Source of the DNA: an uncultured Gammaproteobacteria bacterium | Lineage (GTDB): Bacteria > Patescibacteriota > Patescibacteriia > 2-01-FULL-39-33 | Length of the DNA: 54,761 nt | NCBI GenBank assembly: GCA_964361645.1 | Contig: CAYIBK010000004.1 | Span: forward strand, 1-54,761 | Reading direction: 5' to 3' | Part shown: positions 1 through 54,761 of the stretch, piece by piece | Layout of the letters: each line of letters opens with the position of its first letter | Numbering within the stretch: the stretch's first letter is position 1 | The notes under the pieces: generated by a model | Told to the model about the DNA's origin: nothing | Database searches by the model: none | Seen by the model: only the letters and a program-made list of their open reading frames with translations | Translations under genes and position numbers: made by a program

Positions 1-41
1 AAGTTTTTCTTTGGCGGCAAATTAATATTATCAAAACCATG

Positions 42-599
42 CTAACTAGTATACCAACCAACCCACACATCTTTGAAGATGAGTTCAGGAATTACGATAT
101 CGGAGTCAATTCCTTTATCGTCAATAAAATGAACATCTTTCAAAATTACATTTGCTGTGTAGTTTCCACGCCATTCTGGTCTAGATTTATCAATATCCGA
201 AACGGATATAATTGCTTTCCCACTTTTTCCAAACAGTTTTCTAGACGTAGGTTGTTCAGGAGGCAAAAGATCAGTACAATAAGAGTGCACTACCTTTTCT
301 CCTATAAGAATTTTGACATCCAAGCCGTCTGTTTTCCCAATTTCAAAAGTTTTTTCTGCGGTCGAAAAGTTGAGTTTGTCTCTTCTGGCAGAAACAGAAA
401 TGCTGGCGGTTTGGTCATTGTTGATTTTGTAGACGAAAATATCTCCGCAACCATTTCCAGTTTCTTGAAAAGTAATACTTGTAGGTGGTCTGGAAGTCGG
501 GGAGGTAATGTTTGCCTTTCTTATTGTGAAAAAATATCCGAGTGCTACAACCGAAGTCACTATAATTATCGAAAAAATAATTTTTGCGATCTTGTTCAT
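42..599 (-). CDS. hypothetical membrane-anchored/secreted protein
   Basis: 185-aa ORF with a hydrophobic N-terminus (IAKIIFSIIIVTSVVALGYFF). No recognisable family. Confidence 0.55.
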   Translation of the reverse strand: MNKIAKIIFSIIIVTSVVALGYFFTIRKANITSPTSRPPTSITFQETGNGCGDIFVYKINNDQTASISVSARRDKLNFSTAEKTFEIGKTDGLDVKILIGEKVVHSYCTDLLPPEQPTSRKLFGKSGKAIISVSDIDKSRPEWRGNYTANVILKDVHFIDDKGIDSDIVIPELIFKDVWVGWYTS

Positions 600-699
600 A
601 GGATTAAAAAATTTTCTTCCCCAAAATTAAATACCAATTAGTCGTCGAGCGAAGCGAGACGAATCAAAACTCTCTGACTTTTCCTATCTGACATCCCCA

Positions 700-870
700 A
701 AAGAAATTAAACCTATATTTCAAACTCCACAAGCTTGCGCTCCCCGCCTGCCATCGCCTATTGCCCTCAAGAGCCTGCCTGCCGGTAGGCAGGGAATTGA
801 ACCTCTATTTCAGGCTCCCCGCCCGACGCGCCTACGGCGACAGCCGTGGCGGGCGGGCGCAAATTCTATA
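700..870 (-). pseudogene. decayed tRNA-Arg-derived fragments: T-arm/acceptor piece, linker, then 3' half with anticodon loop TTGTGGA
   Basis: Minus strand reads GAGGTTCAATTCC[20-bp palindrome]CTCTTGAGGGCA, then the linker TAGGCGATGGCAGGCGGG, then GAGCGCAAGCTTGTGGAGTTTGAAATATAGGTTTAATTTC. This parallels the intact locus at 876-1058 but has substitutions and lacks the 5' halves. Confidence 0.5.
774..793. repeat. B-type 20-bp palindrome (cctgcctgccggtaggcagg) inserted in the T-stem of a tRNA-Arg fragment
   Basis: Compare the filled site ctcaagag|cctgcctgccggtaggcagg|gaattgaacc with the empty site ttaagag|gaattgaacc at 951-970. Confidence 0.8.
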
Positions 871-875
871 TTAAT

Positions 876-1058
876 CGTGACTAGCAGGAGTTGAACCTGC
901 GATCTTCAGCTCCGCAAGCTGACGCTCCCCGCCTGCCATCGCCATTGCCCTTAAGAGGAATTGAACCTCTATTTCAAGCTCCGCAAGCTTGCGCTCTATC
1001 CGTTGAGCTATAAGGGCAGGGGCCAGGGCGGGCAGGTATCCAGCTGAGCTATAGCCAC
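876..1058 (-). tRNA. interrupted tRNA-Arg(GCG)-like gene: 22-nt 5' part (1037-1058) and 52-nt 3' part (876-927) split in the D-loop by a 109-nt insert
   Basis: Joined sequence: GTGGCTA TA GCTC AGCTGGATA | GAGC G TCAGC TTGCGGA GCTGA AGATC GCAGG TTCAACT CCTGC TAGTCAC G. It gives a full cloverleaf, with an acceptor stem of 7 bp including one G-U, and a canonical T-loop. Insert flanks pair with each other (CCTGCC/GGCAGG and CGCC/GGCG). Confidence 0.5.
946..1017 (-). tRNA. tRNA-Arg (anticodon GCG), nested inside the insert of the outer tRNA-like gene
   Basis: GCCCTTA TA GCTC AACGGATA GAGC G CAAGC TTGCGGA GCTTG AAATA GAGG(A)TTCAATTCCTCT TAAGGGC A. Clean 72-nt cloverleaf, no encoded CCA. Confidence 0.8.
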
Positions 1059-1067
1059 ACAATTATT

Positions 1068-1571
1068 CTAAATCCTCAATAAGCGGCGCAGTCTTTCGGA
1101 TAATGGTTCGGCTTCCCTTTCCAAATCTTCTTTTAAAAACTGAAGTAAATATTCTCTTATCCCAATGGCATCTAAGCCATCTAAATCAACAATCAACCGG
1201 CCCTTAAGCGGGTTTTTAAAATCAACATATAAATTTTTAATGCCCTGATCTTGATAGATAATAAAGAAGTTATCAATAGTTTTGTAGAAAAAGAATTTTG
1301 AGCCATGCTTAATGCCATCGGGAGTAATCACACAATCAATCACCTCTGGCTCTTTAAATTCATACATTATGACCACCAAATAAAATAAAACTAGAAATAC
1401 GGCAAATAAATAATTAACCGTATAAATAGCCCAAGCCACCATGGCCGCCACAATAATAAGAGAAACCAAATACCAAATTTTACTTTTTTGATATTTGATA
1501 TAATCATGGCATTTCCAAGAAAAAATAACCTCGCTTAATTGTTGACCCTCTTGTTGACTTTGCATGGGCAT
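1068..1571 (-). CDS. hypothetical membrane protein (two central TM helices)
   Basis: 167-aa ORF. Hydrophobic stretch IWYLVSLIIVAAMVAWAIYTVNYLFAVFLVLFYLVVIMY, followed by a soluble C-terminal domain. Confidence 0.6.
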   Translation of the reverse strand: MPMQSQQEGQQLSEVIFSWKCHDYIKYQKSKIWYLVSLIIVAAMVAWAIYTVNYLFAVFLVLFYLVVIMYEFKEPEVIDCVITPDGIKHGSKFFFYKTIDNFFIIYQDQGIKNLYVDFKNPLKGRLIVDLDGLDAIGIREYLLQFLKEDLEREAEPLSERLRRLLRI

Positions 1572-1630
1572 ATTTTTAGTAAAAATTATTTTATAAAATA
1601 TTTATTTTAAGATATTAATATTTCCAATAT

Positions 1631-1867
1631 TTATAATCCGCACAAATGCATAGTAACAGCAACTTTCATGACTCTAAATCTGGCTTCTAATAATTCTGGG
1701 AAAACAGCCTTGATTTTTTGCTCAAATGTATTCCAACTGTCATCAGCATCTCTGGTTAAATCTGCCTCAACAAACTGTTCAATTCTCTCATTAAATAAAT
1801 CTAACTCTACATCAGGAGTTGAGTCTTTAGGGTTTTTAGTATTATCAAATGGCTTTTCCAAATTCAT
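1631..1867 (-). CDS. small acidic hypothetical protein
   Basis: 78-aa ORF, co-directional with its neighbours. The overlapping plus-strand ORF looks like low-complexity antisense. Confidence 0.45.
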   Translation of the reverse strand: MNLEKPFDNTKNPKDSTPDVELDLFNERIEQFVEADLTRDADDSWNTFEQKIKAVFPELLEARFRVMKVAVTMHLCGL

Positions 1868-1908
1868 AAAATTTATTTTATTAACGATTGGAATTAAAAT
1901 TCATACTT

Positions 1909-1976
1909 GCGGAGAGGGTGAAATTCGGCTTCGACTCAAATTTTCTTCCAAAAATTTGGTCTAGCCACCACCTCGC
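1909..1976 (-). pseudogene. decayed tRNA-Ser-like copy
   Basis: Minus strand ends ...GAATTTCACCCTCTCCGC (compare TTCGAATCTCACCCTCTCCG of the intact gene) and begins GCGAGGTGGTGGCTAGACC (compare GGAGAGGTGGCAGAGTGGAC). The cloverleaf is no longer foldable by eye. Confidence 0.35.
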
Positions 1977-2078
1977 GGTTTGATTCGTCAAATACTCACC
2001 AAACATCGCTCCGGCGTTCTCATCTCACACGCGAGCCAAGCAGTTGGCTCGTTCCTATTCTCATTCACTTCGTTCATT

Positions 2079-2165
2079 CGGAGAGGGTGAGATTCGAACT
2101 CACGGTCCCCGTGAAGGGACTTCAGTTTTCAAGACTGATGCATTCGTCCACTCTGCCACCTCTCC
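2079..2165 (-). tRNA. tRNA-Ser (anticodon UGA), class II with long variable arm
   Basis: GGAGAGG T GGCAGAGTGGACGAATGC A TCAGT CTTGAAA ACTGA AGTCCCTTCACGGGGAC C GTGAG TTCGAAT CTCAC CCTCTCC G. Confidence 0.9.
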
Positions 2166-2196
2166 ATCAAACAATAATTGTCGTCACCACCCAATG

Positions 2197-2245
2197 CGGA
2201 GAAGGAGGCTTGCCTGCCGGTAGGCAGGGATTTACGCGTCGCTTC
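2197..2245 (-). pseudogene. decayed 3' fragment of tRNA-Ser(GCU) carrying a B-type palindrome (2209-2228)
   Basis: Plus strand cggagaaggagg|cttgcctgccggtaggcagg|gatttacgcg, versus the intact gene cggagaaggagg|gattcgaaccc at 2393. Confidence 0.5.
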
Positions 2246-2392
2246 GCTCCTTGTCCTGGGCAAAGCTGAATGCTCCACGGGGTCGCATTCAGCTACGCTC
2301 GTCTTCGCCTCGCTCCTGCCCGTTCGAATCCTGATTTCTTTTCAGAAATTAAATTTTTAATCCAAGGCAATCTTGGTTTAAAAATTTACCTT

Positions 2393-2482
2393 CGGAGAAG
2401 GAGGGATTCGAACCCTCGATACGCTTAAAAAACGTATAACAGGTTAGCAACCTGCCGCTTTCAGCCACTCAGCCACCTCTCC
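2393..2482 (-). tRNA. tRNA-Ser (anticodon GCU), class II
   Basis: GGAGAGG T GGCTGAGTGGCTGAAAGC G GCAGG TTGCTAA CCTGT TATACGTTTTTTAAGCGTATC GAGGG TTCGAAT CCCTC CTTCTCC G. Confidence 0.9.
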
Positions 2483-2531
2483 AAGAATTCAAGGTATCTT
2501 TTAATAAAAAATCAATATTTAATACATATAT

Positions 2532-2580
2532 GCCGCCCCGCCCGAGGCGGGTCCGCCTTGGGCGGATCTGCCACCTCTCC
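2532..2580 (-). other. orphan tRNA-Ser 5' fragment (GGAGAGGTGGCAGA) fused to two GC-rich hairpins
   Basis: Minus strand GGAGAGGTGGCAGA TCCGCCCAAGGCGGA CCCGCCTCGGGCGGG GCGGC. The first 14 nt equal the 5' end of tRNA-Ser(UGA). No downstream tRNA body follows. Confidence 0.4.
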
Positions 2581-2719
2581 AAAATGATGACTAAGACAGT
2601 TTATCATAAAAGAGACATTTTGTAAACACTTAAAAAACCAATAAAAATATATAAATTACAACTAATCTTGTCTTTATTATAACATAATACACCTAGGCCA
2701 TCAAAATATTAATAATTCA

Positions 2720-3445
2720 TTAACTTTTTATTAAAACTAATCCCCAAACACTTTTATAACCAGACATTTTTAGTTGCTTGGCACATTCTTCCATAGTAGA
2801 GCCTGTAGTATAAACATCATCCACTATAATAATACGACTATCATAATCAATTGTGGCACTAAGATTAACTTTAAAACTATCAACAATATTGGAACGCCTT
2901 CTATCGGCGCTTAGTCCCACTTGATGTTTATTATATTTTATTTTTTTTAGTAACTTATTATTAATTTTATTGCCCCTAGTTTCACTGATAATGTCGCAAA
3001 TTATTTGTGATTGATTAAAGCCTCGTTCTAAAAATCTTCGGCGATGTAGGGGAACTGGCACTAAAACAAAAAAATCCCGCCAATTGGGATTCTTATTTAA
3101 ATAGTCTGACAATTTAGGTTTTAAATAAGTAAAAATATCATCAATAAAATTATATTTTACAAAATGGATCATTTTACGGCTTAGCTGATTATTTTCAAAA
3201 ATTATCATTAAGCCATCAAGATTTGAACTGTCTTGGCAGTAGCCACAAACGGATCCGTTTCTATTTTCCAATTCGCAAATCGGGCATAAATGGTAACCAT
3301 AGAGCCTGATTTTATTTAGACATCTAGAGCAAATCCAATAGCCCTCCGCTTTACAAGACAAACATTTAATGGGGAAAATGATGTCCAAAATAAATTTTCG
3401 TATTTTACTTCCAATCAACTTCATCGACTTTCCATTCATCACCAA
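2720..3445 (-). CDS. comFC: ComF family protein (ComFC-like phosphoribosyltransferase-fold competence protein)
   Basis: N-terminal Cys4 zinc-finger pattern (CLSC..CSRC, CPIC..CGYC), then VPVPLHRRRFLERGFNQS and the PRT motif IIIVDDVYTTGST. The likely true start is MKLIGS at 3424, because the ORF-track start overlaps the upstream gene. Confidence 0.8.
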   Translation of the reverse strand: MVMNGKSMKLIGSKIRKFILDIIFPIKCLSCKAEGYWICSRCLNKIRLYGYHLCPICELENRNGSVCGYCQDSSNLDGLMIIFENNQLSRKMIHFVKYNFIDDIFTYLKPKLSDYLNKNPNWRDFFVLVPVPLHRRRFLERGFNQSQIICDIISETRGNKINNKLLKKIKYNKHQVGLSADRRRSNIVDSFKVNLSATIDYDSRIIIVDDVYTTGSTMEECAKQLKMSGYKSVWGLVLIKS

Positions 3446-3989
3446 CTTTTATCACCGTTAATTCTACTTTAGAATAACTAGTTACAGGAGTGGCTTGTTC
3501 GCCCAAAGATTTGATTAACTGAAGCGAAACCACCACCACCGCTTGATTATCCTTTAAATATATCAGCTGATTGTTTAAAGCCTTAGCTTCTTGAGCCTCA
3601 TAGCCATCTCCCCCTATATTAGAAGTGGCAATAAAATTATCAATGAAAGATTGCATTTTGGCAGTAGAGAGTATTTTTAAATCTTGTAAGTTCTTAAAAT
3701 TAGCATCACTCGAATAACTAGCAAATCTTTCTGCATATGAGGAGGTAAGAGCTTCTAATCCGAGGGGATAATCTTTATCATTTTTAATTCTTTCAGGGCT
3801 GGGCTCGGGCAATGAATCAATTTTACCAATAGTTGGGGTTTGATTTTCATTCTGGCTGCCTGGCGGCAATATAACTTCATCAGCCGGCTTCTTTTTAAAT
3901 GGATTAAAAATTAAAAATAACACCACTATAACTATCAATATAATTATAATAATTGAAATTAAAATTATTCTTTTTTTTCTATCATCCAT
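3405..3989 (-). CDS. bitopic membrane protein, possible VirB8/TcpC-like (NTF2-like C-terminal domain)
   Basis: N-terminal TM helix (IILISIIIIILIVIVVLFLIF), a Pro-rich linker, and a roughly 110-aa C-terminal domain ending VELTVIKVGDEWKVDEVDW. It lies directly downstream of the VirB4-like gene. The family call is inference only. Confidence 0.35.
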   Translation of the reverse strand: MDDRKKRIILISIIIIILIVIVVLFLIFNPFKKKPADEVILPPGSQNENQTPTIGKIDSLPEPSPERIKNDKDYPLGLEALTSSYAERFASYSSDANFKNLQDLKILSTAKMQSFIDNFIATSNIGGDGYEAQEAKALNNQLIYLKDNQAVVVVSLQLIKSLGEQATPVTSYSKVELTVIKVGDEWKVDEVDWK

Positions 3990-4105
3990 ATTATTTTATT
4001 TTACTAGCTGGTTAGCTTATTAGCTTATTAGGATTTATTTATAATATTTTCTTCATAAACGATCCCTAATAAGCTAAAAAACTACAACCTACTATATATT
4101 AATTA
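3990..4105. repeat. AT-rich word-palindrome leader (tagcttattag ... ctaataagcta), paralog of 6712-6815
   Basis: ttattttactagctggttagcttattag is shared with 6715-6750, and ctacaacctac is shared with 6795-6805. Internal inverted words are present. Confidence 0.7.
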
Positions 4106-6004
4106 TTATTCTCTGGCTAGCGACTGCTCAAATTCTTTTTTAGCCTGTTCAATCTCTAGTAGTTGCCTAGGATCAGAAGTAATCAACTGATCTTCGGAAT
4201 AGGAAGCCACCACTTTTATGGCTGCATGTTTAGCGCCAGCAAAGAAAATTCCCTCCCCCACTCCGCATTCCAAAAGCAAATATTTTTCTCCTTCGGTTAA
4301 CAAAAATGTTTTTTGGATCAAATCCACAGCCGCCGGAGATTGTTTCATTAACAATTGCAAGGATGAATTATTAACAATAGCCTGGCCGTAAGGGGAAGTT
4401 AAAAAATCGTTAACATCTTGAGTGATGGTAGTAACACCCAAATAATATTTTCGACACCTTTTTACCAGGGCAAATATAAATTTGGCGCTATCCTCTCTTT
4501 GCATCAGCCACCAAGCTTCATCCACTACCAGTATTCTCTTTTTCATTTCGCTTCTAACCACATTCCAGACATAATTAACAATGGTGTATATAGCCAGTGG
4601 CTTCAATTCGTCTTCTAAATCCCTAACGCTAAAAGCTACTAATTGATTATTCATAGCCACATTAGTTGGATTATTAAGCAAGCCGGCAAATGTGCCTTCG
4701 GTATATTTTTTTAATCTCAAAACTATACTTTCCCCATTTTCCATACCTTCTAAAATTTCTTGGAAATCCTGCATTACCGGCGCTTCCACTCGGGATAAAT
4801 CGGCCGCCGAAGTAATATCTTTTTTGGCATAAGTTTCTAGTAGCGCCCGATCAATTATAGAATCTTCTTCTGGGGTGATATCTCCGATCATTAATTTAAC
4901 CAAGCCCTTCACAGTAATAACTGCTCCTCTGATAATATCATCAGCTTTAGCCTCATCCCCAATTGACCGGGGCAAGTCAAAAGGATTTATTTGACTCTCC
5001 GAGTTTAGTGAAACATCAATATATGTTCCTCCCACTGCATCACAAAGATGCTTATATTCCCTTTCCGGATCAATAATGATAACCTCAGTGCCAAACATCA
5101 AACTCCTTAAAACTTCTAATTTTATAGCATAAGATTTACCAGCGCCAGAAGTGGCAAATACCACTGAATTGGCATTTTGAAGAGAAAACCGATCAAATAA
5201 AATCAAACTGTTATTGTGACGATTAATACCAAAGAGCACTCCGCTATCGGAAGTTAAATCAGAGGAAACAAAGGGAAAAGAACTAGCAGACGGAGAGGTA
5301 TTCATATTGATTAAAATCTGCAAATCATCAGAAGCAATCGGCAAAGTGGAATTAAAGCCTTGTTCTGCTTGATAAAAAACCCGGCGTGAATAAACCAAGG
5401 TAGAACCTAAAATATTTTCTATACCCTCACAAGAACTGTCCAAGTCTTCCAAAGTTTTGCCGTAAACCGTAATATACATAGCGGTTTGAAAAAAATGTTC
5501 AATGCCTTGGGTAAGATCATCCCTTAATTTTTCCATGTCTCTAAGGGCGGTTTCTCTTAGGGGGTCGCGGGGAGCGCCTTTTTCAGCATCAGAAATGAGT
5601 CCAGCTTGGAGAGCGCCAACTTTTTTCTTGAGTTGTTTTAAAATAACCGATGCTTTAACTGGATAGAAATAAATAGCAATATCGGCTGTCACATCCATAT
5701 TGATAATTGGAGCAAACCAACCCACACTGATATATCTGGGATATTCAATGACAAAAATTGTTTTAATAAAATAATCACCCAGTTTAAGATAAGAACTGGT
5801 TACTTCCAAAGAGGCTGGAGAAATCAAATCACGAATAGAAACCACACCGCGCCTATAGATCTTCTCCTCTTCTATGGTTTTTTTGCTGGTTTCTATATCT
5901 TGAACCATGACTTCTTTCCTTTGCTGGGCGGTTAGAAGCTGTTCTTTTTCTTGTTCCATTTGCCTTATTTTATCAACTTTGTTTAGTTGACTTGGATCAA
6001 ACAT
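4106..6004 (-). CDS. VirB4/TrsE-like type IV secretion ATPase
   Basis: 632 aa. Walker A is VVFATSGAGKSYAIK and Walker B is KRILVVDEAWWLM. The upstream segment IRDLISPASLEV..YFIKTIFVIEYPRYISVGWFAPI is typical of Gram-positive-type VirB4 proteins. Confidence 0.8.
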   Translation of the reverse strand: MFDPSQLNKVDKIRQMEQEKEQLLTAQQRKEVMVQDIETSKKTIEEEKIYRRGVVSIRDLISPASLEVTSSYLKLGDYFIKTIFVIEYPRYISVGWFAPIINMDVTADIAIYFYPVKASVILKQLKKKVGALQAGLISDAEKGAPRDPLRETALRDMEKLRDDLTQGIEHFFQTAMYITVYGKTLEDLDSSCEGIENILGSTLVYSRRVFYQAEQGFNSTLPIASDDLQILINMNTSPSASSFPFVSSDLTSDSGVLFGINRHNNSLILFDRFSLQNANSVVFATSGAGKSYAIKLEVLRSLMFGTEVIIIDPEREYKHLCDAVGGTYIDVSLNSESQINPFDLPRSIGDEAKADDIIRGAVITVKGLVKLMIGDITPEEDSIIDRALLETYAKKDITSAADLSRVEAPVMQDFQEILEGMENGESIVLRLKKYTEGTFAGLLNNPTNVAMNNQLVAFSVRDLEDELKPLAIYTIVNYVWNVVRSEMKKRILVVDEAWWLMQREDSAKFIFALVKRCRKYYLGVTTITQDVNDFLTSPYGQAIVNNSSLQLLMKQSPAAVDLIQKTFLLTEGEKYLLLECGVGEGIFFAGAKHAAIKVVASYSEDQLITSDPRQLLEIEQAKKEFEQSLARE

Positions 6005-6036
6005 ATTTGGCTTAATTTATTAGGATTTATTTTTAA

Positions 6037-6711
6037 TTATCTCTCAATATCCAGTTTATTTATATCGGCCATCTTTTGGCTTTCGGAAATAGCTGGATTA
6101 TAAGTATTATAAAACAATTCGATTAACGATTGGGTATTTAAAACAGAAGCTCTTAGTCCCATAGATGATAAGCCAGAAACTATCTTATCAACTCCAATAA
6201 AGAGTTCCTTGTGACGCTTGATAAATTCTTTTTGAGTTAATTTAATCAGTTTAGTGGGCGAAATAACATCACTGCCTCTTTGCCAAAAATTTCTTTTTTT
6301 GCTAGAGGTGGGATTATAATAAACCACCACATAAAATCTTTTGGTCATAATATCTCCTAATTCCACTAATTCGGTAATATATTTGCGATATTCTGTGGTT
6401 TGAAGTTTAAGTAAATCATTGGTCTGTTCTTGTTCGGCTCTTTTGATATCTAATAAATAATTATCTAAATTCAATTTTCTGGATTGGATTACTATCTGCA
6501 AAGTTGTATCTAGGGAATTCAAAAAAGATATATAGCCAAAGATGATGGCATTTTGCTCATCTTCTGATTTAAGGGCAAAATTTATGCTGGACACCAAAAG
6601 AATGGCGCGAAGTGTGCCCTCTTTCATCACCATAGTATCATCCCTTATTTCGGAAATGGTCATATAACTTTGGGTACTGGGTGTTGATTTGGTTGCTTTT
6701 CTGTCAGCCAT
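6037..6711 (-). CDS. T4SS-associated protein resembling the extreme N-terminal domain of Gram-positive VirB4 proteins
   Basis: 224 aa. The segment ISEIRDDTMVMKEGTLRAILLVSSINFALKSEDEQNAIIFGYISFLNSL..LQIVIQSRK matches by eye the pattern at the start of TrsE/PrgJ-class VirB4. It lies 32 nt upstream of the ATPase ORF. Confidence 0.45.
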   Translation of the reverse strand: MADRKATKSTPSTQSYMTISEIRDDTMVMKEGTLRAILLVSSINFALKSEDEQNAIIFGYISFLNSLDTTLQIVIQSRKLNLDNYLLDIKRAEQEQTNDLLKLQTTEYRKYITELVELGDIMTKRFYVVVYYNPTSSKKRNFWQRGSDVISPTKLIKLTQKEFIKRHKELFIGVDKIVSGLSSMGLRASVLNTQSLIELFYNTYNPAISESQKMADINKLDIER

Positions 6712-6815
6712 ATTTATTTTATTTTACTAGCTGGTTAGCTTATTAGGTTATGAGATTTATATATTTTCAGTTTTATCCCTAAAAAGCTACAACCTACAAG
6801 CTATTTATTATTTTA
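6712..6815. repeat. AT-rich word-palindrome leader, paralog of 3990-4105
   Basis: Shares roughly 40 nt at its start and the ctacaacctac word with the 3990-4105 leader. Confidence 0.7.
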
Positions 6816-7274
6816 TTATTTTAAATTGTTTATTGAATTAATTATACCTTCTCCTTGATAAACTCCGCCAGTATCCACTATTAAAGACAGTTCTGATAAA
6901 TTGGAAGCGTTGATAATCTGCCTTTTTATTTGAGGCAGAGCTATTTTAATTTCTTCTGGCTGTTTCAAACTCAATTTTATATCTTTGTCACTGATAATTT
7001 TTTTCCAAATTTTAAGTTTGGGATTTTTTAAAGTGGATATAAAATTAAGCAAAAAATTATGAAAAGGCTGGCCATTTATTTTGGCAAAAGCAAAAGTCAT
7101 CACAATGCCAAAAGTTAATAAGCCGGAAACAATAAATAAAGAGAAATCAAAAGATTTATAAAAAATAAAAATAATTATTCCTCCGATTAACATCTCAATA
7201 AACTGGCGAACGGTAATGGGGCCGATAATCTTATCTTCAACATCTAAAAATTGTGGTACGGTTATTTGTTCCAT
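6816..7274 (-). CDS. PrgI family protein (VirB3-like small membrane T4SS component)
   Basis: 152 aa. The N-terminus VPQFLDVEDKIIGPITVRQFIEMLIGGIIIFIFY, followed by a second TM helix, is the characteristic PrgI-family pattern. It sits upstream of the VirB4-like genes, as in Gram-positive T4SS loci. Confidence 0.7.
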   Translation of the reverse strand: MEQITVPQFLDVEDKIIGPITVRQFIEMLIGGIIIFIFYKSFDFSLFIVSGLLTFGIVMTFAFAKINGQPFHNFLLNFISTLKNPKLKIWKKIISDKDIKLSLKQPEEIKIALPQIKRQIINASNLSELSLIVDTGGVYQGEGIINSINNLK

Positions 7275-7305
7275 AAATAAGTTTGTAAAGTATAATGTTT
7301 AAAGT

Positions 7306-7650
7306 TTATAAAGTTTTAATAAAACCAGATAATAATTTAGATATTTCTAATGATTTATTATATAATTCATTAAAATTTAACTTAGAAATATATTTAAATT
7401 TTAATGCCAAATATAACATTGATCGCACCTCTCCACAAGAACCCTTGGCAATATATAAAAAATTTTTAAACTCTTTATTAGTATTTCTTTCAAACCCCTC
7501 AGCTACATTATTCATAATAGAGACGGAAGCTCTTTGAATTTGGTTTTTAAAAGCATAATCATTTAAATTCTTAAAGTTATTATACACCAGAACAGTTAAT
7601 TCTCCAGATTTCTGCCAAGCTATTATATCTTCAAATCTATTTATTTTCAT
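7306..7650 (-). CDS. four-helix-bundle protein (23S rRNA intervening-sequence protein family, TIGR02436-like)
   Basis: 114 aa. The pattern FEDIIAWQKS..L...VY........D..FKNQIQRASVSI.NN.AEGF.R.....F..FL.IA.GS..E is the hallmark of this family. Confidence 0.85.
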   Translation of the reverse strand: MKINRFEDIIAWQKSGELTVLVYNNFKNLNDYAFKNQIQRASVSIMNNVAEGFERNTNKEFKNFLYIAKGSCGEVRSMLYLALKFKYISKLNFNELYNKSLEISKLLSGFIKTL

Positions 7651-7685
7651 TACATTATAAACTTTATAACTTTATAACTTTTTAC

Positions 7686-9143
7686 TTAGTAGCGAAGCTG
7701 ACGATTTAACTCCATCACAGAATTAAATTCCTCTATGGATAGGGTTGGCTTGTTCTCATTTATCCTTTCACTAATTATATCATCAATGCTCCTACCTTGT
7801 CGCATGCTCTCTTGGCCCAGTAATCTATAAAACCGATTAACTTCGCTTTTGTGCCAAGCCTCCACGCCCTCCAATTTTTTGCCGTAGGAATCTTTTTCCA
7901 AAAGTTCTATTTTTTCTTTTATTTTGGCTATGGACTGATGGGGTGTTTCGCCTAATCTTCTAAAATTTATCATGGTCATAGTGGCCAGTTCGTCTATTGG
8001 CCCCACCAACATTCCACCAACTCTCACACCGTCCACTGATTGTTTGCCAAACCTGATATTCTTAGGCAGTGGGGTGGGTTGAGCCATGGGCTGGGGCTGT
8101 GGCGCAATTACCGGTTGTTTTATGGCTATTTTTATCTCTTCTAATTTAGGGCGGGCAACTGGTGGCGGGGGTACAGATGATACCGGTGGAGCAGAGGGAA
8201 ATATTTTAGCTGCTTTTTCATAATTTATAGGTGGAACTTTCTTGGCCTGATTAAAACTTACTATTTTAGGCTTGATCATCAGATCATCACCTTGAGGTGA
8301 TTTAATAACCGGCAAACCATCTTCTTCTTCTATTTTGAGAACAGCAGATAAAACCGGTTTTTCTATTTTATGCTCTTCTACTTTTTTTAACTCTAATGGT
8401 GATTCTTGGATGATAAAATTATTTTTCTTGGCTTCTAAAGTGGTTTTTACCGCCGTAAATGGTTTTTTAACCGGAAAAGAAATATTGTTAATTGATTCTG
8501 ATTTTTTTTCTGCTTTCACTGATGAATCTATTAAAGAAAGCAATCCCTGATCCATTTTTTCTTTAACCAAACTTATAATTTTTTTAGCTTGATCATCTGA
8601 CATTTCCAAACCACCGATTTTTCGGCTTTTTTTTAAAGCTTCCATGGTTTCTATTTCATCGCGAATATCTTTTAATCTAGAAATAATGGCATTTTTCAAG
8701 CGACTTAGAATAACTTCATCGCCATTGGTGCTATAGCCCGATTCAGAAATTATCAACTGCGCCAAAGATGAATAATCGTGCACCTTAAAAGAGTCGGCAG
8801 AAGAAGATATTATTTGTTTTATTTCTTCGTCATCTTCATGAAAAAAAGAAACTGGAGCACTAGATTTTAAAGTGCTTTTATTTTCTCTAATTTTAAAATC
8901 ATTTATTAATTTAGATAATTCATTGCTAACATCGCTAATAGAGTTATTGTCTAAATTGGGAAATCTACTCTTTAAATCTGATAGGACAAAGTCACCAACT
9001 ATTAATTCTATAAAAATCAGCGCCAATTCAATATTATATTGATTTTCTAATTTATTAATAACAGATAAGAACCTTGATGATGAAAGAAAATCACGATCAT
9101 CTTTAGATAATTGATGAAATTTTTGTAAACTATTATTAGTCAT
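7686..9143 (-). CDS. hypothetical protein with Pro-rich central linker
   Basis: 485 aa. The N-terminal roughly 70 aa are paralogous to the 289-aa neighbour (LENQYNIELALIFIELIVGDF versus LEKKYQISLAPLIVYWAIGEV). Central tract is PSAPPVSSVPPPPVARP...APQPQPMAQPTPLP. Confidence 0.6.
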   Translation of the reverse strand: MTNNSLQKFHQLSKDDRDFLSSSRFLSVINKLENQYNIELALIFIELIVGDFVLSDLKSRFPNLDNNSISDVSNELSKLINDFKIRENKSTLKSSAPVSFFHEDDEEIKQIISSSADSFKVHDYSSLAQLIISESGYSTNGDEVILSRLKNAIISRLKDIRDEIETMEALKKSRKIGGLEMSDDQAKKIISLVKEKMDQGLLSLIDSSVKAEKKSESINNISFPVKKPFTAVKTTLEAKKNNFIIQESPLELKKVEEHKIEKPVLSAVLKIEEEDGLPVIKSPQGDDLMIKPKIVSFNQAKKVPPINYEKAAKIFPSAPPVSSVPPPPVARPKLEEIKIAIKQPVIAPQPQPMAQPTPLPKNIRFGKQSVDGVRVGGMLVGPIDELATMTMINFRRLGETPHQSIAKIKEKIELLEKDSYGKKLEGVEAWHKSEVNRFYRLLGQESMRQGRSIDDIISERINENKPTLSIEEFNSVMELNRQLRY

Positions 9144-9177
9144 CTTAATTTGTAGCTGTTTAATTCAATACCAATTA

Positions 9178-10047
9178 TTATTTTCCTTGAGTTTCTTCCA
9201 GTGCTTTAAGCTCCAAAGCTGTCATTTCGCTATCCCGACCACTGCCCATAGCTGATGCTCCCACATTATTATTTTTTTCATCAAGTCGAAGGGGTAAAAT
9301 TTCCCATTGTTCTGATGAGACTTCATCAAAAGTTTGAGAAAAAAACTTCAAATTACGATATAAAAGTAATAATCTGGTTACTGTTTCTTTCTCTTCGTTG
9401 GATAAATTTTTAGTATTGGCAGAATTAGTAATATATTGTGATAAATTTACAGTAGTAAAATAATCAGTGCCATTTTTAGCTATAAAATCACTAAGCCAAC
9501 TAGCCACTGTGGGTTCTGCTGATTTACCAGAAATATTTATCAAACCTGGGGTTATTTTTTCTTTATTATCATAAAGAGCTTTTTCCATTGACCCAAAAAA
9601 ATTATGGTCTTGTGATAAAATTGTAAAAATCCGGCTGTTTATGGCATTAATAATAACTGGATGATTATTTAATTCTTCTTTTAGTTGATTTTTTAATATT
9701 TCCAAGATTATCAATTTTTCCTGACTCATAGAAATATTGGTTTTAGCAGGACTAGCATCTAAGAAAATTAGTCTTTCATTAATTGGTTTGATAATTTTCT
9801 CTATTATTTCCGGCTCAATTTGGCCAGCCAATTTTTCTTCGAGTTCTAATTCTTTTTTTAGATAATCTTTGATTTGATCAACTTTAACCTCACCAATCGC
9901 CCAATAAACAATTAAGGGCGCTAAACTGATTTGATATTTTTTCTCTAAAGCAGTTATTTTTTCAGCCGCCCAATTACTATCAATAGTCAAAACTACTTCT
10001 GGAGCTAAATTTTTAAATTTTTCCAAAGCTTCTTCAAGATAAATCAT
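9178..10047 (-). CDS. hypothetical protein (shares N-terminal module with 7686-9143)
   Basis: 289-aa ORF, 14 nt from the upstream gene. No recognisable family. Confidence 0.6.
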   Translation of the reverse strand: MIYLEEALEKFKNLAPEVVLTIDSNWAAEKITALEKKYQISLAPLIVYWAIGEVKVDQIKDYLKKELELEEKLAGQIEPEIIEKIIKPINERLIFLDASPAKTNISMSQEKLIILEILKNQLKEELNNHPVIINAINSRIFTILSQDHNFFGSMEKALYDNKEKITPGLINISGKSAEPTVASWLSDFIAKNGTDYFTTVNLSQYITNSANTKNLSNEEKETVTRLLLLYRNLKFFSQTFDEVSSEQWEILPLRLDEKNNNVGASAMGSGRDSEMTALELKALEETQGK

Positions 10048-10061
10048 AGATTAACTTTTTA

Positions 10062-12575
10062 TTATTTGGTAATGACTGTTGATTCATGATCTTCCACTGT
10101 TTTGGCTAATTTATCATTCGTGGTAGATATATCATGTGTCTTTATTTTATTTAAATCAGCAATAATCTGGGAGAAATGTGATACATCACCGCCACCTTTT
10201 TTATAAGCAGCCAAACCTTGTTTTAAGCCAACTAAATTGCCTGCTTCTTCTTTTTTTATGGAGTTACCAGCTAAAATACCATTTTGTATTGTCTGGAGAG
10301 TAGAAGACATCTGCCTTAGGGCATTAACTGATTTATCAGAACCATCAGATAATGATTTGAAAAACCGTTCATGTCTAGCTGTTTGTCCACTCTCAGCATG
10401 AAAAGTAGATTTTCCAAATCCACTAATATCGGCGCCACCAGCTAAAGAGGCTATTAGCTTCTCTATATCTGCCTTTTCTTTTGTTATTTTTTTGACTGTA
10501 TCCATAGTAACCTTATTGGGGTGGTAATCGCCCCATTGTTTTTGCATCCAAGTTGGATCACCAATAGCTTGTACTCTAGTTTCATGACTTTTATCAGCCG
10601 ATTCTTTGTCTCTTTCAAATCCTTTATTTAGTCCCTCTACGCTTGTTTTGTGCAAATCCTTTAATTCAGTTGCTACTTCAGAAAAAATTTCTTTTCTAGC
10701 CGCATCAACTAATGGCTTAGAAAATATTGCTGGTGCGGTTCCGCCATTATTGGCTATAACCCTATCTTGGACTCTTTTATCTAAACCATTGCCAGTACCT
10801 GCATCAAACACATTGTGATCAATTAAGGCTCGTTGTTTTACTGTTTCAGTTTTAAGATAATCGTCTTGATCACTTACGGCCTTATCTTTACTTGTTTTCA
10901 ATTGTTCTTTATCGGCATCTCTTTTTATTTCACTATTTTCTTTTTGACCCTTTCTATTTTTTTCACCTTTGGCCACAACAGTCTTTAAAAGAGGAGAAAA
11001 AGCTGCTGCCGAAGCCGCCATAGCCGGAATCCAAGCCAACCCGCCAGTTGCTGCCCCAGCTGCTAAAGCGCCAACACCAACTGCAGCTTGTGTGGCTAAT
11101 TTCGCTCCTTGACCCAAACGACTGTTAGCAACACCACCCCAAGCCTCAACTGCTTCATCACCCATACCCAGTTTTTTAAATAGTTTTTCTCTTTTGTCGG
11201 TTTTAGCTTTAGCACGAGTTTTTAACAAATCACCACGATAAGCTCCAGCAAATTCGCCAACTTTCTTAAAACTATCAACCCTACCCAGTGGTGTTTTGGT
11301 TAAGAGAGCACCACTGACACCCAAAGCGCCCGTGCCAACTCTCTTAGCTGTTCCAATGCCCACTTTCTGGCTCAAACCAACGGTCGCACCTTTGCCCAAT
11401 TTCTGCAAAGTGCTAATACCCTTACCAGCCCACTGGGCACCGGCCACACCAGTTTTTTGGCCGGCCACCAAACTGCCAACCATTAAACCAATAATTATTA
11501 GAAAATCAATGATTCCTGCTGGTGTCTCCATTTGTGTTAAGCCCAAGCCTGGAGGCGCATCACCTGGTTTAATAGTTGGATTATTGGTTGTATCACCGGC
11601 ACCACCTGCTGTGGGAATTGTTCCTGGATCTTTATCAAAACCACTAGGACTACCAACATTCACCGAACCACTAAAAAATGAAAGATAAAGAAAAAATAAC
11701 ATTACTGGCCCAACCACTAAATATTTGGCTAATTCGCTCCACCACATACCAGCATACTGCTGGCCTTTGGGAAAAGTGGTCAGCAAAAACGCCAAAGGCG
11801 AAAGAATAACCAAAAACCACAACATTATAATCCTATAAATTAATATTATTATTATTATAGCTACTACCACCACCGCTACCACCGATAAAATCAAGGCAAA
11901 AAGCATGGTTCGTATGGCTTTAGCTGCATCGATCCCGGGAATTTCTGCTGTCCATTTAATATTAGAAACATTTAGTCTATACAATTTATCCAAGCCCAGA
12001 GCAAAAAGCAGAATATTGCCTTCGTTGCCAATTTCTTTAATTTTAGTAGCAAACCATAAAGTGAGCACTTGGGAAAAATCAATCAGAATACCAGTAAACA
12101 TTTTAGAAAAATTGATCAAAACTGCCATCACCAGCAGTTTGGGCAAAAGCTGGCGGTTATAATTGGGCACTCGCAAAATTGTGCCCACAGCAATCACCAG
12201 TAGTATAACAATAAAAAAATTATTGGCTACATCCCGGACGATGCCCCAGCCATTGATAACCACCTGCTGATCCAAAAATTTATTATAGGTTGCCACTAAA
12301 ACTAAAGTTTGGATTAAAAGGGCCACAAACCAACTAAAGAAAGTGGCGATGTAGTATAAGATCCAAGCCACTATATTGGCGATGGCGTCTGCTGTTGGTG
12401 AAGCATTGGCTGATGTTCCTTGGACTGGTATCAAATCCCCAGTAGCAGTCCTAGCTGCAGTTTTATATACCGAGGAATTTTGAGCCATAACATTATTCCC
12501 AAAACCTAAAACCACACCCAACAAAACCACTATTAGCATAACCACGCTGATTAATTTTTTCCTAGTTGGAGTCAT
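10062..12575 (-). CDS. polytopic membrane protein, VirB6/TrbL-like, with long hydrophilic C-terminal extension
   Basis: 837 aa. It has a signal/TM helix, then at least 6 hydrophobic helices (for example IVAWILYYIATFFSWFVALLIQTLVLVA, FFIVILLVIAVGTIL, LFALILSVVAVVVVAIIIIILIY), a Gly/Ala-rich region and a charged tail. The position in a VirB3/VirB4 locus supports the call. Confidence 0.5.
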   Translation of the reverse strand: MTPTRKKLISVVMLIVVLLGVVLGFGNNVMAQNSSVYKTAARTATGDLIPVQGTSANASPTADAIANIVAWILYYIATFFSWFVALLIQTLVLVATYNKFLDQQVVINGWGIVRDVANNFFIVILLVIAVGTILRVPNYNRQLLPKLLVMAVLINFSKMFTGILIDFSQVLTLWFATKIKEIGNEGNILLFALGLDKLYRLNVSNIKWTAEIPGIDAAKAIRTMLFALILSVVAVVVVAIIIIILIYRIIMLWFLVILSPLAFLLTTFPKGQQYAGMWWSELAKYLVVGPVMLFFLYLSFFSGSVNVGSPSGFDKDPGTIPTAGGAGDTTNNPTIKPGDAPPGLGLTQMETPAGIIDFLIIIGLMVGSLVAGQKTGVAGAQWAGKGISTLQKLGKGATVGLSQKVGIGTAKRVGTGALGVSGALLTKTPLGRVDSFKKVGEFAGAYRGDLLKTRAKAKTDKREKLFKKLGMGDEAVEAWGGVANSRLGQGAKLATQAAVGVGALAAGAATGGLAWIPAMAASAAAFSPLLKTVVAKGEKNRKGQKENSEIKRDADKEQLKTSKDKAVSDQDDYLKTETVKQRALIDHNVFDAGTGNGLDKRVQDRVIANNGGTAPAIFSKPLVDAARKEIFSEVATELKDLHKTSVEGLNKGFERDKESADKSHETRVQAIGDPTWMQKQWGDYHPNKVTMDTVKKITKEKADIEKLIASLAGGADISGFGKSTFHAESGQTARHERFFKSLSDGSDKSVNALRQMSSTLQTIQNGILAGNSIKKEEAGNLVGLKQGLAAYKKGGGDVSHFSQIIADLNKIKTHDISTTNDKLAKTVEDHESTVITK

Positions 12576-12616
12576 GGTTGGGAAATTAATTGAAAATATT
12601 TTTTATTATTTAAGAT

Positions 12617-13165
12617 GGGATTGCTTCACTAATTTGTCATTGCGAGCTTGTCTACCGTAGGTAGGCGAAACGAAGTGGAGCGAAGCAATCTCATTTCTAA
12701 TTCCGTGGGATTGCTTCGCAAGCTCGCAATGACTGCTGTAAATCATGGGATTGCGGAGCCTGTCCCGAGTTTACGAGGGATCTCCTCGCAATGACAACTG
12801 TAAACCGTGGGATTGCTTCGTGCCTCGCAATGACGATGAAGTAAATCGCCATAATGACCTTTGTCATTGCGAGCCTACCTGCCGGCAGGCAGGGGAGCGG
12901 AGCGGGTCCTCGCGAAGGCGGGGAAGCAATCTCGTTTCTAATTCCGTGGGATTGCTTCACTGCGTTCGCAATGACGGTGTGTTTGTCATTGCGAGGGAGC
13001 GGAGCGGACGAAGCAATCTCGTGGTGTGTATCAAATGTGATTGCTTCGTTCCTCGCAATGACAACTGTAAACCGTGGGATTGCTTCGCAAGCTCGCAATG
13101 ACTGCTGTAAATCATGGGATTGCGGAGCCTGTCCCGAGTTTACGAGGGATCTCCTCGCAATGACA
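12617..13165. repeat. array of A-type palindromic elements (three full hairpin units plus half units), with a 90-nt internal direct duplication and one B-type palindrome at 12874-12893
   Basis: Full units lie at 12636-12732, 12863-12975 and 12985-13061. The block gggattgcttcgcaagctcgcaatgactgctgtaaatcatgggattgcggagcctgtcccgagtttacgagggatctcctcgcaatgac occurs at about 12707-12794 and again at about 13075-13164. Confidence 0.9.
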
Positions 13166-13193
13166 GTGGAAATAATTGCAATGACCTATGACC

Positions 13194-16100
13194 TTAATTT
13201 TTATTAACCACTAGATTAATATAATGCGGTGAGTTCTCGTTCTCGCAATTATCTGCTGGAATAGCGCTGTCAAAAGTGCAATTGGACTTATTCCAATTAT
13301 CATAAACCTGTACGATAACTTGTATGGTACAACTATCACTATCACAGATACTTGATGGAGCACCCTTAACTTTCCAAAAATCATACAAATGGTACAGAAG
13401 GAAAGGATTTTCAATATTGGTTCTGTTTCTTAATAATACACCACTTACCTTGGAATGCTCACCATCGCCCCAGGTGACAGTATAAGCGGAAATAGGCAAT
13501 TGATCAGGATCTATTAAGGTAGTAAAAGCCAACTTAGCCAAACCAACACCGCCATTAATGGTGGGTGGCTTATTACTGGCGTTATCTTTATCGTTTATTT
13601 TTATTTTAGTTACTTTTGGCTTAACATAACAAGGATCGTTAGTGGATTCTTCTCTGGTAGCTTTATTACAAATTTCAGTTGGGATAGACAAGAAATCATT
13701 AGTATCGTCTGATGCATAATAACCGCCCCTTTCAGCATCGGGTTTAAAACAATTATTAGGAAGACCAACTAGACACAAATTCCATTTCCATTTCCACTGG
13801 CCATAACTTTGAGCAAATAATTGCTCTAAACCTGCCTTACTGTGCAATTCACCCATTCTAGCCTGATATGGCGCAACAAAAGCACCTAATCGTGGTGGTT
13901 CATAGAACAGCGGCATATTATAAAGCCCTCTTCTACTGCTCCAATTGGTGGGATTAGGACTGCCACTAAGTTGTTGAGCGTTAAGTTCGTTGGCGGCACT
14001 ACCCGAGGAGTTAAGAAGACTGCCCATGGGCGAAACTATGGCTCCAAACGGCTGGTAATCGGAAGATTGATACTTAGACCTTCCTAGTGGAGAAAAATCA
14101 TCGCCTATTGAAATTGGTATAGCATCAGGAATAGCACCGGTAATCCTAGCCCATATTTGATATATAGTTCTAGATGCTGCACCAGATATACTACCAGGAA
14201 AATCCAAAGCAGTTCCTCCGATATATTGCCCTAAAGGATTTTCTATTGAATCAAGAAACTGATTGTAATCAAATGGATCATAATAATAATATTTGCCTTC
14301 TTTTATATCAATGGGTCCAGGCGTATCTGGGCGAGCTGCTATATCATTATTAATATAGCCAGAACCCTTGGTTACTCTATTGGCATAAGCTTTGTTTTCT
14401 CCGGATGAGGTTACCACTCGAACCAGCTTGTTACAGTAATTAACTTCAAAATCACCGCTAACCAGCATAGTAATACCCACCACATCAGCATTGGCGGTTG
14501 ATTTAACAAACCAAGACACACCCAGTATATCACCGGGCAAATCAGGAATGGGATCAGAAGTACCGCCACTGGTAATACCACTAGCTTGCCTGTCTTCTAT
14601 TACCTTTAAACCCATTAGAGGGCCAAAAGCTACTTGACCTCCGCCCATACCAGAGCTATTAAATATTCCAGTGATCATTTCAATAACCTGTCCAATTGGA
14701 CCAGATGCTAATTTATAAGGAATTGGAATTGGTATACAAATACCAATTTCAGTACTCTCTATTGGAATTGCAATGCAAAATGGGATAGCCGCCCAACCTT
14801 TCCATTCCTTTTTCTTAATATCATAAGTCATTGTATGATTAACAGGAATCATAATGGAGGGAGTCCCGCCAGCCAAGCCCATACCATTGGCCTTCACTTT
14901 AATTCTATCCACATAAGGGAATCTAAATATCGGCCGATAATCATCTTTCACTCTAAAAGGCGAAAAATTCATCTGATTACCACTGTTGGTATCAAAATAA
15001 CCGGCTACCGCTTCTTGAGCTTCCGAGCTAAGTGCTAAGGCATAACCAAATTCAGTAAAGTTAACAGTAAAAGATGATTTATCAACACAATAATCCAAAG
15101 GCACCCTGTCGTTATAACCGCCAACTTCGTTTAAGACTTCTCCTTGTAATTGATCCACTGGCCACCACTGCAAACATTGCTTGGAGTTGCTAGGATCAGC
15201 CAATAAACAGTAGCCATAACTGCCATAGAACAAATTATTGCCTTGCAAATACCTACAAGAAAGGGAATCTTCAGCCGGATAAATACGGCAACTTCTGGAA
15301 ACATATTTATCAATTAAGTTATCACTATTACTAACTTGCAACACCGGCTTAAGAGAAATGTCATCAAACAAAGCCACTCCGCCCAATTTGCAGGCAGTTA
15401 ATTTATTAGTATCATTGCAACCGTCCTCATCAACAAAATTTTTCAATTTAATCTTTATTTTGTCGGTATCAGCTAAGGGTGTAAATTGATGCACTTTTTT
15501 AGTCCAAGTCAGGCCACTATCCAAAGATAAACTGCCACAAGACGAGCTATCACAAAGCGAAGCATCATCAAAAAATTTCCAAGTGCTCCAACCGCCTCCT
15601 TCGGCATGCTGGCTGTATTGAATTTGGGATTTAATCGGTACATTACCATCGGGATAATTCAAGCCGGAGGAATTAATCCAGCCAGAAAGAATATAAGGAC
15701 TGCCGGCAAAAACATCTATTTCTTCGGAAATGGCTTCGTAGAAAGAGCTTAAAGACAAATATCTGGAGCCCTCGGGACTGCTTTTTATATCGGTAATCGT
15801 GCTAAACTTATAATCATGCCAGCCGATAGCTTCTGATTTAAATTTTTCCAATATCCCTCCATTGTCGATTGACTCTGACGGACTCCAACCTAAGGGTTCA
15901 ACAGAATTAACCACTAAAGATTCAAAACTGCCATTGGTTACCGAGCCGGAATCGCCAAATTGGCTCATGGTATAAAAGGGGAAATAGCCGGCCACACCCA
16001 AACTCTTTTTACCCACCGAAGAATAACCGGTCTTATAAATATCTTTTTCACCGTAATTTTCGGTAGCTAGTGTGCCTGATTTCAAGATGAAGTTATTGCA

Positions 16101-19100
16101 AACGCCTTTATCATCCACCGAAGCGCACAAGCCCAAATCCAAACAACGATCGTTGTTGCCATAAATAGGATCAACGCTATTGGGATCATCTTTTTCATAA
16201 GTGGTGCAGTAAAGCCAGCTATAGCAAGTTCTATCTGGCTGAACTTTCAAAATAACATTGGAGTCCCCCGTATCAGGCGGAGTAGGAGTTTTGGGAGTAA
16301 GCGGTTTTTGATCCGGATCTTTCATTTGTTTTCTATAGGTGGCATCGGCATCAAAAGTAAGATAATTGGCGTTTCTTTCTAGGACCTCACTGGAAGAATA
16401 ATTCATAGATCCACGATCATTAAACAAAACACAACCGGAGTTGTAATCCACTAAACCATTACAACTTGAATAATCCACCTTATTAGATAAGGAATAATAA
16501 ACACCGGATCGAACCAATCTTAAATTTTTAACTGGTTGATCGGAGGGTAAAAACACTTTGGCCGAACAAATGTCAGATGAATTGTAAACTACATAAAGAC
16601 GGCCGCTAACAGATTTGGGCCAAGCTTTATTACCGCCGTGAATATCCAAACTTGAATCAGGAGAAACAATTAGGCCAGCACAAGAATCATCTAATTTAAT
16701 ATAAGCTTTGTCTGCCACATCTTCTACCGAAAAAGAATAAAGTGTATGAGATAATAAGCTCACCTTCTGAAATAGTTCGGATCCTCTTACTTCCCAATGA
16801 TCTGGTATGTCATTTCCATCAACATCCTGATCCAATTTAACATTTAAAATTTCGTTTTTATAAACCTCGGTTGAAGGATCAATATACTCGGTGCAACTGT
16901 TTTGATCAGTGGGGCAAAGCCCAACCCAGCTTTCATAATTAGCGATTGTGTCAATATTTGTTTGCCACTGGTAATGGTCTGCGCCTGGTGTTAGATAACT
17001 GTTAAACCAGCCCACGGGCTGTAATTTATCATCTTTAGAGCCGGTGCCAATGGTTTGCAAATAAGTAACATCACAAACTTCATTGGTGCCTTTCTGATAC
17101 CATTTGGCTTGGGTTTCGCCGACTTCGGTTCTATATTCGCAAACCCTATCTCTTGGATCCTTAAAATAAGCCACACTTCGAGGGCCAACAAATTCTTCAC
17201 ACCACATAGAACTGGATTTACATAAATCAGTAGAGTACCTGTCGGGCTGATTTTTGATATAAGAAGTGGCGTGGCCCACAACTTCGTCCTGATTATTGAT
17301 GTTGGGCAAGCCTAAAGCCGAACAACCCTTATCATCAGATTTACAACTGTATTTGGCATCATTAACCATATAAACAAAATTATCATCTGGCACCACCACT
17401 TGGGACGAATCACCAGCATTGAAAGTAGCACCGTAATAAGAGTCGGAATTATAAGTATCAATTAATTGCTCACAGCCCACAGCATCGGCTCGGCATAAAT
17501 TTTCAAACGATTTCAAAAACCAAGTCTGCTTGGATCTATCGCGGTATTCTTGGCAACCAATCATTTTTCCCGGATTAGACCTTTCTGGATTTAGGGCATC
17601 GCCTGCGCCATATGGCTCATCAATATTATTATCGCAAGAGAAGGGCGTAAACCAAGAATTTTCAATAGCATAAACGCTTTGAGGTAATTCTTTGAGTAAA
17701 ATATTATCAATATAGATTGTTTGGCCAGCTGGAATATTTATTTCTACATTCTGTTCAAAATAACCGGTGTTACTTCCCCAATTCACCATAACCGGGCCAA
17801 GATCATAACGATTCCATTCAGCGGTTATGGGAATCAGTAAATCATCATCGGTTACCACATTGGGGTGGCCCACCATAAATGAATCTTCTGGTGGCGCCTG
17901 TGAGAATCTAACTGAATCCAGATTAAAACTATCATCGCCTTTGGCCCAGAAACTAATGGAATACGATTTGTCTTTTCTAATTAAGACTGGTTTAGAAAAT
18001 TTTCTGGAATCATTGGTATTATTGGTAAGAGAATTTCCGCCCGGATGAGTAGCTTCGGTGGCCACAGTTCCGCCCTGCCAGCCCATAGCGCCTGATTCAA
18101 AATTTGATAAAAATATATTCTTAAAGCTACTGCCCTTATTACCGGTGTATTCCCGGCAACCTTTTAAATTAGTTGAGCAAGTTCCGCCCTGGCCGGGAAT
18201 AGCCATATAAATACATTCATTGAAAGAATTGAAGTAGCCTTGGTTGGCCCTACAATCTTGAGCCGCTTCGCTATTATCGTTTTGAGTTTGAGTTCTTCTA
18301 TAAGGGTGACAATTATCATCAGCATAAATCACGCGCGACAATAAACGATAATGAATGTTACCCTCGGTATCGTATAATTCGCGACAATCCGGATTGGAGT
18401 TTAAATCAGTTGCAAGACAAGCGGCATTATTAGTATCTGGATCATTACTTGGAACAGGATCGGTGCAAACATTATTGCCATTTAAATCATTGGGGTAACT
18501 TATATTGGTGCAGGGGGCAATACCCAAACCAGCAGTATCATTTGATTCTTTCAAAGTAAAAACTTTAAGCTGATAGCCGGTAGTATCACTGCCTTCCCAA
18601 GTGTAATAAGTGGCCTCATCATCATAAGCATCGGGTTTTTGGCAAGTTCTAAGCTGGGTGTAATACTCCAGGGCTTCACCGCCTCGGTCAATTTCATCCA
18701 AATTAGTAAACTCATCACAACCGGCAGCAGAGGCCGAGCAAGCTTGTATGGGAGCTTTATTGATAAATTGCTTATATTTGGCAGAAACAAAATTAGTTGG
18801 CTCTTGTTTGTAAACCTGATAACCGGCGCACTCCGAGGGGCAGACATCAGCAGAAGTAATGGTGCCAGGAACAGCTGGATCACGATTGACGGGAGTATAT
18901 AATTCGCAGTTCATTTCGCTGGCTATACAAACACTGGAATAATTAGAGCAAGCCTGATTACGCCTTAAAATAACTTGCTGAAGCTCGGCTAAATCAGTTG
19001 GCCAATCGCCACTAACTGTTAAATAACAATCGTAGTAATTTGGCGCTTTTTTAAGATAAGTCAATTGTGAAGCTGGCCTTTGTGATGGATTATAAGAAGT

Positions 19101-22100
19101 GTAAGAAGTGGGCAAACTTATTTCCGGCATAACTTCCTCTAATTTAACAGCGTCAAAATAAGCTTCCATTACGCCAGTGGCGCTACTTCCTATAACCAAG
19201 CGAGGTTTAACAACTTGGGTTGGTTTATTCCAAACAAAATTAGTGCTAATTGTTGTCCATTTATACAAATCTGCTGTAGTAAATACCTGAGGTTCGGTTT
19301 GTATGGTTTCGCCCTCTAGATCTAAGAAATATTTACCCACTTCTTGAATATAAATCTTGCCGGATAAAACATATTTCTTGCCGTTAATTAATTCAAATGG
19401 GCTAAGTGAAGAAGTATTAGATAAATAAGCGCAATGCTGGGTATTATCAGTAAAATTAGCTTTTAAGCCAATGGATTTTCCGCCTTCAGAACCGGAATTA
19501 ACTAAAAATATTTCACAAGAACTGTCGTTGCCATTGGGGCCAGTTTCACCCACCCAATGAGCTAGATCGCCATAATAATCCTCAAAACTGCCGTCATAAA
19601 TCAAATTACTGCCTAAGCCAGCTTTTACTCTGATGAATTGGCTGCAACCAGCCGATCCAGAATCACAAGCTTGGGCATCACGATCAAAATATATTTCTGA
19701 ATCATTTTTAGCTTGAGAACCAAGATTAAGCCAGACATCGCCAATGGCGCAGGATTCTGGAGCTCCTCGCAAATCAAAATCATCAAAAAAGACAGTACCA
19801 GTGGTGCCAGCGTTGGTAATTACCCTTATTTCTATTTTATTATCCTCTTGAATGTTTTGCGTGGAAAAATCAACAAAATATTGTTGCCAATTTTCACCTG
19901 GCAAGCCAACAGTTACACTACCCAATTCCACCGTAGAAGAGAAAACTTTAACCGCCAGACTGCCGGAGCTAATACCTCCGCGTATATAAAATGATAATTT
20001 ATAAGTTTTATTAGCTTCTATACCCGAATCAATCAAAAGAGTGGAAATAAGCGGATTAGGATTATTAAAGCTTAAGCTTTCTAAAGAATATGAGCCACTG
20101 TGCTTACTGGTGCCAGATCTAAATTGCCTATTGGTGTCATTTTGGTAACTTTCCACCCAAAAACGAGCATCCCAACCGGCCGTGCCAGAAAGTTCAAAAC
20201 CGCTATTGAACGGAGTTAAGATATTGGCAGCGCTCAAACATTTATCCAGCGAACACTTTACACCGCCATAAGGGACAGTGCAGTATTCAGTGGTAAAATC
20301 ACAACCGCCATCAGTGGTACAAGCCTTGGCCATAAAAACGCCCTTGGCACCAGAGGAAGCAGTTTGTTTCCATTGATCAACTTTTAAACCAAACACTTCA
20401 CAGCCATCAACTGTGTTGCAAGTATTTAGAATTGTTTCACTTTCACTATTGAGCCAGGTGCTATCTTTAGTGTTGTATAAAGTGCTATACCACCGGCAAC
20501 CGGCCGATCCGGAATTACAATCGCGATAATCAAGAGTGTTAGCCAAATAAGATCCGGCCGTGCCAGTTTTAGACTGAAATATTTGGCAAGTATTGAATCG
20601 CGGTTGGCATTGAGGAGAATTGGTATCCCAGATTTTTCTTTCTTCGGTGCAATAGCCATAAGCTTTGCAATTACCATCTGAATCTTCGCTAATACATTGC
20701 TGTTCATCGGCGCAATATTGAGTGCGTCTAACCGACTGATCTTGGGAAGTAGCTCTGTCATTATGAACACCATAACCCTGTCGGCGGCAGAAGAGTTCTG
20801 GCGCTTTCAAAACCCATTGCGGATCAATTAAATTTTGAAACGGGCAAGATTTATCGGCCTGACATTCCTCGCCAAATTTTGCTATCAAATCACCCAAGGT
20901 ATAATTTTTATTTTTACTTTGCGACGGATTGCTAAGATACCGGGCGGCAATCTCCCAGCCCACCGGCACAATTCGATACTTTCTTAAAATAACAATATTT
21001 CTCAAAGAAAATGATTCTTGCGGATTAACATTATCAATTGGCGGCACAAATTGCCGATTTAAAATTGAAGCCGGCAGATCTTTAACTAAAGTCTTTTCTC
21101 TGATGGCTTTGGACAAAATCGGATCTATCACGCAATCAGTTGGTCCCGGATTAATCTTGTTGGCCTCGGTGCAAGCCGTTAATTTATTTAAAATATCGTA
21201 AGGCCCGCCTATGGCTATATTGTTTTTTATTAAATTTAAAAATCTTTCTTCAGCGCCAATAGAACCTTCCACATAAGGCGCGGATTGGGGATTTAGAAGT
21301 GCGGCAAACCGGGAAAGATCAGGCATATTAAAGCCATTATCGCCGTTATTACTAGTGCTACCACTGCCGCTCTGGAAATAGCCATCTTTAAGATTTTGCA
21401 AAAGCTGTCCAACTAAGGTATTTAAAAATGTCTCCACAAAATCCCAAACTGTGCCGGTAAAAACCGAATCCTGCTTGCCAGCCCAAAATTGAGCCACCTC
21501 ATGCTGGTTTTTGATCATAGTGCCAGGAGTTAAAATCCAACCGGTTAAATTTTTAAGATCTTTAAAGCCATTATTAATCGAGGCCTCCAGTGCCGAGACG
21601 CCTGTTTTTTCTTTAATATTATCCATTAAGGCCGAACTGGTTTTTAAATAAATGCCAATGTCATTTTCATTGGCACTTAAATAATTGCTGTATTCCACAG
21701 AAAAACTGGCATTATTTATGGCTGATTGCCAATTATTAACCATGCTAGAAAAATTACAAGATGGCTTCCTAGGCTTATAACCTCTTAAACTGGTTTTAAT
21801 CATTAATTCCACATTGAAATTAGGACGGCATAAATTGACCCCAAATTCTTTGTCTATTTCATCAATAAAAGTGCCAGCGGCATCATCGGCGGTATTTTTT
21901 AGATAGGCGCCAATACCCTCGGTAATAAACAATGGCTTTTGGCCCTTACCACCGGAAGCAATCCAAGAGGCGGTATCATAAGCCAATTGTTTGGAAAAAA
22001 CGCTTAACATTGATTTCCAAGCACCTGCTATAACATCCCGCCAAGTCTGCTTTTGAATTTCTCTTAAATCATCGGCGGCAATTTGAATCATGCCATTTTG

Positions 22101-22415
22101 GGTGATGAGTATATTCTGACAATTCATTGATAGTTGTGCCTTAACAATTTCTTCTTTAATAATTGGAGTACAGTCAAATGCGCCACTAGTACCAGCGGGA
22201 ACAAACACACACCAAGCTTGTATGCTATCAGCTAAATGACTACATGCTTCCGCATTAGCAAGCGCTGCCCCACCAGCAGCATCGGCCACACCTCCTGCAG
22301 CTAGGCTCCCCGCAGCAGCACCACCAGGAAGCATTAGGGCATTAGCATCTGATGCGCCAAAAAATAAAAAAACGGGAATCAGTAAAAGTAAAATTTTTAG
22401 TCTGAATCTTTTCAT
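13194..22415 (-). CDS. giant secreted Cys-rich surface protein (3073 aa) with CBM4/9-like modules and a C-terminal PKD-like motif
   Basis: Signal peptide MKRFRLKILLLLIPVFLFFGASDANA. At least four modules open with (N/D)GSFE/SNFESG..GW and end in (F/Y)(F/I)DD(F/I).L. Their approximate nucleotide positions are 19765-20215, 19135-19605, 17680-18112 and 15345-15945. The motif x-G-C-x-x-(F/Y) recurs (SAGCRWY, SAGCSQF, AAGCDEF, LKGCREY, AVGCEQL, DKGCSAL). YTVTWGDGEHS lies near 13460-13490. Confidence 0.85.
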   Translation of the reverse strand: MKRFRLKILLLLIPVFLFFGASDANALMLPGGAAAGSLAAGGVADAAGGAALANAEACSHLADSIQAWCVFVPAGTSGAFDCTPIIKEEIVKAQLSMNCQNILITQNGMIQIAADDLREIQKQTWRDVIAGAWKSMLSVFSKQLAYDTASWIASGGKGQKPLFITEGIGAYLKNTADDAAGTFIDEIDKEFGVNLCRPNFNVELMIKTSLRGYKPRKPSCNFSSMVNNWQSAINNASFSVEYSNYLSANENDIGIYLKTSSALMDNIKEKTGVSALEASINNGFKDLKNLTGWILTPGTMIKNQHEVAQFWAGKQDSVFTGTVWDFVETFLNTLVGQLLQNLKDGYFQSGSGSTSNNGDNGFNMPDLSRFAALLNPQSAPYVEGSIGAEERFLNLIKNNIAIGGPYDILNKLTACTEANKINPGPTDCVIDPILSKAIREKTLVKDLPASILNRQFVPPIDNVNPQESFSLRNIVILRKYRIVPVGWEIAARYLSNPSQSKNKNYTLGDLIAKFGEECQADKSCPFQNLIDPQWVLKAPELFCRRQGYGVHNDRATSQDQSVRRTQYCADEQQCISEDSDGNCKAYGYCTEERKIWDTNSPQCQPRFNTCQIFQSKTGTAGSYLANTLDYRDCNSGSAGCRWYSTLYNTKDSTWLNSESETILNTCNTVDGCEVFGLKVDQWKQTASSGAKGVFMAKACTTDGGCDFTTEYCTVPYGGVKCSLDKCLSAANILTPFNSGFELSGTAGWDARFWVESYQNDTNRQFRSGTSKHSGSYSLESLSFNNPNPLISTLLIDSGIEANKTYKLSFYIRGGISSGSLAVKVFSSTVELGSVTVGLPGENWQQYFVDFSTQNIQEDNKIEIRVITNAGTTGTVFFDDFDLRGAPESCAIGDVWLNLGSQAKNDSEIYFDRDAQACDSGSAGCSQFIRVKAGLGSNLIYDGSFEDYYGDLAHWVGETGPNGNDSSCEIFLVNSGSEGGKSIGLKANFTDNTQHCAYLSNTSSLSPFELINGKKYVLSGKIYIQEVGKYFLDLEGETIQTEPQVFTTADLYKWTTISTNFVWNKPTQVVKPRLVIGSSATGVMEAYFDAVKLEEVMPEISLPTSYTSYNPSQRPASQLTYLKKAPNYYDCYLTVSGDWPTDLAELQQVILRRNQACSNYSSVCIASEMNCELYTPVNRDPAVPGTITSADVCPSECAGYQVYKQEPTNFVSAKYKQFINKAPIQACSASAAGCDEFTNLDEIDRGGEALEYYTQLRTCQKPDAYDDEATYYTWEGSDTTGYQLKVFTLKESNDTAGLGIAPCTNISYPNDLNGNNVCTDPVPSNDPDTNNAACLATDLNSNPDCRELYDTEGNIHYRLLSRVIYADDNCHPYRRTQTQNDNSEAAQDCRANQGYFNSFNECIYMAIPGQGGTCSTNLKGCREYTGNKGSSFKNIFLSNFESGAMGWQGGTVATEATHPGGNSLTNNTNDSRKFSKPVLIRKDKSYSISFWAKGDDSFNLDSVRFSQAPPEDSFMVGHPNVVTDDDLLIPITAEWNRYDLGPVMVNWGSNTGYFEQNVEINIPAGQTIYIDNILLKELPQSVYAIENSWFTPFSCDNNIDEPYGAGDALNPERSNPGKMIGCQEYRDRSKQTWFLKSFENLCRADAVGCEQLIDTYNSDSYYGATFNAGDSSQVVVPDDNFVYMVNDAKYSCKSDDKGCSALGLPNINNQDEVVGHATSYIKNQPDRYSTDLCKSSSMWCEEFVGPRSVAYFKDPRDRVCEYRTEVGETQAKWYQKGTNEVCDVTYLQTIGTGSKDDKLQPVGWFNSYLTPGADHYQWQTNIDTIANYESWVGLCPTDQNSCTEYIDPSTEVYKNEILNVKLDQDVDGNDIPDHWEVRGSELFQKVSLLSHTLYSFSVEDVADKAYIKLDDSCAGLIVSPDSSLDIHGGNKAWPKSVSGRLYVVYNSSDICSAKVFLPSDQPVKNLRLVRSGVYYSLSNKVDYSSCNGLVDYNSGCVLFNDRGSMNYSSSEVLERNANYLTFDADATYRKQMKDPDQKPLTPKTPTPPDTGDSNVILKVQPDRTCYSWLYCTTYEKDDPNSVDPIYGNNDRCLDLGLCASVDDKGVCNNFILKSGTLATENYGEKDIYKTGYSSVGKKSLGVAGYFPFYTMSQFGDSGSVTNGSFESLVVNSVEPLGWSPSESIDNGGILEKFKSEAIGWHDYKFSTITDIKSSPEGSRYLSLSSFYEAISEEIDVFAGSPYILSGWINSSGLNYPDGNVPIKSQIQYSQHAEGGGWSTWKFFDDASLCDSSSCGSLSLDSGLTWTKKVHQFTPLADTDKIKIKLKNFVDEDGCNDTNKLTACKLGGVALFDDISLKPVLQVSNSDNLIDKYVSRSCRIYPAEDSLSCRYLQGNNLFYGSYGYCLLADPSNSKQCLQWWPVDQLQGEVLNEVGGYNDRVPLDYCVDKSSFTVNFTEFGYALALSSEAQEAVAGYFDTNSGNQMNFSPFRVKDDYRPIFRFPYVDRIKVKANGMGLAGGTPSIMIPVNHTMTYDIKKKEWKGWAAIPFCIAIPIESTEIGICIPIPIPYKLASGPIGQVIEMITGIFNSSGMGGGQVAFGPLMGLKVIEDRQASGITSGGTSDPIPDLPGDILGVSWFVKSTANADVVGITMLVSGDFEVNYCNKLVRVVTSSGENKAYANRVTKGSGYINNDIAARPDTPGPIDIKEGKYYYYDPFDYNQFLDSIENPLGQYIGGTALDFPGSISGAASRTIYQIWARITGAIPDAIPISIGDDFSPLGRSKYQSSDYQPFGAIVSPMGSLLNSSGSAANELNAQQLSGSPNPTNWSSRRGLYNMPLFYEPPRLGAFVAPYQARMGELHSKAGLEQLFAQSYGQWKWKWNLCLVGLPNNCFKPDAERGGYYASDDTNDFLSIPTEICNKATREESTNDPCYVKPKVTKIKINDKDNASNKPPTINGGVGLAKLAFTTLIDPDQLPISAYTVTWGDGEHSKVSGVLLRNRTNIENPFLLYHLYDFWKVKGAPSSICDSDSCTIQVIVQVYDNWNKSNCTFDSAIPADNCENENSPHYINLVVNKN

Positions 22416-22421
22416 AAAAGA

Positions 22422-23387
22422 TTAATTGCTTTGCGAATTGAGCTTGGTTAAAAACATAGTCTTTAATTCTTCATCGCTAACTTGGGATAAAACATCCGCT
22501 GGCGCGCCTTGGCTGATCATCAGTTGCCTTATTTGAGCGCCGGTTAGATTTTTTAAATCCTCAATTGATTTTATATTAATCTGGCTTAAACTAGTTGTGC
22601 TTAATGAGGTATTGGTATTACCAGAAATAGTCGGATTCTGCCCCAACATCGCTTGTTGATAAGTAGCCAGCAATTGAGTATCGGTGATGGTATCTAATTG
22701 ATCTTTGGGAAAGCCATTTTTAATCAAAAGTTCCCTAATCACTTTGGGATCAGAAGAAGATGATAATAATGTTTGCTGATCCGCTTGGCTAAGTGTGGTA
22801 TTTAAAACAGCGGTGTCAGTTCTAAAACAGGTATCACTGCCTGGGCAATTAGGATCATGACCAGCGTCTATTTCGGCTTTGTCTAGTACCCCGTCGCTAT
22901 CGCTATCATCCAAATAAGGGCTAGTGCCATAAACATTTAACTCATCGTAATTAGAGAGGCCATCGCCATCAGTATCTTGTAATTGCTGGGCCAAAACAGC
23001 CGAAGCTTCGCTGGGCAAACCAGTATCACTGCCAGCCAGCTTTATTAAATCGGTTAAGGGCTTCTTAATAGAGCTGGACATCTGGGTTACTCCTAAAATA
23101 ACAGCCAAAAAACCAGTAATTAAAACTAAAACCACAGTCACCTTCTCTTTGGTTGATCTACCGTCAACAGAAATATTTTCGTTATCATCAGTAAAACCAT
23201 ATTCATTTTCTGTTCCTAAATACCTTGTTGGCTGTTCTCTATTAAACTGATTTTCACCTTCCATTAAGTGTGGATAAACAGTTAAGTACGAATTAATTAT
23301 ACCACAAAATAACAAAAAACACGAAACCACCAAAACACAAATAACATTTTCATTTCGATCCACTAGCTGACGGAGAAGAAATCTCAT
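22422..23387 (-). CDS. membrane-anchored protein with thrombospondin type-3-like calcium-binding repeats
   Basis: DTDGDGLSNYDELNVYGTSPYLDDSDSDGVLDKAEIDAGHDPN, and one TM helix (VTVVLVLITGFLAVILGV). Its stop is 6 nt from the start of the giant gene. The true start may be the internal MEGENQ at about 23264. Confidence 0.65.
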   Translation of the reverse strand: MRFLLRQLVDRNENVICVLVVSCFLLFCGIINSYLTVYPHLMEGENQFNREQPTRYLGTENEYGFTDDNENISVDGRSTKEKVTVVLVLITGFLAVILGVTQMSSSIKKPLTDLIKLAGSDTGLPSEASAVLAQQLQDTDGDGLSNYDELNVYGTSPYLDDSDSDGVLDKAEIDAGHDPNCPGSDTCFRTDTAVLNTTLSQADQQTLLSSSSDPKVIRELLIKNGFPKDQLDTITDTQLLATYQQAMLGQNPTISGNTNTSLSTTSLSQINIKSIEDLKNLTGAQIRQLMISQGAPADVLSQVSDEELKTMFLTKLNSQSN

Positions 23388-23397
23388 GTCTCAAATT

Positions 23398-23497
23398 GTC
23401 ATTGCGAGTAGATCCCTCGGAAACTCGGGACAGGCTCCGCAATCTCGTGTTCGTTTCAAATGGGATTGCTTCTCCGCCCTGGGCGGATCGCAATGAC
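23398..23497. repeat. A-type palindromic element
   Basis: gtcattgcgagtagatccctcggaaactcgggacaggctccgcaatc ... gggattgcttctccgccctgggcggatcgcaatgac. Confidence 0.9.
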
Positions 23498-23499
23498 AG

Positions 23500-24315
23500 C
23501 TAAAAATATTTCAAAAGATTAATCCAATCTTCCATGACTAAATCCTGAGCCCTGATCTTTTCATCTAAGCCGATATTTTTAATTATCGCCTTGATTTGAT
23601 CGCTCCTAAGATGCAGGCCATTAGCCAAATTATTATGTAATTGTTTTCTTTTGGCCGAAAAACCGATTTTAGCCACCTTAAAAAATAATTTGTGATCAGT
23701 AAAAGCTAATTTATCTTTGAGCTTCAAACTAATAACCGCCGAGTCCACACCAGGAGAGGGCCAAAAAGAATTACGGCTAACTTCAAAAAGAATCTTCGGT
23801 TCGGCATAAAATTGAACTGATAACGACAACAAGCTCATCTCTCCTGGTTTAGCGATGATTCTTTGGGCTACTTCTTTTTGGATCATAATAATCATTTCCG
23901 TAGGCGGACTTTTTGTTTCCAAAAAGTTTCTAATAAAATTAGAGGTGATATTATAGGGCAAATTGGCTACTACCTTATAGGGTGTGACCAATTTAAGAGA
24001 AGCTCTGTCTAATTTTAAGATATCACCCTCAATAATCTCTAAATTATCAGCCTGGTGATATTTATTCTTTAAAAAACCAATTAGTTTTTTGTCTAATTCC
24101 ACTGCCACCACCTGGCCCGATTTTTGAATCAAATGATCGGTTAAAACTCCCAAGCCCGGCCCTATTTCCAAAACAGAACTTTTATTGTCCAAATCAGCTG
24201 AAGCGATTATTTTGGCTACGATATTTTGATCAAATAAAAAATTCTGTCCCTTGCTTTTTGCTGGAACAATGCCATACGCTTTACAAATATTTTTTATCTC
24301 AAGAAGAGAAGACAT
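23500..24315 (-). CDS. rsmA: 16S rRNA (adenine1518/1519-N6)-dimethyltransferase RsmA/KsgA
   Basis: KSKGQNFLFDQNIVAKII and SVLEIGPGLGVLT SAM motifs, then VANLPYNITS. 271 aa. Confidence 0.9.
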   Translation of the reverse strand: MSSLLEIKNICKAYGIVPAKSKGQNFLFDQNIVAKIIASADLDNKSSVLEIGPGLGVLTDHLIQKSGQVVAVELDKKLIGFLKNKYHQADNLEIIEGDILKLDRASLKLVTPYKVVANLPYNITSNFIRNFLETKSPPTEMIIMIQKEVAQRIIAKPGEMSLLSLSVQFYAEPKILFEVSRNSFWPSPGVDSAVISLKLKDKLAFTDHKLFFKVAKIGFSAKRKQLHNNLANGLHLRSDQIKAIIKNIGLDEKIRAQDLVMEDWINLLKYF

Positions 24316-24346
24316 AATAAATAAATCATAAATTAATAAATGGTTT

Positions 24347-24751
24347 TTACTTTCCCCTCCTTTTCAAGGAGGGGTTGGGGTGGTTGACCGAAGTTTCTCT
24401 ATAAATCACCTCTAATACGCCATCTAGATTATCCCTAATCTCATTATTAGTAAACCTAATTACTTTTATTCCCTTATTTTCTATATATTTTTGCCTAGCA
24501 CTATCATATTGTTCTGATTTTTCATCAAAAAAATGATCAGCCCCATCAACTTCAATAACTAATTTAAGCTCTGGACAAAAGAAATCCACTATATAATTTC
24601 CTATGCCGTGTTGTCGCCTGAATTTTCTATTATTAATCTGACGATTTTTCAATTTAGACCAAAGGATTATTTCATAGAAAGTTAGTTTATTCCTTAAATC
24701 CCTTCTTGTTTGTTTTTGATTATATCTATTAAAAATTTTAGTCATTAACAA
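24347..24751 (-). CDS. DUF559 endonuclease-domain protein (Vsr-like fold)
   Basis: LWSKLKNRQINNRKFRRQHGIGNYIVDFFCPELKLVIEVDGADHF is the DUF559 signature. The last roughly 12 codons are encoded by a C-type repeat. Confidence 0.8.
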   Translation of the reverse strand: MLMTKIFNRYNQKQTRRDLRNKLTFYEIILWSKLKNRQINNRKFRRQHGIGNYIVDFFCPELKLVIEVDGADHFFDEKSEQYDSARQKYIENKGIKVIRFTNNEIRDNLDGVLEVIYRETSVNHPNPSLKRRGK

Positions 24752-25085
24752 CCCCTCCCCACCTCCCCTTGAAAAGGGGAGGATTTTATTTTATTTATTA
24801 CCCCTCCTTGAAAGGAGGATTTTATTTTATTTATTACCCCTCCCTGAAAAGGAGAATATTTTATTTATCAGCCATCTCGCAAAAGAAAAAAGAGGATATT
24901 TTATTTATCAGCCATACAGCAAAATAAGTGGATTTTATTTTATTTATTATTAATTTACCGTAAAATAATTTTAATACTATCCATTCCCCCTCCTTTTTTA
25001 ATGCTATCTACTTCCCCTCCTTTTCAAGCCTGCCTGCCATGCCTACGGCAGACAAGCCGGTAGGCAGGGAGGGGTTGGGGTGGTT
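24749..25085. repeat. tandem array of about five degenerate 35-45-bp hairpin-plus-T-run units, ending in a C-type hairpin that carries a 40-bp expanded B-type palindrome (25029-25068)
   Basis: The units are cccctccccacctccccttgaaaaggggaggattttattttatttatta, cccctccttgaaaggaggattttattttatttatta, cccctccctgaaaaggagaatattttatttatcag, and two more. The terminal unit equals 24352-24385 interrupted by the palindrome. Confidence 0.8.
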
Positions 25086-25088
25086 ATT

Positions 25089-26270
25089 TTAAAAAAACAA
25101 ATACAATAAAGACATTGCCGCCGCCAAAATAAATAAGGCATTCCAACCGGGGGTAAAAAATTGAAGTAGAATAATAGCCAAAATAATAGCTATGATCTTG
25201 CCCAAAACCAAAGACATTTCAAAAAACAAGATGGTTTTCATAATGGAAGTATCGTGGGCTTTTTTGTAAGTTATAGCCGTCATTGGTATAGAAATTGATT
25301 GTTTGGATATTCTGGAATAAGCATCAACCAAAAAAATTCCCAAGATATTTCTAGTTACTAATCTTAAAAGCCAACTAAAAAAATATAAAGTAACACCAAA
25401 CCTAAGTAAACCCTTACTATCGCCATTGTCTGTTACTTTTCCAATATACAAAAATATTATAGTGGTCACTAAAATAGAAATGGAAGTCAAAATTCCCAAA
25501 CTTAAAAAATCTTTCACTACTATATAAATAAATATCGGCCAAATAGTTAAAACTATCAATTCTTCGCCAAAACCGATAAACGAAAACATCTTTTTTAAAT
25601 TCTCCCTCCTAAAAAGTCTACGATAAGCTCGAAAATAAGAAAAATCTGCCGGTTCAAACTGTTCTCTAGTTATTAACATGGGAATATTGGAAAGAATCAT
25701 TAAAATAGAAACTAAAACAAACAAAACATTAAAATTAGAAAATTGCAAAATCAACCCACCCACCAGTGGGCCAATAATATAAACGATGGATTCTAAAACT
25801 AATAAATTGCTGATTTGGCGTCCCTGTTCGCCATCGGCTGAAAAATAAGCAAAATCACTGTGATAAGCCGGCCAATAAAACATCTTCCAGAGAGCATAAG
25901 CGATAATGGAGACAAAAATCCAAGAAATATCATAAGAGGAAGCAAATAAGCTAAGATAAAACGAGGCGGTAAAAATAGTGCTGACAGCGATAGAGTGTTC
26001 AAAGCCAAATCTTCTGGCGAATTTCGCGCCGAAAGGCAAAATCAAAAAATAAAGAAGATAAACGCCTAAATAAAAAAATAAAACTAATTGCAGGGTTTTG
26101 GAGAGACCATATTTATCAATAAAAAGAAGATAGATAAAAATGGGCTCAAAAATGGTTACGGCTGAGATGGCAAAATTTAAAATAAGAGTGGAAGAATAAA
26201 GCTCTCTTACTTGTTGAGTGAGTTTGTGAGCAAAAAATGAGGAGAGTATGTTCTTTAATCCGTCTTTCAT
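25089..26270 (-). CDS. MFS-type transporter (about 12 TM)
   Basis: 393 aa, uniformly hydrophobic and helical. It is a paralog of the adjacent 388-aa ORF (shared WPIFIY, YSRISKQ/ITYEKA-type motifs). Confidence 0.7.
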   Translation of the reverse strand: MKDGLKNILSSFFAHKLTQQVRELYSSTLILNFAISAVTIFEPIFIYLLFIDKYGLSKTLQLVLFFYLGVYLLYFLILPFGAKFARRFGFEHSIAVSTIFTASFYLSLFASSYDISWIFVSIIAYALWKMFYWPAYHSDFAYFSADGEQGRQISNLLVLESIVYIIGPLVGGLILQFSNFNVLFVLVSILMILSNIPMLITREQFEPADFSYFRAYRRLFRRENLKKMFSFIGFGEELIVLTIWPIFIYIVVKDFLSLGILTSISILVTTIIFLYIGKVTDNGDSKGLLRFGVTLYFFSWLLRLVTRNILGIFLVDAYSRISKQSISIPMTAITYKKAHDTSIMKTILFFEMSLVLGKIIAIILAIILLQFFTPGWNALFILAAAMSLLYLFF

Positions 26271-26273
26271 TGA

Positions 26274-27440
26274 TTAAATCATATTAATAAATAAAGCAGC
26301 TATGGCCGCTAAAATAAATGTCCACTGCAAGCCAATAAAATTTATAACTACTATTAGTATTATCGCTCCAACCGCTCGGCCAAGATTAAGAGCTATTTCT
26401 CGCAGTACCGTTAGTTCATCAACATAATGGCCGGAATCAGCCGCTTTTTCATAAGTTATGGCGCTAAATGGCGTCTGCATAATAATGGCGGCAAAATTAT
26501 GGTAAGCAGAAACGACAAATATTTGAAAACCAGTAAGAACAAAGGCTTTCAAGATCCAACCCAGGGCATATAAACCCGAGCCCCACTTAAGCAACTTATA
26601 TTTATTAAACTTGTCAGTATAAGAGCCCATCACCAGCTGGAGAATGATGGTTGATAAGATTATAACCGAGGAAATAACACCAACTTTCAAAAAATTCCCT
26701 TCCAGCAATTGAAAGATGAAAATCGGCCAGATAATGCCGCCAATCATATTTTCTATGCCGATAGAAAAAAATGACAGGGCCATAGGCCGATTTTTTTTCT
26801 TAAAAAATTGACGCCAAGTTTCTAAAAAACTAAAGGAAAACTTTTCGTAAGTGGGCCGAACCATAAAAAGCGGCAAAACAGAAACGGCAATTAAAATTAT
26901 AACGATTAAAAATAAAACATCAAAATCATAATTATAAATTATCCAACCAGAAATTATTGGCACAAAAATAGAAACCAAGCTGGAAATAGACGACAGAAAT
27001 CCGATGACTCGCCCGCGTTCTTTTTTATTAGTGAAACTGGCAAAATCAGTATGGTAGGGCACCCAGAACATCATCATATGTATTTCAATCATAATAATCA
27101 TCAAAATTACAAAAATCCAAACTGGATAACCTAAAGCCAAAAAATACAGACAAAGGAAAAAAAGAACCTTAAAGGGTATAGAAATTATCATGGCCATTTT
27201 CTGTCCCAGCCTAGACATCAACATAGCGCCAAAAATGACTACCAATGAATAAATAAGATGAACAATTAAAAAATAAAATAAAACATAATCCAAACGGCCA
27301 AATTTTCCCCACAAAAAAATCGGCATAAACAAGCCCACTAGGCCCGAGCCGATTTCATTTATAACTATATTGGAATAAAGAGCGGTCATACCGGAAGAAA
27401 GACGAGTTTGCAAATATAAACTTTTGAAAATTTTAAGCAT
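26274..27440 (-). CDS. MFS-type transporter (paralog of 25089-26270)
   Basis: 388 aa polytopic protein, tandem with its paralog (3-nt gap). Confidence 0.7.
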   Translation of the reverse strand: MLKIFKSLYLQTRLSSGMTALYSNIVINEIGSGLVGLFMPIFLWGKFGRLDYVLFYFLIVHLIYSLVVIFGAMLMSRLGQKMAMIISIPFKVLFFLCLYFLALGYPVWIFVILMIIMIEIHMMMFWVPYHTDFASFTNKKERGRVIGFLSSISSLVSIFVPIISGWIIYNYDFDVLFLIVIILIAVSVLPLFMVRPTYEKFSFSFLETWRQFFKKKNRPMALSFFSIGIENMIGGIIWPIFIFQLLEGNFLKVGVISSVIILSTIILQLVMGSYTDKFNKYKLLKWGSGLYALGWILKAFVLTGFQIFVVSAYHNFAAIIMQTPFSAITYEKAADSGHYVDELTVLREIALNLGRAVGAIILIVVINFIGLQWTFILAAIAALFINMI

Positions 27441-27445
27441 GGAAT

Positions 27446-27523
27446 TTAGTTTATAAAGTTTATAAAGTTTATAAAGTTATAAAGTCCGACTGATTTTAGA
27501 AAATAATTTTGACTTTAAAAACT
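27446..27523. repeat. AT-rich word palindrome (tttataaag x4 ... ctttataaa)
   Basis: agtttataaagtttataaagtttataaagttataaagtc ... gactttaaaaactttataaac. Confidence 0.75.
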
Positions 27524-28540
27524 TTATAAACCTTTAACTAATTTATACATATTATACCACAATCCACTGTAAATTTCATCCCAAGATCCGATATAATTTG
27601 TCGGTTCCCTAAATTGGTCAAAGCCGTTTTTAAATCTGGTCACTCCGGGCCATTTATTTTCATCCACGCCCCAGAAATCATAATAGTTACAACCAGTTTC
27701 TTTAGCTTCAACAATACTTTGCCACTGAAGTAAATACGGCGCCATTTTACTCCTATATTCATAATCAGAGGCGCCATGAAGATAAACCTGCCAAGCACCT
27801 ATTTTGATGATTATATTGGCCACGATAACTTTATTTTCGTATTTAGCCACCACTAATTGTGCCATATCAGCTTCGCCTAAAACCTGCAACAATTTCTTGT
27901 AATAATTTTTAGAATGAGGAATGATTTCGTTGCGCTTAGATGTTTTCTCCATCAAAGACCAGAAATCATCAAAATATTTTTCACCATAATCTATTTCTAC
28001 GCCATTTTTTTGGGCCACTTTGATATTATAACGAGTCTTGGATTTCATATTTTTTAAAAGATCATCTTCTGATTTCAACAAGCTTAAAATAAGAGTTGAT
28101 TTGGGCTGGACTTGGCCAGAAAAAACAAAACCGGCCTCTTTTAGGATTTCTCTGAGGTGCTCGCCATCGCGCCAGGCCGGATCCAGCCTTAAAAAAATCG
28201 CTTTTTCTTTTTGTGCTAATTGTTTTATTGTCATTGCGAGCATAGCGAAGCAATCCCATGGGATCGCCGCGGTCGCTTCACTTCCTCGCGATGACAAAAA
28301 TATCGGGCCACGAGGCAGATAAAAATAACTTCGGCCAAACTTAAGCTGATGTTTTATCACTAAAGCCATGGCCAGTATTTTATCATTTTCTTCTAAGATA
28401 AATCTAAAAAACTTACGGCCCAAGGTGGCCTGAAAAATGCCCCACTCCCATGATTGCAATAAACCAAAATCATTGGAATTTTGATGGACAAATTCATTCC
28501 ATTTATCCTTATAAGAATTATCGCAGATAATCACTTTCAT
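27524..28540 (-). CDS. FemAB-family peptidoglycan interpeptide-bridge aminoacyltransferase (FemX-like)
   Basis: 338 aa. WNEFV....DFGLLQSWEWG, YLPRGP, and the C-terminal YYDFWG...GV.RFK.GF are typical of the FemAB family. It carries a 22-codon repeat-encoded insert. Confidence 0.8.
   Translation of the reverse strand: MKVIICDNSYKDKWNEFVHQNSNDFGLLQSWEWGIFQATLGRKFFRFILEENDKILAMALVIKHQLKFGRSYFYLPRGPIFLSSRGSEATAAIPWDCFAMLAMTIKQLAQKEKAIFLRLDPAWRDGEHLREILKEAGFVFSGQVQPKSTLILSLLKSEDDLLKNMKSKTRYNIKVAQKNGVEIDYGEKYFDDFWSLMEKTSKRNEIIPHSKNYYKKLLQVLGEADMAQLVVAKYENKVIVANIIIKIGAWQVYLHGASDYEYRSKMAPYLLQWQSIVEAKETGCNYYDFWGVDENKWPGVTRFKNGFDQFREPTNYIGSWDEIYSGLWYNMYKLVKGL
28230..28295. repeat. A-type palindromic element inserted in-frame in the FemAB-family gene (66 nt = 22 codons)
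   Basis: gtcattgcgagcatagcgaagcaatcccatgggatcgccgcggtcgcttcacttcctcgcgatgac encodes SSRGSEATAAIPWDCFAMLAMT on the minus strand with no stop. Confidence 0.85.
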
Positions 28541-28763
28541 AATACAGTTATTTTAGCAAAAATAAGCCAAAGAAAAAAGACTCTTCTGTGTCTTTGAAAT
28601 GAACCGACCCCGCTCTAAAGAGCGGGGTATCGGGGCGGTTAAAATGAGAGGAGTCGGCTCCGCCGACAGTAATTTTCTCATACTGGCCTTCATCCCCTGG
28701 CTTAAAAGCCATGGGTATTCGGCCAGCAACATTATAAAATGGTTTAATTTTTTAATTAATATT

Positions 28764-31259
28764 TTAGACCACAAAACTTAGCAATCTACCAGGTACAAAA
28801 ATAGTTTTTTTAATCGTCTGGCCAGCCAAATATTTTTTGACACTCTCATTTGAGTTAGCCACTCTTATGGCTTCTGCCTCGCTAGTACCCTCGGGCAATT
28901 TTATTTTAGCTCTTAATTTTCCATTTATCTGCACGGCGATTTCCACCTCTTCATCTTTTAATTTTGATTTATCAGCTACGGGCCACTGTTCTTTTATAAT
29001 ACTTTCTTGGTGCCCCAATTTCTGCCATAATTCTTCAGCTATATGGGGAGAGAAAGGAGATAATAAAATTAAAAATTTTTCTAAAGTTGGCCGATCGGCC
29101 GATTTATTTTCTATAATCTTGTTGCTTAAAATCATTAGGGCTGAAACAGCCGTATTAAACTTCATACTTTCTATATCTTCGGTTACTTTCTTAATTGTTT
29201 TATTAACTAAAACATCCAAATCCTTATTCTCTAAACTAACCACCTCAGCCAAATCAGAATTATAAATATTCCACACCCTGTCTAAAAATCTTCTAACACC
29301 AACAACTCCTTGGCTGTCCCAAGGAATAGCTTGATCAAAGGGGCCCATAAACATTTCATAGAGCCTGAGGGTATCGGCGCCATACTCCTTTACAACATCA
29401 TCGGGGTTAATCACATTGCCACGAGATTTAGACATCTTCTCTCCACCTTCACCCAAAATCATGCCCTGAGAAGTTCTCTTTTGATAAGGCTCCGAGGTAG
29501 GCACCACGCCAATATCATATAAAAACTTGTGCCAAAATCTGGAATAGAGTAAATGCAAAGTGGTATGTTCCATACCGCCATTATACCAATCAATCGGTGT
29601 CCAATGTTTTAGATTTTTTTCGCTCGCCAAAACTTTATTATTATACGGATCAGTATATCTTAAAAAATACCAAGAAGATCCGGCCCATTGTGGCATGGTA
29701 TCGGTTTCCCGCTTAGCCTGGCCACCGCATTTTGGACATTTAACCTTAACCCATTTATCTAATTTTGAAAGTGGCGACTGGCCATCTTCGCTGGTTTGAA
29801 ATTTTTTGATTTCTGGTAATTTCAGTGGCAAATCTTTTTCGGAAAGTGGCACAAAACCGCACTGGGCGCATTCGACAATAGGAATCGGCTCGCCCCAATA
29901 GCGTTGCCTGGAAAAAACCCAATCGCGCAATTTATAATTAACGGCCTTGGTGCCTAATTTTTTTTCTTCCAGCCAGATAATCATTTTAGCCATGGCTTCT
30001 TTGGGTTTTAAGCCATCTAAAAAATCAGAATTAACCATTTTACCACTATCTATATTAGTAAAAGATGATTTTGAAATATCACCGCCGGAAATTACCTCAA
30101 TAATTTCCAAATTAAATTTTTTAGCAAATTCCCAGTCTCTTTCGTCGTGGGCCGGTACGGCCATAATGGCACCGGTGCCATAAGAAATTAAAACATAATC
30201 AGAAATCCAAATGGGAATGGCTTGGTTGTTCACTGGGTTAATCGCTTTTATGCCCCGCAGTTCCACACCCGTTTTTTCTTTTTGAAGTTCCGTTCTCTCT
30301 AAATCAGATTTTTTAGCCGTGGCCTTAATATAATTTTCAACTTCCTCAAAATTAGTAATCTGATCTTTTAATTGTTTCACTAATTCGTGCTCCGGGGCTA
30401 AAACCATGTAGGTAGCGCCAAATAAGGTATCTGGGCGAGTGGTGTAGACGGTTATTTCCCCTCCTTTCCAAGGAGGGGTTGGGGGTGGTTGGCCACTGTT
30501 TTTGACAACCCCTCCATCGCTTTGCTCTGCCTCCCCTTGATAAGGGGGGGATATTTTAAAAACCACATTTACTCCTTCACTTCTGCCAATCCAATTTTTC
30601 TGTTGGATTTTTATTCTTTCAATATAATCCAAGCCCTCTAAATCTTTTTCTAACCTGTCAGCGTATTGAGTGATTTTAAGCAACCATTGTTTTTTAATTT
30701 TCTTCACCACTTCCCCGCCACAACGCTCACATTTGCCATCAACCACTTCTTCATTGGCCAAGCCCACTTTGCAATCAAGACAAAAATTAATCGCCATTTC
30801 CGCCTTATAAGCCAAGCCATGTTTAAAAAGTTGTAAAAAAATCCACTGCGTCCATTTATAATACTTTGGATCGGTGGTAGAAACTTCCCTGCTCCAATCA
30901 AAAGAAAAACCCAAAGACTTTAATTGTCTTCTGAAATTAGAAATATTAGCTTTAGTTGTAATCCGCGGATGGATGCCGGTTTTAATGGCATAATTTTCCG
31001 CTGGCAAACCAAAAGCGTCCCAGCCAATTGGGTAAAGCACATTATAACCCTCCATTCTTCTTTTTCTAGCTACAATATCCAAGGCGGTGTTACTTCTAAG
31101 ATGGCCAACATGAAGACCTTCACCTGATGGATAGGGAAATTCAATCAAACAATAATATTTGGGTTTGTCGCTTTCATCTTTAGCTTCAAATAACTTCTTC
31201 TTCTCCCAATATTTTTGCCATTTGGGTTCAATTTCTTGGTGATTATAAACCTTATTCAT
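28764..31259 (-). CDS. leuS: leucyl-tRNA synthetase
   Basis: HVGH (FPYPSGEGLHVGH) and KMSKS motifs, TTRPDTLFGATYMVLAPEH in the editing domain. The start is taken at MNKVYNHQEIEPKWQKYW; the ORF track extends to 31307. Confidence 0.95.
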   Translation of the reverse strand: MNKVYNHQEIEPKWQKYWEKKKLFEAKDESDKPKYYCLIEFPYPSGEGLHVGHLRSNTALDIVARKRRMEGYNVLYPIGWDAFGLPAENYAIKTGIHPRITTKANISNFRRQLKSLGFSFDWSREVSTTDPKYYKWTQWIFLQLFKHGLAYKAEMAINFCLDCKVGLANEEVVDGKCERCGGEVVKKIKKQWLLKITQYADRLEKDLEGLDYIERIKIQQKNWIGRSEGVNVVFKISPPYQGEAEQSDGGVVKNSGQPPPTPPWKGGEITVYTTRPDTLFGATYMVLAPEHELVKQLKDQITNFEEVENYIKATAKKSDLERTELQKEKTGVELRGIKAINPVNNQAIPIWISDYVLISYGTGAIMAVPAHDERDWEFAKKFNLEIIEVISGGDISKSSFTNIDSGKMVNSDFLDGLKPKEAMAKMIIWLEEKKLGTKAVNYKLRDWVFSRQRYWGEPIPIVECAQCGFVPLSEKDLPLKLPEIKKFQTSEDGQSPLSKLDKWVKVKCPKCGGQAKRETDTMPQWAGSSWYFLRYTDPYNNKVLASEKNLKHWTPIDWYNGGMEHTTLHLLYSRFWHKFLYDIGVVPTSEPYQKRTSQGMILGEGGEKMSKSRGNVINPDDVVKEYGADTLRLYEMFMGPFDQAIPWDSQGVVGVRRFLDRVWNIYNSDLAEVVSLENKDLDVLVNKTIKKVTEDIESMKFNTAVSALMILSNKIIENKSADRPTLEKFLILLSPFSPHIAEELWQKLGHQESIIKEQWPVADKSKLKDEEVEIAVQINGKLRAKIKLPEGTSEAEAIRVANSNESVKKYLAGQTIKKTIFVPGRLLSFVV
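30466..30561. repeat. C-type repeat (two hairpins) inserted in-frame in leuS
   Basis: cccctcctttccaaggaggggttgggggtggtt ... cctccccttgataagggggg encodes SPPYQGEAEQSDGGVVKNSGQPPPTPPWKGGE between VVFKI and ITVYTTRPDT. Boundaries are approximate. Confidence 0.8.
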
Positions 31260-31352
31260 GCTAGTTTTAGAATTTAAAATTAATAGGTGATAATCTAAAA
31301 TTAACATAAATCAGCCTTTTTTTCAATTACTATTAATTTGATTAAAAAACTC

Positions 31353-31382
31353 AAACAAAAAACCGGCTCAGCCGGTTTTTAT
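31353..31382 (-). terminator. rho-independent terminator after efp
   Basis: Minus strand AAAAACCGGCTGAGCCGGTTTTTTGTTTG. Confidence 0.7.
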
Positions 31383-31398
31383 TATATCTAACATATAA

Positions 31399-31971
31399 TT
31401 AGGTTACTCGTTCGCAATATTCTTCGCTTTCGGTATTAACTCTGATAATATCACCTTCTTTAATAAAGAGTGGCACTTGGATATTAACTCCAGTTTCTAA
31501 TTCGGCTGTTTTCATCACCCGTCCTTGGGCTGAATTACCCTTGACGCCTTCGGGAGCAGCCACCACTTTTAATTCCACTTTGGTCGGCAAAGAAATAGAA
31601 ACTGGGTTGCCAGAAAAATAAAGCACATCAATTTTGTCGCCGTCTTTCATATAATTGGACAAATGGCCAATAACTTCCTGGGGCAAACTAAATTGTTCAA
31701 AATCATCATTAGTCATAAAATGATAATTGCTGCCGTCATTATAAAGATAATCAGCCCTTCTCTTTTGCAGGTCCGCCTCTTCCACTTTATCGCCAGGATG
31801 AAAGTTAACTTCCGCCATCTTGCCATTTAACAAATTTTTTATCTTGGTCTGCATAACCGGCTTTCTCATTTGCATCCTAACAAAATTGGCTTCAGCCACC
31901 ACATAGGGATCGCCTTCATAAATAATATTAGTGCCTTTTTTGATGCCATTTAAATTTGGTATGATTACCAT
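31399..31971 (-). CDS. efp: elongation factor P
   Basis: 190 aa. The sequence GIKKGTNIIYEGDPYVVAEANFVRMQMRKPVMQTKIKNLLNGK and the overall length fit EF-P. Confidence 0.9.
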   Translation of the reverse strand: MVIIPNLNGIKKGTNIIYEGDPYVVAEANFVRMQMRKPVMQTKIKNLLNGKMAEVNFHPGDKVEEADLQKRRADYLYNDGSNYHFMTNDDFEQFSLPQEVIGHLSNYMKDGDKIDVLYFSGNPVSISLPTKVELKVVAAPEGVKGNSAQGRVMKTAELETGVNIQVPLFIKEGDIIRVNTESEEYCERVT

Positions 31972-31977
31972 AAATCT

Positions 31978-32075
31978 AGTCCATAAAGTCTATAAAGTTA
32001 AAAGTCCATAAAGACTATGAAGTTTATATTTAAAATAAACTTTATAGACTTTTGACTTTAAAACTTTTAGACTTG
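31978..32075. repeat. AT-rich word palindrome (agtctataaagtt ... aactttatagact)
   Basis: Inverted word copies lie on either side of tatatttaaaata. Confidence 0.7.
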
Positions 32076-32087
32076 CGCCGAAGCGCC

Positions 32088-32327
32088 TTATTTAGTTACA
32101 AAAGGCAGAATAGACATTATCCTGGCGCGCTTAATGGCCTGGGCTAATAGCCTTTGGTGCTTAGAGCAAACACCGCTTCTCTTTCGCGGCACAATTTTGG
32201 AATAAGAAGAAATAAATCTTCTAAGTAATTGCTGATTTTTATAATCAACATGATTAGCATTATTAACGCAAAAATAACAATATCTGTCCTTTTGCATTAA
32301 ATCATTTTTTTTATTATTGTTGGTCAT
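32088..32327 (-). CDS. rpsR: 30S ribosomal protein S18
   Basis: CYFC....VDYKN..LLRRFIS...KI.PR..SGVC.KHQR.LA.AIKRAR. Confidence 0.9.
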   Translation of the reverse strand: MTNNNKKNDLMQKDRYCYFCVNNANHVDYKNQQLLRRFISSYSKIVPRKRSGVCSKHQRLLAQAIKRARIMSILPFVTK

Positions 32328-32361
32328 TAGTTTTGAATTTTAAGTTTTGATTTTTGAGTTA

Positions 32362-32805
32362 TTAGAATGGTATGTCCTCAACTTTAATGTCATCATCAAC
32401 CTCTGAAGATTGTTCTACTGGCTGGTTGGATGGGGCTGAGGCAAAGTTAGATGAAGCCTTTGGTGCGGAAGATTGTCCGCTTCTTGGGCCCAACTGAACA
32501 TTCTCGGCAATAATCTCTGTTTTCCAATGCTTAACACCCTGTTGATCTGTCCAGCTTCTAGTTTGAATCCTGCCTTCAATCATAATAAGGCTTCCTTTGG
32601 TTAAATACTGGCCCACGATTTCGGCTAATCTGCCCCAAGCCACCACATTATGAAATTCAGCTTGAGTTTGTTTTTGGCCTTGTTTATCGGTCCAGGTTCT
32701 ATTGGTAGCCACAGAAAAAGAAGAGACTGATTGGCCAGTTGGCGTATTTTTAACTTCTGGATCCTGGGTTAAATTACCAATAATGATCGCTTTATTTAGA
32801 TTCAT
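32362..32805 (-). CDS. ssb: single-stranded DNA-binding protein
   Basis: MNLNKAIIIGNLTQDPE OB-fold start and an acidic tail ending DDDIKVEDIPF. Confidence 0.9.
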   Translation of the reverse strand: MNLNKAIIIGNLTQDPEVKNTPTGQSVSSFSVATNRTWTDKQGQKQTQAEFHNVVAWGRLAEIVGQYLTKGSLIMIEGRIQTRSWTDQQGVKHWKTEIIAENVQLGPRSGQSSAPKASSNFASAPSNQPVEQSSEVDDDIKVEDIPF

Positions 32806-32849
32806 AGGATTGGTTGTTAGTTTATAAATTTATTTATGAACTTAGATAC

Positions 32850-33338
32850 TTAAATTATAGCATCATCACGCAGAATTTCATCAAGTTTGTCATCAAGATT
32901 TTTCATTTCCTTCTTTTTAAATTCTTTTTGTTTAACAACTTTTTTCTCTTCGGTTTTTGGCTTAGCCTCTTCAGCGGCCCTAGCCCTTTGTCTTTTTTGG
33001 CGTTCGATTTCGGCTTGGGTAATTTTGGGCTTAGAAATTATTTGGGCTCTTAAAATTTCCTTGTCTAATTTCAAATCATTACTAATGGATTTTACCACGG
33101 TTGGATCTTCTAATTCAAACTCAACCACCATATAATAGCCGTGATTAATTTTGTTTATCGGATAAGCCAATTTCTTTTTACCCAAAAATTCACTAAAACC
33201 CAAAACTCCGCCGTATTTTTGCAAAAGAGTATTTATTTTCTCTTTCACTAACTTAAGCTCATCTTCGATGTATTGATTGGAAACAATATAAAGTAATTCG
33301 TAATTTTTTCCGCTAAAAGCGAGTGTGGTATTAGTCAT
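32850..33338 (-). CDS. rpsF: 30S ribosomal protein S6 with Lys/Glu-rich C-terminal extension
   Basis: YELLYIVS...; rpsF-ssb-rpsR is the conserved gene order. Confidence 0.85.
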   Translation of the reverse strand: MTNTTLAFSGKNYELLYIVSNQYIEDELKLVKEKINTLLQKYGGVLGFSEFLGKKKLAYPINKINHGYYMVVEFELEDPTVVKSISNDLKLDKEILRAQIISKPKITQAEIERQKRQRARAAEEAKPKTEEKKVVKQKEFKKKEMKNLDDKLDEILRDDAII

Positions 33339-33380
33339 GTCTTATTGCTCATTAAATTTATTATTTTTAACAACTTACAC

Positions 33381-33471
33381 CCCTACAAATCAACGGATCA
33401 ACTACAAATCTACAAATAAAAATGAGAAACCTAATTTTGTAAATTTGTAAAAGATTTGTAAATTCGTAGGG
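33381..33471. repeat. AT-rich word palindrome (ccctacaaatc ... gatttgtaaattcgtaggg) in the rpsF leader
   Basis: tacaaat words lie on one arm and atttgta words on the other. Confidence 0.7.
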
Positions 33472-33620
33472 AATAAAAACAACCCTAAGGCACGCCTTAG
33501 AGTTTAATGTTAATCGAACTCAAATTTGGCGCCCCTTCTTCTTGCTCGACTGCCAAGAAGATAATTTCACAATAAGTGAATGGAAAAGGCTTCCTTTTAG
33601 ATTGATTTTGTTGTAAGCTG

Positions 33621-33649
33621 ATAATAGCATAGATTATTAATATTTGCAA
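33621..33649 (-). promoter_or_regulatory. candidate sigma70-type promoter for rpsF-ssb-rpsR
   Basis: Minus strand TTGCAA-17 nt-TATTAT, implying a leader of about 275 nt. Confidence 0.35.
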
Positions 33650-33807
33650 GTGCTCGATAAATAATACAATATTTCAGTTATTTTAAAAAATTATTTTGAA
33701 TTTAGGCACAGATAATTTAAAAATTTCTAATTTTCAATTTAAAAAATAATTAGTTAATTTTAGAATTTTAAAATTGTTTGGAAATTAGAAATTAAAAATT
33801 ATAAATT

Positions 33808-35004
33808 ATGAACCAATACATCTTTATCTTGGGCAATAACCCCGAATTATCGGTGGCAGAAATTAAAGCTCTCTTCCCCCAAATTGAAATTAGCACCAAA
33901 ACCAATATCGCCTTAATTGGGAAATTAGTTGATTTTGACTGTGGCGAGGCCATAAAAAAACTCGGCGGCACTATTAAAATCGGCCAAGTTATCGACCAGA
34001 AAATTGATAAGGAGCTTATCATTAAAGAGATAACCCAAAGGGCTAAAATTCACCCTGTTAAATATGATAATAAACAAAACCAAGATTTTGTTAATAATAA
34101 TCCAACCGAAAAAACTGCCGATAATTCTGAAAAATTATTTAACAGGGTAAATTACGGCTTAAGCTTTTATGAAACCAAGCCCACCAAAATCGGCATGGAA
34201 ATAAAAAAGGAATTAAAAGCCCGAGGGTTGTCTAGTCGTCTGGTTGTGAGCCGGGAAAAAGTTTTATCATCGGTTATTGTCAAAAAAAATAAAGTAACCG
34301 AATTTTTAATCCTACCTAGTATCTTAGCCCTCACTTGTGCTGTTCAAGAATTTGAGGCATACGGCAAAAGAGATTACGGCCGGCCCAAAAGCGATGCCCA
34401 CTCCGGCATGTTGCCACCCAAATTAGCCAGAATGATGATCAATTTATCAGGAGCCAAAAACGATGATCTTATCCTGGATCCTTTTTGCGGTTCGGGCACG
34501 GTTTTAACCGAGGCACTAGCCTTAAATTACAAAAATATAATCGGTAGCGATCTAGCCGCTAAGGCTTGTGAAGACAGCCAAGACAATTTAGATTGGCTAT
34601 GTGGCGAATACCATATCACCGATGCTAAATATGTTATTTATAATATTGGGGCCGATAAATTAAGCAGTAAAATAAAGCCGAGAGCAGTTGGGGCAATCAT
34701 CACCGAGCCGTATTTGGGCCCAACCATAAAAGAGGATGAAAAAGAAAGCCATATTTTTAAAATCATTTCCGGAATAGAAAATATTTATTTAAAAGCTTTC
34801 ACCGAATTTAAAATTGTTTTAAAGACAAATGGTCTGGTGGTAATAATTATGCCTTTCTGGCACTTGGGCCAGAGAGAATTTAAATTAAGAATAGAAAATA
34901 AAATAGCCAACTTAGGCTTTAAAAGGCTGGATCGTGGCAACTTAATATACAGCCGGCCGGATCAAAAAGTTTGGCGTCAAATAGAAATTTGGCAGAATAA
35001 ATAA
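33808..35004 (+). CDS. SAM-dependent methyltransferase, UPF0020/Trm11-RlmL-like (probable RNA guanine-N2 methyltransferase)
   Basis: Motif I LDPFCGSGTVLTEA and motif IV ITEPYLG. 398 aa. Confidence 0.65.
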   Translation: MNQYIFILGNNPELSVAEIKALFPQIEISTKTNIALIGKLVDFDCGEAIKKLGGTIKIGQVIDQKIDKELIIKEITQRAKIHPVKYDNKQNQDFVNNNPTEKTADNSEKLFNRVNYGLSFYETKPTKIGMEIKKELKARGLSSRLVVSREKVLSSVIVKKNKVTEFLILPSILALTCAVQEFEAYGKRDYGRPKSDAHSGMLPPKLARMMINLSGAKNDDLILDPFCGSGTVLTEALALNYKNIIGSDLAAKACEDSQDNLDWLCGEYHITDAKYVIYNIGADKLSSKIKPRAVGAIITEPYLGPTIKEDEKESHIFKIISGIENIYLKAFTEFKIVLKTNGLVVIIMPFWHLGQREFKLRIENKIANLGFKRLDRGNLIYSRPDQKVWRQIEIWQNK

Positions 35005-35016
35005 ATATATTTAAGC

Positions 35017-35260
35017 GTCATTGCGAGGGAGCAAAGCGAACGAAGTAATCCCAATTCCTCTAATATGAGATTGTCGCGTCGCCCTCAAGCTCACCGCAAT
35101 AACGGTGTGTTTGTCATTAGCGAGCCTGCCTGCCGGCAGGCAGGGAACGAAGCAATCTGACACGAAGCGTCATCCCGACCCCGCACTTGATGCGGGGAAA
35201 GGGATCCCTTGGTTTTATTACTATGGGATTGCTTCTCCGCCCTGGGCGGATCGCAATGAC
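35017..35260. repeat. composite A-type elements with nested B-type palindrome (35124-35143) and a nested gtcatcccgac-type sub-element
   Basis: gtcattgcgaggg..., then gtcattagcgag|cctgcctgccggcaggcagg|gaacgaagcaatc ... gggattgcttctccgccctgggcggatcgcaatgac. Confidence 0.85.
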
Positions 35261-35286
35261 GATTATTTGCATGATAATTAAACAAT

Positions 35287-35315
35287 AAAAAAAGCGAGGA
35301 GTATTTCATCCTCGC
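35287..35315 (-). terminator. rho-independent terminator of GC-rich cassette 1
   Basis: Minus strand GCGAGGATGAAATACTCCTCGC followed by TTTTTTT. Confidence 0.7.
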
Positions 35316-35336
35316 ACTAATTTTGTTTGGTTGGCT

Positions 35337-36080
35337 TTAAGCCAGAGCCAGAGCCGGTGGTGCCGTCTGGGCCTGCTGCCAATCTTGCAAATAACTGGGC
35401 TGGGTGCTATCAGACCAGAAACGGTTCATCAGCTCGCCCACCACCGAGAAAACGAATCGCTTGGCGCGCTGTGCCGCTTCTTTCGTCTCGCCCTCAGCAG
35501 GCTGGATACCATAGGCAAAGCAGACTGCTTGCCACTGACCACCGACACCCGAAAAAATCTTGGCTTCGCCGTCCTTTACGGGGCCGGCCACATCGTTGTT
35601 GAAACGCTGAACACGGTAGAACACCCTGCGTCCTCGATGGGACAACAGAATGTCAACCTGCGAGTAGCGCGTTCCATACCCGCGACCGAGGTGAACCGTG
35701 GCCAGGTAACAGAGCACGCCATCCACGCGTTCGGAAACGGCATTGGACTTCTCTGGAAATTCGGGAGTGGCCGGAATCTTGCGTTTGACGCTGTAACTGC
35801 CATCTTGATCAGCAATACCCGCCACCGCCGATTCGACCACAGAAACCACTTGCTCGAAAAACGATTGCTCGTCCAATTCTGGCGCTACAATGTAGCAATA
35901 ATGTTCGTCATCATAGAAAAAGATATTAACGCCATCAATAGTTTCAAGCGCATCAAGCGCCGAATCAACGCAGTCGCCACTTACGACAATTTGATGACTA
36001 CCGGCATAATATTGATCAGTAAAATTGTCTTCATTAAGAGTAAAATCTCGACCAACACGTTCCAATTCCTTCAACGACAT
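35337..36080 (-). CDS. GC-rich orphan protein 1 (247 aa, no recognisable family)
   Basis: GGAGG lies 7 nt before the ATG, with its own promoter and terminator. The protein-like acidic composition contrasts with the Arg-rich junk of the antisense 35331-36110 ORF. Confidence 0.65.
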   Translation of the reverse strand: MSLKELERVGRDFTLNEDNFTDQYYAGSHQIVVSGDCVDSALDALETIDGVNIFFYDDEHYCYIVAPELDEQSFFEQVVSVVESAVAGIADQDGSYSVKRKIPATPEFPEKSNAVSERVDGVLCYLATVHLGRGYGTRYSQVDILLSHRGRRVFYRVQRFNNDVAGPVKDGEAKIFSGVGGQWQAVCFAYGIQPAEGETKEAAQRAKRFVFSVVGELMNRFWSDSTQPSYLQDWQQAQTAPPALALA

Positions 36081-36193
36081 TTTGAAGCCTCCAGTTTTGC
36101 GGTTAAATAACCGCGCCCAAGTTCTAAATAGCGCTACTATGCGCTTTATAGACAGATTAAAGGTACTTTAGAGCCGTACTTGTACGACTTAGT

Positions 36194-36222
36194 ATCTTAT
36201 CATAAATAAGAAATTATGTCAA
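36194..36222 (-). promoter_or_regulatory. sigma70-type promoter of cassette 1
   Basis: Minus strand TTGACA-17 nt-TAAGAT. Confidence 0.5.
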
Positions 36223-36382
36223 TACCTTAATAAAAATATGGCTTATTTTAGGTGTTTTTTTGTTTGATTAATTATTCTACTTATTTATTTAGATAAATAA
36301 TCTTTTATTATTTTTGCCCCACCTGTCTATGTAAATATACCAAATATCTTTTATTACACTTTTTAATATTTATTTCTTTTTT

Positions 36383-36627
36383 AGCCACTTTTGCAAAAGT
36401 GGCGCAAACCTGCCTGCCGGTAGGCAGGACTACGAGCATATAAAAACTTAGGCACTCTAAATATATGGTCATTGCGAGCGAAATGAAATGAAGCGAAGCA
36501 ATCTGATGCGAAGCATCATTCCGAGCAAGGCGAGAGATCTCTTGGTTTTATTACTACGAGATTGCTTCACTGCGTTCGCAATGACGATTGAATTGCTTTG
36601 CGCTTAATCTAAATTTTTCAATTGTCG
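36383..36627. repeat. D-type composite element copy 1: gccacttttgcaaaagtggc hairpin + B palindrome (36409-36428) + left arm + A-type hairpin (36468-36585) + right arm
   Basis: The arms cgagcatataaaaactta... and cgcttaatctaaatttttcaattgtcg are inverted relative to each other. Confidence 0.8.
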
Positions 36628-36656
36628 CCTATTTATTAATATATTTATAAATAAAT

Positions 36657-36838
36657 CTGCCTACCGGCAGGCAGGACTACGAGAGATGAAAAATTTATCA
36701 CCACAAATATATTGTCATTGCGAGCGAAACAAAGTGAAGCGAAGCAATCTCATTTGATATAAACATGGGATTGCTTCACTGCGTTCGCAATGACGATTGA
36801 ATTACTTTCCGCTTAATCTAAATTTTTCATATGCTCGA
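36657..36838. repeat. D-type composite element copy 2: B palindrome (36657-36675) + arm + A-type hairpin (36714-36794) + arm
   Basis: actacgagagatgaaaaattta ... gtcattgcgagcgaaac...cgcaatgac ... ccgcttaatctaaatttttcatatgctcga. Confidence 0.85.
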
Positions 36839-37074
36839 TTTATTTTTTATTTATCAATAAAATTTAATTAACTAACTGCTTGCCTTAAAAAATATTGTGC
36901 TAATTTTATACAACAGTGAGCGTTAAAAGCCAACTCAGGAGCGAAGGGACATTTGTTGGCTTAGCGAACTGTGATAAAATTAGCCATGATTTTTTATAGC
37001 AAGCGACTTTTCTTTTTGTTAGCTTTTTCTTTTCTTAGAAAAGAAAAAGTAAAGTAAACACAAAAAAATACTAT

Positions 37075-37150
37075 GTCGTTGCGAGGAACGAAGCAATCTC
37101 ATTTCTGATTCGATGGGATTGCTTCATTCGCTTCGCTCCTTCGCAATGAC
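37075..37150. repeat. A-type element, near-identical direct copy of 43864-43939
   Basis: About 85 nt including flanks (tactatgtcgttgcgaggaacgaagcaatctcatttctgattcgatgggattgcttcattcgcttcgctccttcgcaatgacaca) differ at 3 positions from the 43.86-kb copy. Confidence 0.9.
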
Positions 37151-37201
37151 ACAAAAAAACAGCATGGAAAATGCTGAATAAAAAGTTCCTATAAATAATT
37201 C

Positions 37202-37231
37202 GAGGGCAGATCAACGTTGTGATCTGCCCTC
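37202..37231 (-). terminator. hairpin terminator of cassette 2
   Basis: GAGGGCAGATC-8 nt-GATCTGCCCTC, an 11-bp perfect stem. A second hairpin, CAGCATTTTCCATGCTG followed by TTTTTTT, lies at about 37160-37185. Confidence 0.55.
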
Positions 37232-37264
37232 TGATGGATGTGTGTGGAGTAGTCCTTTGGTGGA

Positions 37265-38110
37265 CTACACGGTCGCGACTTCCGCCTTCTTGGCCTTCTT
37301 GGCCTTCTTGACGGGCGCCGAGTCCGCGGGCGCTTCTTCCGCCTGGAGCTGGATCTTCAGGGCTTCGAGGCCCGGGAAGGTTTCTCCAATGGTGGACGTC
37401 AACGGAGCAACCGACACGCGATGAACCGATGCCCTCAGACCCTGGCGACGGAGCTGGTTCTGCGCCAAATCGATCAGCGGACGAACCATGGCGTACAGGA
37501 AGCGTTCGTTGATGTTCAACTCTTGCGCCGCCTTTTCGCCGCCTTCGACTACCTTCGTGATCGGCTTTTCGACTTCCGATTTGGACTCGGCGTCGAAAGA
37601 CTTCTTCACGAAGGGGCGGTATACTAGCTGGCCAAGCTCGTTGGGGTACTGGCCGAAGAGCGTCGCGTAATACATGGTCTTGTCACCATCCGCGACCACC
37701 TTCACTAGCCAGAAGCTCGGGCGTACGAACTTGTACTTGTACCGGCCATCCTGCTGTTCCGATTGCGTTCGAAACGGCAAGCCGTTGGCCGAACACACAA
37801 CCCGGAACGCCGATCCCGATGCGTCAAGTATGGGTTCGGTCTGCATTTCGCTCACCGGAACGGAGAGCGCCAAGCAGTAACGAAGCTTTGATTTCTCGAG
37901 GACCGCCTGGAAATCGGTCAAGCCGTCGAGTGCTTCGTCATCAACCGCTGCGAACGTCGCAAAGCGGTTTCCTTCGAAAGTCTTGAGTTCGCCGGGGGCG
38001 TCAATCGCCGCCAACAACTCTTCTGCCTTCGAGACATCTTCGTTCATCACGGCGATGCCTGCGAGAGCGTTGTTGCGGATTTCTTGTGCGTTGCCTGATT
38101 GGGTCTTCAT
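37265..38110 (-). CDS. GC-rich orphan protein 2 (281 aa) with Lys/Ala-rich C-terminal tail
   Basis: GGGAGA lies before the ATG. The tail APADSAPVKKAKKAKKAEVATV resembles histone-H1-like nucleic-acid-binding tails. No family recognised. Confidence 0.7.
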   Translation of the reverse strand: MKTQSGNAQEIRNNALAGIAVMNEDVSKAEELLAAIDAPGELKTFEGNRFATFAAVDDEALDGLTDFQAVLEKSKLRYCLALSVPVSEMQTEPILDASGSAFRVVCSANGLPFRTQSEQQDGRYKYKFVRPSFWLVKVVADGDKTMYYATLFGQYPNELGQLVYRPFVKKSFDAESKSEVEKPITKVVEGGEKAAQELNINERFLYAMVRPLIDLAQNQLRRQGLRASVHRVSVAPLTSTIGETFPGLEALKIQLQAEEAPADSAPVKKAKKAKKAEVATV

Positions 38111-38211
38111 TCTTGAATCTCCCTGAATTGTGACCTTGGTTTTATTCCCTTGGTCTCTCCAATGTGCGCCCTCGCCAATTGTGGTTCGGGCTTCGCGTTA
38201 TGCGATATCTA

Positions 38212-38241
38212 CACTATAGCACACCTATCAAATTTTGTCAA
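38212..38241 (-). promoter_or_regulatory. sigma70-type promoter of cassette 2
   Basis: Minus strand TTGACA-17 nt-TATAGT, about 95 nt upstream of the ATG. Confidence 0.55.
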
Positions 38242-38439
38242 GGGGTAATAGTGGATAATTATTGTTTTTTGGCTAATTTTAGGTATTTTTATGCTAATTT
38301 ATTAATAAATCATTTTGATAAATTTGTTTATTAGTAAACTACTATGCCCCTACGGATATAGCATTTTAGAACAGACAAATATTTTGTTTCTGTCATCCCG
38401 CACGAAGTGAAACGCAGATGCTAGATCCACATCGGCAAA

Positions 38440-38556
38440 CCCCCTCTAACTCCCCCTTGGAAAGGGGGAGAACATTTCCCCCCTCCTGCCAGAGCCTGCC
38501 TGACATGCCTACGGCAGACAAGCCGGTAGGCAGGGAGGGGGTGGGGGTGGTGGGAG
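38440..38556. repeat. C-type repeat carrying the 40-bp expanded B palindrome (38495-38534)
   Basis: cccctctaactcccccttggaaaggggga ... cctgcctgacatgcctacggcagacaagccggtaggcagg gagggggtgggggtggtgggag. The 40-mer differs at 1 nt from 25029-25068. Confidence 0.85.
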
Positions 38557-38599
38557 TATTCTTCCTTTTGTCATCTCCGACCTGATCGGGGGACACACC

Positions 38600-38681
38600 G
38601 TCATTGCGAGGAGTCCTCGTGAAGACGGGGAAGCAATCTTATTTGAGATAAACATGGGATTGCTTCGTGCCTCGCAATGAC
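38600..38681. repeat. A-type element (left half identical to 52546-52595)
   Basis: gtcattgcgaggagtcctcgtgaagacggggaagcaatcttatttga... Confidence 0.9.
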
Positions 38682-38824
38682 AAACACATCATAGTATTTA
38701 GTGGATAAAATAATAGCTAAATTTTGTAGATGATTGTATAATATGATTAAGATACATTAAAAAGATAAATTTTTATCTAGACATCTCTCCTAGATGCCAA
38801 TTTAAATAATCATATTATTAAATT

Positions 38825-39919
38825 ATGTTTAAAAAAATGAAGCAAGCAACTAAGCTTAAGGTGAAAGATCGCACCGTAGTTTTAACGGTTGGTGCTGTAA
38901 TCATTATTGGTGTCTCTATGGTTATCGCCTCACTTTTACCCTCATCCGGTTTGGGAAATTTTTCTGCTAAGAATATTAGTGGTGGTAGTTGTGTAGGGCC
39001 AGATTGTGGTTACTGTGTATACAATTATGATCTCCTTGGACATGTTAGTAAAAAACTTTCAACACTTGCAGAGTGTCAAATCGAGGGAATTATTCCTGAT
39101 ATGTATGGCAGCACCGGCAGTGGTTGGTATGCCTTCTGCCCAGGAATGAGCAGAGCAGATGGTGATGCCGGAAAATGTAATTGTAGTGCAGGAATTAGTG
39201 AAAAGAGTCCTCGTTTAACGAACGGTATAGATCGAGATGGCAAGATTGAATCGCTTAATAATGGCGATCTTCTACTACAAAATGATCAAGATGGTATTGA
39301 TGATCTGATTGATATTGGCGCGGCCACATCGCTTCGTTGTGAATGCGGTGTTCTAGCAAGTGATTGGGGAGGAGCGGTGCTTAATAATGGAAAACCGGTT
39401 TTGATTCCAGGCGTGAATGCACCATTATATGAATTCACGGGTGTGAGTGGTCAGCAGAAATTGATTCAGGAATGGGCCAAGTTGTTGACTAAAATGACAA
39501 TATTCCAGCCAAATGATTTTCTTAGTTGTAAAAACACTTGGCCGGCGGGGTGTAGTGTCACCAGAAGTTATGATGAGGGTGGTCGTAGTAAATGTAAGAA
39601 TGGTTCAACTCCCCTTAGTCCACATGGGCGTGGTTTAGCAATTGATATTACATGTAAAGAACTGGTATCAAGTAGTGGGGGTTGTACTGGTACCCAAACA
39701 GCAGACCTATTAAAGGCCATCAAGGCAGCTGGCTCGAAATTTAATATCATTCAAGAGTGTAGCACAGCACAACAAGCATGTAATGGAACTTCTGGGGGAA
39801 ACCAATTGATTCACCTTGATTTAGTTGGCCCAAATGATGGATGTCCACGTGGCGGTGATGGCACTAAACCATGCATGTATACAAATTGTGATTTCGTTTG
39901 CGAATCAACAACACCATAA
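38825..39919 (+). CDS. membrane-anchored Cys-rich exoprotein with C-terminal LAS/peptidase-M15-like domain (probable cell-wall hydrolase)
   Basis: The N-terminal TM is VVLTVGAVIIIGVSMVIASLL, and there are more than 25 Cys. SPHGRGLAIDI fits the SxHxxGxAxD zinc motif and LIHLDL fits the distal H-x-D motif of M15A/YcbK-type enzymes. Confidence 0.6.
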   Translation: MFKKMKQATKLKVKDRTVVLTVGAVIIIGVSMVIASLLPSSGLGNFSAKNISGGSCVGPDCGYCVYNYDLLGHVSKKLSTLAECQIEGIIPDMYGSTGSGWYAFCPGMSRADGDAGKCNCSAGISEKSPRLTNGIDRDGKIESLNNGDLLLQNDQDGIDDLIDIGAATSLRCECGVLASDWGGAVLNNGKPVLIPGVNAPLYEFTGVSGQQKLIQEWAKLLTKMTIFQPNDFLSCKNTWPAGCSVTRSYDEGGRSKCKNGSTPLSPHGRGLAIDITCKELVSSSGGCTGTQTADLLKAIKAAGSKFNIIQECSTAQQACNGTSGGNQLIHLDLVGPNDGCPRGGDGTKPCMYTNCDFVCESTTP

Positions 39920-39938
39920 TAATTAAACAAAGTGAAGA

Positions 39939-39970
39939 CCCCAGAGCAATGTGCTCTGGGGCCGTTTTGT
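39939..39970. terminator. bidirectional hairpin terminator between convergent genes
   Basis: CCCCAGAGCA-atg-TGCTCTGGGG, a 10-bp perfect stem, followed by CCGTTTTGTGTG. Confidence 0.65.
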
Positions 39971-39977
39971 GTGAAGG

Positions 39978-40643
39978 TTATTTTTCTTTCGAAGCAATCG
40001 GTGTCGCTTCCGAGGTGATGATGGCATCGCTGATGACGCCGACATCCGTGAGTGCCTGAAGGCGATCCTTGACAGTACCGCCCTCTCCGAGCCGAAGTCT
40101 AATGAACCATGCTTTATTGACTTGACAAGCTTGCTGCCAGTCTTCATCGCTGGGCCCATATCTCACGGAGATATAGTAAATCCTAAGTGATTCCCAGTCT
40201 TCCGCGACTTCGAATATTGTTGATAGCTCATAGATACCGACTGCAGGAGAATTGAAAGCGATACTGACAACTCCGTCCGATCCTTTCCAGGCGGCCCAAA
40301 CTGCTTTGGTTTTTTTAACTATTTCGGGCTTGGTCATCTTTTCATCTTGGATGACCTTCTCCAGACCTTTGACATCGGGACGGATTGGATACGAGTCCGA
40401 ACACTCCCCAGTCTTCGGATTTGGATTTCCGACACCGCACCGTGTCTTGCTGGGCCGGTTCGTGGCCAGCAAATTGGCAGTGCCGAAACCAAGAAATTCT
40501 ACAGTGTCGTTTTTCTCTTTGGCCACCTGACAAGCAGCCTTGATCTGGACGATGAACTGTTCATCGCTGATCGGTTCGGGTGTGGGTTCGTCGGCAAAGA
40601 CGGAAAGACTTAACACTATCGCAAGAAACGCTATACGGAACAT
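39978..40643 (-). CDS. GC-rich orphan secreted protein 3 (221 aa)
   Basis: Signal peptide MFRIAFLAIVLSLSVFA|DEP. AAGGAGG lies before the ATG. No family recognised. Confidence 0.7.
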   Translation of the reverse strand: MFRIAFLAIVLSLSVFADEPTPEPISDEQFIVQIKAACQVAKEKNDTVEFLGFGTANLLATNRPSKTRCGVGNPNPKTGECSDSYPIRPDVKGLEKVIQDEKMTKPEIVKKTKAVWAAWKGSDGVVSIAFNSPAVGIYELSTIFEVAEDWESLRIYYISVRYGPSDEDWQQACQVNKAWFIRLRLGEGGTVKDRLQALTDVGVISDAIITSEATPIASKEK

Positions 40644-40739
40644 TGCTGTTCCTCCTTATACATTTATGGCTCTAAACCTCGGTTACAACTGGCAACCGGA
40701 GTTTTTGAGACGCACTTCAAAGAACAATTCAATAATTTT

Positions 40740-40768
40740 ATTATACTACATATTAGTTTTTTTGTCAA
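40740..40768 (-). promoter_or_regulatory. consensus sigma70 promoter of cassette 3
   Basis: Minus strand TTGACA-17 nt-TATAAT. Confidence 0.6.
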
Positions 40769-40986
40769 GACCAATGGATATAAGTGCTAAAAATGGTCTA
40801 ATTATACTGTTTATTTAGGTAATTTTATAATATTAGAGATAAAAGTTTAAGATAATCTTTTATTAAAGAATCTTTATTTTTAAAGCGAAATCTTGACAAC
40901 CCGAGCCCACAAGCCACGGCTTTTAGGCCGTGGATACGGCCGCCCCGTAGCCCTGAGCCAGAGGCGAAGGGCGAAGGGCTATTTAT

Positions 40987-41162
40987 CTTGGTTCTTTTGA
41001 TTTTGAATGGTAGAATGTTGAAATATGAAATATGATAAGATTTTCCCTTGGAAGAGTTCTTGTGGGGAGATAGTTTTTGGCAGGATGGATATTTCATTGA
41101 GACAATCGGCAGAATAGATGAGAGAAAGATGAGAGAATATATTCAAAATCAAAAGAACCAAG
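40987..41162. repeat. perfect 22-bp inverted repeat pair (40987-41008 and 41141-41162) around the transposase remnant
   Basis: cttggttcttttgattttgaat and attcaaaatcaaaagaaccaag. A GC-rich hairpin, ccacggcttttaggccgtgg, lies at about 40915-40935. Confidence 0.85.
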
Positions 41163-41191
41163 AGCCTGATTCGTCAAGCTCCGGCCTTTAG
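41039..41191 (+). pseudogene. C-terminal remnant of an IS200/IS605-type Y1 transposase (TnpA) or RAYT
   Basis: Translates to DFPLEEFLWGDSFWQDGYFIETIGRIDERKMREYIQNQKNQE, which matches by eye the conserved C-terminus (FP.L....W...FW..GYF..T.G.......YI.NQ). It is preceded by in-frame stops, so only about 45 codons survive. Confidence 0.55.
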
Positions 41192-41198
41192 GGAGAGG

Positions 41199-41227
41199 TT
41201 GACAAATAATTATTTTTAGTGTATATT
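41199..41227 (+). promoter_or_regulatory. sigma70-type promoter of cassette 4
   Basis: TTGACA-17 nt-TATATT; GGAGGAG lies 8 nt before the ATG. Confidence 0.55.
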
Positions 41228-41284
41228 AATTAGTAATTTACAATCAATGTAAATGTCAACCAAAAAAGATGGAGGAGTAAAACA

Positions 41285-41650
41285 ATGCGTTCTTTGATTA
41301 TTCTGGGATTATGCTTTATGGCGGTTGGTTGCACCACAATGCGGCACACAGCACTAATACTGCCACCATATGACGACCCAATCCTGCAAGCGGCATACGC
41401 TCGTTGGGAAAAGATTGATGCTTCGCAACCGACAAAGTTTCAAGCGCGTTTGCTGGAATTGTACGACATTGATCTTAAGAACAAGACAGATCAACAATTC
41501 GTCAAAAGTTTCCTCTGGATCAATGCCCATCAGCTTTCGGCCAAGGACAAGATATTTTTAATGTCCGAATCTATAATTATGACCGGCACCAACGACGCCG
41601 TCTATGATCGCCGCGTTAGCGCCAGCGTAAAACAAAACACCAAGTGGTAA
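41285..41650 (+). CDS. GC-rich orphan lipoprotein 4 (121 aa)
   Basis: Lipobox MRSLIILGLCFMAVG|C. No family recognised. Confidence 0.7.
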   Translation: MRSLIILGLCFMAVGCTTMRHTALILPPYDDPILQAAYARWEKIDASQPTKFQARLLELYDIDLKNKTDQQFVKSFLWINAHQLSAKDKIFLMSESIIMTGTNDAVYDRRVSASVKQNTKW

Positions 41651-41675
41651 TCACTTGGTGTCTTTTTATTTTTTT
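41637..41675 (+). terminator. rho-independent terminator of cassette 4
   Basis: ACACCAAGTG-gtaat-CACTTGGTGT followed by CTTTTTATTTTTTT. The stop codon lies in the loop. Confidence 0.8.
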
Positions 41676-41702
41676 AAATTTATTTTAACACTACTTCCGC
41701 AC

Positions 41703-42449
41703 CTATTTCGTACCTTTAAACTTACAACATCGGTATTTACCCCCACCCGATCCACCACATTTCAATTCTCCTCCTATATTTTTTCCCGTAGCGTCTTCTA
41801 TCTCGTGTCCTCCGATGCTCACATCATCACATCGTTTGGGTGAATCAAATTGACCCCCTACAAGAGTGCATCCGAAAGTGTATTGATCGTAATATGGCGG
41901 ATCTGCAAGAGGATGAAAATCGCCTAGCGATGGTAGTAAATTATCACATTCAGTAGTGGCGGCACTTCTGCAGATGCCGACTTCTTTTGAGGCATTAAAT
42001 TCATTCTGCTGTATTTTATCAATCCATGCTCCTCTTCTACATAAAAATAAATCCTTGGTCGCTTTGCAATCGTCATTACTATTACAGCTACAACTTTTTT
42101 GGGGAGTACAAATGTCCCCTGGGTAGGTTTCTCCTAGTAGCGGGTAGTTCTGACAATTCTGGTTTGAAAGGCACTGCACACATTTACCTAGTCCTTTGTC
42201 ATCAGCGGTACAATATAAACCTCCGTCAATTATTAAGCTACATTCGGGATGTGTACCATCGGGGTTAAGTGTTTTTTTCAAATCACATTCTCCTATTCCT
42301 GCTTTCCACTTGGCATTGGAAAATTTACCACTGCCAATGGTTGGAATTAAGGTGGCAATCGAGGCCGATACGCCAATGGCCACCGCAATTAATACAATAG
42401 CCACCGCCACCCGGGTATTTACCTTGGTTTTTATAAAATTTTTGGACAT
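41703..42449 (-). CDS. membrane-anchored Cys-rich exoprotein (248 aa)
   Basis: The N-terminus VAVAIVLIAVAIGVSASIATLIPTIGSGKFSNAK parallels that of 38825-39919 (VSMVIASLLPSSGLGNFSAK). It has roughly 24 Cys and ends in KCGGSGGGKYRCCKFKGTK. Confidence 0.7.
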   Translation of the reverse strand: MSKNFIKTKVNTRVAVAIVLIAVAIGVSASIATLIPTIGSGKFSNAKWKAGIGECDLKKTLNPDGTHPECSLIIDGGLYCTADDKGLGKCVQCLSNQNCQNYPLLGETYPGDICTPQKSCSCNSNDDCKATKDLFLCRRGAWIDKIQQNEFNASKEVGICRSAATTECDNLLPSLGDFHPLADPPYYDQYTFGCTLVGGQFDSPKRCDDVSIGGHEIEDATGKNIGGELKCGGSGGGKYRCCKFKGTK

Positions 42450-42491
42450 ATATTTAAAATAGCTATTAGCACCTCGTACTGTAATTATATT

Positions 42492-43247
42492 CTATTTACT
42501 ACCATTATTCAATGAATGGTGGTGGAAAATAGGAATGGTCATAATAACGATACTGGCGATAGCAATCATTCCCACCGTCAGCCCCAACCAATTAAGTGGC
42601 CACGGCCCATTAAAGATGGTTGAACCGCACGATTGAAAAACACAATTGACATTTTCTGTTGATCTGGTAAAAAATCTAATAATGCCGTAGAGTAACGCCA
42701 TTTGAATAGCACTGATTACCCAAAATGTTTTTTGGTTAAGTTTAATCATAAAGAGCAACAGTAAGCCGAGTGGGATTAAAAAGAAGTGTTCCAAGCTGAT
42801 GAATCGTGCCGCCGGCAACATCTCGCCAAAAAAATAATCGGTTAGACCCCACAATTTTTGGCCAAAAATTATTTGGTAAAAAAAATCAATATTCCAAACA
42901 GCTAATGGCATAAAAACAATTGCTACTTGGCTAGCAATAAGCGAGGGTAGGCGGAGTAATGCGCCAAAACCGATTAACACCATAGCCACATAGCAGATCC
43001 AAAAAGCCCACTCGGGCTTCTCGCGCCAAATAGCGTAATCTATGGCGAAGGCGCCAAAGAAAATAAAAAATAAGCCCAGTGAGATTATGATAATATTTTT
43101 TATTCGTTCTCGTTGCATATTATTAGTGTACAAAATGATAAGGAAATTGGCAATGAATAATTTAGACGCTAGTTTATTTACTCGAGCATTGTTTATATAT
43201 TTATATATAAACACCTGCAGCCTTGAAATAATTTTGTTACAAAACAA
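42492..43247 (-). CDS. polytopic membrane protein, unknown function
   Basis: Six or so hydrophobic helices. The probable true start is MQRERIKN at 43118, because the upstream part of the ORF overlaps a repeat. Confidence 0.6.
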   Translation of the reverse strand: MFCNKIISRLQVFIYKYINNARVNKLASKLFIANFLIILYTNNMQRERIKNIIIISLGLFFIFFGAFAIDYAIWREKPEWAFWICYVAMVLIGFGALLRLPSLIASQVAIVFMPLAVWNIDFFYQIIFGQKLWGLTDYFFGEMLPAARFISLEHFFLIPLGLLLLFMIKLNQKTFWVISAIQMALLYGIIRFFTRSTENVNCVFQSCGSTIFNGPWPLNWLGLTVGMIAIASIVIMTIPIFHHHSLNNGSK

Positions 43248-43316
43248 GCCTACCTACTAGCAGGTAGGGAATTTTACTTGCTCGCCTGTTTTATTAATAC
43301 AATTTATAAAAAACAA

Positions 43317-43498
43317 CTCGAGTATATGAAAATTTGGATTAAACGGAAAGTAATTTAATTGTCATTGCGAGGAGATCTCTCGTAAACTCGGGACAGGCTC
43401 CGCAATCCCATGTTTATATCAAATGAGATTGCTTCGCTTCATTTCATTCCGCTCGCAATGACAATATATTTAGAACGCTAAATTTTTCATATGCTCGA
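43317..43498. repeat. D-type composite element copy 3 (arms + A-type hairpin 43361-43462)
   Basis: ctcgagtatatgaaaatttggattaaacggaaagtaatt ... gtcattgcgaggagatctctcgtaaactcgggacaggctccgcaatccc ... gaacgctaaatttttcatatgctcga. A B-like palindrome lies at 43249-43268. Confidence 0.85.
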
Positions 43499-43705
43499 TA
43501 TTAATTTATAAATAAAATAATGCCAGCATAATAACCGAGCTGTTATAAAATCAGGTTGAAGACGAATGCTGGCGAGCGTCTGGCGAAGCCAAATTTCGTC
43601 TGTTTGAAACATTTGCCTACTTTATTAAAATAAAAGGCAAATGTTGAGTTGAGAAATTAATGAGCCTGAAACTTGATTTTATCGGCGAGGGAATTCGCTG
43701 GCGAG

Positions 43706-43725
43706 CCTGCCTGCCGGCAGGCAGG
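43706..43725. repeat. B-type perfect palindrome
   Basis: cctgcctgccggcaggcagg. Confidence 0.9.
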
Positions 43726-43863
43726 TTTTGGAAAAACCTTTTGCGGTCAAAAGGTTTTAAAAGATTATTTAAAGATACAAAATTAACAATAAATACTTTT
43801 TTTAAAAAAAGGTGGCGAAAGAATATTTAACAATACAAAAGTAACAAGAATAAAAATTACTAT

Positions 43864-43939
43864 GTCATTGCGAGGCACGAAGCAATCTCATTTCTGATTC
43901 TATGGGATTGCTTCATTCGCTTCGCTCCTTCGCAATGAC
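43864..43939. repeat. A-type element, near-identical direct copy of 37075-37150
   Basis: Same 85-nt block with 3 mismatches, same orientation. Confidence 0.9.
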
Positions 43940-43950
43940 ACATAAAAATA

Positions 43951-43976
43951 AACAAAAAACAGTGTTATTCACACTG
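43951..43976 (-). terminator. rho-independent terminator after ychF and the small ORF
   Basis: Minus strand CAGTGTGAATAACACTG followed by TTTTTTGTTT. Confidence 0.65.
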
Positions 43977-43993
43977 CCCTATTCAAAACAAAA

Positions 43994-44128
43994 TTAGACG
44001 ATACTAATAAACCCAGTAAAAAATCCAATCAGTGGTTTAACAAAACTTTCCCAAACGCCAACAATAGCCACCGCCGAAAGCAGTATCATAGAATAAAATA
44101 ATATTTTTAATTTAGCATCATCATCCAT
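43994..44128 (-). CDS. possible small membrane peptide (44 aa)
   Basis: MDDDAKLKILFYSMILLSAVAIVGVWESFVKPLIGFFTGFISIV. It lies between the ychF stop and the terminator. No clear SD. Confidence 0.3.
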   Translation of the reverse strand: MDDDAKLKILFYSMILLSAVAIVGVWESFVKPLIGFFTGFISIV

Positions 44129-44138
44129 AATAATTACA

Positions 44139-45188
44139 TTATACATTAAATCTAAAATGGCAAACATCCCCATCTTGCACCACATAATCCTTGCCTTCCA
44201 ATCTAATTAAGCCTTTTTCCTTAGCTTTTACTTCCCCGCCATTGTCTACAAAATCATGCCAATTAATCACCTCGGCTCTAATAAAGCCTTTTTCAAAATC
44301 AGTATGGATAACACCGGCTGCTTGTGGAGCATATGACCCACTTTTAATTGTCCAAGCTTTGGCCTCTTGCGGACCGGAAGTGAAAAATGTTATCAAGTCC
44401 AAAGTATCATACGACTTTTTAATTAATTTGTCAAGTCCAGATGATTCTAACTTTAATTCTTTTAAATATTCACTAGCTTCTTCCTTAGGCAATTCCGATA
44501 AATCAGCTTCTATTTTAGCCGAAATGGGAATATAATCAGTTGCCTGAAAAATATTATCTTCATCAACATTTAGAACATAAATCATCGGTTTCATAGTTAA
44601 GAGATTCAAATCCCTGATCAATAATTTTTCTTCCTTATCAGTTATGATATCAATGGCTAATTTGCCCTCTTCCAAACCCTTTTTTAATTTTTCGTAAATA
44701 GGTTGGAGAATTTTGGCTTCTTTGTCATTGCCTCTGGCTAATTTTTCATTTTTACCGATACGGCCATCAACTGTTGCCAGATCGGCAAAAATTAATTCTA
44801 AATTAATCGTTTCTTTATCTGATTCCGGATCAATTTTTCCATGAACATGAGTAACATCCTTGTCGCTGAAATGACGCAGGACTTGGACGATGGCATCGGT
44901 GTTCCTAATATTAGCCAAAAACTTATTACCCAAGCCTTCGCCTTTGTGAGCGCCAGCCACTAGCCCAGCAATATCCACAAACTCAATGGCGGTAGGAACT
45001 ATTTTGGCAGAATTAGACACTTTAGCTAATTTTTCCAATCGGGCGTCGGGCACGGCAACCACACCAACATTGGGATCGATGGTACAAAATGGATAATTAG
45101 AAGCATCAACCTGTTTTTTGGTTAAGGCCTTGAATAAAGTTGATTTCCCTACATTAGGTAGTCCTACTATACCCACTGATAATGACAT
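44139..45188 (-). CDS. ychF: ribosome-binding ATPase YchF (Obg-like GTPase family)
   Basis: GIVGLPNVGKSTLFKALT P-loop, FVDIAGLV..A..GEGLGN, and a C-terminal TGS-like domain. 349 aa. Confidence 0.9.
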   Translation of the reverse strand: MSLSVGIVGLPNVGKSTLFKALTKKQVDASNYPFCTIDPNVGVVAVPDARLEKLAKVSNSAKIVPTAIEFVDIAGLVAGAHKGEGLGNKFLANIRNTDAIVQVLRHFSDKDVTHVHGKIDPESDKETINLELIFADLATVDGRIGKNEKLARGNDKEAKILQPIYEKLKKGLEEGKLAIDIITDKEEKLLIRDLNLLTMKPMIYVLNVDEDNIFQATDYIPISAKIEADLSELPKEEASEYLKELKLESSGLDKLIKKSYDTLDLITFFTSGPQEAKAWTIKSGSYAPQAAGVIHTDFEKGFIRAEVINWHDFVDNGGEVKAKEKGLIRLEGKDYVVQDGDVCHFRFNV

Positions 45189-45342
45189 AAAAATAATTTC
45201 TAATTTTTAATTTCTAATTTTTAAATTTTTTACAGACAACTTCTAAATTATAAAATTTAAAATTACTAACATAATATACAACAAAACCTTTATTTTTTCA
45301 AGTTATTTGAAAAAAAACGATAATTATTCTAAGATATTAACT

Positions 45343-45891
45343 ATGACTGATAAATACAAAAAATTCTTAGAGACATATTTCACGATTTTTGATGTGGAAA
45401 CTTCCGGCTTGAATCCGGAAAAAGACGATGTCTTGGAAATCGCCGCCCTGAAATTGAAAGGCAGTGATATTGTTGACCGTTTTGAAATTCTGGCTCAACC
45501 CACCAAATCAATTCCGCCAGAGGCCGAGAGAATCCACGGACTTAATGAAATATACTTGCTAGTTAATGGACAAAGTATTGATGTGGTGATGAAAAAATTC
45601 TTGAATTTTATTGGAGATTCTATAATAGTCGGACATAATATTAGAGAATTTGATTGGCTATTTATTATTTACTATTGCCAAAAAATGAAACTGGCTAAGC
45701 CGGAAAATAAGATAATAGACACCTTGGAATTAGCCAGAAAATTATTATCGCTCCCCAGTAATACTTTAACTAATGTTGCTAGCCATTTTGGCTTTGAACA
45801 TAAATCTGCTCACCGGGCCATGCCTGATGTGGAGATGAATGCTAAAGTTTTTCTTAAACTTATGGACCTACTCTTGAAGCAGGAAAGTTAA
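45343..45891 (+). CDS. DnaQ-like 3'-5' exonuclease (DEDDh family)
   Basis: Exo I FDVETSGL, Exo II VGHNIREFDWLF, Exo III HRAMPDVE. The start is taken at the ATG (MTDKYKK); the ORF track begins at an upstream TTG (45307). Confidence 0.8.
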   Translation: MTDKYKKFLETYFTIFDVETSGLNPEKDDVLEIAALKLKGSDIVDRFEILAQPTKSIPPEAERIHGLNEIYLLVNGQSIDVVMKKFLNFIGDSIIVGHNIREFDWLFIIYYCQKMKLAKPENKIIDTLELARKLLSLPSNTLTNVASHFGFEHKSAHRAMPDVEMNAKVFLKLMDLLLKQES

Positions 45892-45956
45892 TTATATTTT
45901 AAAATATTCAACTATTTTAAACATACTTTTATTTATTATTTTATTTATAAATTAAT

Positions 45957-46122
45957 CTCGAGCATATGAAAAATTTAGATTAAGCGGAAAGTAAAATGAG
46001 TTACAAAACTTTTACTGTCTGATCCGCCCTGGGCGGAGAGTTTAAAAGTTTTGTTAGAATTTTACTTGGAGCGCTAAATTTTTCATCGCTCGTAGTTTTG
46101 CGCCACTTTTACTAAAAGTGGC
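45957..46122. repeat. D-type composite element copy 4 (arms and gccacttttactaaaagtggc hairpin, central A-type hairpin replaced by a short tccgccctgggcgga core)
   Basis: ctcgagcatatgaaaaatttagattaagcggaaagtaaaat ... gagcgctaaatttttcatcgctcgtag ... gcgccacttttactaaaagtggc. Confidence 0.8.
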
Positions 46123-46138
46123 TAAATAATATTCAATG

Positions 46139-46168
46139 AAAAAACGATCTAATTTTAGATTGTTTTTT
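46139..46168 (-). terminator. terminator-like hairpin after folD
   Basis: AAAAAACAATCTAAAATTAGATCGTTTTTT on the minus strand, flanked by A and T runs (bidirectional). Confidence 0.45.
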
Positions 46169-46172
46169 ATTA

Positions 46173-46976
46173 TTAATTTCTTTTCAAATTTATTTCCAAA
46201 GTATTCCGTAATAAACAAGCCACAGTTAGTGGCCCAACACCACCGGGCACCGGAGAAATAAAAGAAGCTACTTCCAACACATTCTCATCCACATCCCCCA
46301 CTACTTGCCCATCTATTTTATTAATACCCACATCAATTATAATGGCACTAGTTTTAACCATGGCTTTTTTAAGTGATTTGGCCTGGCCTAGAGCAATAAT
46401 AATAATATCGTAATTGGCAGAATCTTCTGGAATATTAGAACTGGTTTTAATATTAGTAATTCCTAAATTAGAAAGATATTTTTCCATTTTATCCGTATAA
46501 ATATCACACTTAGCAATAACTAATGTTTTTTTGCCTTTTAAATCTTCATTCGTGGCTTTTAACAGTTCCATAATAGCAGAGATAGTCGGCGGTATAACTT
46601 TATCTTCTTCGCCACTGGAAAAAAATCCATCAACATCTTTATGAGGTGAAATAAGATCTATAGTTTTTTGCGTTTCATATCCATCAGGTAGGGGCAACTG
46701 AAGCAAAATACCATCAACCTCATCATCTTTATTTAAAAATTGTATCAGTTCTGCTAATTTTTCCCCATCAATAATCTCCGGACATAAATATTTATGAAAA
46801 TTAATGCCAACCTCATGGCAAGCTTTTTCCTTGAGCTTAATATAAGTAGCCGAGGCTTCATTATTACCCACTAAAATAGCAGCTAGACCTGGTTTTTTCT
46901 CTAGAGCGAATATTTTTTGGGCTAAATCTGATTTTATAGTATCGGCCAATTCTTGGCCGTTTAATATTTTTGACAT
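46173..46976 (-). CDS. folD: bifunctional methylenetetrahydrofolate dehydrogenase/methenyl-THF cyclohydrolase
   Basis: ILNGQELA start, LAAILVGNNEASATYIKLKEKA, LLQLPLP, PVPGGVGPLTVA. Confidence 0.9.
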   Translation of the reverse strand: MSKILNGQELADTIKSDLAQKIFALEKKPGLAAILVGNNEASATYIKLKEKACHEVGINFHKYLCPEIIDGEKLAELIQFLNKDDEVDGILLQLPLPDGYETQKTIDLISPHKDVDGFFSSGEEDKVIPPTISAIMELLKATNEDLKGKKTLVIAKCDIYTDKMEKYLSNLGITNIKTSSNIPEDSANYDIIIIALGQAKSLKKAMVKTSAIIIDVGINKIDGQVVGDVDENVLEVASFISPVPGGVGPLTVACLLRNTLEINLKRN

Positions 46977-47064
46977 AATTTCTAATTTTTAATTTCCAAT
47001 TTTGAATGAATTTTTAATTTTGAAATTATAATTTTAAAATTGATTCAAAATTAATAATTCATAA

Positions 47065-48315
47065 TTAAAAATTCTGATATATTGGAAACTTCTTCGTTAA
47101 TTTAAAAACGTTTTGTTTTATAGCAGACTTTATTTTCTTATTATCAGGATTTTTCAAGATTTCAGATATCCATTCGCCTATTATTACCATCTCTTTTTCA
47201 CCCATACCACGAGTAGTCAAAGCCGGAGTGCCTATTCTTATGCCCGAAGGATTAAGAGGTGTGGCTGGATCATAAGGAATCATATTGGCATTGGTATAAA
47301 TACCAGCTTCGGCTAACACTTCTGCGCCCACCTTGCCAGAAATATTCAAATTGCGGCAATCAACTAAAACTAAATGATTTTCTGTGCTATCGGCTACCAA
47401 CTTAATGCCATTATCAATTAAAACTTTAGCTATAATCTTGGCATTTACCACGGTTTGCTTTTGGTCTTTTTTGAATTTATCTGTTGTTGCTTCACAAAAA
47501 GCCATAGCCTTGGCCGCAATCACATTTTCTAGTGGTCCGCCTTGCATGCCTGGGAAAACGGCCTTATCAATTTTTTTAGCCAAATCAATTTTGCAAATTA
47601 TTATAGCGCTTCTAGGTCCACGCAAAGTCTTATGGGTGGTGGTAGTCACCACATCAACATCAGGAAATGGCGAGGGATGAACACTTCCAATTACTAATCC
47701 GGCTACATGAGAGATATCCGCTAAGTGATAAGCACCGACACTCTTGGCAATTTGTGAAAATTTTTTGAAATCTATTTTTTGAGTATAAGCCGTCGCGCCA
47801 GAGACAATCATTTTAGGCTTTTCGCGCTTAGCCATTCTAAGAATTTCAGCGTAATTAAATTTGTTGGTTTTAGGATCCACACTGTAATGAGAGAAATTAA
47901 AAAGCTGGCCGGAAAAACTTACTTTAGAGCCATGGGTTAGATGTCCTCCAGCTCCCAAATCAAGCCCCAGTATTTTATCACCTGGTTTTAGAAGTCCCAA
48001 ATAAACTGCCAGATTAGCTGAGGACCCGGAATGAGGTTGGACATTGGCATGCCATTTTTTATCAGATAAGCCAAACATCTTGAGCGCCAAATCCTTGGCT
48101 GTATTTTCTATTTCATCAATTATGGCATTACCAGTATAATACCTCTTGCCAGGATAACCTTCGCTGTATTTATTAGAAAGTGGCGTACCCATTGCTTCTA
48201 GTACATCTTTTGAGGCATAATTTTCACTAGCAATCATAACCAAGCCATCTTGCTGACGCTGAGTTTCCTGATTGATTAATTTTTTTACCCTGTTTAATCC
48301 TTTCAATTGTGACAT
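47065..48315 (-). CDS. glyA: serine hydroxymethyltransferase
   Basis: MIASENYAS..V.EA.GT.L.NKYSEGYPGKRYY, and the PLP lysine motif TTTTHKTLRGPR. Confidence 0.95.
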   Translation of the reverse strand: MSQLKGLNRVKKLINQETQRQQDGLVMIASENYASKDVLEAMGTPLSNKYSEGYPGKRYYTGNAIIDEIENTAKDLALKMFGLSDKKWHANVQPHSGSSANLAVYLGLLKPGDKILGLDLGAGGHLTHGSKVSFSGQLFNFSHYSVDPKTNKFNYAEILRMAKREKPKMIVSGATAYTQKIDFKKFSQIAKSVGAYHLADISHVAGLVIGSVHPSPFPDVDVVTTTTHKTLRGPRSAIIICKIDLAKKIDKAVFPGMQGGPLENVIAAKAMAFCEATTDKFKKDQKQTVVNAKIIAKVLIDNGIKLVADSTENHLVLVDCRNLNISGKVGAEVLAEAGIYTNANMIPYDPATPLNPSGIRIGTPALTTRGMGEKEMVIIGEWISEILKNPDNKKIKSAIKQNVFKLTKKFPIYQNF

Positions 48316-48400
48316 AATTATACTTTAATATTATTTAACAGGGTGGATATATTTTTTATTCATGTTCTTATATTACAATAAAAAACAGACTATTTCAATT

Positions 48401-48423
48401 AATAAAACCGGTATATACCGGCA
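48401..48423 (-). terminator. leader terminator/attenuator hairpin upstream of glyA
   Basis: Minus strand GCCGGTATATACCGG followed by TTTTATT, about 90 nt before the glyA ATG and directly after a structured segment. Confidence 0.5.
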
Positions 48424-48437
48424 TCAATAGAAATGTT

Positions 48438-48548
48438 CACCCAGTTAAGTAGGCAACTTCGTTACCAAAAATCCTGAAAGGATTTTTACTTAACAGGGTA
48501 AATCCCGAGTCCATTCGACTTCGCTCAGGATAAACTCCACGAAGTAAA
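48438..48548 (-). promoter_or_regulatory. structured leader RNA upstream of glyA-folD (candidate riboswitch aptamer, class unassigned)
   Basis: On the minus strand there is an 11/12-bp helix, CCCTGTTAAGTA...TACTTAACTGGG. It encloses the hairpin AAAATCC-TTTC-AGGATTTT and the single-stranded GGTAACGAAGTTGCC. Upstream lies the helix ACTTCG...CGAAGT. Confidence 0.35.
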
Positions 48549-48554
48549 GTCGAG

Positions 48555-48574
48555 CCTGCCTGCCGGCAGGCAGG
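48555..48574. repeat. B-type perfect palindrome
   Basis: cctgcctgccggcaggcagg. Confidence 0.9.
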
Positions 48575-48607
48575 GGATCTCTTCAATTATAAAATGGATT
48601 TTATTAT

Positions 48608-48640
48608 ATAAAATAAAAACGGATCAATTTAATTAATCCG
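48608..48640 (-). terminator. rho-independent terminator after the NUDIX gene
   Basis: Minus strand CGGATTAATTAAATTGATCCG followed by TTTTTATTTTAT. Confidence 0.55.
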
Positions 48641-48661
48641 CTGTGATTTAAGGTAACTATT

Positions 48662-49156
48662 TTATAACTGTCTTAGATATTCGGCAATCACTGGATCAAC
48701 ATTTGGAGCAATATCATCTGGTAGATTATTAATATCAAACCATTCCATGGCTAATGTTTGATCTCCGGCTATTGGCTCATCAGAAACTTCTGCCAAATAA
48801 TGAATTAACATTATCACCTCCGGCTTTTCAGTACCAGCCTCTGGCACTTCATTCCAAACGACCATCGGCTTAAGCGGTTTGATTAATTTTACTTCTACGC
48901 CAATTTCTTCCTTAGCTTCGCGGATAGCATTGGCTTCCAAATCCAAACCTTTAATTAATTTACCGCCACAAAATTTCCATTTAAGTTCTGCCGGTGGCTT
49001 ATCGCCATGTTTAACTAGCAAAACTTTTTCTACTCCATCTCTATTTTGAATAATCACTGGTCCAGAAGCAATCATAGCATTAAAAACGCCAATCTCACCT
49101 TTAATTGTTTTATTGATATCCATATTAACCTCCTTCTTATTTATTACAAATATCAT
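48662..49156 (-). CDS. NUDIX hydrolase
   Basis: Nudix box GGKLIKGLDLEANAIREAKEEIGVEV. The likely start is MDINKT at 49123. Confidence 0.85.
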   Translation of the reverse strand: MIFVINKKEVNMDINKTIKGEIGVFNAMIASGPVIIQNRDGVEKVLLVKHGDKPPAELKWKFCGGKLIKGLDLEANAIREAKEEIGVEVKLIKPLKPMVVWNEVPEAGTEKPEVIMLIHYLAEVSDEPIAGDQTLAMEWFDINNLPDDIAPNVDPVIAEYLRQL

Positions 49157-49203
49157 CTTATACTAATAAATAAAATTAAACAATAAAAGAAAATGACGCA
49201 CCA

Positions 49204-49818
49204 TTAAAGTACGTCATTATTTAACCTGCTTTGGCGCTGATAATAGGTCATCAGTGCCAGAATTAAAATAACAAAAACAATTGTTCTTACAGAATAGATT
49301 ACAGCTAAAACATTCCCACCTTGTATTGATGGATAGAGGGCTAATATCCCAGCTGATAAACCGCATACCCACGCCACATATGATTCTACATTGCGTTTTT
49401 CTTGATGTAGACTAAGGATTGTTGGAATATAACCAAGACCGATGAGCATTTGGGTGAAAATATTACTCCTCCAAGCATCTTGAGAAATTATTCCAAAAAG
49501 GACAATAGCCGATACTCCACCCAAATACCATTTCTCAAATGATCTAAAAACTATTTTCCTGCCCCCGTAATAAACCAGGGCTAATAAAATAATAACGGTT
49601 GCCAGAAAATCCATAGTGTTTAAAATGCCAGAACGCCAATCCCCTTCTTCAGCCAAAAGATAAGTTAATAGGCTTAATCCAGTGCCTATTACAAAAGTTA
49701 TCCAAGTGGAAAGGGTCGGCACCACGCCACTCTTTTTACTTTGTTTAATCTGATGTGTATAGCATACAACAAAAATTATCACTACCATACCAACAAGAGC
49801 TACAAATATATCTTTCAC
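49204..49818 (-). CDS. polytopic membrane protein, unknown function
   Basis: 204 aa, six or so hydrophobic helices. Confidence 0.6.
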   Translation of the reverse strand: MKDIFVALVGMVVIIFVVCYTHQIKQSKKSGVVPTLSTWITFVIGTGLSLLTYLLAEEGDWRSGILNTMDFLATVIILLALVYYGGRKIVFRSFEKWYLGGVSAIVLFGIISQDAWRSNIFTQMLIGLGYIPTILSLHQEKRNVESYVAWVCGLSAGILALYPSIQGGNVLAVIYSVRTIVFVILILALMTYYQRQSRLNNDVL

Positions 49819-49925
49819 TTTTGAATTCCTTCTTGGTTTGAATTGCCAATGAACAACTTACCATTATATCACTGGGTTAGGTTTTTGTCAAGTTACATTT
49901 TTTATTAATAATATACAAATAATAA

Positions 49926-50141
49926 CCCGAGCATATGAAAAATTTAGATTAAGCGTTATTGCGAGGAGATCCCTCGTAAACTCGGGACAGGCTCCGCAAT
50001 TCCATGTTTATATTAAATGAGATTGCTTCTCCGCCCTGGGCGGATCGCAATGACAATATATTTAGAGTGTTAAATTTTTCATCGCTCGTAGTCCTGTCTG
50101 CCGGCAGGCAGGTTTGCGCCACTTTTGGTAGCAAAAGTGGC
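49926..50141. repeat. D-type composite element copy 5: arm + A-type hairpin (49953-50053) + arm + B palindrome (50092-50111) + gccacttttggtagcaaaagtggc hairpin abutting the elp3 stop
   Basis: ccgagcatatgaaaaatttagattaagcg ... gagtgttaaatttttcatcgctcgtag tcctgtctgccggcaggcagg tttgcgccacttttggtagcaaaagtggc. Confidence 0.85.
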
Positions 50142-51760
50142 TAGATTATCTTAGTCATATAAGTGCCTTCTAATTTATAGCCAAATTTTTCGTAATACTT
50201 GCGCACTCCCACGCCGGCAATAATCGCCATTTTATTTAAGCCTTCTTTTTGACAAATCTCCTCGGCTTTTTTAAGAAGCCTAGTCCCCAATCCGCCGTGT
50301 TGGACATTACCCTTTTTACCTATCTCCGTTAATTTGCCATAAGTATGAAGTTCTCTTATTAAACCTGCACCCACTAATTCCGGTATAAAGCTCCCACCCC
50401 CTCTACCACCTTGAGTGGCTTCTCCCCCTCGGACAGGGAGAGAAATTTTATTATTTATTCTTAGACGCAAAAAAGCATAAAGCACTTTTTCATCATAAGA
50501 CTCATAACTCAAAAAGTATTCCCAGCCTTCACTAGCCCTGTATGATCTAACTTTTAAAATTAAATCATCAATGCTTTGTGGTATGGGATGATGACGTCCA
50601 ACCTCACGACATCTAATACAACGACAAGACCAACCTTCTTTTTTTGACTCATCATCCAATAGTTGGCGTAAATTAGTGATACTATTGCCAGCTAAAATAC
50701 TTTCTTCTGGAATGTCTCTAATTAATCTGGTAATACGCACATATTCTGGCGTAATTTTTTTGATATTAATTAATAGTTTATGAAGTTGCTTTTCACTATA
50801 CGGCTTATATTTGCCACTCTTCCACCAATTATAAAGTTCCGCATGCTCATTTACCACGCAAGGATAAATCTTGATCATATCCGGCATCCAGTCTTGGTGG
50901 GTATAAACTTTTTTAAACATCGCCAAATCTTTAGCCGGAGTAGAGCCTGGCAAATCAGGCATAAAATGTAAATTTATTTTAAAGCCAGCCTCCTTTAATA
51001 ATCTTATGGCTTTAATGCTTCTCTCTACTGTGTGCCCTCTTTTGTTTAAGGCCAGTATTTTATTATCAATATGTTGAATACCAAGTTCTACCCGAGTACA
51101 ACCGAATTTTCTCATCCTGATTATTTCTTTGGCATTAATAAAGTCTGGACGAGTTTCTAAAGTTAAACCAATACAGCGATGTTTGGCGGTTTCGTTTATT
51201 TTTTGAGCTTGCTCCAAGTTTTTAGATTTTCTGCCATTTAAAGCTTCAAAACATCTTTTGATATACCAATCTTGATATTGCTTTGGAAGAGCAGACCAAG
51301 TACCGCCGATAATTATCAATTCTACTTTATCAGTTTTATGACCATTAGCTTTGAGTGCGCGAAGTCTCATCTTGATTTGCCTATGAGGATCAAAATCATT
51401 TAAGATAGCGCGCATCACCGCCGGCTCATTGGATAAATAACTCTTGGGCATTCTAACTTCAGTGGGACAAAAAACGCATTTGCCAGGGCAGGGATAGGCC
51501 TTGGTTAAAACGGTAATTATCGCCACCCCAGACATAGTACGCACTGCTCTTTTGGTTAATAATTTTTCCAATTCTGGGCTGGATTTTATTTTTTTACTTT
51601 TAATTAAAATATGATAAGCTGAGAGTAGCTTTGATTTTTCTGGTGGAGGAAAGCCGAACTTGCCTGATTCATTTCTAATTACAAACATCAGCTCTTTGTA
51701 GGAAGAAGGCTTTGATTTAACTAATGATTTGATTATTTTTTGTAATTGTATTTTGGTCAT
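50141..51760 (-). CDS. elp3: Elp3-family radical-SAM/GNAT enzyme (tRNA wobble-uridine cm5U-type modification)
   Basis: SGVAIITVLTKAYPCPGKCVFCP...SYLSNEPAVMRA...KVELIIIGGTWSAL radical-SAM core, and a C-terminal GNAT (HGGLGTRLLKKAEEI...GVGVRKYYEKFGY). 539 aa. Confidence 0.85.
   Translation of the reverse strand: MTKIQLQKIIKSLVKSKPSSYKELMFVIRNESGKFGFPPPEKSKLLSAYHILIKSKKIKSSPELEKLLTKRAVRTMSGVAIITVLTKAYPCPGKCVFCPTEVRMPKSYLSNEPAVMRAILNDFDPHRQIKMRLRALKANGHKTDKVELIIIGGTWSALPKQYQDWYIKRCFEALNGRKSKNLEQAQKINETAKHRCIGLTLETRPDFINAKEIIRMRKFGCTRVELGIQHIDNKILALNKRGHTVERSIKAIRLLKEAGFKINLHFMPDLPGSTPAKDLAMFKKVYTHQDWMPDMIKIYPCVVNEHAELYNWWKSGKYKPYSEKQLHKLLINIKKITPEYVRITRLIRDIPEESILAGNSITNLRQLLDDESKKEGWSCRCIRCREVGRHHPIPQSIDDLILKVRSYRASEGWEYFLSYESYDEKVLYAFLRLRINNKISLPVRGGEATQGGRGGGSFIPELVGAGLIRELHTYGKLTEIGKKGNVQHGGLGTRLLKKAEEICQKEGLNKMAIIAGVGVRKYYEKFGYKLEGTYMTKII
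50389..50444. repeat. C-type-like GC-rich repeat inserted in-frame in elp3
   Basis: ctcccaccccctctaccaccttgagtggcttctccccctcggacagggagag encodes LPVRGGEATQGGRGGGS just before the conserved IRELHTYG. Boundaries are approximate. Confidence 0.6.
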
Positions 51761-51766
51761 AAATAG

Positions 51767-52480
51767 ATGAAAGAAAAAACGGTAAAAAAAATTTTAGAAT
51801 CTACCCTTGATCTCTATAATAAAATAGCTGATGATTTTTATCAGACCAGAAAAAAACCCTGGCCCATTATAGATTTAATAAAATCACATATAAATAAAGC
51901 TAATAACATTGTTGATTTGGGCTGTGGTAGTGGCCGCCTATCGGAATTAGTATCGGATAATCAAAATTATTTAGGTTTGGATAATTCTGCTTCATTAATA
52001 AAAATTGCTCAGAATAATTATTCTAACAGAAAAAACATAAATTTTCAAGTCCTAGATATTATAAATAATGAATTACCAAACAAAAAATTCGATTTAGCTT
52101 TAATGATTGCAGTTATTCATCATCTCCCAACCAAAGAGCTAAGATTAAAAATTCTTAACAATATTAAAGAATCGCTAACTGATGATGGCCTACTTATAAT
52201 AACTTCTTGGAACTTATGGCAAAAAGATTATCGCCGCCACTTGTTTAATTATAGGTTAAAGATTACTAAATATAAAATCTTCTCTTTTAATGACGCTTTT
52301 ATCCCTTGGCAACAAAACCAATCAAGATATGTCCACTCTTTTTCTAAAGGTGAGTTAAAAAAATTGCTTAAAAAAGCCGGCTTTGAAGTTAAAGAAGTGT
52401 TTTATGAATATAGGGGCGAAAAAACTTCGCGTTTTAAAGGTAAAAATCTAATAGTGATCGCTGAAAAAATAAATCAATAA
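51767..52480 (+). CDS. class I SAM-dependent methyltransferase resembling Trm9/ALKBH8-type tRNA (mcm5U) methyltransferases
   Basis: LYNKIADDFYQTRKKPWPII (compare Y..IA.HFS.TR...WP.V), VDLGCGSGRL, and LMIAVIHHLPTKELRLKILNNIKESLTDDGLLIITSWNLWQ (compare IAVIHHLST..RR......L.PGG..LI.VWA.EQ). It is divergent from elp3 with only 6 nt between the start codons. Confidence 0.6.
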   Translation: MKEKTVKKILESTLDLYNKIADDFYQTRKKPWPIIDLIKSHINKANNIVDLGCGSGRLSELVSDNQNYLGLDNSASLIKIAQNNYSNRKNINFQVLDIINNELPNKKFDLALMIAVIHHLPTKELRLKILNNIKESLTDDGLLIITSWNLWQKDYRRHLFNYRLKITKYKIFSFNDAFIPWQQNQSRYVHSFSKGELKKLLKKAGFEVKEVFYEYRGEKTSRFKGKNLIVIAEKINQ

Positions 52481-52545
52481 TTACTGAGTAAGTTTAATTT
52501 TTATCAAAAAAATGTTAAAATTAAATTATGAAATATCTTCTTTTT

Positions 52546-52639
52546 GTCATTGCGAGGAGTCCTCGTGAAGACGGGGAAGCAATCTTATTTGATACAAAAA
52601 TGAGATTGCTTCACTCCACTTCGTTTCGTTCGCAATGAC
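52546..52639. repeat. A-type element directly upstream of the phosphohexomutase gene
   Basis: gtcattgcgaggagtcctcgtgaagacggggaagcaatcttatttgatac...gagattgcttcactccacttcgtttcgttcgcaatgac. Confidence 0.9.
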
Positions 52640-52657
52640 ATAAGAGAATAATTCTCA

Positions 52658-54058
52658 ATGGCGGATAATGTAATTATTAAAATACTTATGGCAAAAATTA
52701 ATCCATCAATTTTCAAAGAATACGATATTAGAGGAAAGTATCCTAGCGAAATAAATTTAAAAACTGCTTATTTATTGGGCAAAGCTTTTGCCATCTCACT
52801 TAAAGCCAAAAAAATAGCCGCCACCTGTGATCGCAGGCCAGAATCAGCCACTATTATGCCGGCTTTTTTTAGCGGTATTAAAGACGCTGGCTGCCAGATT
52901 TTTTATCTTGGCATCAATAGCACTCCAACTATGTTCTTTGCCATCAAAGATAAAAAATTGGACGGCGGCATATCACTAACCGCTTCGCATAACCCTATTG
53001 GCTATACTGGCCTAAAGTTATGTAATAAAAACGGATCCCTTTTGGGATTAAATACTGGAGTAAAAAAAATACAGCAACTGGCCGAAAAAATTATTCCTCC
53101 CAAAACAGAGGGTTTTAAATCAGTTAAAACCACCCCTATTGATATTGCCAATCATTACTACCAATTTGCCTCTAAAATTGCAGAGCTTAAAAAAATTAGT
53201 GGCTTCAAAATAATTTTAGACGCCAGTGGCGGATCTGGCACCAGATTGGCTGATTATTTTTTTGCCCGATTACATTCTAAAATAATAAAAATAAATTTTA
53301 AACCTAATGATCGGTTTATTGATCATGGGCCAAATCCGATGCTAGCTAAAAACCAAAAATCGGCCATTGAAGCAATTAAAAAATACCGAGCTGATTTAGC
53401 AATAATTTTTGACGGTGATGGGGATAGATGTATTTTTATTGATGAAAATGGTAAATTCATCAATCCTTATTACATCAACTGCCTGCTGTCAGAAATAATT
53501 TTAAAGAAATATAAAAAAACGGTCATAGCCATAGACGCCCGATTACAACTAGGGCTAAGTGAAGTAATAAAAAAATCTGGTGGCACACCTATAGTCAGCC
53601 GCAGCGGCTATGCTAATTTAGTTGATTTGATGCGAAATAGAAAAACCCTTTTCGGCTGTGAAAATTCGGGCCATTATTTCTTTAATTTCAGAATTATCGA
53701 TAAAAAAAATAATTATATTTTTGGTGATTCTATAATACCGATATTATTGATTTTAGAACACTTAAAAGAAAATAATCTTTCACTTTCAGAAGCCATAGAC
53801 GAATTCAAAAATAAATATTTTATCTCTGGTGAACTTAATTATGAAAATGTAAATTTTTCTACTTTAGAAAAAAAATTAGTTAAAAAATATGCCGGTTATA
53901 AAAAGGATAATTTGGACGGCTTATCAATTTACGGCCACAATTGGTTTATGAATATACGCCCCTCAAAAACCGAGCCGATAGTTAGACTTAATGTGGAGGC
54001 TAAAAACAAAGCCACTCTGGATAAAATTACTAAGGAGATAATTTCTTTGATTAAATAA
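52658..54058 (+). CDS. phosphomannomutase/phosphoglucomutase-family phosphohexomutase
   Basis: FKEYDIRG, the active-site TASHNPIGYTGLK, the metal site FDGDGDRCIF, and GCENSGH. The start could be the internal MAKINPS at 52688. Confidence 0.85.
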   Translation: MADNVIIKILMAKINPSIFKEYDIRGKYPSEINLKTAYLLGKAFAISLKAKKIAATCDRRPESATIMPAFFSGIKDAGCQIFYLGINSTPTMFFAIKDKKLDGGISLTASHNPIGYTGLKLCNKNGSLLGLNTGVKKIQQLAEKIIPPKTEGFKSVKTTPIDIANHYYQFASKIAELKKISGFKIILDASGGSGTRLADYFFARLHSKIIKINFKPNDRFIDHGPNPMLAKNQKSAIEAIKKYRADLAIIFDGDGDRCIFIDENGKFINPYYINCLLSEIILKKYKKTVIAIDARLQLGLSEVIKKSGGTPIVSRSGYANLVDLMRNRKTLFGCENSGHYFFNFRIIDKKNNYIFGDSIIPILLILEHLKENNLSLSEAIDEFKNKYFISGELNYENVNFSTLEKKLVKKYAGYKKDNLDGLSIYGHNWFMNIRPSKTEPIVRLNVEAKNKATLDKITKEIISLIK

Positions 54059-54102
54059 TCTACGCCGTTTGTCGGCTTCTATTTCCTCACTAGATATAAT
54101 AA

Positions 54103-54135
54103 TAAAAGACCTCAATTATTTGAGGTCTTTGTTGT
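54103..54135. terminator. bidirectional hairpin terminator
   Basis: AGACCTCAA-ttat-TTGAGGTCT, flanked by AAAA and TTGTTGTT. Confidence 0.65.
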
Positions 54136-54181
54136 TGGTGCGATTTTACATGAAATTATTAAAAATTAATCGTCGTCAGAA

Positions 54182-54304
54182 TCAAGCATAAGACTTGCAG
54201 GGCTTACAATTACACTTGCCACTGCCACCGCAATGTTTGCATGTGTATGTGGCATTGGGCCACTTGATGATGCCTTTACCACCACAATATTGACATTTAG
54301 CCAT
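54182..54304 (-). CDS. 40-aa DnaJ-type zinc-finger miniprotein (not in the ORF track)
   Basis: MAKCQYCGGKGIIKWPNATYTCKHCGGSGKCNCKPCKSYA, with two CxxCxGxG motifs. A perfect SD, AAGGAGGTG, lies 7 nt upstream of the ATG. Confidence 0.6.
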   Translation of the reverse strand: MAKCQYCGGKGIIKWPNATYTCKHCGGSGKCNCKPCKSYA

Positions 54305-54358
54305 TATACTCACCTCCTTTTTCTTTGGCATGTCTTGTTAATATTCAAATTTAATTTT

Positions 54359-54760
54359 TTACCAAGAAATTACTATTTTCTCTGCCTCTTCTTCCCAATC
54401 GCACACAGAGATAATTTTTAGTTTAAGGCCTTCGCGCTCACAAAATAGCTTTAACTTTGATAGGAATTGTAAGGAATAAATATATTTTATAAATCTTTGT
54501 TTTACTTCAATATCCATCATCGCGTCACGACGAAATTCTATAATACAATTAGTTTCATAATGAATTTTAAGTCCAATTTGTCTTCTTCCATGTCTAGCGG
54601 CCTCTAAAATTCGTCCCGGACATAGCTTAATAAATTCATCAACCCTTAGGTTCAAATTTATAATGACGCAATTAAGATGATCGCTTATTAACCTTTCTCT
54701 TTGTTCTTGTTTCCCCGGAAGTTTTACTAAAACTTCTCTGGCTTCTTCAGCTAAGTTCAT
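54359..54760 (-). CDS. hypothetical protein (133 aa), upstream of the zinc-finger miniprotein
   Basis: The ORF starts 1 nt from the window edge. No recognisable family. Confidence 0.5.
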   Translation of the reverse strand: MNLAEEAREVLVKLPGKQEQRERLISDHLNCVIINLNLRVDEFIKLCPGRILEAARHGRRQIGLKIHYETNCIIEFRRDAMMDIEVKQRFIKYIYSLQFLSKLKLFCEREGLKLKIISVCDWEEEAEKIVISW

Positions 54761-54761
54761 T

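Follow-up and report, generated by a model that had tools for sequence, protein, structure and literature searches.

REPs are imperfect palindromes, one end of which bears a conserved, unpaired tetranucleotide, GTAG or CGTC (PMC3733652), and each REP family is confined to a lineage, where it co-evolves with its RAYT (PMC3116915, PMC3733652). The REP/REPIN-RAYT systems are presented in Nunvar 2010, Bertels & Rainey 2011 (PMC3116915) and Di Nocera 2013 (PMC3733652). The 20-base perfect palindrome analysed here, CCTGCCTGCCGGCAGGCAGG, hereafter P, has much in common with these elements, which are short (20-40 bp), GC-rich, extragenic, multi-copy and non-coding palindromes, presumed to be mobilised in trans, inserting into or beside one another with no classical target duplication. 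In contrast to P, REPs and REPINs mostly form inverted doublets and adjoin a single-copy RAYT, whereas P is perfectly palindromic over its 20 bp, tagless, found as singlets, identical across phyla and unlinked to the RAYT family that we tested. The small dispersed repeats (SDR) of Nostocaceae cyanobacteria, of about 20-30 bp, were reportedly described by Elhai et al. in 2008 (Genome Res 18:1484; cited in PMC5861425). Like P, they are reported as very small precise insertions, nested in one another, with no identified transposase. Nesting of this kind is seen for P in a 40-bp form (P40), in P inserted within P and in other palindromes occupying the centre of P. SDRs are reported only in Nostocaceae according to PMC5861425; no cyanobacterial record occurs among the matches listed for P (at least 120 P-carrying stretches), and the two were compared by description.

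In yeast and other mitochondria, palindromic GC clusters such as GC42 and its relatives have AG or ACT direct repeats on either side, reminiscent of target duplications (PMC4478555), and the repetitive hairpin-forming elements of sponges are a mitochondrial analogue (PMC2800124). Like P, the clusters are GC-rich hairpins in AT-rich intergenic DNA, with presence/absence polymorphism, merging or nesting units, horizontal transfer and an AG-type target. They differ in being organellar, 18-48 bp long and imperfectly palindromic, whereas P is bacterial and phage-borne and creates no duplication: no repeated AG was found at filled P sites beyond the terminal CAGG of P itself, and the empty sites hold a single ..AG|G.. 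(the bar marks the insertion point). Elements of the IS200/IS605 family (IS608, ISDra2) insert precisely and without duplication in a manner dependent on DNA hairpins. To our knowledge, their single-strand transposition is the only well-understood route for units too short to circularise as duplex. It relies on a pair of differing subterminal hairpins, both imperfect and accompanied by guide sequences, and on a fixed target of 4-5 nt, and shows a lagging-strand bias. P shares the lack of target-site duplication, filled and empty sites differing by exactly 20 bp, but consists of a single perfect hairpin with its boundaries at the foot and has a loose RG|G preference in place of a fixed target. 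Finally, in a MITE-like reading, P would be a pair of terminal inverted repeats of 10 bp that directly abut. Its 20 bp are several-fold under known MITE sizes, in agreement with the original prediction; moreover, unlike a MITE, P has no fixed-length target duplication, and no shared transposase or parent insertion sequence with such ends was found.

The window, i.e. the whole 54.8-kb stretch of DNA analysed, holds 13 copies of P, as originally counted, a few coordinates having been 1 off. They comprise 10 full-length copies (starting at 774, 2209, 12874, 35125, 36409, 36656, 43249, 43706, 48555 and 50093), 1 copy with a 1-nt deletion and 2 split 40-bp forms, for a chance expectation of 0.00 copies in one shuffle test and 0.28 in another. 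Perfect copies account for 3 of the 10 full-length ones, the others deviating by transitions alone, and all 13 of the 13 substitutions scored are GC->AT transitions. Folding of P as single-stranded DNA gave a stem of 8 bp closed by a CCGG loop (-8 kcal/mol). All 13 copies lie outside long ORFs, some of them just past gene ends (48555, 50093), mostly after RG and before G, and at least 8 distinct flank contexts were counted within 55 kb. They are singlets: the closest two (36409 and 36656), 247 bp apart, sit in a direct duplication of a larger repeat and do not form an inverted doublet. The copies are the following, with no strand assigned:

774..793, P (C13T), in the T arm of a tRNA-Arg 3' fragment; junction aagag|P|gaatt; empty paralogue at 957|958
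2209..2228, P (C2T, C13T), within a 3' fragment of tRNA-Ser, in its T arm; junction ggagg|P|gattt; empty at 2404|2405
12647..12665, old decayed P of 19 nt, at the 'gtcattgcgag|' site of an A-type hairpin module; empty at 36724|36725
12874..12893, P (G4A), at the 'gtcattgcgag|' site of a different A-type module
25029..25068, P40, P cut at its centre (CC|GG) by a 20-bp, apparently decayed P-like unit; empty at 24368|24369
35125..35144, perfect P, in an A-type module (site 'gtcattagcgag|'); empty sites at 37085|37086 and 43874|43875
36409..36428, P (C13T), in an E-type repeat; reverse complement ctcgtagt|P|tttgcgccactttt
36656..36675, P (C1T, G8A), in the second copy of the E-type repeat
38495..38534, second P40, in a C-type hairpin; 90% identity to the 25014-25080 unit
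43249..43268, decayed P with 5 substitutions, GC->AT transitions throughout
43706..43725, perfect P; junction ggcgag|P|ttttgg, a context found at no other site
48555..48574, perfect P, 88 nt past the stop of a NUDIX gene; junction gtcgag|P|gggatctc; also in the independent assemblies L168 and L169
50093..50112, P (C5T), in an E-type repeat; junction ctcgtagt|P|tttgcgcc; also in L168

The canonical module for the context at 48555 reads ..tacgag|ggatctc, at 12777|12778. The decayed copy at 12647-12665 carries five GC->AT transitions and one deletion. The P40 at 25029-25068 lies where loop meets stem in a C-type hairpin (cccctcc..ggagggg). The palindrome-in-palindrome description of the 40-bp form stands for both copies as regards the outer P; the inner 20 bp are not themselves palindromic. 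Judging from its sequence, this inner unit, GCCTACGGCAGACAAG, looks like a decayed, shortened P-like unit, comparable to the reverse complement of 12647-12665. Since the P40 at 38495 is 90% identical to the 25014-25080 unit, it was multiplied along with its host module. The E-type copies (36409, 36656 and 50093) and the two P40 copies were amplified with their host modules, as was also seen in L145/L146. Part of the copy number of P is hence hitch-hiking inside larger repeats.

Filled and empty versions of the same site were compared in five differing sequence contexts of the window, with a difference of exactly 20 bp for single P. The empty sites, again with no strand assigned, are:

948..967, empty site for 774, within an intact tRNA-Arg(GCG); junction 957|958
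2393..2414, empty site for 2209, in a tRNA-Ser(GCT); junction 2404|2405
24354..24383, empty C-type hairpin; junction 24368|24369
37075..37098, empty A-type arm; junction 37085|37086; another empty copy at 43864-43887
46084..46110, empty E-type site, catcgctcgtagt|tttgcgccactttt; junction 46096|46097

The four pairs proposed initially all check out. They oppose aagag|P|gaattgaacc (774) to 957|958, ggagg|P|gatt (2209) to 2404|2405, ttcaag|P40|gaggggttggggtgg (25029, the context being repeated at 38495) to 24368|24369, and gcgag|P|gaacgaagcaatc (35125) to 37085|37086 and 43874|43875. In the second pair the right match extends over 4-5 nt only, because another insertion comes next. This second insertion, of roughly 95 bp, lies directly after the P at 2209. 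We added the pair formed by ctcgtagt|P|tttgcgccactttt (50093, with the reverse-complemented context at 36409 and 36656) and the empty 46096|46097. Its GT|TT junction has no microhomology and the boundary cannot be shifted, so that the P unit is exactly 20 bp long, without target duplication. We also found that the decayed copy at 12647 occupies the same 'gtcattgcgag|' type of site as those at 12874 and 35125, with an empty counterpart at 36724|36725. In most window pairs, G|G microhomology leaves a 1-nt ambiguity of the boundary. No target duplication was observed in any of the filled/empty pairs of the window.

All pairs within the window lie, by construction, in paralogous sequence. An orthologous pair was found beyond it: the stretch L047 reads gtcccatagg|P|gacgaaacatataaaa where L190 reads gtcccgtagg|gacgacacatataaaa, in single-copy orthologous DNA, with 1 filled site against 9 empty ones (L190 and 8 further related genomes). 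As tRNA arms are ancestrally free of P, the polarity at the tRNA sites is that of insertion. Paralogue pairs, the orthologous pair and tRNA insertions of known ancestral state together bear out the view of P as a discrete, precise insertion module without target duplication. Two other readings of the junctions, a 1-bp duplication and a GG crossover by a serine recombinase (IS607-like), were both ruled out by the G|CC left junction and by the full 20-bp insert at GT|TT. Flush direct repeats of 7-14 bp surround P at 6 of 210 sites among the matches listed; they vary in length and apparently arise because these sites lie in short tandem repeats, or else reflect another insertion mode.

We then searched for P in other genomes. 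Exact P was detected in at least 120 genome stretches with unrelated flanks, 97 of those listed having less than 50% G+C, and in at least 47 viral stretches (phage contigs). Among the matches listed, 212 non-redundant sites with unrelated flanks were retained. By our own calculation, assuming uniform base composition, about 1 exact match is expected in 596 Gb. The hosts belong to Patescibacteria, Bacteroidota (including cultured isolates), Omnitrophota, Planctomycetota, Bdellovibrionota, Nitrospirota, Desulfobacterota-type MAGs, Gammaproteobacteria MAGs and Chloroflexi, to which viral contigs are added. Cultured carriers are found in Winogradskyella (e.g. W. echinorum KCTC 22026), Olivibacter (e.g. 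O. oleidegradans CCM 7765), Flagellimonas (e.g. F. yonaguniensis), Longitalea and Flavivirga. P sites are scarce in long ORFs, stop-free spans of at least 200 codons holding 33% of them vs 73% of random positions. An assembly or adaptor artefact was ruled out by the mutational decay of the copies, by independent assemblies, by the isolate genomes and by the 212 differing flanks. The 20-mer and the module sequences had no match in the searchable literature, keyword searches turning up analogues only. The identity of P across phyla and in phage contigs is new, as is its targeting of tRNA arms.

Closer to the window organism, the syntenic loci of relatives (NUDIX 76-78% identical) contain no P, no A-type outer arm and no TCCGCC module, vs 9, 32 and 9, respectively, in the window for that comparison; these close relatives lack the entire module suite. 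The Buchananbacteria of L191-L194 are examples of such P-free sisters. The presence/absence polymorphism expected of a mobile unit was sought at strain level by exact-protein look-ups, which gave only one Hainich groundwater population, 99.97-99.99% identical, and no polymorphism of P was found there. Every P copy in the overlaps with L168 and L169 is present, these two assemblies being essentially one strain with the window.

The original prediction had placed P always at an AG|GA junction. This is true for 4 of the 13 window copies, the others being GG|GA, AG|GG (twice), AG|TT, AA|AC (twice), GT|TT and two decayed copies, and for 6 of 144 sites across genomes among the matches listed. The two AA|AC junctions are GT|TT read on the opposite strand. 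When flanking dinucleotides were tabulated over the 212 sites listed, flanks ending in AG were observed 33 times vs 24 expected. The actual signal was G|G, found at 69 of the 212 sites listed (33%) for an expectation of about 10% by our own estimate. Among the same listed matches, A|T was found at 33 of 212 sites, CGAG and GAGG precede P 8 times each vs 1.6 expected, and T directly before P is avoided (30 cases, where 114 were expected). Junctions of the GT|TT, A|T and A|C types occur too. In the window, the G|G sites all read G|G on the + strand (five scored, plus the two P40 by reading). Outside the window their orientation splits 19 vs 19, scored against gene-strand majority and against GC skew.

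P prefers positions at or within about 2 nt of the stem-loop junction of an existing hairpin. Of the P sites, 13.4% fall within or next to the loop of a perfect hairpin whose stem has 6 bp or more, vs 7.7% of control neighbours (p = 0.013), and 20 of these 27 sites lie no more than 1 nt from the stem-loop junction; 86% of P sites lie outside any obvious perfect hairpin. The target hairpins include T and D arms of tRNAs, other modules and the CCGG tip of P itself. Among the matches listed, tRNA genes or fragments hold 8 of 212 P sites for a tRNA coverage of 0.25% (p = 9e-8), an enrichment of about 15-fold, L006 providing a ninth case. The tRNA-like genes holding P include a phage tRNA-Met in L151. 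When reconstitution of the outer tRNA was attempted in L021 by brute force, ARAGORN accepted many chimeras. P within P was found in L020, L026, L059, L065 and L109, and other palindromes within the centre of P in L202, L206/L213, L217 and L223. Repeated insertion at hairpins builds nested palindromes in this manner.

The window also contains a larger unit with P-like ends:

928..1036, - strand, insert of 109 bp bounded by imperfect 16-bp inverted ends composed of P-like halves (CCTGCCCGCCCTGGCC ... GGCGATGGCAGGCGGG)

This insert holds a complete tRNA-Arg(GCG) and interrupts the D arm (GGATA|GAGC) of another tRNA-Arg(GCG), whose perfect cloverleaf is restored when the 109 bp are removed in silico. 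In a MITE-like manner, P40 and the 109-bp insert resemble the ends of P with cargo between them. The companion modules of P are of the types gtcattgcgag.., gaagcaatc.., tccgccc..gggcgga and cccctcc... In the window, Rfam thresholds were reached by four tRNAs only.

P had been described as autonomous. Nothing is encoded in its 20 bp, and no protein family common to the P-carrying stretches emerged when the ORFs of 168 stretches were clustered. The transposase remnant reported in the window is real:

41039..41191, + strand, C-terminal remnant of an IS200-like Y1 transposase (Pfam PF01797, E = 8.4e-8; profile positions 88-121 of 121)

It spans 50 aa and has no P alongside; used as a query, it matched two short proteins and nothing more. 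A Y1_Tnp gene was present in 3 of the 120 P-carrying stretches listed and adjacent to P in one of them (L047), P being located 25 bp upstream of the start codon. This P was inserted secondarily into a small hairpin, and nine related upstream regions aligned with it are all empty. The L047 Y1 family was traced via 4,777 homologues. No P was seen beside the RAYT homologues in the 29 loci fetched for five close homologues, 18 of which were scanned with 4 mismatches allowed, so that the single Y1 adjacency is incidental. Two orphan high-GC ORFs located between P copies (35337-36080 and 37265-38110) were considered as candidate enzymes and rejected, neither having a Pfam, NCBIfam or PADLOC match. 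The former gave a poor structure model (pLDDT 52) and the latter has 9 relatives only, among 1.8 billion representatives.

How, then, could P have spread? It was originally proposed to be a lineage REP, cut and pasted by a cognate RAYT (IS200-like Y1) of which 41039-41191 would be a dead copy. A short GC-rich extragenic hairpin at high density, inserted without target duplication, is what such a system would leave, and the Y1_Tnp remnant of the window, the 3 Y1-carrying stretches of the 120 listed with the P upstream of the L047 gene, and the GTAGT preceding the three E-type window copies all point in that direction. However, no GTAG/CGTC tag is conserved beside P over the 144 and 212 sites listed, and the GTAG of the E-type repeat pre-exists in the empty site 46096|46097. 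RAYT linkage fails as well: the L047 copy is secondary and the 29 homologue loci are without P. Moreover P is perfectly palindromic and occurs as singlets, not as inverted doublets. Finding one 20-mer in many phyla as well as in phage contigs is difficult to reconcile with a REP confined to a lineage and co-evolving with its own RAYT, and we consider this origin unlikely. An enzyme-free process is no better placed and in our view improbable. Here, during replication or repair, a nascent strand stalled at a hairpin would jump to a P hairpin elsewhere via 1-2 nt of G microhomology and return (template switching), or P would serve as repair filler at a hairpin tip cut by a structure-specific nuclease. 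The targets at stem-loop junctions and palindrome centres, the G|G microhomology with its 1-nt ambiguity in most window pairs, the lack of a linked protein and the even 19 vs 19 orientation of G|G sites would all follow. Such a process would not explain why close relatives lack P, nor why phyla share one particular 20-mer when other stable hairpins could have served; the boundaries are exact in very different contexts, including the GT|TT site without microhomology, and no copies with donor flanks or partial P were noticed.

Another possibility is that P spreads only by riding on larger repeats (modules of the A, C and E types, tRNA fragments) and through gene conversion between paralogues, the filled/empty pairs reflecting conversion or precise deletion. 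Multiplication with host modules did occur for the E-type copies, the two P40 and L145/L146, and the pairs of the window are all paralogous by construction. As sole explanation this reading is already largely refuted, and we hold it to be very improbable: tRNA arms are ancestrally P-free, P occupies five host contexts and the unique one at 43706 in the window plus 212 unrelated flanks elsewhere among the matches listed, and the L047 insertion lies in single-copy orthologous DNA. Least credible of all, P could be a selected functional site, for instance one bound by a protein, a hairpin acting in termination or RNA stability, or a signal related to defence or uptake. Its extragenic position, often just after gene ends (48555, 50093), its stable hairpin and its strict conservation across phyla would suit such a role, but P disrupts tRNA arms and other hairpins, its copies decay freely by transitions, it is missing at orthologous positions in relatives, most copies have no T-run after them, and no gene neighbourhood is conserved.

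The explanation that we favour, with a probability of roughly 0.6, is that P is a non-autonomous selfish palindromic insertion module of 20 bp which targets DNA structure and is moved in trans by an enzyme. On this best reading it is akin to REP, small-dispersed-repeat and mitochondrial GC-cluster elements. We also think it rather probable that P belongs to a suite of small GC-rich hairpin modules invading the intergenic DNA of a Buchananbacteria-like (Patescibacteria) genome. Under the favoured explanation, a trans-acting enzyme would read the folded hairpin and cut at its foot; new copies are exactly CCTG...CAGG and are placed without target duplication. Transfer probably proceeds via a single-stranded DNA intermediate; a 20-bp duplex DNA cannot circularise. 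A single-strand transposase of the HUH/Y1 type (IS200/RAYT-like) would be the most obvious candidate, although nothing here links one to P. Copies decay via GC->AT transitions and multiply passively when their host module is copied. Since insertion would kill its target, P copies may survive in intergenic DNA and redundant tRNA fragments only. The spread of P appears to be horizontal, phage DNA being a plausible vehicle. Against this explanation stand the lack of a protein family shared among P-carrying stretches and of any association with the Y1/RAYT family tested, the apparent absence of a strand bias like that of single-strand transposons (19 vs 19), the 86% of P sites in no obvious perfect hairpin, the share of the copy number due to hitch-hiking in larger repeats, the flush 7-14-bp direct repeats at 6 of 210 sites, and the lack of polymorphism in the window's own population, in which L168 and L169 are essentially one strain.

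A broader version, which we advance only tentatively and regard as doubtful, is that P and its companion modules are pan-bacterial ultra-small hairpin parasites, carried between phyla by phages or plasmids and using an undescribed insertion mechanism at hairpin tips and stem-loop junctions, with ends able to bracket cargo. Insertion might then rely on a structure-specific single-strand integrase of a new type, or on a replication or repair activity of the host that has been hijacked, and the 928-1036 unit would destroy a tRNA-Arg gene while supplying its own replacement tRNA-Arg.

If P truly moves, it would be among the smallest mobile DNA units known, 20 bp amounting to merely two hairpin halves, and the first such unit with an identical sequence across many bacterial phyla and phage contigs. 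The question posed is which activity recognises a bare hairpin with an 8-bp stem and pastes it without duplication at stem-loop junctions. As cultured carriers of P exist, its mobility is open to experiment, and an enzyme placing a defined hairpin at structured DNA would interest tool developers. For the organisms themselves, the modules swell the intergenic DNA of otherwise streamlined Patescibacteria and break tRNA genes. In metagenome-assembled genomes they produce spurious small ORFs and assembly breaks, and their presence or absence could be a fine-scale lineage marker.

The 20-bp perfect palindrome CCTGCCTGCCGGCAGGCAGG, called P, has 9 matches at up to two mismatches in the window against 0.00 in shuffled sequences. 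With a transition-tolerant pattern, 10 full-length copies are recovered where 0.28 are expected. Together with the three variant copies below, this gives the 13 copies originally counted.

25029-25068, 40-bp form (P40), P split centrally by 20 bp
38495-38534, second P40 copy, P split centrally by 20 bp
12647-12665, P copy minus one base

Each of the 13 substitutions found in full-length copies is a GC to AT transition away from the perfect palindrome, as would be seen if copies of different age had decayed from a single GC-rich source within a genome of 38% G+C. Every copy lies outside the long ORFs of the window. Single-stranded P forms a hairpin of -8 kcal/mol, with a stem of 8 bp and CCGG as its loop.

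When the four pairs of filled and empty sites of the original prediction were compared again, all were correct; the pair at 2209 has a right-hand match of just 4-5 nt because another insertion comes next. Further sites in small modules of the intergenic DNA could be aligned:

50093, 36409 and 36656, E-type repeat filled as ctcgtagt|P|tttgcgccactttt
46096|46097, E-type repeat empty
12647 (decayed), 12874 and 35125, gtcattgcgag| site filled
36724|36725, gtcattgcgag| site empty
48555, another module, carrying P at ..cgag|gg..
12777|12778, canonical form of that further module

The boundaries in the E-type repeat permit no base shift, so the insert is exactly 20 bp with zero duplication. At the tRNA sites these are clearly insertions of P and not deletions from the empty copies, since tRNA-Arg and tRNA-Ser ancestrally have unbroken T arms. 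The junction was said to be always AG|GA, which is wrong within the window itself: AG|GA occurs four times, GG|GA once, AG|GG twice, AG|TT once and GT|TT (AA|AC on the opposite strand) three times. An RG|G preference in the window is real.

Scanning one genome per GTDB species for exact P, with Y at position 13, yielded at least 120 stretches, and 47 more came from IMG/VR. About one match is expected by chance in 596 Gb under uniform base composition (our own calculation, 2 x 4^-20 per position), and 97 of the 120 listed stretches are below 50% G+C, a composition that lowers the expectation further. The 20-mer was not found in the literature searched. The flanks of the 212 non-redundant sites are unrelated, which excludes a shared contaminant or a conserved locus as the source. 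Some matches in high-GC viral contigs fall within coding sequence, and these may be of another kind.

Phyla of the GTDB stretches, from record titles, among the matches listed
Bacteroidota, about 42, including seven cultured isolates (Winogradskyella echinorum, Olivibacter oleidegradans, Flagellimonas yonaguniensis, Longitalea luteola, Flavivirga sp., Thermobacterium salinum, Flavobacteriaceae bacterium R38)
Patescibacteria, 29
Planctomycetota/PVC, 9
Omnitrophota, 8
"Gammaproteobacteria" MAGs, 8
Delta-proteobacterial or Desulfobacterota-type MAGs, 8
Bdellovibrionales, 3
Nitrospirota, 3-4
Chloroflexi, 2
Ignavibacteria, 2
Stahlbacteria, 1
Unclassified, a few

Position 13 is T (or, in mirror form, position 8 is A) in independent window copies (774, 2209, 36409, 25059, 38525) and in many fetched genomes of different phyla, the latter drawn from a scan whose pattern admitted no other variant. 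Either the loop-closing base pair is a mutational hot spot or this variant is a second master sequence. At the end of one IMG/VR viral contig (L165, 3916-4142; L-numbers denote fetched stretches), at least 11 copies of the 21-bp unit CCATGCCTACCGGCAGGCAGG, which is a variant of P with one extra base, form a tandem array of which two frames are open as a 7-aa repeat.

Over the 212 sites no conserved tetranucleotide was found beside P. G|G junctions (C|C on the opposite strand) account for 69 of them, against an expectation that we estimate at about 10%, and A|T junctions for 33. T directly before P is strongly under-represented (30 observed, 114 expected), and a flank-final AG is hardly enriched (33 against 24). 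Stop-free spans of at least 200 codons contain 33% of P sites versus 73% of random positions. At 13.4% of sites P falls within or next to a hairpin loop closed by a perfect stem of 6 bp or longer, versus 7.7% of control positions taken 65-150 bp from the P site (p = 0.013), and 20 of the 27 hairpin-associated sites are within 1 nt of the stem-loop junction. Where the empty hairpin site is well defined, P is 0-2 nt from this junction in every case:

tRNA T arms, window
tRNA D arms, L021 and L052 at GA|GC, L162 at A|GAGC, L006 at GGCG|GAAT
C-type hairpin (an intergenic module)
A-type stem (an intergenic module), at its top
Small hairpin gtccc-gta-gg|gac upstream of a RAYT gene, L047 versus L190
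Lineage-specific hairpin of a high-GC viral contig, L147 and L158

P is also nested within P (L020, L026, L059, L065, L109). In 20 viral stretches exact P halves are separated by 1-30 bp, and several of these inserts are themselves palindromic (L202, L206/L213, L217, L223); the centre of P is therefore a landing site too. At 6 of 210 sites flush direct repeats of 7-14 bp stand on either side of P (L122, L124, L130, L143, L105, L066), mostly in heptamer-like short tandem repeat arrays near genes of high-GC viral or planctomycete contigs; they are either target duplications or the result of P being placed at repeat-unit borders.

tRNA genes or fragments hold 8 of the 212 sites, whereas tRNAs cover 0.25% of the stretches (p = 9e-8), a fold-enrichment that is approximate because the baseline omits tRNA fragments; L006 is a ninth case. 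The interrupted pieces are mostly partial duplicates adjoining an intact gene (window, L044, L006, L052), which fits destructive insertion persisting solely in redundant copies. The same arrangement is seen in other phyla (L044, L006, L052, L021). In a phage tRNA-Met (L151, 2239-2330), P sits in the variable loop (gagg|P|tcgcc) and may be tolerated; ARAGORN calls a 92-nt tRNA with a long extra arm. The related contig L123 carries the identical insertion around 8616, and there the T arm is absent. Chains of partial tRNA-Arg and tRNA-Ser copies lie near intact genes at window positions 690-875 and 1900-2600, with a different GC-rich palindrome breaking each copy somewhere in its D or T arm, such as:

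818-857, cccgcccg..cgggcggg
2534-2566, tccgcccaaggcgga+cccgcctcgggcggg, after a 14-nt tRNA-Ser 5' piece

A 109-bp insert (928-1036) interrupts the D arm of a tRNA-Arg(GCG) at 877-1058 (-), and without it the tRNA regains a perfect cloverleaf (5' half 1058-1037, 3' half 927-877). The insert carries a complete, different tRNA-Arg(GCG) (1018-945) and ends in 16-bp imperfect inverted repeats of P-like halves (CCTGCCCGCCCTGGCC / GGCGATGGCAGGCGGG). Its position, GGATA|GAGC, is the D-arm position held by P in the phage tRNA fragment L162, and the same right end also occurs next to the GAGC of a second, decayed tRNA-Arg copy (about 743-764). This looks like P-type ends bearing a cargo that replaces the gene destroyed by the insertion.

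The organism is related to Candidatus Buchananbacteria (NUDIX protein 76-84% identical). The gap between the radical-SAM and NUDIX genes is 41 bp in the relatives (L191, L193, L194) versus about 985 bp in the window (49204-50140 compared), where it is filled by modules, P and an orphan 204-aa ORF without family, which may derive from, or have come with, the inserted DNA. The 12-kb syntenic loci of the relatives contain no P, no A-type outer arms and no TCCGCC modules, whereas the window has 9, 32 and 9 of them, respectively; the suite as a whole is therefore a lineage-specific invasion. Among ten genomes alignable upstream of a conserved Chitinophagaceae RAYT gene, L047 alone has the 20 bp, as the T13 variant. 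L168 and L169, assembled independently from the same groundwater population, have the same P copies and, being 99.97-99.99% identical, are uninformative on polymorphism of P. In the radical-SAM gene, a 45-bp (15-codon) patch differs between the window (50361-50453) and L168 (2337-2384), assemblies 99.97% identical, the window version holding a C-type-like hairpin (ctcccaccccctc...ctccccctcggacagggagag) within coding sequence; this is a strain-level polymorphism of a module other than P.

The P-bearing intergenic stretches consist almost entirely of other small palindromic modules, mutually nested, an architecture that follows from hairpin modules targeting hairpin tips and junctions:

A-type, outer arms gtcattgcgag...ctcgcaatgac
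Inner-arm module, gaagcaatc...gattgcttc
Module tccgccctgggcgga
C-type, cccctcc...ggagggg
E-type repeat, terminating in a gccactttt..aaaagtggc hairpin
Mosaics of the outer and inner arms, tccgccctgggcgga and cctgtcccgagtttacgagggatc, at 12576-13193, 23388-23499, 35005-35270, 36440-36800, 37063-37159, 38590-38690, 43352-43460, 43852-43948, 49950-50060 and 52540-52640

Suite members also stand beside P elsewhere: A-type in L070 (PVC MAG, 61% G+C), a gtcatcctgag.. module in L085 (Doudnabacteria) and L045 (gammaproteobacterial MAG), and C-type in L017, L076, L097 and L145/L146. Judging from these motifs, sharing across distant phyla seems to extend from P to the entire suite. Two orphan ORFs, 35337-36080 (-) and 37265-38110 (-), have 52-53% G+C in a 35-38% G+C genome and are bracketed by P copies (35125/36409 and 36656/38495). 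Neither matched Pfam, NCBIfam or PADLOC, and one has just 9 relatives in 1.8 billion representatives. Both are part of an island (33.8-43.2 kb) that also holds a DNA methylase, more orphan ORFs and a remnant of a Y1_Tnp (IS200-like transposase) gene.

Twenty base pairs are too short to encode anything. ORF clustering over 168 stretches gave no protein family common to P stretches beyond phage structural and housekeeping proteins. Template switching appears less probable than an enzyme-defined unit, because the boundaries are exact in unrelated contexts, one of them without microhomology. The most plausible form would be a single-stranded hairpin intermediate, because a 20-bp duplex cannot circularise. 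HUH/Y1 enzymes are, to our knowledge, the sole well-understood machinery acting through such hairpins, which makes them the leading but unsupported candidate. Outside the window, the G|G strand shows no bias with gene orientation or GC skew (19 versus 19). Since P is missing from close relatives and its phyletic spread is patchy, the trans-acting factor would be dispensable and itself horizontally transferred. Phage contigs carrying P, with up to 6 exact copies in one of 29.5 kb (L147, L156, L158), are plausible vehicles.

REP/REPIN elements moved by RAYT transposases, the analogue first proposed, are the same kind of object as P, and their co-evolution has been described (PMC3116915). REP super-families are defined by a GTAG or CGTC tag; P lacks four of the five REP features, having neither tag, occurring as singlets, not being lineage-specific and showing no RAYT linkage. 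Y1_Tnp genes occur in 3 of 120 listed stretches (L047, L073, L010), with P beside the gene in L047 only, where it inserted secondarily into a hairpin that was already present. Of 29 RAYT-homologue loci fetched, the 18 scanned directly had no P, nor had further aligned upstream regions. The Y1 fragment of the window is genuine, yet it is a dead 50-aa C-terminal remnant without adjoining P. The original observation is thus confirmed except for the junction rule. Support extends to the reading of P as a discrete insertion module, but not to the REP/RAYT mechanism.

Cyanobacterial small dispersed repeats resemble P in behaviour and size class, by description and not by sequence, but are reported from Nostocaceae only, whereas P comes from many phyla. 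IS200/IS605 single-strand transposition is duplication-free like P but differs in anatomy. Mitochondrial palindromic GC clusters, like P, are GC hairpins set in AT-rich DNA whose units merge, which are transferred horizontally and which have an AG-type target; unlike P, they are organellar and have AG/ACT duplications (PMC4478555). We file P among the very small palindromic mobile repeats, where its new aspects are that it is nothing more than a perfect 20-bp hairpin, that its sequence is identical across phyla and in phage contigs, and that it targets structure.

Follow-up and report, generated by a model that had tools for sequence, protein, structure and literature searches.

A tRNA-Arg gene nested in the D-loop of a second tRNA-Arg gene in a groundwater patescibacterium, probably carried by a hairpin-bounded replacement cassette

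RESULTS

Organization of the nested tRNA-Arg locus

The window analyzed here is a stretch of 54,761 nt from a groundwater Patescibacteria (CPR) genome, in which a tRNA-Arg(GCG) gene on the minus strand is broken between A21 and G22. The 5′ part of this outer gene (1037–1058; tRNA positions 1–21) reads GTGGCTA TA GCTC AGCTGGATA and comprises the acceptor 5′ strand, the D-stem 5′ strand and the D-loop, ending in GGATA; the assignment was based on the sequence, on ARAGORN analysis of the spliced halves and on contiguity with position 927 in two relatives (X9 and X11). The 3′ part (876–927, minus strand; positions 22–76) supplies the D-stem 3′ strand, the anticodon arm, the variable loop, the T arm and the acceptor 3′ strand. 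The joined halves form a perfect tRNA-Arg(GCG), and ARAGORN, applied to the locus without 928–1036, called a 76-nt tRNA-Arg(gcg) with 4/4 stems intact and one acceptor-stem G-U pair. The arrangement of one tRNA-Arg inside the D-loop of another, with a perfect outer cloverleaf containing a single G-U, is therefore as the initial annotation had described it; only the discriminator, G at position 876, which leaves 927–877 for the remainder of the cloverleaf, had been glossed over.

The outer halves are separated by exactly 109 nt, which divide, as had also been read previously, into an intact 72-nt tRNA-Arg(GCG) gene and two flanks of 19 and 18 nt. On the minus strand, the left arm CCTGCCCGCCCTGGCCCCT (1018–1036, 19 nt) begins with a conserved terminus of 9–10 nt, the left 9 nt of which were set by the search pattern described below. 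It is followed by the inner tRNA (946–1017) and by the right arm ATGGCGATGGCAGGCGGG (928–945, 18 nt), whose last 10 nt, GGCAGGCGGG, form the other conserved terminus. The inner gene was recognized by ARAGORN and scored 71.7 bits against the Rfam tRNA model (gathering threshold, 29); its body is all but identical to that of the lone native gene occupying this locus in a relative (L006), and it is presumed to be functional. Pairing between the arms spans ∼16 positions. At the outer end of each arm, 10 nt have a conserved sequence (CCTGCCCGCC in the left arm and GGCAGGCGGG in the right). The pairing of the flanks proposed in the initial annotation was recovered in the minimum-free-energy fold of 876–1058 (−84.3 kcal/mol, z = −4.3), in which the inner cloverleaf sits atop a stem of CCUGCC/GGCAGG, CGC/GCG and GGC/GCC. 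Here, the 5′ junction (AUA) faces the 3′ junction (CGGGG) in one 3x5 internal loop; in an alternative register, the 3′ junction lies within a helix continuous with the D stem.

A second “tRNA” placed at 876–945 by ARAGORN (Rfam, 36.9 bits) was rejected, being the cassette right arm posing as a 5′ half, with four non-standard acceptor pairs. An archaeal origin of the DNA was likewise rejected: the leucyl-tRNA synthetase (LeuRS) is of bacterial type (1041 bits), and the neighbors are Patescibacteria genes. A scan of 550–1700, which is uninformative for CPR promoters, gave neither a sigma-70-like promoter nor a terminator on the minus strand, and no Rfam intron matched the locus even at E values up to 10. 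Among ∼39 ORFs of the 54-kb window searched with NCBIfam and Pfam, none encoded a transposase, integrase, HUH protein, EndA or RtcB. Small GIY-YIG proteins adjoin tRNA fragments at four other loci (L139, L146, L148 and L161); a tblastn search of the window with such proteins gave no match.

Older tRNA debris beside the nested genes

Adjacent to the nested genes, between 692 and 860 on the minus strand, lies a series of older pieces. A GC-rich imperfect hairpin, GCGCCCGCCCGCC...CGTCGGGCGGG (818–860), which is also present in the X11 relative, abuts the GAGC of an older tRNA fragment in a 21/22-type junction. That fragment (762–817) is the dead remnant of an older inner-type tRNA-Arg, from which the anticodon arm has been deleted and into whose T arm a 20-nt palindrome, CCTGCCTACCGGCAGGCAGG (774–793), has been inserted. 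There follows the right arm of an older cassette, ATAGGCGATGGCAGGCGGG (743–761), nearly identical to 928–945 and again next to GAGC, and then the oldest remnant (692–742), corresponding to positions 22–76 of an inner-type tRNA-Arg with several substitutions, mostly C/G to T; a partial Rfam tRNA match of 13.9 bits was obtained at 699–754. These remnants are earlier cassette generations at the locus. A related palindrome, CCTGCCTGCCGGCAGGCAGG, occurs at no fewer than nine (at least 9) dispersed sites in the window (17 overlapping matches versus 0.02 expected), and the CCTGCCCGC...GGCAGGCGGG family itself is found within the window at the tRNA-Arg locus only.

Uninterrupted alleles in close relatives

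Close relatives contain the outer gene without interruption. In a 6.1-kb contig from X11, whose neighboring ORF is 95.3% identical, position 927 is joined straight to 1037, with zero differences within the outer halves (876–927 included) and with no letters at the joint that fit either side (“both = 0”). The same 927/1037 joint is present in a contig from X9. Comparison of the occupied site, in which the cassette lies between GGATA and GAGC, with the empty site GGATAGAGC revealed neither a target-site duplication nor microhomology. Given that relatives ∼95% identical carry an uninterrupted outer gene, the 109 nt represent an insertion/deletion polymorphism, discrete and with clean ends, and not an assembly artefact. 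One contig from X9 contains a 21-nt scar, CCTGCCCGCC/TGGCAGGCGGG, which fits an internal cassette deletion between TGGC repeats; hairpin-only forms can therefore derive from cassettes.

In each of three independent Hainich assemblies (L001, L002 and L003), 469 nt likewise separate the upstream ORF from the next gene, and L001, the only one of them in which the tRNA region was read, is identical there to the window. The nested form was also observed in an 8.6-kb contig from a different study (X5). In L006, L008, L010-12, L230, L231 and L234, one plain inner-type tRNA-Arg(GCG) lies between the same ORF and recG.

Recurrence of the cassette in other metagenomes

Metagenomes were scanned with the pattern TAGCTCAN{2,3}GGATACCTGCCCGC, which fixes the left terminus together with an Arg-type D-loop, so that ascertainment bias affects how broad and how specific the family seems. 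The 5′ junction GGATA/CCTGCCCGC was found at 35 loci, against roughly one expected by our estimate. A compact design, in which the outer gene is split at 21/22 by a cassette of 102–153 nt (102–113 nt in 10/13), was present at 13 distinct loci, the window included. Conserved sequences mark both cassette ends, CCTGCCCGC at the left one and GGCAGGCGGG at the right one; the right terminus, GGCAGGCGGG/GAGC, is exact in 12 of the 13 compact loci, and this end was free in the search pattern. In a comparison of 21 elements, no sequence variation was seen at the 10 terminal positions, which include one conserved U-G and one conserved C-A non-pair, and the interior is variable; at arm positions 11–16, pairing is kept partly by changes on both sides.

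The inner gene has the sense orientation relative to the outer one at all 13 compact loci, and the two anticodons are the same (GCG, CCT or CCG) in 12/12 loci with a readable outer anticodon, for which our arithmetic gives a chance probability of about 7e-6. The single TCT cassette (L160) lies in a gene whose anticodon is unreadable. Insertion always followed ...GGATA (AGTA in L033), a left flank partly imposed by the pattern, and was without duplication. The same termini and the 21/22 site recur in four Arg isoacceptor families and in a tRNA-Thr, and L157 contains a same-ended cassette in an anticodon loop. Hairpin-only insertions of 36–45 nt with the same termini occupy 21/22 in L033, L136, L146, L148, L157, L159, L162 and L166; L145 and L232 contain hairpin-only copies in tandem.

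When a genome collection was scanned with the 14-mer GGCAGGCGGGGAGC, only L033 and possibly L042 were relevant among the matches listed, the others being chance matches in high-GC genomes. Viral contigs scanned with the junction motifs gave only high-GC chance matches, none in a tRNA context, and these scans provide no evidence for a phage vector. A search of RNA runs gave none that covers the window locus or that of L145. Neither a cassette copy outside a tRNA locus nor an identical cassette in two unrelated outer genes of one genome was found, and transposition, as opposed to recombination, is consequently not proven.

Contrasting fates of the outer and inner genes

ARAGORN detected the inner gene at 13/13 compact loci, and the spliced outer gene was normal at 8/13; a ninth (L133) was called with an abnormal anticodon loop. 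The difference in intactness corresponds to a hypergeometric p of about 0.02 by our own calculation. The outer exons at the 5 damaged loci of the 13 contain indels, extra palindromes and mismatches. L133 and L141 are sister loci with 100% identity in the inner tRNA and in the arms. Damage to the outer anticodon arm differs between them: one has an 8-nt loop, and the other a substitution, two inserted palindromes and a deletion in the D stem. In every case, the interrupted gene encloses an intact one with the same anticodon.

Some outer genes resemble inner genes from elsewhere. The outer gene of L147 matches the inner gene of L153 (95%), and the outer gene of L145/L232 matches the inner gene of the window (87%) and carries the same linkers, CTGGCC..CT and ATGGCGAT. 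The same type of tRNA thus occupies the inner position in one genome and the split outer position in another, which indicates that successive cassettes have displaced each other at the same locus. The outer gene of the window shows no visible decay, as expected for a recent insertion and by itself no sign of inactivation; it is best read as a very recent pseudogene, and its cloverleaf may still be perfect because the insertion happened so lately.

DISCUSSION

From the sequences compared here, the most likely account of the locus is that a cassette entered a resident arginine tRNA gene, killing the resident and replacing it. Of the two readings offered by the initial annotation, this is the one in which the outer gene was inactivated by a palindromic element with a tRNA in its loop; it is strengthened by the clean-ended polymorphism and is extended by the recurrent family with conserved termini and by the decay of outer genes in other lineages in which the inner genes are intact. 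More generally, hairpin-bounded tRNA cassettes probably disrupt and functionally replace their cognate resident genes. The cassette of the window is a complete, apparently promoter-less tRNA-Arg(GCG) gene between two pairing arms; its insertion would inactivate the resident, and it would be expressed by read-through from the resident's transcription signals. The inner tRNA would be freed from the chimeric transcript by RNase P and 3′-end processing, its fold insulated by the arm helix, and the outer halves would remain as non-functional fragments. Only insertions into a cognate isoacceptor gene would be expected to survive, since only those supply a replacement. More tentatively, the cassette could be a non-autonomous mobile element, moved in trans by a hypothetical enzyme that recognizes the conserved termini and a single-stranded or looped target, and the event in the window could be very recent. 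The best analogy might be with HUH/IS200-IS605- or REP/RAYT-like systems, considering the hairpin ends, the precise empty sites and the lack of target duplication.

Spread by a route that involves no dedicated mobile element is unlikely but has evidence in its favor. Here, homologous or short-homology recombination and gene conversion would act among tRNA-Arg copies that already bear a D-loop hairpin, for example after uptake of related Patescibacteria DNA, so that the conserved junctions would be inherited and not recreated; the outer gene would still be a pseudogene and the inner one functional. L007 and L232 differ only in their leftmost 5′ part, which is native in one case (GTCCTCA, preceded by native upstream DNA) and of the cassette type in the other (GCCCTCA, accompanied by the remnant of a left arm), and this difference looks like an exchange inside the conserved D-arm. 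Several loci have near-identical inner and outer central regions with differing acceptor and T stems, the best-conserved part of tRNA-Arg genes borders the insertion site, and the search of the window ORFs for a transposase was negative. However, one inherited junction would hardly explain the occurrence in four Arg isoacceptor families and a tRNA-Thr, and clean ends free of microhomology, the uniform cassette size (102–113 nt in 10 of the 13) and same-ended cassettes in anticodon loops that share no D-arm homology (L157) also argue against this route. A two-step origin, in which a hairpin-only palindrome entered the D-loop and captured a tRNA later, for example at a break at the hairpin tip, would mean that the cassette is not a unit, and we consider it very improbable. 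The eight hairpin-only insertions at 21/22 with the same termini and the tandem copies in L145 and L232 are compatible with it, but the intermediate would be without a functional copy of a single-copy tRNA gene, and every hairpin-only case is an otherwise truncated gene beside an intact copy. Moreover, linkers and tRNA are co-inherited in two different contexts, and the scar in X9 fits deletion from a cassette, so that hairpin-only forms can be derived. That the structure is an assembly or binning artefact, a chimeric read join of two tRNA-Arg genes, has a negligible probability: tRNA genes recur in different members of the community, and the Logan unitigs are broken in this region, but the structure is identical in L001, the spacing is the same in L002 and L003, the 8.6-kb contig of a different study is colinear, and more than 12 other metagenomes contain the same architecture.

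It is very unlikely that the outer gene still works. The inner tRNA would then be released by RNase P and RNase Z, and the outer pieces would either be trimmed and ligated, making the insert a protein-dependent bacterial tRNA intron able to host another tRNA, or stay unjoined and act as a two-piece, nicked tRNA whose parts are kept together by acceptor-stem, D-stem and arm-helix pairing. The perfect cloverleaf of the spliced outer gene here and at 7 other nested loci is consistent with this, as are the conserved helix-forming ends with a variable interior, which have the look of a protein-processed intron, and the position of the insertions in loops (21/22, 35/36 and 37/38), like that of archaeal introns. 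By contrast, the bulge-helix-bulge motif is absent from the fold of 876–1058, in which two 3-nt bulges 4 bp apart were not found, and the conserved C-A non-pair argues for recognition of sequence rather than helix. Every interrupted gene has an intact companion of the same anticodon, which would be needless if the interrupted one worked; outer genes gather indels, mismatches and further palindromes whereas inner genes are invariant, and close relatives have the uninterrupted gene. Neither a splicing endonuclease nor RtcB is encoded among the window ORFs tested, and a 2014 review names no introns of bacterial tRNA genes other than the self-splicing ones of groups I and II (PMC4033280). The second reading of the initial annotation, a split tRNA with its halves kept in contact through pairing of the flanks, is therefore not supported: it lacks the bulge-helix-bulge motif, and it is further countered by the constant presence of an intact same-anticodon gene and by the unconstrained outer halves of the sister loci. 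There is only a slim chance that the insert is removed from the RNA by a bacterial activity recognizing the CCUGCCCGCC/GGCAGGCGGG ends, with young outer genes still functional. Were this so, protein-dependent tRNA introns hosting a second tRNA would exist at 21/22 and in anticodon loops, and one transcript would yield two tRNA-Arg molecules, the outer one joined or in two pieces.

Full-text literature searches revealed no description of tRNA-in-tRNA nesting or of D-loop hairpin insertions in bacteria, in agreement with the initial annotation, which knew of no bacterial example. On the replacement reading, this locus and at least 12 parallel loci suggest a distinct route of tRNA gene turnover in Patescibacteria: a promoter-less minigene with hairpin ends would enter a cognate gene, take over its expression context and leave nested debris, and repeated replacement would build “Russian-doll” tRNA loci. 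Should the cassette indeed be mobile, it would represent the smallest type of element to become indispensable through replacement of an essential gene, and its invariant 10-nt termini would offer a direct handle on the enzyme, which would be site-specific and act without target duplication. In practical terms, standard tRNA finders miscount nested loci, here reporting the false tRNA at 876–945 and missing the outer gene, and this affects tRNA inventories and completeness estimates of metagenome-assembled CPR genomes.

Bacterial tRNA genes have been described as structurally uniform, with self-splicing introns as the only exceptions (PMC4033280). Like those group I/II introns, the cassette is an intervening sequence inside a bacterial tRNA gene; the group I introns of bacterial tRNA genes are self-splicing ribozymes of at least 200 nt located at 37/38 (PMC4033280). 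The insert described here, by contrast, lies in the D-loop, consists of a tRNA plus 37 nt and has no Rfam intron match.

Archaea have split and tri-split tRNA genes (Nanoarchaeum, Caldivirga) as well as non-canonical introns, whose splicing takes place at bulge-helix-bulge motifs; interruptions at D-loop positions are known among them. Disrupted archaeal tRNA genes have been reviewed (PMC4033280 and PMC3218864), and the latter review notes a proposed connection of recently split tRNAs with mobile elements. The present locus shares with archaeal split tRNAs a gene in pieces, GC-rich complements after the 5′ piece and before the 3′ piece, and an interruption in a loop. It differs in belonging to a bacterium with a bacterial-type LeuRS, in having no bulge-helix-bulge motif, in the redundancy of the interrupted gene with a nested gene of the same anticodon, in the decay of the outer pieces and in its presence/absence polymorphism among close relatives.

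Integrative elements that target tRNA genes (phages, ICEs and islands) restore the tRNA gene by carrying a copy of the displaced part (see, for example, Williams 2002). As with these elements, the landing site is a tRNA gene, the host keeps a working tRNA, and repeated events leave arrays of fragments (compare 692–860). Known integrative elements, however, are kilobases long, encode an integrase, duplicate only a 3′ (rarely a 5′) segment and have their crossover point in the anticodon loop, the T loop or the 3′ end, whereas the cassette is 109 nt long, has a complete replacement tRNA as its sole gene, occupies the D-loop at 21/22 and has no shared core. The window contains no integrase, and the flanking tRNA pieces are complementary halves and not direct repeats.

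Short palindromic non-autonomous elements comprise REP/REPINs with their RAYTs, palindrome-associated elements derived from IS200/IS605, the Rickettsia palindromic elements and the GC clusters of yeast mitochondria. We know of none that carries a tRNA as cargo or targets a cognate tRNA gene. The cassette differs from them in that its ends pair together and not each into its own subterminal hairpin, and in that RAYT/TnpA is absent from the window ORFs scanned with Pfam. In common with these elements, it forms a GC-rich imperfect palindrome in an AT-rich genome, has conserved ends and a variable interior, and inserts into genes, including RNA genes, without target duplication and with precise empty sites. 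The literature on elements of this kind includes PMC10969869, PMC4478555 and PMC3119063. The conserved terminal inverted repeats around a variable interior and the presence/absence at a precise empty site resemble MITE- or REP-like elements; the lack of a target-site duplication argues against a DDE-type MITE and agrees with an HUH, REP or site-specific mechanism. The constant sense orientation of the cassettes and their position directly 3′ of a short fixed target, again without duplication, match the pattern of IS200/IS605- or RAYT-type elements.

Layout of the nested locus

On the minus strand, positions 1-21 of an outer tRNA (1058-1037; GTGGCTATAGCTCAGCTGGATA) are followed by a 19-nt left arm (1036-1018; CCTGCCCGCCCTGGCCCCT), an intact 72-nt tRNA-Arg(GCG) (1017-946), an 18-nt right arm (945-928; ATGGCGATGGCAGGCGGG) and positions 22-76 of the outer tRNA (927-876, where 876 is the discriminator G). 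The arms and inner gene are referred to here as the cassette. The initial annotation had read an outer cloverleaf from the two end segments, an intact inner gene and pairing of its flanks, and each was borne out. When joined in silico, the outer halves gave a 76-nt tRNA-Arg(gcg) in ARAGORN with every stem intact and one G-U pair; the inner tRNA scored 71.7 bits against Rfam tRNA; and the predicted fold of 876-1058 (-84.3 kcal/mol, z = -4.3) was an arm-arm stem with the inner cloverleaf at its tip. A further "tRNA-Arg" at 876-945 (minus strand), called by ARAGORN and by Rfam (36.9 bits, above the gathering threshold), was rejected as a miscall with four non-standard acceptor pairs, in which the right arm poses as a 5' half joined to the outer 3' part. 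Automated tRNA counts would be wrong for genomes with such nested loci.

The window sequence was found in groundwater metagenomes, has an overall GC content in the mid-to-high 30s percent, and encodes a bacterial-type LeuRS, Elp3, VirB4-, PrgI- and TrbL-like proteins and housekeeping genes. For the 167-aa ORF upstream, homologues carry Buchananbacteria, Falkowbacteria or Patescibacteria labels. Given that this ORF and the 469-nt spacing to the next gene are the same in three independent Hainich assemblies (L001-L003; the tRNA region was read in L001 only, where it is identical to the window), and that 746-1500 is covered, colinearly and at ~98.5% identity, by an 8.6-kb contig from another study, the nested structure is not an assembly artefact.

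Empty-site and scar alleles

A 6.1-kb contig from sequencing run X11 aligned to 805-927 and then straight to 1037-1591. Its ORF is 95.3% identical to that of the window, and the outer halves show 0 differences. The joint omits exactly 109 nt, with no letters that fit either side, and the same 927|1037 joint was present in one contig from run X9. When empty, the site has the sequence GGATAGAGC; when filled, it is GGATA|cassette|GAGC. Comparison of the two revealed no target duplication, microhomology or target-base loss. The 109 nt are a discrete insertion/deletion polymorphism. A more distant contig of X9 has, at the cassette position, a scar of 21 nt, CCTGCCCGCC|TGGCAGGCGGG, which fits an internal cassette deletion between TGGC repeats. 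Filled and empty alleles do not differ in their outer halves, so an outer cloverleaf as perfect as the window's reflects recency and is not evidence of function.

Recurrence and termini

In L007, a related locus with an ORF 82% identical at the protein level to that of the window, the nesting is reversed: the outer gene is of the window's inner type, split at 21/22, and the insert comprises CCTGCCCGC..., a complete tRNA-Arg(GCG) of another type and ...GGCAGGCGGG. A scan of metagenome contigs for TAGCTCAN{2,3}GGATACCTGCCCGC returned 35 loci (~1 by chance, on our own estimate); the pattern imposed an Arg-type D-loop and the left terminus, and family breadth and specificity are therefore biased. 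Compact cassettes of 102-153 nt (102-113 nt in 10 of 13) lie between tRNA positions 21 and 22 in 13 distinct loci, the window's included. The right terminus GGCAGGCGGG recurs in 12 of these although absent from the search pattern, and all 13 inner tRNAs lie in the sense orientation. Inner and outer anticodons are the same in all 12 loci with a readable outer one (GCG, CCT or CCG), for which our arithmetic from observed anticodon frequencies gives a chance probability of ~7e-6; in L160, the only TCT cassette, the outer anticodon is not readable. Most other scan loci have an intact tRNA-Arg ~20-110 nt from the junction, the outer 3' part being truncated, replaced or lost at a contig end. Cassettes with the same ends also occupy anticodon loops (L157 at 35/36, L162/L165 at 37/38), with a matching inner anticodon each time, and the tRNA-Thr of L033, from a GTDB genome, has a D-loop hairpin and, within an older copy's anticodon, a complete nested tRNA-Thr. 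The tRNA-in-tRNA arrangement is recurrent across Patescibacteria metagenomes.

The anticodon-loop inserts in older same-anticodon copies (L033 4486-4945, L157 and L162/L165; Thr-CGT, Arg-TCT and Arg-CCG) have related boundaries, GC-rich and complementary to each other, and a 21/22 hairpin is often present in the outer copy as well.

The outer 16 nt of each arm were aligned for 13 cassettes and 8 hairpin-only elements, that is, inserts with cassette-type termini without an inner tRNA. Arm positions 1-10 are sequence-invariant on both sides; a U-G is conserved in 21/21 elements and a C-A non-pair in 20/21. Positions 11-16 are variable, with partial pairing kept and some changes on both sides, and the covariation score is weak (0.136 versus 0.092 on shuffling, with 6 of 500 shuffles scoring at least as high). 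Given the conserved non-pair, the alignment points to recognition of the ends by sequence rather than mere helix formation. At the loci examined, all hairpin-only elements with these termini sit at 21/22 of truncated tRNA genes beside an intact copy.

Hairpin-only elements also occur head to tail in L145 (= L007) 691-800, L232/L233 and L154, the right terminus abutting the next left one (GGCAGGCTGG|CCTGCCCGCC); L232 and L233 differ by one such copy. A 20-nt GC-rich palindrome, CCTGCC(T/G)GCCGG(C/T)AGGCAGG, has at least nine dispersed sites in the window (774, 2213, 12874, 35125, 36409, 36656, 43706, 48555 and 50093; 17 overlapping matches versus 0.02 expected), several inside longer GTCATTGCGAGC...GAAGCAATC repeats. 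Another short repeat, (G)GGATTGCTTCTCCGCCCTGGGCGGATCGCAATGAC, with a GC-rich hairpin core and AT-rich flanks, has three copies (23474-23491, 35237-35254 and 50031-50048).

Outer decay and locus history

ARAGORN gave normal tRNA calls for 13/13 inner genes and 8/13 spliced outer genes (hypergeometric p ~0.02, own calculation). A ninth outer call, in L133, has an abnormal anticodon loop of 8 nt. Elsewhere, the outer gene has an additional 37/38 hairpin (L134), combines an acceptor mismatch with T-loop damage (L151), shows an aberrant anticodon arm with a T-arm insertion (L160) or retains part of a palindrome in its T loop (L167). The sister loci L133 and L141, with flanks differing by 5-10%, have identical inner tRNAs and arms and differently damaged outer anticodon arms, L141 bearing two palindrome insertions and a D-stem deletion. 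Inner genes are thus conserved while outer genes decay.

Pairwise comparison revealed two matches between outer and inner genes of different loci: L147 outer with L153 inner (95%), and L145/L232 outer with window inner (87%). The outer gene of the second match lies, in L232 and L233, between what remains of a left arm (CCTGC..TCTGGCCTCT) and a right arm (ATGGCGATGGCAGGCAG), and these linkers are those of the window cassette. Given these matches and common linkers, tRNA and linkers travel together, the tRNA of one cassette becoming the target of the next.

In other relatives (L006, with an ORF of 93% nucleotide identity to the window's, L008, L010-12, L230, L231 and L234), the ORF is followed by one plain tRNA-Arg(GCG) and then recG. 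Given that the body of this tRNA is nearly identical to the window inner tRNA, the acceptor stem differing by a compensatory pair, the inner gene is of the native type of the locus and the outer gene of a different tRNA-Arg(GCG) lineage. Comparison of orthologous loci, proposed in the initial annotation, returned relatives with an uninterrupted outer gene (X9, X11) or this single plain gene.

Older debris lies downstream of the outer gene. A GC-rich hairpin (818-860) abuts the GAGC of an inner-type tRNA fragment (762-817) without an anticodon arm and with the 20-nt palindrome inside its T arm. Beyond lie a second right-arm copy (743-761) and a decayed tRNA 22-76 segment (692-742) preceded by GAGC. 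Given three copies of the unit "GGCGGG|GAGC + tRNA 22-76", the locus is a record of several tRNA-Arg gene generations.

The CGN-decoding tRNA-Arg of this locus (window 946-1017) has a GCG anticodon in all relatives examined (L006-L012, L230-L234). Bacterial CGN-decoding tRNA-Arg is usually of the ACG (inosine) type, and an ACG gene was seen in L166.

Other features of the window and related loci

The tRNA-Ser(GCT) gene at 2392-2483 (minus strand; region 2197-2580) is flanked by older tRNA-Ser remnants. Upstream, on the minus strand, are a 5' fragment (2566-2580; GGAGAGGTGGCAGAT) and a GC-rich hairpin (2533-2565); downstream, a T-arm/acceptor remnant (~2322-2333 and 2197-2208, minus) is split by a ~110-nt insertion containing the palindrome CTGCCTACCGGCAGGCAAG after AAATCC, a T-arm site of the kind seen at 774-793. 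In this genome, live-in-dead nesting therefore extends beyond tRNA-Arg.

In L146/L161 (~1085-1900, minus orientation), L148 and L139, a small GIY-YIG nuclease ORF (~85-105 aa) directly follows truncated tRNA-Arg(TCT) 5' fragments bearing a D-loop hairpin. This unit is tandemly repeated, with an intact tRNA-Arg(TCT) at the end in L161, and could represent either another type of tRNA-targeting element or a candidate for the partner enzyme.

A type IV secretion-like cluster (4106-12575 and 13194-22415, minus) includes a VirB4-like ATPase (CD1110 family, 350 bits), a PrgI-like protein and a TrbL/VirB6-like 837-aa protein, and adjoins a 3073-aa ORF without assigned function. The region 35000-38200 has a GC content of 0.52-0.53 versus the usual 0.3-0.45, is flanked by palindrome copies (35125, 36409 and 36656) and may be foreign DNA; its ORFs at 35337-36080 and 37265-38110 (minus) gave no Pfam match.

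Interpretation and comparison with known systems

In the best-supported reading of these sequences, the 109-nt insert is a unit and the outer gene a pseudogene that lost its function only recently. The insert would be a promoter-less tRNA gene between conserved inverted termini that lands in the D-loop of a cognate resident tRNA gene and, expressed from the context of that gene, replaces it. Matching anticodons and sense orientation would be the residue of selection if only self-compensating insertions survive. The initial annotation had offered two readings, of which inactivation by a palindromic insert is supported by the indel polymorphism, recurrence and outer decay. The other, a split tRNA, is not supported: the predicted fold of 876-1058 has no bulge-helix-bulge motif, an intact twin is always present and outer genes decay, all of which make an outer tRNA that works in split or intron-like form unlikely. 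Origin of the nested loci by recombination only is a possible alternative, given that L007 and L232 have different 5' pieces leftmost, a difference suggesting that these loci are shaped by D-arm recombination as well.

Under the pseudogene and mobile-unit reading, the clean ends, precise empty sites, hairpin termini, loop targets and fixed orientation suggest that cassette movement may resemble HUH chemistry (IS200/IS605, REP/RAYT) more than DDE transposition or integrase recombination. No mobilising enzyme was found among the window ORFs, so we infer the HUH-type step from these features.

According to a 2014 review (PMC4033280), bacterial tRNA genes are structurally uniform, with group I/II introns as the only exceptions. 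Literature searches returned no description of a tRNA-in-tRNA arrangement, in agreement with the initial annotation, which knew of no described bacterial example. Archaeal split and intron-containing tRNAs have complementary GC-rich junction sequences in common with the window locus, but the latter differs from them in motif, essentiality and constraint. The cassette has the target-restoring logic of tRNA-targeting integrative elements, whereas size, enzyme, crossover site and duplicated part all differ. It is a palindromic mini-element like REP, palindrome-associated elements, Rickettsia palindromic elements and mitochondrial GC clusters, none of which, to our knowledge, carries tRNA cargo or targets cognate genes. 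In kind, the cassette is related to palindromic non-autonomous elements and to tRNA-targeting, self-compensating insertions.

Follow-up and report, generated by a model that had tools for sequence, protein, structure and literature searches.

[quoted passage not shown] On balance, this cluster is probably a chromosomally fixed ABY1 (Buchananbacteria-like) member of the T4SS clade already published for Patescibacteria, with a giant secreted protein and a TSP3-repeat protein, encoded at the head of the cluster, as its host-binding arm. The clade descends from monoderm conjugation machinery of the MPF_FATA type, and has lost its relaxase and coupling protein. The T4SS itself is known, but its link to the giant and TSP3 proteins, for which synteny provides good support, seems to be unreported, the papers searched containing no report of the link to the giant protein.

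Gene content and genomic setting

The features of the cluster are, in order of transcription:

22422..23387, minus strand: TSP3-repeat membrane anchor protein (PF18884)
13194..22415, minus strand: giant secreted protein of 3073 aa, with a signal peptide, 90 Cys and a CBM_4_9 domain
12576..13193, no strand: palindromic-repeat spacer of 618 bp, with about ten copies of GTCATTGCGAG / CTCGCAATGAC
10062..12575, minus strand: probable VirB6/TrbL-like polytopic membrane protein of 837 aa (PF04610 at family level, TM prediction)
9178..10047, minus strand: U289, paralogue of U485 through an N-terminal module of about 90 aa
7686..9143, minus strand: U485, in which the module shared with U289 is followed by a Pro-rich linker and a C-terminal domain that is conserved
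7306..7650, minus strand: 23S-rRNA-IVP / Avd-like four-helix-bundle protein (PF05635, E 1.9e-34)
6816..7274, minus strand: PrgI / VirB3-like small membrane protein (PF12666)
6037..6711, minus strand: TrsD-like protein, a free-standing homologue of the VirB4 N-terminal domain (NF041427, NF045975)
4106..6004, minus strand: VirB4-type ATPase of the MPF_FATA / CD1110 family (NF045971, PF19044, Walker motifs)
3405..3989, minus strand: VirB8/PrgL-like bitopic protein of 194 aa (AlphaFold model and Foldseek)
2720..3445, minus strand: ComFC/GntX-type protein, with a double zinc ribbon and a PRT domain (PF18912, TIGR00201)

A check of the open reading frames reproduced the minus-strand coordinates of the earlier note, which had described twelve ORFs separated by mostly very short gaps. 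Eleven of these are real; the twelfth, at 12697-13098, was rejected as an artefact, being a translation of the spacer filled with GTCATTGCGAG palindromic repeats. The gaps are indeed short throughout the cluster (-41 to 116 nt), with the sole exception of the 618 bp between the giant gene and VirB6. This spacer contains a perfect 94-nt duplication, and the palindromic intergenic repeat (GTCATTGCGAG / CTCGCAATGAC) has 32 matches in the window, versus 0.57 expected. Minus-strand genes run on past the cluster as far as position 33338, so the shared strand alone provides no evidence for a single operon. With the repeat-filled spacer lying between the giant gene and VirB6, the single operon of the earlier note is putative.

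The cluster is flanked by housekeeping genes on both sides: KsgA, LeuRS, FemAB and MFS upstream, and tRNAs downstream. Pfam and NCBIfam searches with all the ORFs of the whole 54.7-kb window revealed no relaxase, VirD4/TcpA coupling ATPase, integrase, excisionase or recognisable pilin. The earlier description of a minimal T4SS core devoid of conjugation functions is, in this respect, supported: the core is of the monoderm type and lies amid the housekeeping genes of a CPR genome. Two tRNA-Ser genes are located 240-560 bp downstream of ComF and the T4SS genes derive from conjugation machinery, both of which would suit a decayed integrative conjugative element inserted by tRNA-Ser genes. However, no integrase, relaxase, coupling protein or attachment repeats were found, the cluster forms no compositional island, all the core T4SS genes are intact, including the Walker motifs of VirB4, and many species have this locus at the same place, surrounded by the same housekeeping genes. 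This conserved chromosomal synteny effectively refutes a decayed element, an origin that we consider extremely improbable.

The translocon core

Profile-HMM searches yielded matches for PrgI, TrsD, VirB4 and ComFC, and backed VirB6 (TrbL) at the family level. VirB4 scored 350.1 bits against NF045971 ('CD1110 family'), above the cut-off of 325, and possesses a TraG P-loop domain (PF19044, E 8.6e-30); the Walker motifs A and B (GAGKS and VVDEAW, respectively) can be read by eye from its translation. Its best plasmid-borne relatives come from Bacillota and Actinomycetota (29-36% identity). The TrsD-like protein matches NF041427 (TrsD, E 5.7e-7) and NF045975 (E 1e-10). On the latter model it covers positions 98-274 and VirB4 positions 272-892, the two matches being directly continuous, and its homologues match PF26593 (TraC-like). 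The 'split VirB4' of the earlier note corresponds to the published TrsD plus VirB4 arrangement; the two genes are separate in 60 of 64 related loci, and the split is, thus, not a frameshift. PrgI matches PF12666 with 32.7 bits (cut-off 27), and its gene was also found in 60/64 loci.

The VirB6-like protein is predicted to have about eight TM segments, and its C-terminal end is extended by a hydrophilic region some 450 aa long. Its own score against PF04610 (22.5 bits, E 1.1e-4) is under the cut-off of 25.9; nine of 30 members of its family match TrbL, with a best E of 1.1e-8, and homologues carry precomputed matches to PF04610 or PF19590. At the family level, these matches indicate that it is probably a member of the VirB6/TrbL family.

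The AlphaFold (AF2) model of the 194-aa bitopic protein (pLDDT 80.9) shows an NTF2-like domain joined by a linker to a TM helix. The top Foldseek match in the PDB was the VirB8 domain of PrgL (7aed, E 1.2e-4, TM-score 0.58 on the target), followed by TcpC, CagV, TrwG and R388 VirB8. Similar scores were obtained with other NTF2 proteins (ARC6 and the CaMKII hub), and the family profile found PrgL among PDB sequences at an E of 1.1, which is not significant. Identification as a VirB8/PrgL-like protein is supported by the model. The gene follows VirB4 in 53 of 64 loci, and VirB8-like proteins were detected mostly in ABY1 in a published survey (Quiñonero-Coronel et al., 2025; PMC12102498).

ComFC carries a DZR_2 zinc ribbon (PF18912, 30 bits, cut-off 27) and a C-terminal PRT domain scoring slightly under the cut-off (PF00156, 24.7 bits against 26.3), and it matches TIGR00201 (comF) along the full model with an E of 5.7e-28, under the strict equivalog cut-offs. 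The names first given to the PrgI/VirB3- and VirB8-like proteins and to ComFC are upheld, as are those of the TSP3-repeat anchor and of the Cys-rich exoprotein described below, and that of the VirB6/TrbL-like protein is probably correct.

The giant exoprotein and the TSP3 anchor

A Sec signal peptide (…SDANA) marks the giant protein for export. Its residues 736-867 match CBM_4_9 (E 1.1e-9), and more 'NGSFE..GW' jelly-roll-like starts occur near residues 940, 1438 and 2161. Its family comprises 1262 representatives at 50% identity (1070 with E<1e-30), mostly 2400-3900 aa long, with a conserved scaffold and variable carbohydrate-binding inserts (CBM_4_9 here, PA14 in a relative). The ten members checked for annotation were all described just as 'hypothetical protein'. 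Neither an anchor nor a T4SS-interaction domain can be recognised in the protein, its C-terminus shows no LPXTG sortase motif, and the PDB contains no sequence relatives of it; an AlphaFold model of its N-terminal part (pLDDT 38) gave no usable fold.

The TSP3 protein matches PF18884 with 26.9 bits (cut-off 25). Its only TM helix is N-terminal; it also carries a pair of Ca-binding TSP3 repeats and a CPx4C motif, and two helical motifs lie in its C-terminal part. Its longest ORF is 321 aa, but an alignment with 11 homologues suggests that the true start is probably Met42, at about position 23264. Only 6 nt separate this gene from the giant gene, and 26 loci have a TSP3 homologue upstream of their giant gene.

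In the mechanism that we propose, the Sec-exported, disulfide-rich and lectin-bearing giant protein would form an extracellular host-binding arm together with the Ca-binding TSP3 anchor, filling the role of PrgB-type adhesins or VirB2 pili elsewhere. Host-surface specificity would be set by the variable carbohydrate-binding inserts (CBM_4_9, PA14), and VirB4 would power the contact-dependent passage of macromolecules between symbiont and host, in one direction or the other. The presence of a DsbA-like gene after the cluster in 14 relatives fits with a disulfide-rich exoprotein.

Conservation in related genomes

The order [KsgA]-TSP3-giant-VirB6-U289-U485-PrgI-TrsD-VirB4-VirB8-like-[ComF] recurs in more than 80 loci, each of which belongs to a Patescibacteria MAG or to a mislabelled MAG with the same synteny; the closest relatives are MAGs of Buchananbacteria, Falkowbacteria and Patescibacteria. 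The giant gene and the T4SS core (with comF in some cases) do, therefore, form a block conserved in related genomes, a point that the earlier note had left to be checked. Of 68 loci from related species, 42 have a giant homologue immediately upstream of VirB6 and 11 more have one within 10 kb; in the other 15, the available upstream sequence contains none. A reverse look-up starting from giant homologues placed them upstream of VirB6 in both of the two cases.

Such an arrangement could also be a matter of inherited gene order only, the giant and TSP3 proteins forming an independent adhesin module with no mechanistic link to the neighbouring T4SS. KsgA, LeuRS, FemAB and MFS are just as syntenic across relatives, and the unrelated metabolic genes PfkB, AdoHcyase and MetK are inserted between U289 and U485 in some relatives, making adjacency a weaker argument than usual. 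The 15 loci without a giant gene and the 618-bp repeat spacer in the window point the same way. However, the adjacency of the giant gene and VirB6 is kept down to 28-31% VirB6 identity and persists where other neighbours differ (loci L004, L006, L015 and L020), the giant-VirB6 gap in relatives is only 10-226 nt, with both genes on the same strand, and loci L006 and L076 have no PrgI, TrsD or VirB4 downstream within the locus, yet keep the giant gene beside VirB6 and U289. We consider an independent module unlikely. A host-binding arm attached to the Patescibacteria T4SS is the reading that we prefer, although it too must contend with the retention of the clearly unrelated KsgA and LeuRS in the synteny of these streamlined genomes, with the metabolic genes inserted in some relatives, with the spacer and the loci lacking the giant gene, with a giant protein devoid of any recognisable anchor or T4SS-interaction domain, and with the finding of ComF next downstream in just 20 of 46 loci.

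Comparison with known systems

Relaxase-less chromosomal T4SSs of Patescibacteria have already been published (PMC12102498; PMC10633639; reviewed in PMC12857230). They have a monoderm conjugation ancestry, no relaxase, a TrsD paired with VirB4, and PrgI/VirB6 (PMC12102498; PMC10633639); comF, recG and radA are co-located in class ABY1, and KsgA is close by (PMC12102498). The combination presented in the earlier note as functionally uncharacterised is, accordingly, new only in part: the core and the conserved block stand, whereas the relaxase-less T4SS, the TrsD plus VirB4 pair and the comF/recG/radA co-location were already on record. The window cluster has in common with this clade an MPF_FATA-type VirB4, a separate TrsD, PrgI/VirB3 and a probable VirB6, a chromosomal location near KsgA with no relaxase or coupling protein nearby, the ABY1 comF/recG/radA context and a VirB8-like protein. 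It differs in having no VirB2-like pilin array or VirB1-like hydrolase, in the addition of the 3073-aa Cys-rich CBM protein and the TSP3 anchor directly upstream of VirB6, and in the conserved pair of paralogues, U289 and U485, between VirB6 and PrgI. There is no mention of any of these three features in the papers and supplements searched.

The monoderm MPF_FATA conjugative systems of pGO1/pIP501 and pCF10/CD1110 resemble the cluster in the order of their TrsC/PrgI, TrsD and TrsE/VirB4 genes, in a VirB8-fold protein (PrgL/TraM) encoded downstream and probably in a VirB6-like channel. A similar order is seen in a CD1110-type cluster on a megaplasmid of Pontibacillus (Bacillota): pilin-like, VirB6-sized, small, TrsD-sized, VirB4, peptidoglycan hydrolase. 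Unlike these systems, the window cluster has no relaxase, coupling protein or peptidoglycan hydrolase and is not on a mobile element. A further parallel is the large surface adhesin, PrgB, encoded upstream in pCF10; the giant protein of the window is unrelated to it.

The ComB system of Helicobacter pylori and the archaeal Ced system are, like the window cluster, T4SS-derived, devoid of relaxase and coupling protein, and tied functionally or by neighbourhood to competence proteins such as ComFC. ComB differs in being a diderm VirB2-10 system feeding ComEC, and Ced in its use of CedA/A1/A2/B. No subunits specific to ComB or Ced (ComB7/9/10, CedA/A1/A2) were detected in the cluster, only generic VirB4 homology. 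Bordetella Ptl and Brucella VirB also operate without a coupling protein, and the Ptl substrate first crosses the membrane via Sec, as the giant protein would; these two systems differ in being diderm, with a VirB7/9/10 core, whereas in a monoderm cell a protein that has been exported by Sec does not have to be translocated again.

Possible substrates and direction of transport

We lean slightly towards the uptake of host nucleic acid, which would be handed to ComFC, RadA and RecG, rather than protein export. DNA import as in H. pylori ComB or Sulfolobales Ced is plausible but speculative, and somewhat doubtful: VirB6/VirB4 would draw DNA from the host or the environment through the single membrane, and ComFC, translationally coupled to the VirB8-like gene, would take the ssDNA, together with RadA and RecG, for nucleotide salvage or recombination. 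The start of ComFC and the VirB8-like gene have at least 20 nt in common, and the same overlap is seen in L001, L003 and L005. The gene after the VirB8-like gene is ComF in 20 of 46 loci, a DsbA-like gene in 14 and RadA in 7, giving ComF or RadA in 27; RadA follows DsbA in L004, and RecG lies two genes beyond in relatives. The comF/recG/radA co-location published for ABY1 (PMC12102498), the lack of nucleotide synthesis in these organisms (PMC12102498; PMC11809585) and the absence of a relaxase and coupling protein, as in ComB and Ced, argue in the same direction, as does a weak homology of VirB4 to CedB (NF041017, E 8.8e-11). However, this last match is generic (41 bits, far under the cut-off of 700), ComF is not at this position in 26/46 loci, and ComF, RadA and RecG are ordinary housekeeping genes within a stable synteny; guilt by association is weakened, too, by the housekeeping genes PfkB, AdoHcyase and MetK that interrupt the cluster in some relatives. 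Furthermore, no DNA-binding component was identified among the uncharacterised proteins of the cluster, and a competence route through T4P and ComEC already exists in Patescibacteria (PMC10633639; PMC11809585). In Saccharibacteria, comEC is dispensable whereas the T4SS is essential (PMC10633639; PMC12857230), so its essential role there is not classical competence.

A more specific version of import, in which the giant and TSP3 proteins are true extracellular T4SS subunits forming, instead of a pilus or adhesin, a host-docking conduit on VirB6, and the whole is a Ced-like importer that draws host DNA straight from the attached cell and delivers it to ComFC, RadA and RecG, appears quite improbable. 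If true, such a conduit would supply nucleotides to nucleotide-auxotrophic episymbionts.

Export of proteins or effectors onto or into the host for episymbiosis, as by Ptl, Brucella VirB or the translocator proposed for Saccharibacteria, is a tentative and somewhat doubtful alternative, in which the giant protein would be an adhesin or itself a surface-deployed effector. The ancestral direction of T4SSs is export, exporters lacking a coupling protein are known in Ptl and Brucella (PMC12102498; PMC12857230), and Wang et al. favour protein export, or some other role, in the case of the Saccharibacterial T4SS, which lacks a relaxase (PMC10633639); an extracellular location and carbohydrate binding are also predicted for the giant protein. 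Conversely, its Sec signal peptide would allow it to cross the single membrane without a T4SS, the cluster yielded no candidate genes for effectors or immunity and no secretion-signal-bearing proteins, and the uncharacterised U289 and U485 could be anything.

The host-binding arm that we favour is of interest because epibiotic growth of the Saccharibacterium Southlakia epibionticum, the sole genetically tractable species, requires the T4SS (Wang et al., 2023; PMC10633639). In ABY1, a large lineage, the core T4SS sits beside one conserved family of giant carbohydrate-binding exoproteins (more than 1,000 clusters). The giant protein, TSP3, U289 and U485 are concrete candidates for parts that are still missing, those for contact with the host and for the handling of substrates, and the variable lectin inserts may help to predict the host range of uncultivated lineages.

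Accessory genes within the cluster

U289 and U485 share an N-terminal module of about 90 residues (hhalign probability 97.6%, E 4.5e-12), in agreement with the shared head module proposed for them at the outset. U289, found after VirB6 in 57 of 64 loci, has no match in Pfam, PHROGs, NCBIfam or the PDB, and is probably cytoplasmic, because neither a TM segment nor a signal peptide is predicted. U485, directly upstream of PrgI and present in 60/64 loci, has no family match and no PDB match, and a signal peptide is not predicted for it either. Both may be lineage-specific accessory proteins, probably cytoplasmic. The 23S-rRNA-IVP / Avd-like gene at 7306-7650, left unnamed in the earlier note, occurs in only nine related loci, at varying positions, and is probably an unrelated insertion rather than a T4SS component.

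The T4SS core and its published relatives

The genes of the minus-strand cluster at 2720-23387 are listed below in transcription order. Profile searches of these ORFs gave matches over cut-off for PrgI, VirB4, the zinc ribbon of ComFC and the TSP3 protein, in keeping with the earlier note, which had proposed from the sequence alone an operon combining a T4SS-like core, ComFC and a giant exoprotein.

Genes of the T4SS cluster in the window
22422-23387, minus strand: TSP3-repeat protein (PF18884, 26.9 bits, cut-off 25)
13194-22415, minus strand: giant protein, 3073 aa, with a Sec-type signal peptide, 90 cysteines and one CBM_4_9 domain (E 1.1e-9)
10062-12575, minus strand: TrbL/VirB6-like polytopic protein, 837 aa (PF04610, 22.5 bits, under the 25.9 cut-off)
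9178-10047, minus strand: U289, protein of 289 aa
7686-9143, minus strand: U485, protein of 485 aa
7306-7650, minus strand: 23S-rRNA-IVP/Avd-like four-helix-bundle protein (PF05635, E 1.9e-34)
6816-7274, minus strand: PrgI/VirB3 (PF12666, 32.7 bits, cut-off 27)
6037-6711, minus strand: TrsD-like protein (NF041427, E 5.7e-7)
4106-6004, minus strand: VirB4 ATPase (NCBIfam 'VirB4-like conjugal transfer ATPase, CD1110 family', 350 bits, cut-off 325; TraG P-loop, E 8.6e-30)
3405-3989, minus strand: VirB8-like bitopic protein
2720-3445, minus strand: ComFC/GntX-type protein (DZR_2 zinc ribbon, 30 bits, cut-off 27; C-terminal PRT domain; TIGR00201, E 5.7e-28)

In the model of the Mbov_0397 VirB4 family, the TrsD-like protein covers positions 98-274 and VirB4 positions 272-892; because these matches are to contiguous parts of one model, the two proteins together equal one canonical VirB4, as the earlier description of a split VirB4 had implied. 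Walker A (GAGKS) and Walker B (VVDEAW) are both intact in the VirB4 translation. The VirB6 assignment draws on the family, 9 of 30 members of which match TrbL (best E 1.1e-8), although the window protein itself falls short of the PF04610 cut-off. The VirB8-like protein has no match in Pfam, and its family profile reached PrgL among PDB sequences at an E-value of 1.1 only. In its AlphaFold2 model (16 homologues, pLDDT 80.9), a TM helix at the N-terminus is joined through a disordered linker to an α+β NTF2-like domain; the best Foldseek PDB match is the PrgL VirB8 domain of pCF10 (7aed, E 1.2e-4), followed by TcpC, CagV, TrwG and R388 VirB8, so the predicted fold backs the VirB8-like call. Between them, the genes of the cluster encode the components of an inner-membrane T4SS translocon of monoderm type.

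Relaxases, VirD4/TcpA coupling proteins and integrases have no match among the ORFs of the 54.7-kb window, confirming the supposed lack of conjugation functions, and base composition reveals no island. The locus is chromosomal and no ordinary ICE; a reading as an ICE remnant was rejected, the core genes being intact and the locus lying between the same housekeeping genes in many species. Wang et al. (2023, PMC10633639) showed for a Saccharibacterium that it requires a relaxase-less T4SS to grow epibiotically. A survey of Patescibacteria described a separate clade of VirB4 that descends from MPF_FATA, an abundance of separate TrsD proteins beside VirB4, homologues of PrgI and VirB6, homologues of VirB8 confined almost wholly to the class ABY1, a near absence of relaxases and the proximity of ksgA, with co-location of the T4SS with comF, recG and radA specifically in ABY1 (Quiñonero-Coronel et al., 2025, PMC12102498). 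A 2025 FEMS review sums up these T4SS studies (PMC12857230). The locus is read as the form that the Patescibacteria T4SS takes in ABY1. What the earlier note observed is confirmed; its interpretation is supported in part, the main thrust already being present in PMC10633639 and PMC12102498. FhaB-type giant proteins, different from the giant of the window, have been discussed for ABY1 (PMC11809585). No link between a T4SS and a giant, CBM or TSP3 protein was found in PMC10633639, in PMC12102498 and its supplementary text, in PMC12857230 or by full-text searches; the module of giant lectin-bearing exoprotein and TSP3 anchor, with the U289/U485 pair, is apparently an unreported feature.

The giant protein and the TSP3 protein

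Met42 is the most likely start of the TSP3 gene, which leaves a protein with a single TM anchor and, after it, two Ca-binding TSP3 repeats. Residues 1101-2100 of the giant, used as query in a full-library HMMER search, yielded 1262 representatives at 50% identity (1070 with E<1e-30), nearly all of 2400-3900 aa, and ten members checked for annotation carried nothing beyond 'hypothetical protein'. The giant is conserved over almost its full length (residues 100-700, 900-2500 and 2900-3000); the variable regions are the CBM_4_9 stretch (~700-900), replaced in relatives by PA14 domain or other jelly-roll matches, and residues 2500-2900. Cys-rich linkers recur in the sequence, which also has additional module starts of the type 'NGSFE…GW'. 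On these features, the giant is read as a putative Sec-exported, disulfide-stabilised scaffold with exchangeable carbohydrate-binding modules. Pfam searches on four segments matched CBM_4_9 alone, the last 913 residues have no NCBIfam match, and phmmer with the whole protein found nothing at E<=1 among PDB sequences. For residues 56-720 the homologue search gave 7 proteins only, and the resulting AlphaFold model was unusable (pLDDT 38). At two related loci (L087:10001-20595 and L088:10001-19295) the giant gene lies in 5-9 successive ORFs; the contig names hint at long reads, and the breakage is probably frameshift error, not true gene splitting, which calls for caution in automated surveys of the family.

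Conservation of the locus

Homologues of VirB6 occur in MAGs of Buchananbacteria, Falkowbacteria and unclassified Patescibacteria. When one genome per species was scanned, at least 531 loci with a relative were obtained, 80 of which were fetched with 10-kb flanks, and the cluster families were mapped onto all fetched loci by jackhmmer. The recurring order is [KsgA]-TSP3-giant (2300-3300 aa)-VirB6-U289-U485-PrgI-TrsD-VirB4-VirB8-like-[ComF-P167-RecG], P167 being a 167-aa protein. A non-conserved neighbourhood had been named beforehand as grounds for refutation; since gene order and giant adjacency are kept in relatives, this objection fails.

Gene occurrence at related loci
Downstream, 64 loci in which 7.5 kb or more lies 3' of VirB6: U485, 60/64; PrgI, 60/64; TrsD, 60/64; U289, 57/64; VirB4, 56/64; VirB8-like, 53/64
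Upstream, 68 loci in which 3 kb or more lies 5' of VirB6: giant homologue directly adjoining VirB6, 42/68; within 10 kb, 11/68; absent from the available upstream sequence, 15/68

The adjacency of giant and VirB6 persists down to a VirB6 identity of 28-31%, and is found in L006 and L076 though the downstream locus is without the PrgI, TrsD and VirB4 genes. In the reverse direction, starting from two giant N-terminal homologues, both loci proved to have VirB6 downstream, and one has LeuRS-FemAB-MFS-KsgA-TSP3 upstream, as in the window. The giant/TSP3 pair has a conserved linkage to the T4SS; that the giant is an unrelated neighbour is rather unlikely. A direct ComF-VirB6/U289 link in L006 was rejected, its 224-aa protein being an ordinary full-length PRTase.

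Apparently split T4SS clusters in five loci were likewise rejected: a PfkB, S-adenosylhomocysteine hydrolase and SAM synthetase trio, annotated in L044 (13470-16977) and inferred by gene sizes in L026, L052, L073 and L074, is inserted between U289 and U485. Housekeeping genes can thus interleave the cluster. Genes similar in size to this trio occupy the same position in L025, L029 and L032.

Possible role of the system

The giant would serve as the host-binding extracellular arm, tethered via the TSP3 anchor or the long VirB6 extension, with VirB4 driving contact-dependent transfer. DNA import may tentatively be proposed as the role: the ComF start overlaps the VirB8-like gene in the window and three relatives, the next gene is ComF or RadA in 27 of 46 loci, and RecG is nearby. 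However, the next gene is not ComF in 26 of the 46, and housekeeping genes, the trio included, can occur inside the cluster. Where VirB8-like is followed by a gene other than ComF, this mostly encodes a DsbA-like thioredoxin (14 loci) or RadA (7 loci), for example at L040:18840-19832 and L045:18852-20192; the DsbA placement downstream of the T4SS may be related to the 90-cysteine giant and fits its reading as a disulfide-stabilised scaffold. Protein export is rated nearly as likely as import. In Saccharibacteria the T4SS is essential but comEC is not. This rules out classical competence, but not ComEC-independent import, as what makes the T4SS essential; the result does not settle the case for or against DNA import.

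Accessory genes

A module of ~90 residues at the N-terminus is common to U289 and U485 (hhalign 97.6%, E 4.5e-12), bearing out the common head module noticed earlier in these two proteins. Neither has a match in Pfam, NCBIfam or PHROGs, and their family profiles found nothing significant among PDB sequences. The IVP/Avd-like gene at 7306-7650 looks like an insertion, because homologues were found at only 9 related loci and in differing positions, which suggests a mobile or selfish origin; there is no reverse transcriptase nearby.

Directly upstream of VirB6, at least 54 related loci have a small two-TM protein of 160-260 aa (for example L017:9260-9871, L044:9323-9892 and L004:9499-9981). Its N-terminus is charged, and it carries two hydrophobic helices, a Cys cluster and the motif 'FCKLGxEW'. 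The family has no Pfam or NCBIfam match and was not found in the window or its closest relatives; its slot is that of the pilin-like gene in a Bacillota CD1110-type cluster.

Repeats, operon structure and surroundings

Gaps in the cluster are very short (-41 to 116 nt), as described before, except for a 618-bp spacer between giant and VirB6 (12576-13193). This spacer holds about ten copies of the palindromic repeat GTCATTGCGAG/CTCGCAATGAC, with a perfect 94-nt duplication, and a simple scan found no minus-strand terminator in it. ORF 12697-13098 (133 aa), counted earlier among twelve ORFs, was discounted as a spurious product of the repeats. The window contains 32 copies against 0.57 expected, always in intergenic spacers, often accompanied by GAAGCAATCCCA and usually in inverted pairs with 60-230 bp between; the other sites are 23398-23497, 28230-28295, 35017-38681, 43361-43939, 49955-50054 and 52546-52639. 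The repeat looks like a REP/MITE-like element. Because the minus-strand run extends far past the cluster, co-orientation is no proof of a single operon.

The upstream flank encodes KsgA/RsmA, a DUF559 protein, two MFS transporters, FemAB, LeuRS, EF-P, SSB and S6, and the downstream flank two tRNA-Ser genes, P167 and tRNA-Arg. P167 (1068-1571, minus strand), a conserved protein, has two adjacent TM helices, a soluble C-terminal domain and no family match, and lies between ComF and RecG in 15 related loci. An Rfam scan found tRNAs only. Two abutting tRNA-Arg(GCG) predictions (876-945 and 945-1018, minus strand) have the boundary base in common; one is weak (36.9 bits, Rfam), and the pair may be a degenerate tandem copy. 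The region ~33800-43300 is richer in GC (0.42-0.445) than the remaining window. Besides a DNA methylase (33808-35004) it contains seven ORFs (120-365 aa) without a Pfam match, the palindromic repeat recurs many times in it, and it may be a variable or defence-type island.

Follow-up and report, generated by a model that had tools for sequence, protein, structure and literature searches.

Why should four genes of a CPR bacterium be so much richer in GC than the genes around them? The window analysed here, a stretch of 54.7 kb with 37.7% GC (composition count), belongs to a Candidatus Buchananbacteria-like CPR bacterium of Hainich groundwater well H51, and the four ORFs lie in an island bounded by ychF/RNase T and a methyltransferase-rpsF operon. 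The original prediction, made from the sequence alone, took them for foreign single-gene modules acquired serially. All four ORFs are indeed present (Table 1), and the question is whether their composition is a leftover of transfer or a property that the genes keep for reasons of their own.

Table 1. Coordinates and main attributes of the four cassettes and of the elements between them
Feature	Position	Strand	Attributes
ORF1 terminator hairpin, then T-run	35294..35315	-	equivalent in homologues: GCGGGA...TCCCGC + TTTTATTTTT
ORF1, 247-aa cytoplasmic protein	35337..36080	-	51.9% GC, GC3 0.532
ORF1-type 5' leader	36081..36187	-	5'-terminal hairpin and hairpin immediately upstream of SD
ORF1 promoter	36194..36222	-	TTGACA, 17 nt, TAAGAT, TG extension; pattern match
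ORF1 distal upstream motif AAAAACACCTAAAATAAGCCA	36239..36259	-	also upstream of L010 and L027 ORF1 homologues
MITE-like palindromic repeat block (GTCATTGCGAG...CTCGCAATGAC; CCTGCCGGCAGG)	36400..37159	.	families D1-D6, D9, D10, I1-I7
ORF2 tandem terminators	37160..37231	-	12-bp hairpin with T-run 37202-37231; second hairpin 37160-37176
ORF2, 281-aa cytoplasmic protein	37265..38110	-	lysine/alanine-rich C-terminal tail; 57.9% GC, GC3 0.734
ORF2-type structured 5' leader	38111..38210	-	covariance model R1, pairing, fold z-score
ORF2 promoter	38213..38241	-	TTGACA, 17 nt, TATAGT, TG extension; pattern match
ORF2 distal upstream motif AAAAATACCTAAAATTAGCCA	38270..38290	-	kept upstream of ORF2 homologues
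ORF3 terminator, 12-bp hairpin with T-run	39937..39963	-	bidirectional, common to 364-aa gene
ORF3, 221-aa protein	39978..40643	-	N-terminal signal-peptide-like segment (MFRIAFLAIVLSLSVFA/DEP); 49.5% GC, GC3 0.527
ORF3 5' leader	40644..40735	-	5' end pairs with SD and AUG
ORF3 promoter	40740..40768	-	TTGACA, 17 nt, TATAAT; 12/12 consensus positions
IS200-like Y1 transposase relic	41039..41188	+	Pfam PF01797, E 8.4e-8, 32.8 bits
ORF4 promoter	41199..41227	+	TTGACA, 17 nt, TATATT; pattern match
ORF4, 121-aa putative lipoprotein	41285..41650	+	lipobox AVG/C; 45.6% GC, GC3 0.525
ORF4 terminator, 11-bp hairpin with T-run	41637..41661	+	overlaps stop codon
ORF2-type genes of seven lineages			GC3 0.734, 0.715, 0.719, 0.672, 0.729, 0.747, 0.712; host genes 0.24-0.43

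A variable island, correctly assembled

The island is rearrangement-prone, variable and repeat-rich. Its gene content differs among related genomes: in L012 ychF-rnt is inverted and a cassette relocated, and in E14 there is an additional GC-rich gene (333 aa, Fe-S-like, GC3 0.63). As predicted, the repeats of the AT-rich intergenic DNA recur elsewhere in the window, where a repeat search placed more copies at 35011-35290, 38390-38690, 43250-43950 and 12651-13200. Neither an integrase nor an intact transposase was found in the island. The IS200-like relic between ORF3 and ORF4 consists of the C-terminal 34 residues only (positions 88-121 of the 121 of the PF01797 model), has a perfect inverted repeat of 23 nt (I9) on its flanks and ends immediately upstream of the ORF4 promoter.

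Had GC-rich reads of another organism been joined into a CPR contig, the cassettes would be an artefact, and low coverage (3-5x) together with a contig bearing an alternative junction at 38250 (L007) could be read in this way. However, separate assemblies of this well cover each GC transition with at least two contigs, and ten of their contigs reproduce the transitions at 99.7-100% identity. MAGs that other, unrelated studies obtained at other sites also have these GC-rich genes in an identical context. Since the assemblies independently reproduce all the transitions, a chimera is effectively refuted, and the cassettes are integrated, as the original prediction had it.

Four genes with their own expression signals

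The pattern TTGACA-N17-TAnnnT has six perfect matches in the window where 0.68 would be expected, a number reached by none of 100 shuffles, and four of the six belong to the four ORFs. A GGAGG-type SD lies 6-9 nt 5' of each ATG, and a hairpin with a T-run closes each unit. The predicted modular organization, in which every cassette is individually promoted and terminated, is supported by these signals. The four ORFs are genuine protein genes, each with its own predicted transcription.

The proteins are far less conserved than the promoters, structured 5' leaders and terminators that surround them. The ORF2 promoter is kept in five lineages with an ORF2 homologue and in the ORF2-type cassette of L012. 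The leader that follows is ordered as a 5'-terminal hairpin, a helix of variable sequence, a conserved GCACATT motif, a third hairpin and the SD; the motif is invariant in six ORF2-homologue leaders and altered in the L012 cassette. With a covariance model of this leader (R1), each genome yields a single copy, at 53-106 bits; 84% of cells are paired versus 21-50% in slid controls, six pairs show compensatory changes and the fold has a z-score of -2.75. Rfam gave no match to it. The first terminator hairpin of ORF2, GAGGGCRGAYCACAACRTTGRTYYGCCCTC, is kept in seven lineages, with compensatory changes. In the ORF1 cassette the promoter core TTATTTATGATAAGAT is near-invariant across eight lineages, and for the leader RNAalifold, run on eight lineages, predicts 12 pairs, five of them with compensatory changes. 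The ORF3 leader is also strongly folded (MFE -27.9 kcal/mol, z-score -3.48), and with its promoter it is 93% identical to that of L017, versus only 58% for the proteins.

The products belong to no family that could be recognised, as had been anticipated: Pfam, NCBIfam and PADLOC gave no match for the four ORFs, and PHROG none that was significant. ORF1 and ORF2 are new protein families, of ten (53-82% identity) and eight members (56-77%) respectively. The AF2 model of ORF1 (pLDDT 88.8) has a weak PII/ferredoxin-like match in its N-terminal ~85 aa only and no whole-protein structural match; the model of ORF2 (pLDDT 67) has no fold match, and none of the eight family members hits Pfam. The predicted KKAKKAKKA tail of ORF2, signal-peptide-like N-terminus of ORF3 and lipobox (AVGC) of ORF4 can all be seen in the translations, and the basic tail could interact with nucleic acid, perhaps with the gene's own leader. 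ORF3 has a single homologue in 5.8 billion proteins (P0033, 58%), GC-rich as well (GC3 0.59), whose gene adjoins a homologue of the 364-aa neighbour of ORF3. For ORF4, an exhaustive HMMER search yielded no more than five relatives, all of them weak (E 2.5e-6 to 2.4e-4, 31-38% identity). Four were retrieved; they have the motif (F)PWI(D/N)...RDK(L/I/V)F(L/I) in common, and three of them are small and carry a lipobox at the N-terminus.

Composition and codon usage

The GC3 of the four ORFs (0.53-0.73) lies +4 to +8 sd from that of the 33 other genes of the window (0.315, sd 0.051), so they are GC-rich relative to their surroundings as claimed. The figure of 55-68% GC given for them holds only locally, in parts of ORF1 and ORF2 (maximum 0.635), while ORF3 peaks at ~0.53 and ORF4 is an outlier at third codon positions only. 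GC is raised at all three codon positions, and amino-acid composition is shifted with it: Ala, Val and Arg are higher, and Ile, Lys and Asn lower. In ORF1 and ORF2 together, AAG has a share of 87% (22% in the background) and AAC of 76% (16%), and TTA and AGA fall to 0% (39% and 42%). Despite this extreme shift, GAA is used as in the background (73-75%). NCG codons (GCG, TCG, ACG) are overrepresented in the GC-rich cassettes; classic translational optimisation accounts for this less well than general GC pressure or a foreign signature would. Along the cassettes, GC changes sharply at the transcript boundaries, from 0.19-0.28 upstream and 0.14-0.31 in the promoters to 0.41-0.50 in the leaders and 0.46-0.58 in the coding sequences; ORF4 is an exception, with 0.42 upstream and 0.27 in its leader.

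Codon usage and amino-acid composition are like those of a genome of ~55-60% GC, and this is where a foreign origin has its appeal. Some GC-rich source as yet unsampled, be it a host bacterium, a plasmid or a phage, might supply coding sequences that are repeatedly recombined into the conserved promoter-leader and terminator flanks, and therefore have no time to ameliorate. The differing island content among relatives, the GC-rich E14 gene included, the IS200 relic beside ORF4, the MITE-like repeats flanking the cassettes and the near absence of relatives for ORF3 and ORF4 all fit such continuing import, which we consider unlikely, though deserving of serious attention, in view of how ORF2 and ORF1 have descended.

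Descent of the ORF2-ORF1 pair

Among the collections searched, homologues of ORF2 and ORF1 occur in Candidatus Buchananbacteria only; the ORF1 family is present in three of 185,579 species genomes, all of this clade, and no homologue came from beyond Buchananbacteria-type contigs. No donor or host lineage emerged from 5.8 billion proteins, the 185,579 species genomes, viral contigs, plasmids and phages, a search of limited sensitivity: for ORF1-3 it required shared 5-residue words and missed a paralogue of 30% identity, so that distant GC-rich donors may have been missed as well. In every genome recovered, the pair keeps its order and its position beside the methyltransferase and the rpsF operon (ORF2-ORF1-(methyltransferase)-S6-SSB-S18-EF-P-LeuRS). 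In one close pair (L025 versus L012), ORF1 has a dS of 1.22, similar to RNase T (1.48), the methyltransferase (1.15) and YchF (0.73), estimates that are noisy because they are near saturation; its dN is 0.337 versus 0.05-0.06 in these neighbours (dN/dS 0.28). In this pair the protein evolves ~5 times faster than its neighbours and its dS matches theirs. ORF2 identity follows that of the host methyltransferase (r = 0.91, six pairs).

As a pair, ORF2 and ORF1 are specific to this clade and old residents at a conserved position, and judging by dS for ORF1 and by identity tracking for ORF2 they are inherited mainly vertically. Strict conservation of place, the dS, the tracking of host identity and an island free of integrase or intact transposase all argue against import. 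The notion of recent foreign modules acquired in series does not hold for these two genes, whose homologues are equally GC-rich members of the same lineage, nearly the outcome that the original prediction had named as its own refutation; the variable repeat-rich island, the IS200 relic and the replacement described below do agree with the original prediction. Of the four genes that it proposed as a possible functional group (immunity, anti-host or surface modification), linkage is demonstrable for ORF1 and ORF2 only. The distal upstream motif (AAAAATACCTAAAATTAGCCA in ORF2, AAAAACACCTAAAATAAGCCA in ORF1) has two copies in the window where 0.06 are expected, upstream of these two genes only, and because they have it in common the pair may have arisen by tandem duplication; both families are alpha/beta, with matching order of predicted secondary structure. 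ORF3 (secreted) and ORF4 (lipoprotein) would be younger or narrower additions on the same plan.

GC that is kept, and a replaced coding sequence

ORF2-type GC3 is 0.67-0.79 across seven lineages, near 0.72, on backgrounds of 0.24-0.43. At 4-fold sites, third-base identity is only 0.30-0.54 in all genes, near saturation, and if decay is modelled simply, ORF2 could be a passive relic only with an ancestral GC3 above 1. Such high values at nearly saturated synonymous sites suggest that the GC-richness is maintained, and not a fading relic. In two lineages the GC3 of ORF1 exceeds the background only slightly (0.32-0.34 versus 0.24-0.27), which is compatible with partial amelioration.

In L012 the coding sequence of the ORF2-type cassette has been replaced, cleanly and in frame, by a GC-rich one of the ORF1 family that shares only 30% identity with the resident ORF1; the flanks around it match a close relative's at 86-90% identity. 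The newcomer has a GC3 of 0.71 and the resident orthologue 0.34, a difference of 0.37 between two genes of one family 3 kb apart: GC tracks the cassette, not the protein family. The replacement also demonstrates that import of GC-rich coding sequence can happen, so a GC-rich reservoir is possible, and it counts in favour of continuing import.

What the GC-richness may reflect

Because the GC-richness begins at the transcription start and shifts amino-acid usage, we suggest that it is selected at the level of the transcription unit and is not a leftover of transfer. Each unit also has a consensus promoter, a strong SD, a hairpin at the 5' end of its leader and a strong or tandem terminator; the combination would yield high-output mRNAs that resist AU-directed RNases, in the service of abundant proteins. 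S6 and EF-P, native genes for which high expression is expected, are not GC-rich (GC3 of 0.31 and 0.38), so any such selection is specific to these cassettes. Taken whole (independently transcribed genes, a resident ORF2/ORF1 pair, GC selected at the transcript level, stable high-output mRNAs), we give this explanation an even chance.

Local GC-biased gene conversion could raise GC without selection on products or transcripts, through conversion tracts at a recombination hot spot. The rearrangements in L012, the abundant dispersed repeats, one documented recombination-mediated swap of a coding sequence and the rise at all three codon positions are in its favour. It is nonetheless improbable: the GC steps are sharp at transcript boundaries, leaving promoters and inter-cassette DNA at 14-31% GC, GC3 is an ordinary 0.29-0.42 in the island genes next to them (364, 248 and 251 aa), and conversion sits badly with the contrast between the two L012 genes.

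Finally, selection on transcripts can be set against a control of translation by codons, in which the genome-rare AAG, GCG, TCG, ACG, CGC and CTC would make these proteins dependent on scarce tRNAs. The extreme codon shift with GAA unchanged is what recommends it, and the ORF3 leader, which sequesters its own SD, suggests translational control. Amino-acid composition and leaders are GC-shifted too, however, something that a mechanism acting on codons alone does not need, and of the genome's tRNAs only four lie in the window; we think it very improbable. Such gating would be the mirror image of bldA/TTA control in Streptomyces.

Composition and integrity of the locus

All four ORFs of the original prediction lie at the coordinates given there and stand out from the window, whose overall GC is 37.7%: their GC3 lies 4 to 8 sd above that of the other 33 genes (0.315 +/- 0.051, maximum 0.417). 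The hand counts that had put them at 55-68% G+C were right about the enrichment but too high for ORF3 and ORF4. Codon choice in ORF1 and ORF2 differs strongly from background, with AAG used at 87% (versus 22%), AAC at 76% (versus 16%) and TTC at 67% (versus 14%), while TTA (39% in background) and AGA (42%) fall to 0% and GAA is unchanged at 73%. The amino-acid composition of these two proteins is shifted as well, with Ala, Val and Arg up and Ile, Lys and Asn down. Translational selection for optimal codons is an unlikely cause, since GC-richness is not seen in the genes for S6 and EF-P, and NCG codons ending in G are over-represented; codon-gated translation is a possible explanation of the codon choice.

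The enrichment follows transcription units. GC climbs at the predicted transcription start, from 0.19-0.28 upstream and 0.14-0.31 in the promoters to 0.41-0.50 in the leaders and 0.46-0.58 in the coding sequences. ORF4 is the exception, with 0.27 in its leader and 0.42 upstream, the latter because a GC-rich IS200 relic and repeat adjoin it. Dual coding by a 259-aa antisense ORF over ORF1 was discarded: that ORF is broken in all six homologues and is therefore a by-product of composition. The remaining GC islands of the window are tRNAs and palindromic-repeat arrays, not genes. One such array (GTCATTGCGAG...CTCGCAATGAC), tried as a fifth GC-rich gene and rejected, yields spurious 117-133-aa ORFs on both strands, and its repeat family also fills the island spacers.

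Coordinates and properties of the features discussed
Feature	Position	Strand	GC	GC3	Remarks
ORF1	35337-36080	-	0.519	0.532	247 aa
ORF2	37265-38110	-	0.579	0.734	281 aa, basic C-terminal tail
ORF3	39978-40643	-	0.495	0.527	221 aa, putative secreted protein
ORF4	41285-41650	+	0.456	0.525	121 aa, putative lipoprotein
364-aa orphan	38825-39919	+			20 Cys, ordinary GC3
248-aa orphan	41703-42449	-			18 Cys, ordinary GC3
IS200-like Y1 transposase C-terminal relic	41039-41188	+			Pfam PF01797 (Y1_Tnp), E 8.4e-8; model positions 88-121 of 121 (last 34)
Perfect 23-nt inverted repeat	40986-41008 / 41141-41163				brackets the IS200 relic
GC-rich hairpin-containing stretch	40895-40975				precedes the IS200 relic
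TTGACA-N17-TAnnnT site	44406-44434	-			within ychF, upstream of a conserved 63-aa membrane ORF (43994-44185)
TTGACA-N17-TAnnnT site	49863-49891	-			upstream of an orphan 204-aa gene (49204-49818), not GC-rich
Two abutting tRNA-Arg(GCG) calls	876-1018	-			71.7 bits and a weak 36.9 bits
Palindromic-repeat array	12651-13200				550-bp GC-rich block separating the 837-aa and 3073-aa genes

The window encodes rpsF-ssb-rpsR, efp, leuS, a femAB-like gene, an MFS protein, ychF, RNase T, folD, glyA and a 3073-aa protein. Its nearest named genomes are Candidatus Buchananbacteria MAGs (one copy labelled Falkowbacteria), whose core proteins are 65-89% identical to its own. The Hain_H51 contigs (ENA ERZ12926xx) were assembled separately from two filter fractions (0.1 and 0.2 um) of a single groundwater well. 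Those matching the window (L001-L009 and L021) do so at 99.7-100% identity and jointly cover each GC transition at least twice. The claim that the cassettes are integrated in this genome holds: the same junctions recur in independent assemblies and in MAGs from other sites, which rules out an assembly chimera.

One of these contigs, L007 (Hain_H51_01um_R3_1063), runs from 50643 down to about 38250 (38246-38250) and then joins 4003, with the junction at L007:12390-12400. This arrangement skips 34 kb of the window including rpsF, efp, leuS, ORF1 and ORF2, and essential genes would be deleted. The junction, which shows no microhomology, falls just past the conserved distal block, 5-8 nt ahead of the -35 box of ORF2, and the window's own order at 38250 is backed by two other assemblies, L008 and L021. 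It may be a low-coverage misjoin or a genuine rearrangement.

Conserved regulatory flanks

The modular anatomy proposed for the four genes, and their setting in a repeat-rich island, were borne out. The predicted promoters are four of the six TTGACA-N17-TAnnnT sites of the window, where 0.68 would be expected; the Shine-Dalgarno sequences are visible, and a terminator scan is positive for every gene, with two terminators for ORF2. Within the window, a distal motif of 21 nt is confined to the DNA upstream of the ORF1 and ORF2 promoters.

The leaders show signs of conserved structure. In a model-fitted alignment of the ORF2-type leader, 84% of cells are paired, versus 21-50% with slid partners, and there are six compensatory pairs; its covariation score of 0.243 (0.155 when shuffled) was reached by one of 500 shuffles. 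A covariance model of this leader (R1) finds one copy per genome, and we rejected the idea of a widely reused platform on that ground. The ORF1-type leader has a 5'-terminal hairpin and another beside the Shine-Dalgarno sequence, with compensatory changes across eight lineages, and the ORF2 terminator hairpin is kept in seven lineages, again with compensatory changes. In ORF3, the 5' end of the leader is predicted to pair with the Shine-Dalgarno sequence and the AUG (z-score -3.5). ORF3 and its single homologue share 93% identity in promoter and leader and 58% in protein, and the neighbouring 364-aa proteins are about 35-40% identical. By such alignments, the predicted regulatory flanks are conserved better than the proteins they surround. 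Among the curated models of Rfam 15, only tRNAs in the window reach the gathering score and the leaders are unmatched; at E<=1, the one match in 34900-42000 is a chance miRNA. The weaker of the two tRNA-Arg(GCG) calls at the start of the window may be a degenerate duplicate.

Distribution and descent of ORF1 and ORF2

Among 5.8 billion proteins, ORF2 has seven relatives (56-77% identity) and ORF1 nine (53-82%). No relative carries a Pfam domain, and the named ones are all 'hypothetical protein' of Buchananbacteria or Falkowbacteria. The ORF1 family is found in 3 of 185,579 species genomes, all three Buchananbacteria, and a scan of JGI metagenome contigs added just three ORF2 loci. No donor-lineage homologue was found outside Buchananbacteria-type contigs, in word-seeded searches that have limited reach for ORF1-3. 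A phage or plasmid origin was rejected on the absence of relatives in IMG/VR (both families), PLSDB (ORF2) and INPHARED (ORF1).

On every contig of sufficient length the gene order is ORF2, ORF1, a convergent methyltransferase gene and the rpsF operon. All relatives with a covering contig have ORF1 at the same position and also have ORF2 or an ORF2-type cassette, which adjoins ORF1 in all but the CG10 lineage. The patchy distribution expected of a recent island is thus absent for these two genes and seen only for ORF3 and ORF4. Many columns are invariant in both family alignments, which show purifying selection of an ordinary kind. In a close pair of related contigs, L025 and L012 (86% nucleotide identity over 7.4 kb), dS of ORF1 is 1.22 and that of its neighbours 1.48, 1.15 and 0.73, while its dN is 0.337 versus 0.05-0.06 for these three (omega 0.28 for ORF1). 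ORF1 has therefore been inherited with its neighbours, its protein evolving faster, which is why its pairwise identities stay at 0.51-0.69 whatever the distance between hosts. Allelic replacement, which could also lower ORF1 identity between close relatives, was rejected because dS equals that of the neighbours.

None of the four ORFs had a significant hit in Pfam, PHROGs, NCBIfam or PADLOC, and PDB sequence and profile searches, ORF1 included, gave no match. AF2 models of ORF1 (pLDDT 88.8, confident) and ORF2 (pLDDT 67, moderate) share an N-terminal beta-alpha-beta-beta-alpha-beta unit, a 5-6-stranded antiparallel sheet and a long C-terminal helix, and a fold search of both against PDB and BFVD returned nothing at E<=1e-3. 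CapZ-like matches were dismissed (TM just 0.12-0.15). The N-terminal ~85 residues of ORF1 have a candidate match to PII-like/ferredoxin-like folds with a Foldseek probability of 0.9-0.97, at weak E (0.02-0.05) and a query TM of 0.21-0.24. Detectable homology between ORF1 and ORF2 was rejected (hhalign probability 0.2%); the order of secondary structure in the models, a short motif and the shared upstream motif are the only hints that they may have a common origin. Our literature searches on Buchananbacteria, and on CPR together with HGT and GC, found nothing relevant.

High GC3 is kept across lineages

ORF2-type genes have a GC3 of 0.67-0.75 in six other lineages, where flanking genes stand at 0.24-0.43, and of 0.79 in a seventh, incomplete copy. 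ORF1 homologues exceed their own background by 0.07-0.21, with partial relaxation in two lineages (0.32-0.34). Between lineages, third-base identity at 4-fold sites is 0.30-0.54 in core and GC-rich genes alike, chance being 0.27-0.29. From these identities we asked, by simple exponential relaxation toward host equilibrium, whether today's composition could be the relic of a GC-rich donor. For ORF2 in the window and in the related contig L015, a residual identity of 0.365 implies that just ~36% of any initial GC excess should be left per lineage, so that an ancestral GC3 above 1 would be needed to reach today's 0.73. A donor with a GC3 of about 0.8 is sufficient in the case of ORF1 and ORF3, and a passive relic is therefore strictly excluded for ORF2 only. 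Amelioration in proportion to divergence was not found for ORF2-type genes. Local biased gene conversion is a possible driver of the GC.

A coding-sequence swap in a related lineage

The CG10_33_19 genome offers a case in which flanks and content have come apart. Its gene at L012 6303-7115(-) belongs to the ORF1 family (hhalign 99.5%, E 8e-23, versus 3.8% for the ORF2 family) and lies downstream of an ORF2-type distal motif, promoter and leader (78.9 bits). The 3' end of the unit is formed by the last ~13 codons of ORF2 and its tandem terminators. In L028, a close relative, flanks 86-90% identical to these enclose a genuine ORF2 homologue. The inserted coding sequence has a GC3 of 0.71, the resident ORF1 orthologue 3 kb away 0.34, and the genome is near 0.27. 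This contrast, together with the swap, indicates that the GC level follows the cassette and not the protein family, and that cassette content is exchangeable. A hidden GC-rich reservoir from which such coding sequences would come is possible. Direct repeats of 198 bp (93% identical; L012 5983-6178 and 7424-7619), of a family also present in the window, lie on both sides of the swapped unit. The exchange of a coding sequence within conserved regulatory flanks is a concrete instance of modular gene replacement in an uncultivated lineage.

The variable island around ORF3 and ORF4

Between ychF/RNase T and ORF2, the island holds ORF3, ORF4, the 364-aa and 248-aa proteins and a 251-aa membrane protein. 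These genes are missing at the corresponding positions in relatives, where other genes occupy the sites. ORF3 has one homologue, syntenic, also GC-rich and adjoining a homologue of the 364-aa gene. For ORF4, an exhaustive HMMER search gave five weak relatives, none close; of the four that were retrieved, three are small proteins with a lipobox, and all four share (F)PWI(D/N)...RDK(L/I/V)F(L/I). The call of ORF4 as a lipoprotein finds backing in its translation, where a putative lipobox with its Cys, MRSLIILGLCFMAVG/C, has equivalents in the three small, distant relatives (LVGC, LAAC and LCGC).

Possible signatures of mobility at the island are the IS200 relic and abundant MITE-like repeats; no integrase or intact transposase was found among the island ORFs, and there is no tRNA beside it. 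The relic lies between the ORF3 and ORF4 promoters, directly upstream of the latter, with stop codons and a broken frame upstream of it. The 364-aa and 248-aa orphans have an N-terminal membrane anchor in common (45% identity over 42 aa) and are probably paralogous surface proteins. The same island in the E14 genome contains a different GC-rich gene (L024:4362-5363(-), 333 aa, GC3 0.63 versus about 0.43) with a weak 4Fe-4S motif; it apparently forms a two-gene unit with a 141-aa gene, the latter preceded by another TTGACA promoter.

Interpretation

The original prediction saw the four genes as serial acquisitions of foreign DNA. This is tenable at best for ORF3 and ORF4 and for sporadic coding-sequence swaps, but not for ORF2 and ORF1, which are conserved and syntenic. 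For these two the evidence favours instead a long residence in the lineage, with transcription units that are kept GC-rich. Selection acting on the transcript would account for this, because GC rises at the transcription start and both amino acids and codons are shifted, and because promoters are near consensus, leaders start with hairpins and terminators are strong or in tandem. The likeliest purpose would be high-output, RNase-resistant mRNAs; that the S6 and EF-P genes are not GC-rich counts against it.

A fuller picture, which we put forward as an improbable proposal, is that Buchananbacteria have a few 'privileged' transcription units, in which a conserved platform for expression, made up of distal motif, consensus promoter, structured leader and tandem terminator, would carry an insert exchangeable by recombination, GC-richness being selected to give nuclease-resistant, long-lived mRNAs in an AT-rich reduced genome. 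ORF2 and ORF1 would then form an abundant two-protein complex, possibly autoregulated by binding of the basic tail of ORF2 to the ORF2 leader.

Atypical GC is commonly taken to mean that a gene was acquired recently by horizontal transfer. In this AT-rich CPR genome, the strongest outliers keep their synteny, are conserved and descend largely vertically, with a GC3 near 0.72 over lineages at 0.24-0.43. If our reading is correct, composition-based calls of transfer can err in reduced genomes, and transcript selection or very local conversion can keep individual genes well away from the composition that mutation alone would give a small genome. CPR bacteria would also own clade-specific, probably abundant proteins and leader RNAs, which can now be targeted.

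Comparison with known systems

As in horizontally acquired islands, GC and codon usage are far from those of the host, and the locus is variable, repeat-rich and marked by a transposase relic. Such compositionally atypical islands are reportedly treated within the amelioration framework of Lawrence and Ochman (dated 1997). Unlike in such islands, the two strongest outliers are conserved across the clade, keep their synteny and co-diverge, their GC3 is undecayed near synonymous saturation, the locus lacks an integrase, tRNA or att border, and the searches turned up no donor lineage. The Y1_Tnp match recalls IS200/IS605 elements, but it is a relic beside ORF4 and not an active element carrying cassettes.

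Integron arrays are similar in gathering single-gene modules of unassigned function in one locus, with exchangeable coding content. Integron cassettes are usually promoterless, whereas each module here has its own promoter, leader and terminator, and genes run in both directions. No ORF of 33.8-43.2 kb has a Pfam match to IntI or a recombinase, and housekeeping genes lie on either side. Nor were attC-type sites (GTTRRRY core) seen, as judged without a dedicated attC model; the inter-gene repeats are dispersed palindromes of another type, present outside the island too.

The ompA, aprE and ermC leaders are 5' stabilisers of long-lived bacterial mRNAs. Ours resemble them in having a hairpin at or near the predicted 5' end, a strong Shine-Dalgarno sequence after it and strong intrinsic terminators at the 3' end. 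They differ in being novel, with no Rfam match, and the stability of these mRNAs is a prediction. To our knowledge, a GC-rich mRNA body is not a described feature of such systems.

Finally, selection or biased conversion favouring synonymous GC in bacteria has reportedly been argued for by Hershberg and Petrov (2010), Hildebrand et al. (2010), Raghavan, Kelkar and Ochman (2012) and Lassalle et al. (2015). As in that bias, a force against AT-biased mutation is needed for a lasting high GC3. Unlike it, the effect here is restricted to a few transcription units, whose GC3 is raised by 0.3 to 0.5 in a genome of 34-44% GC, and is both far stronger and more local than those genome-wide trends.
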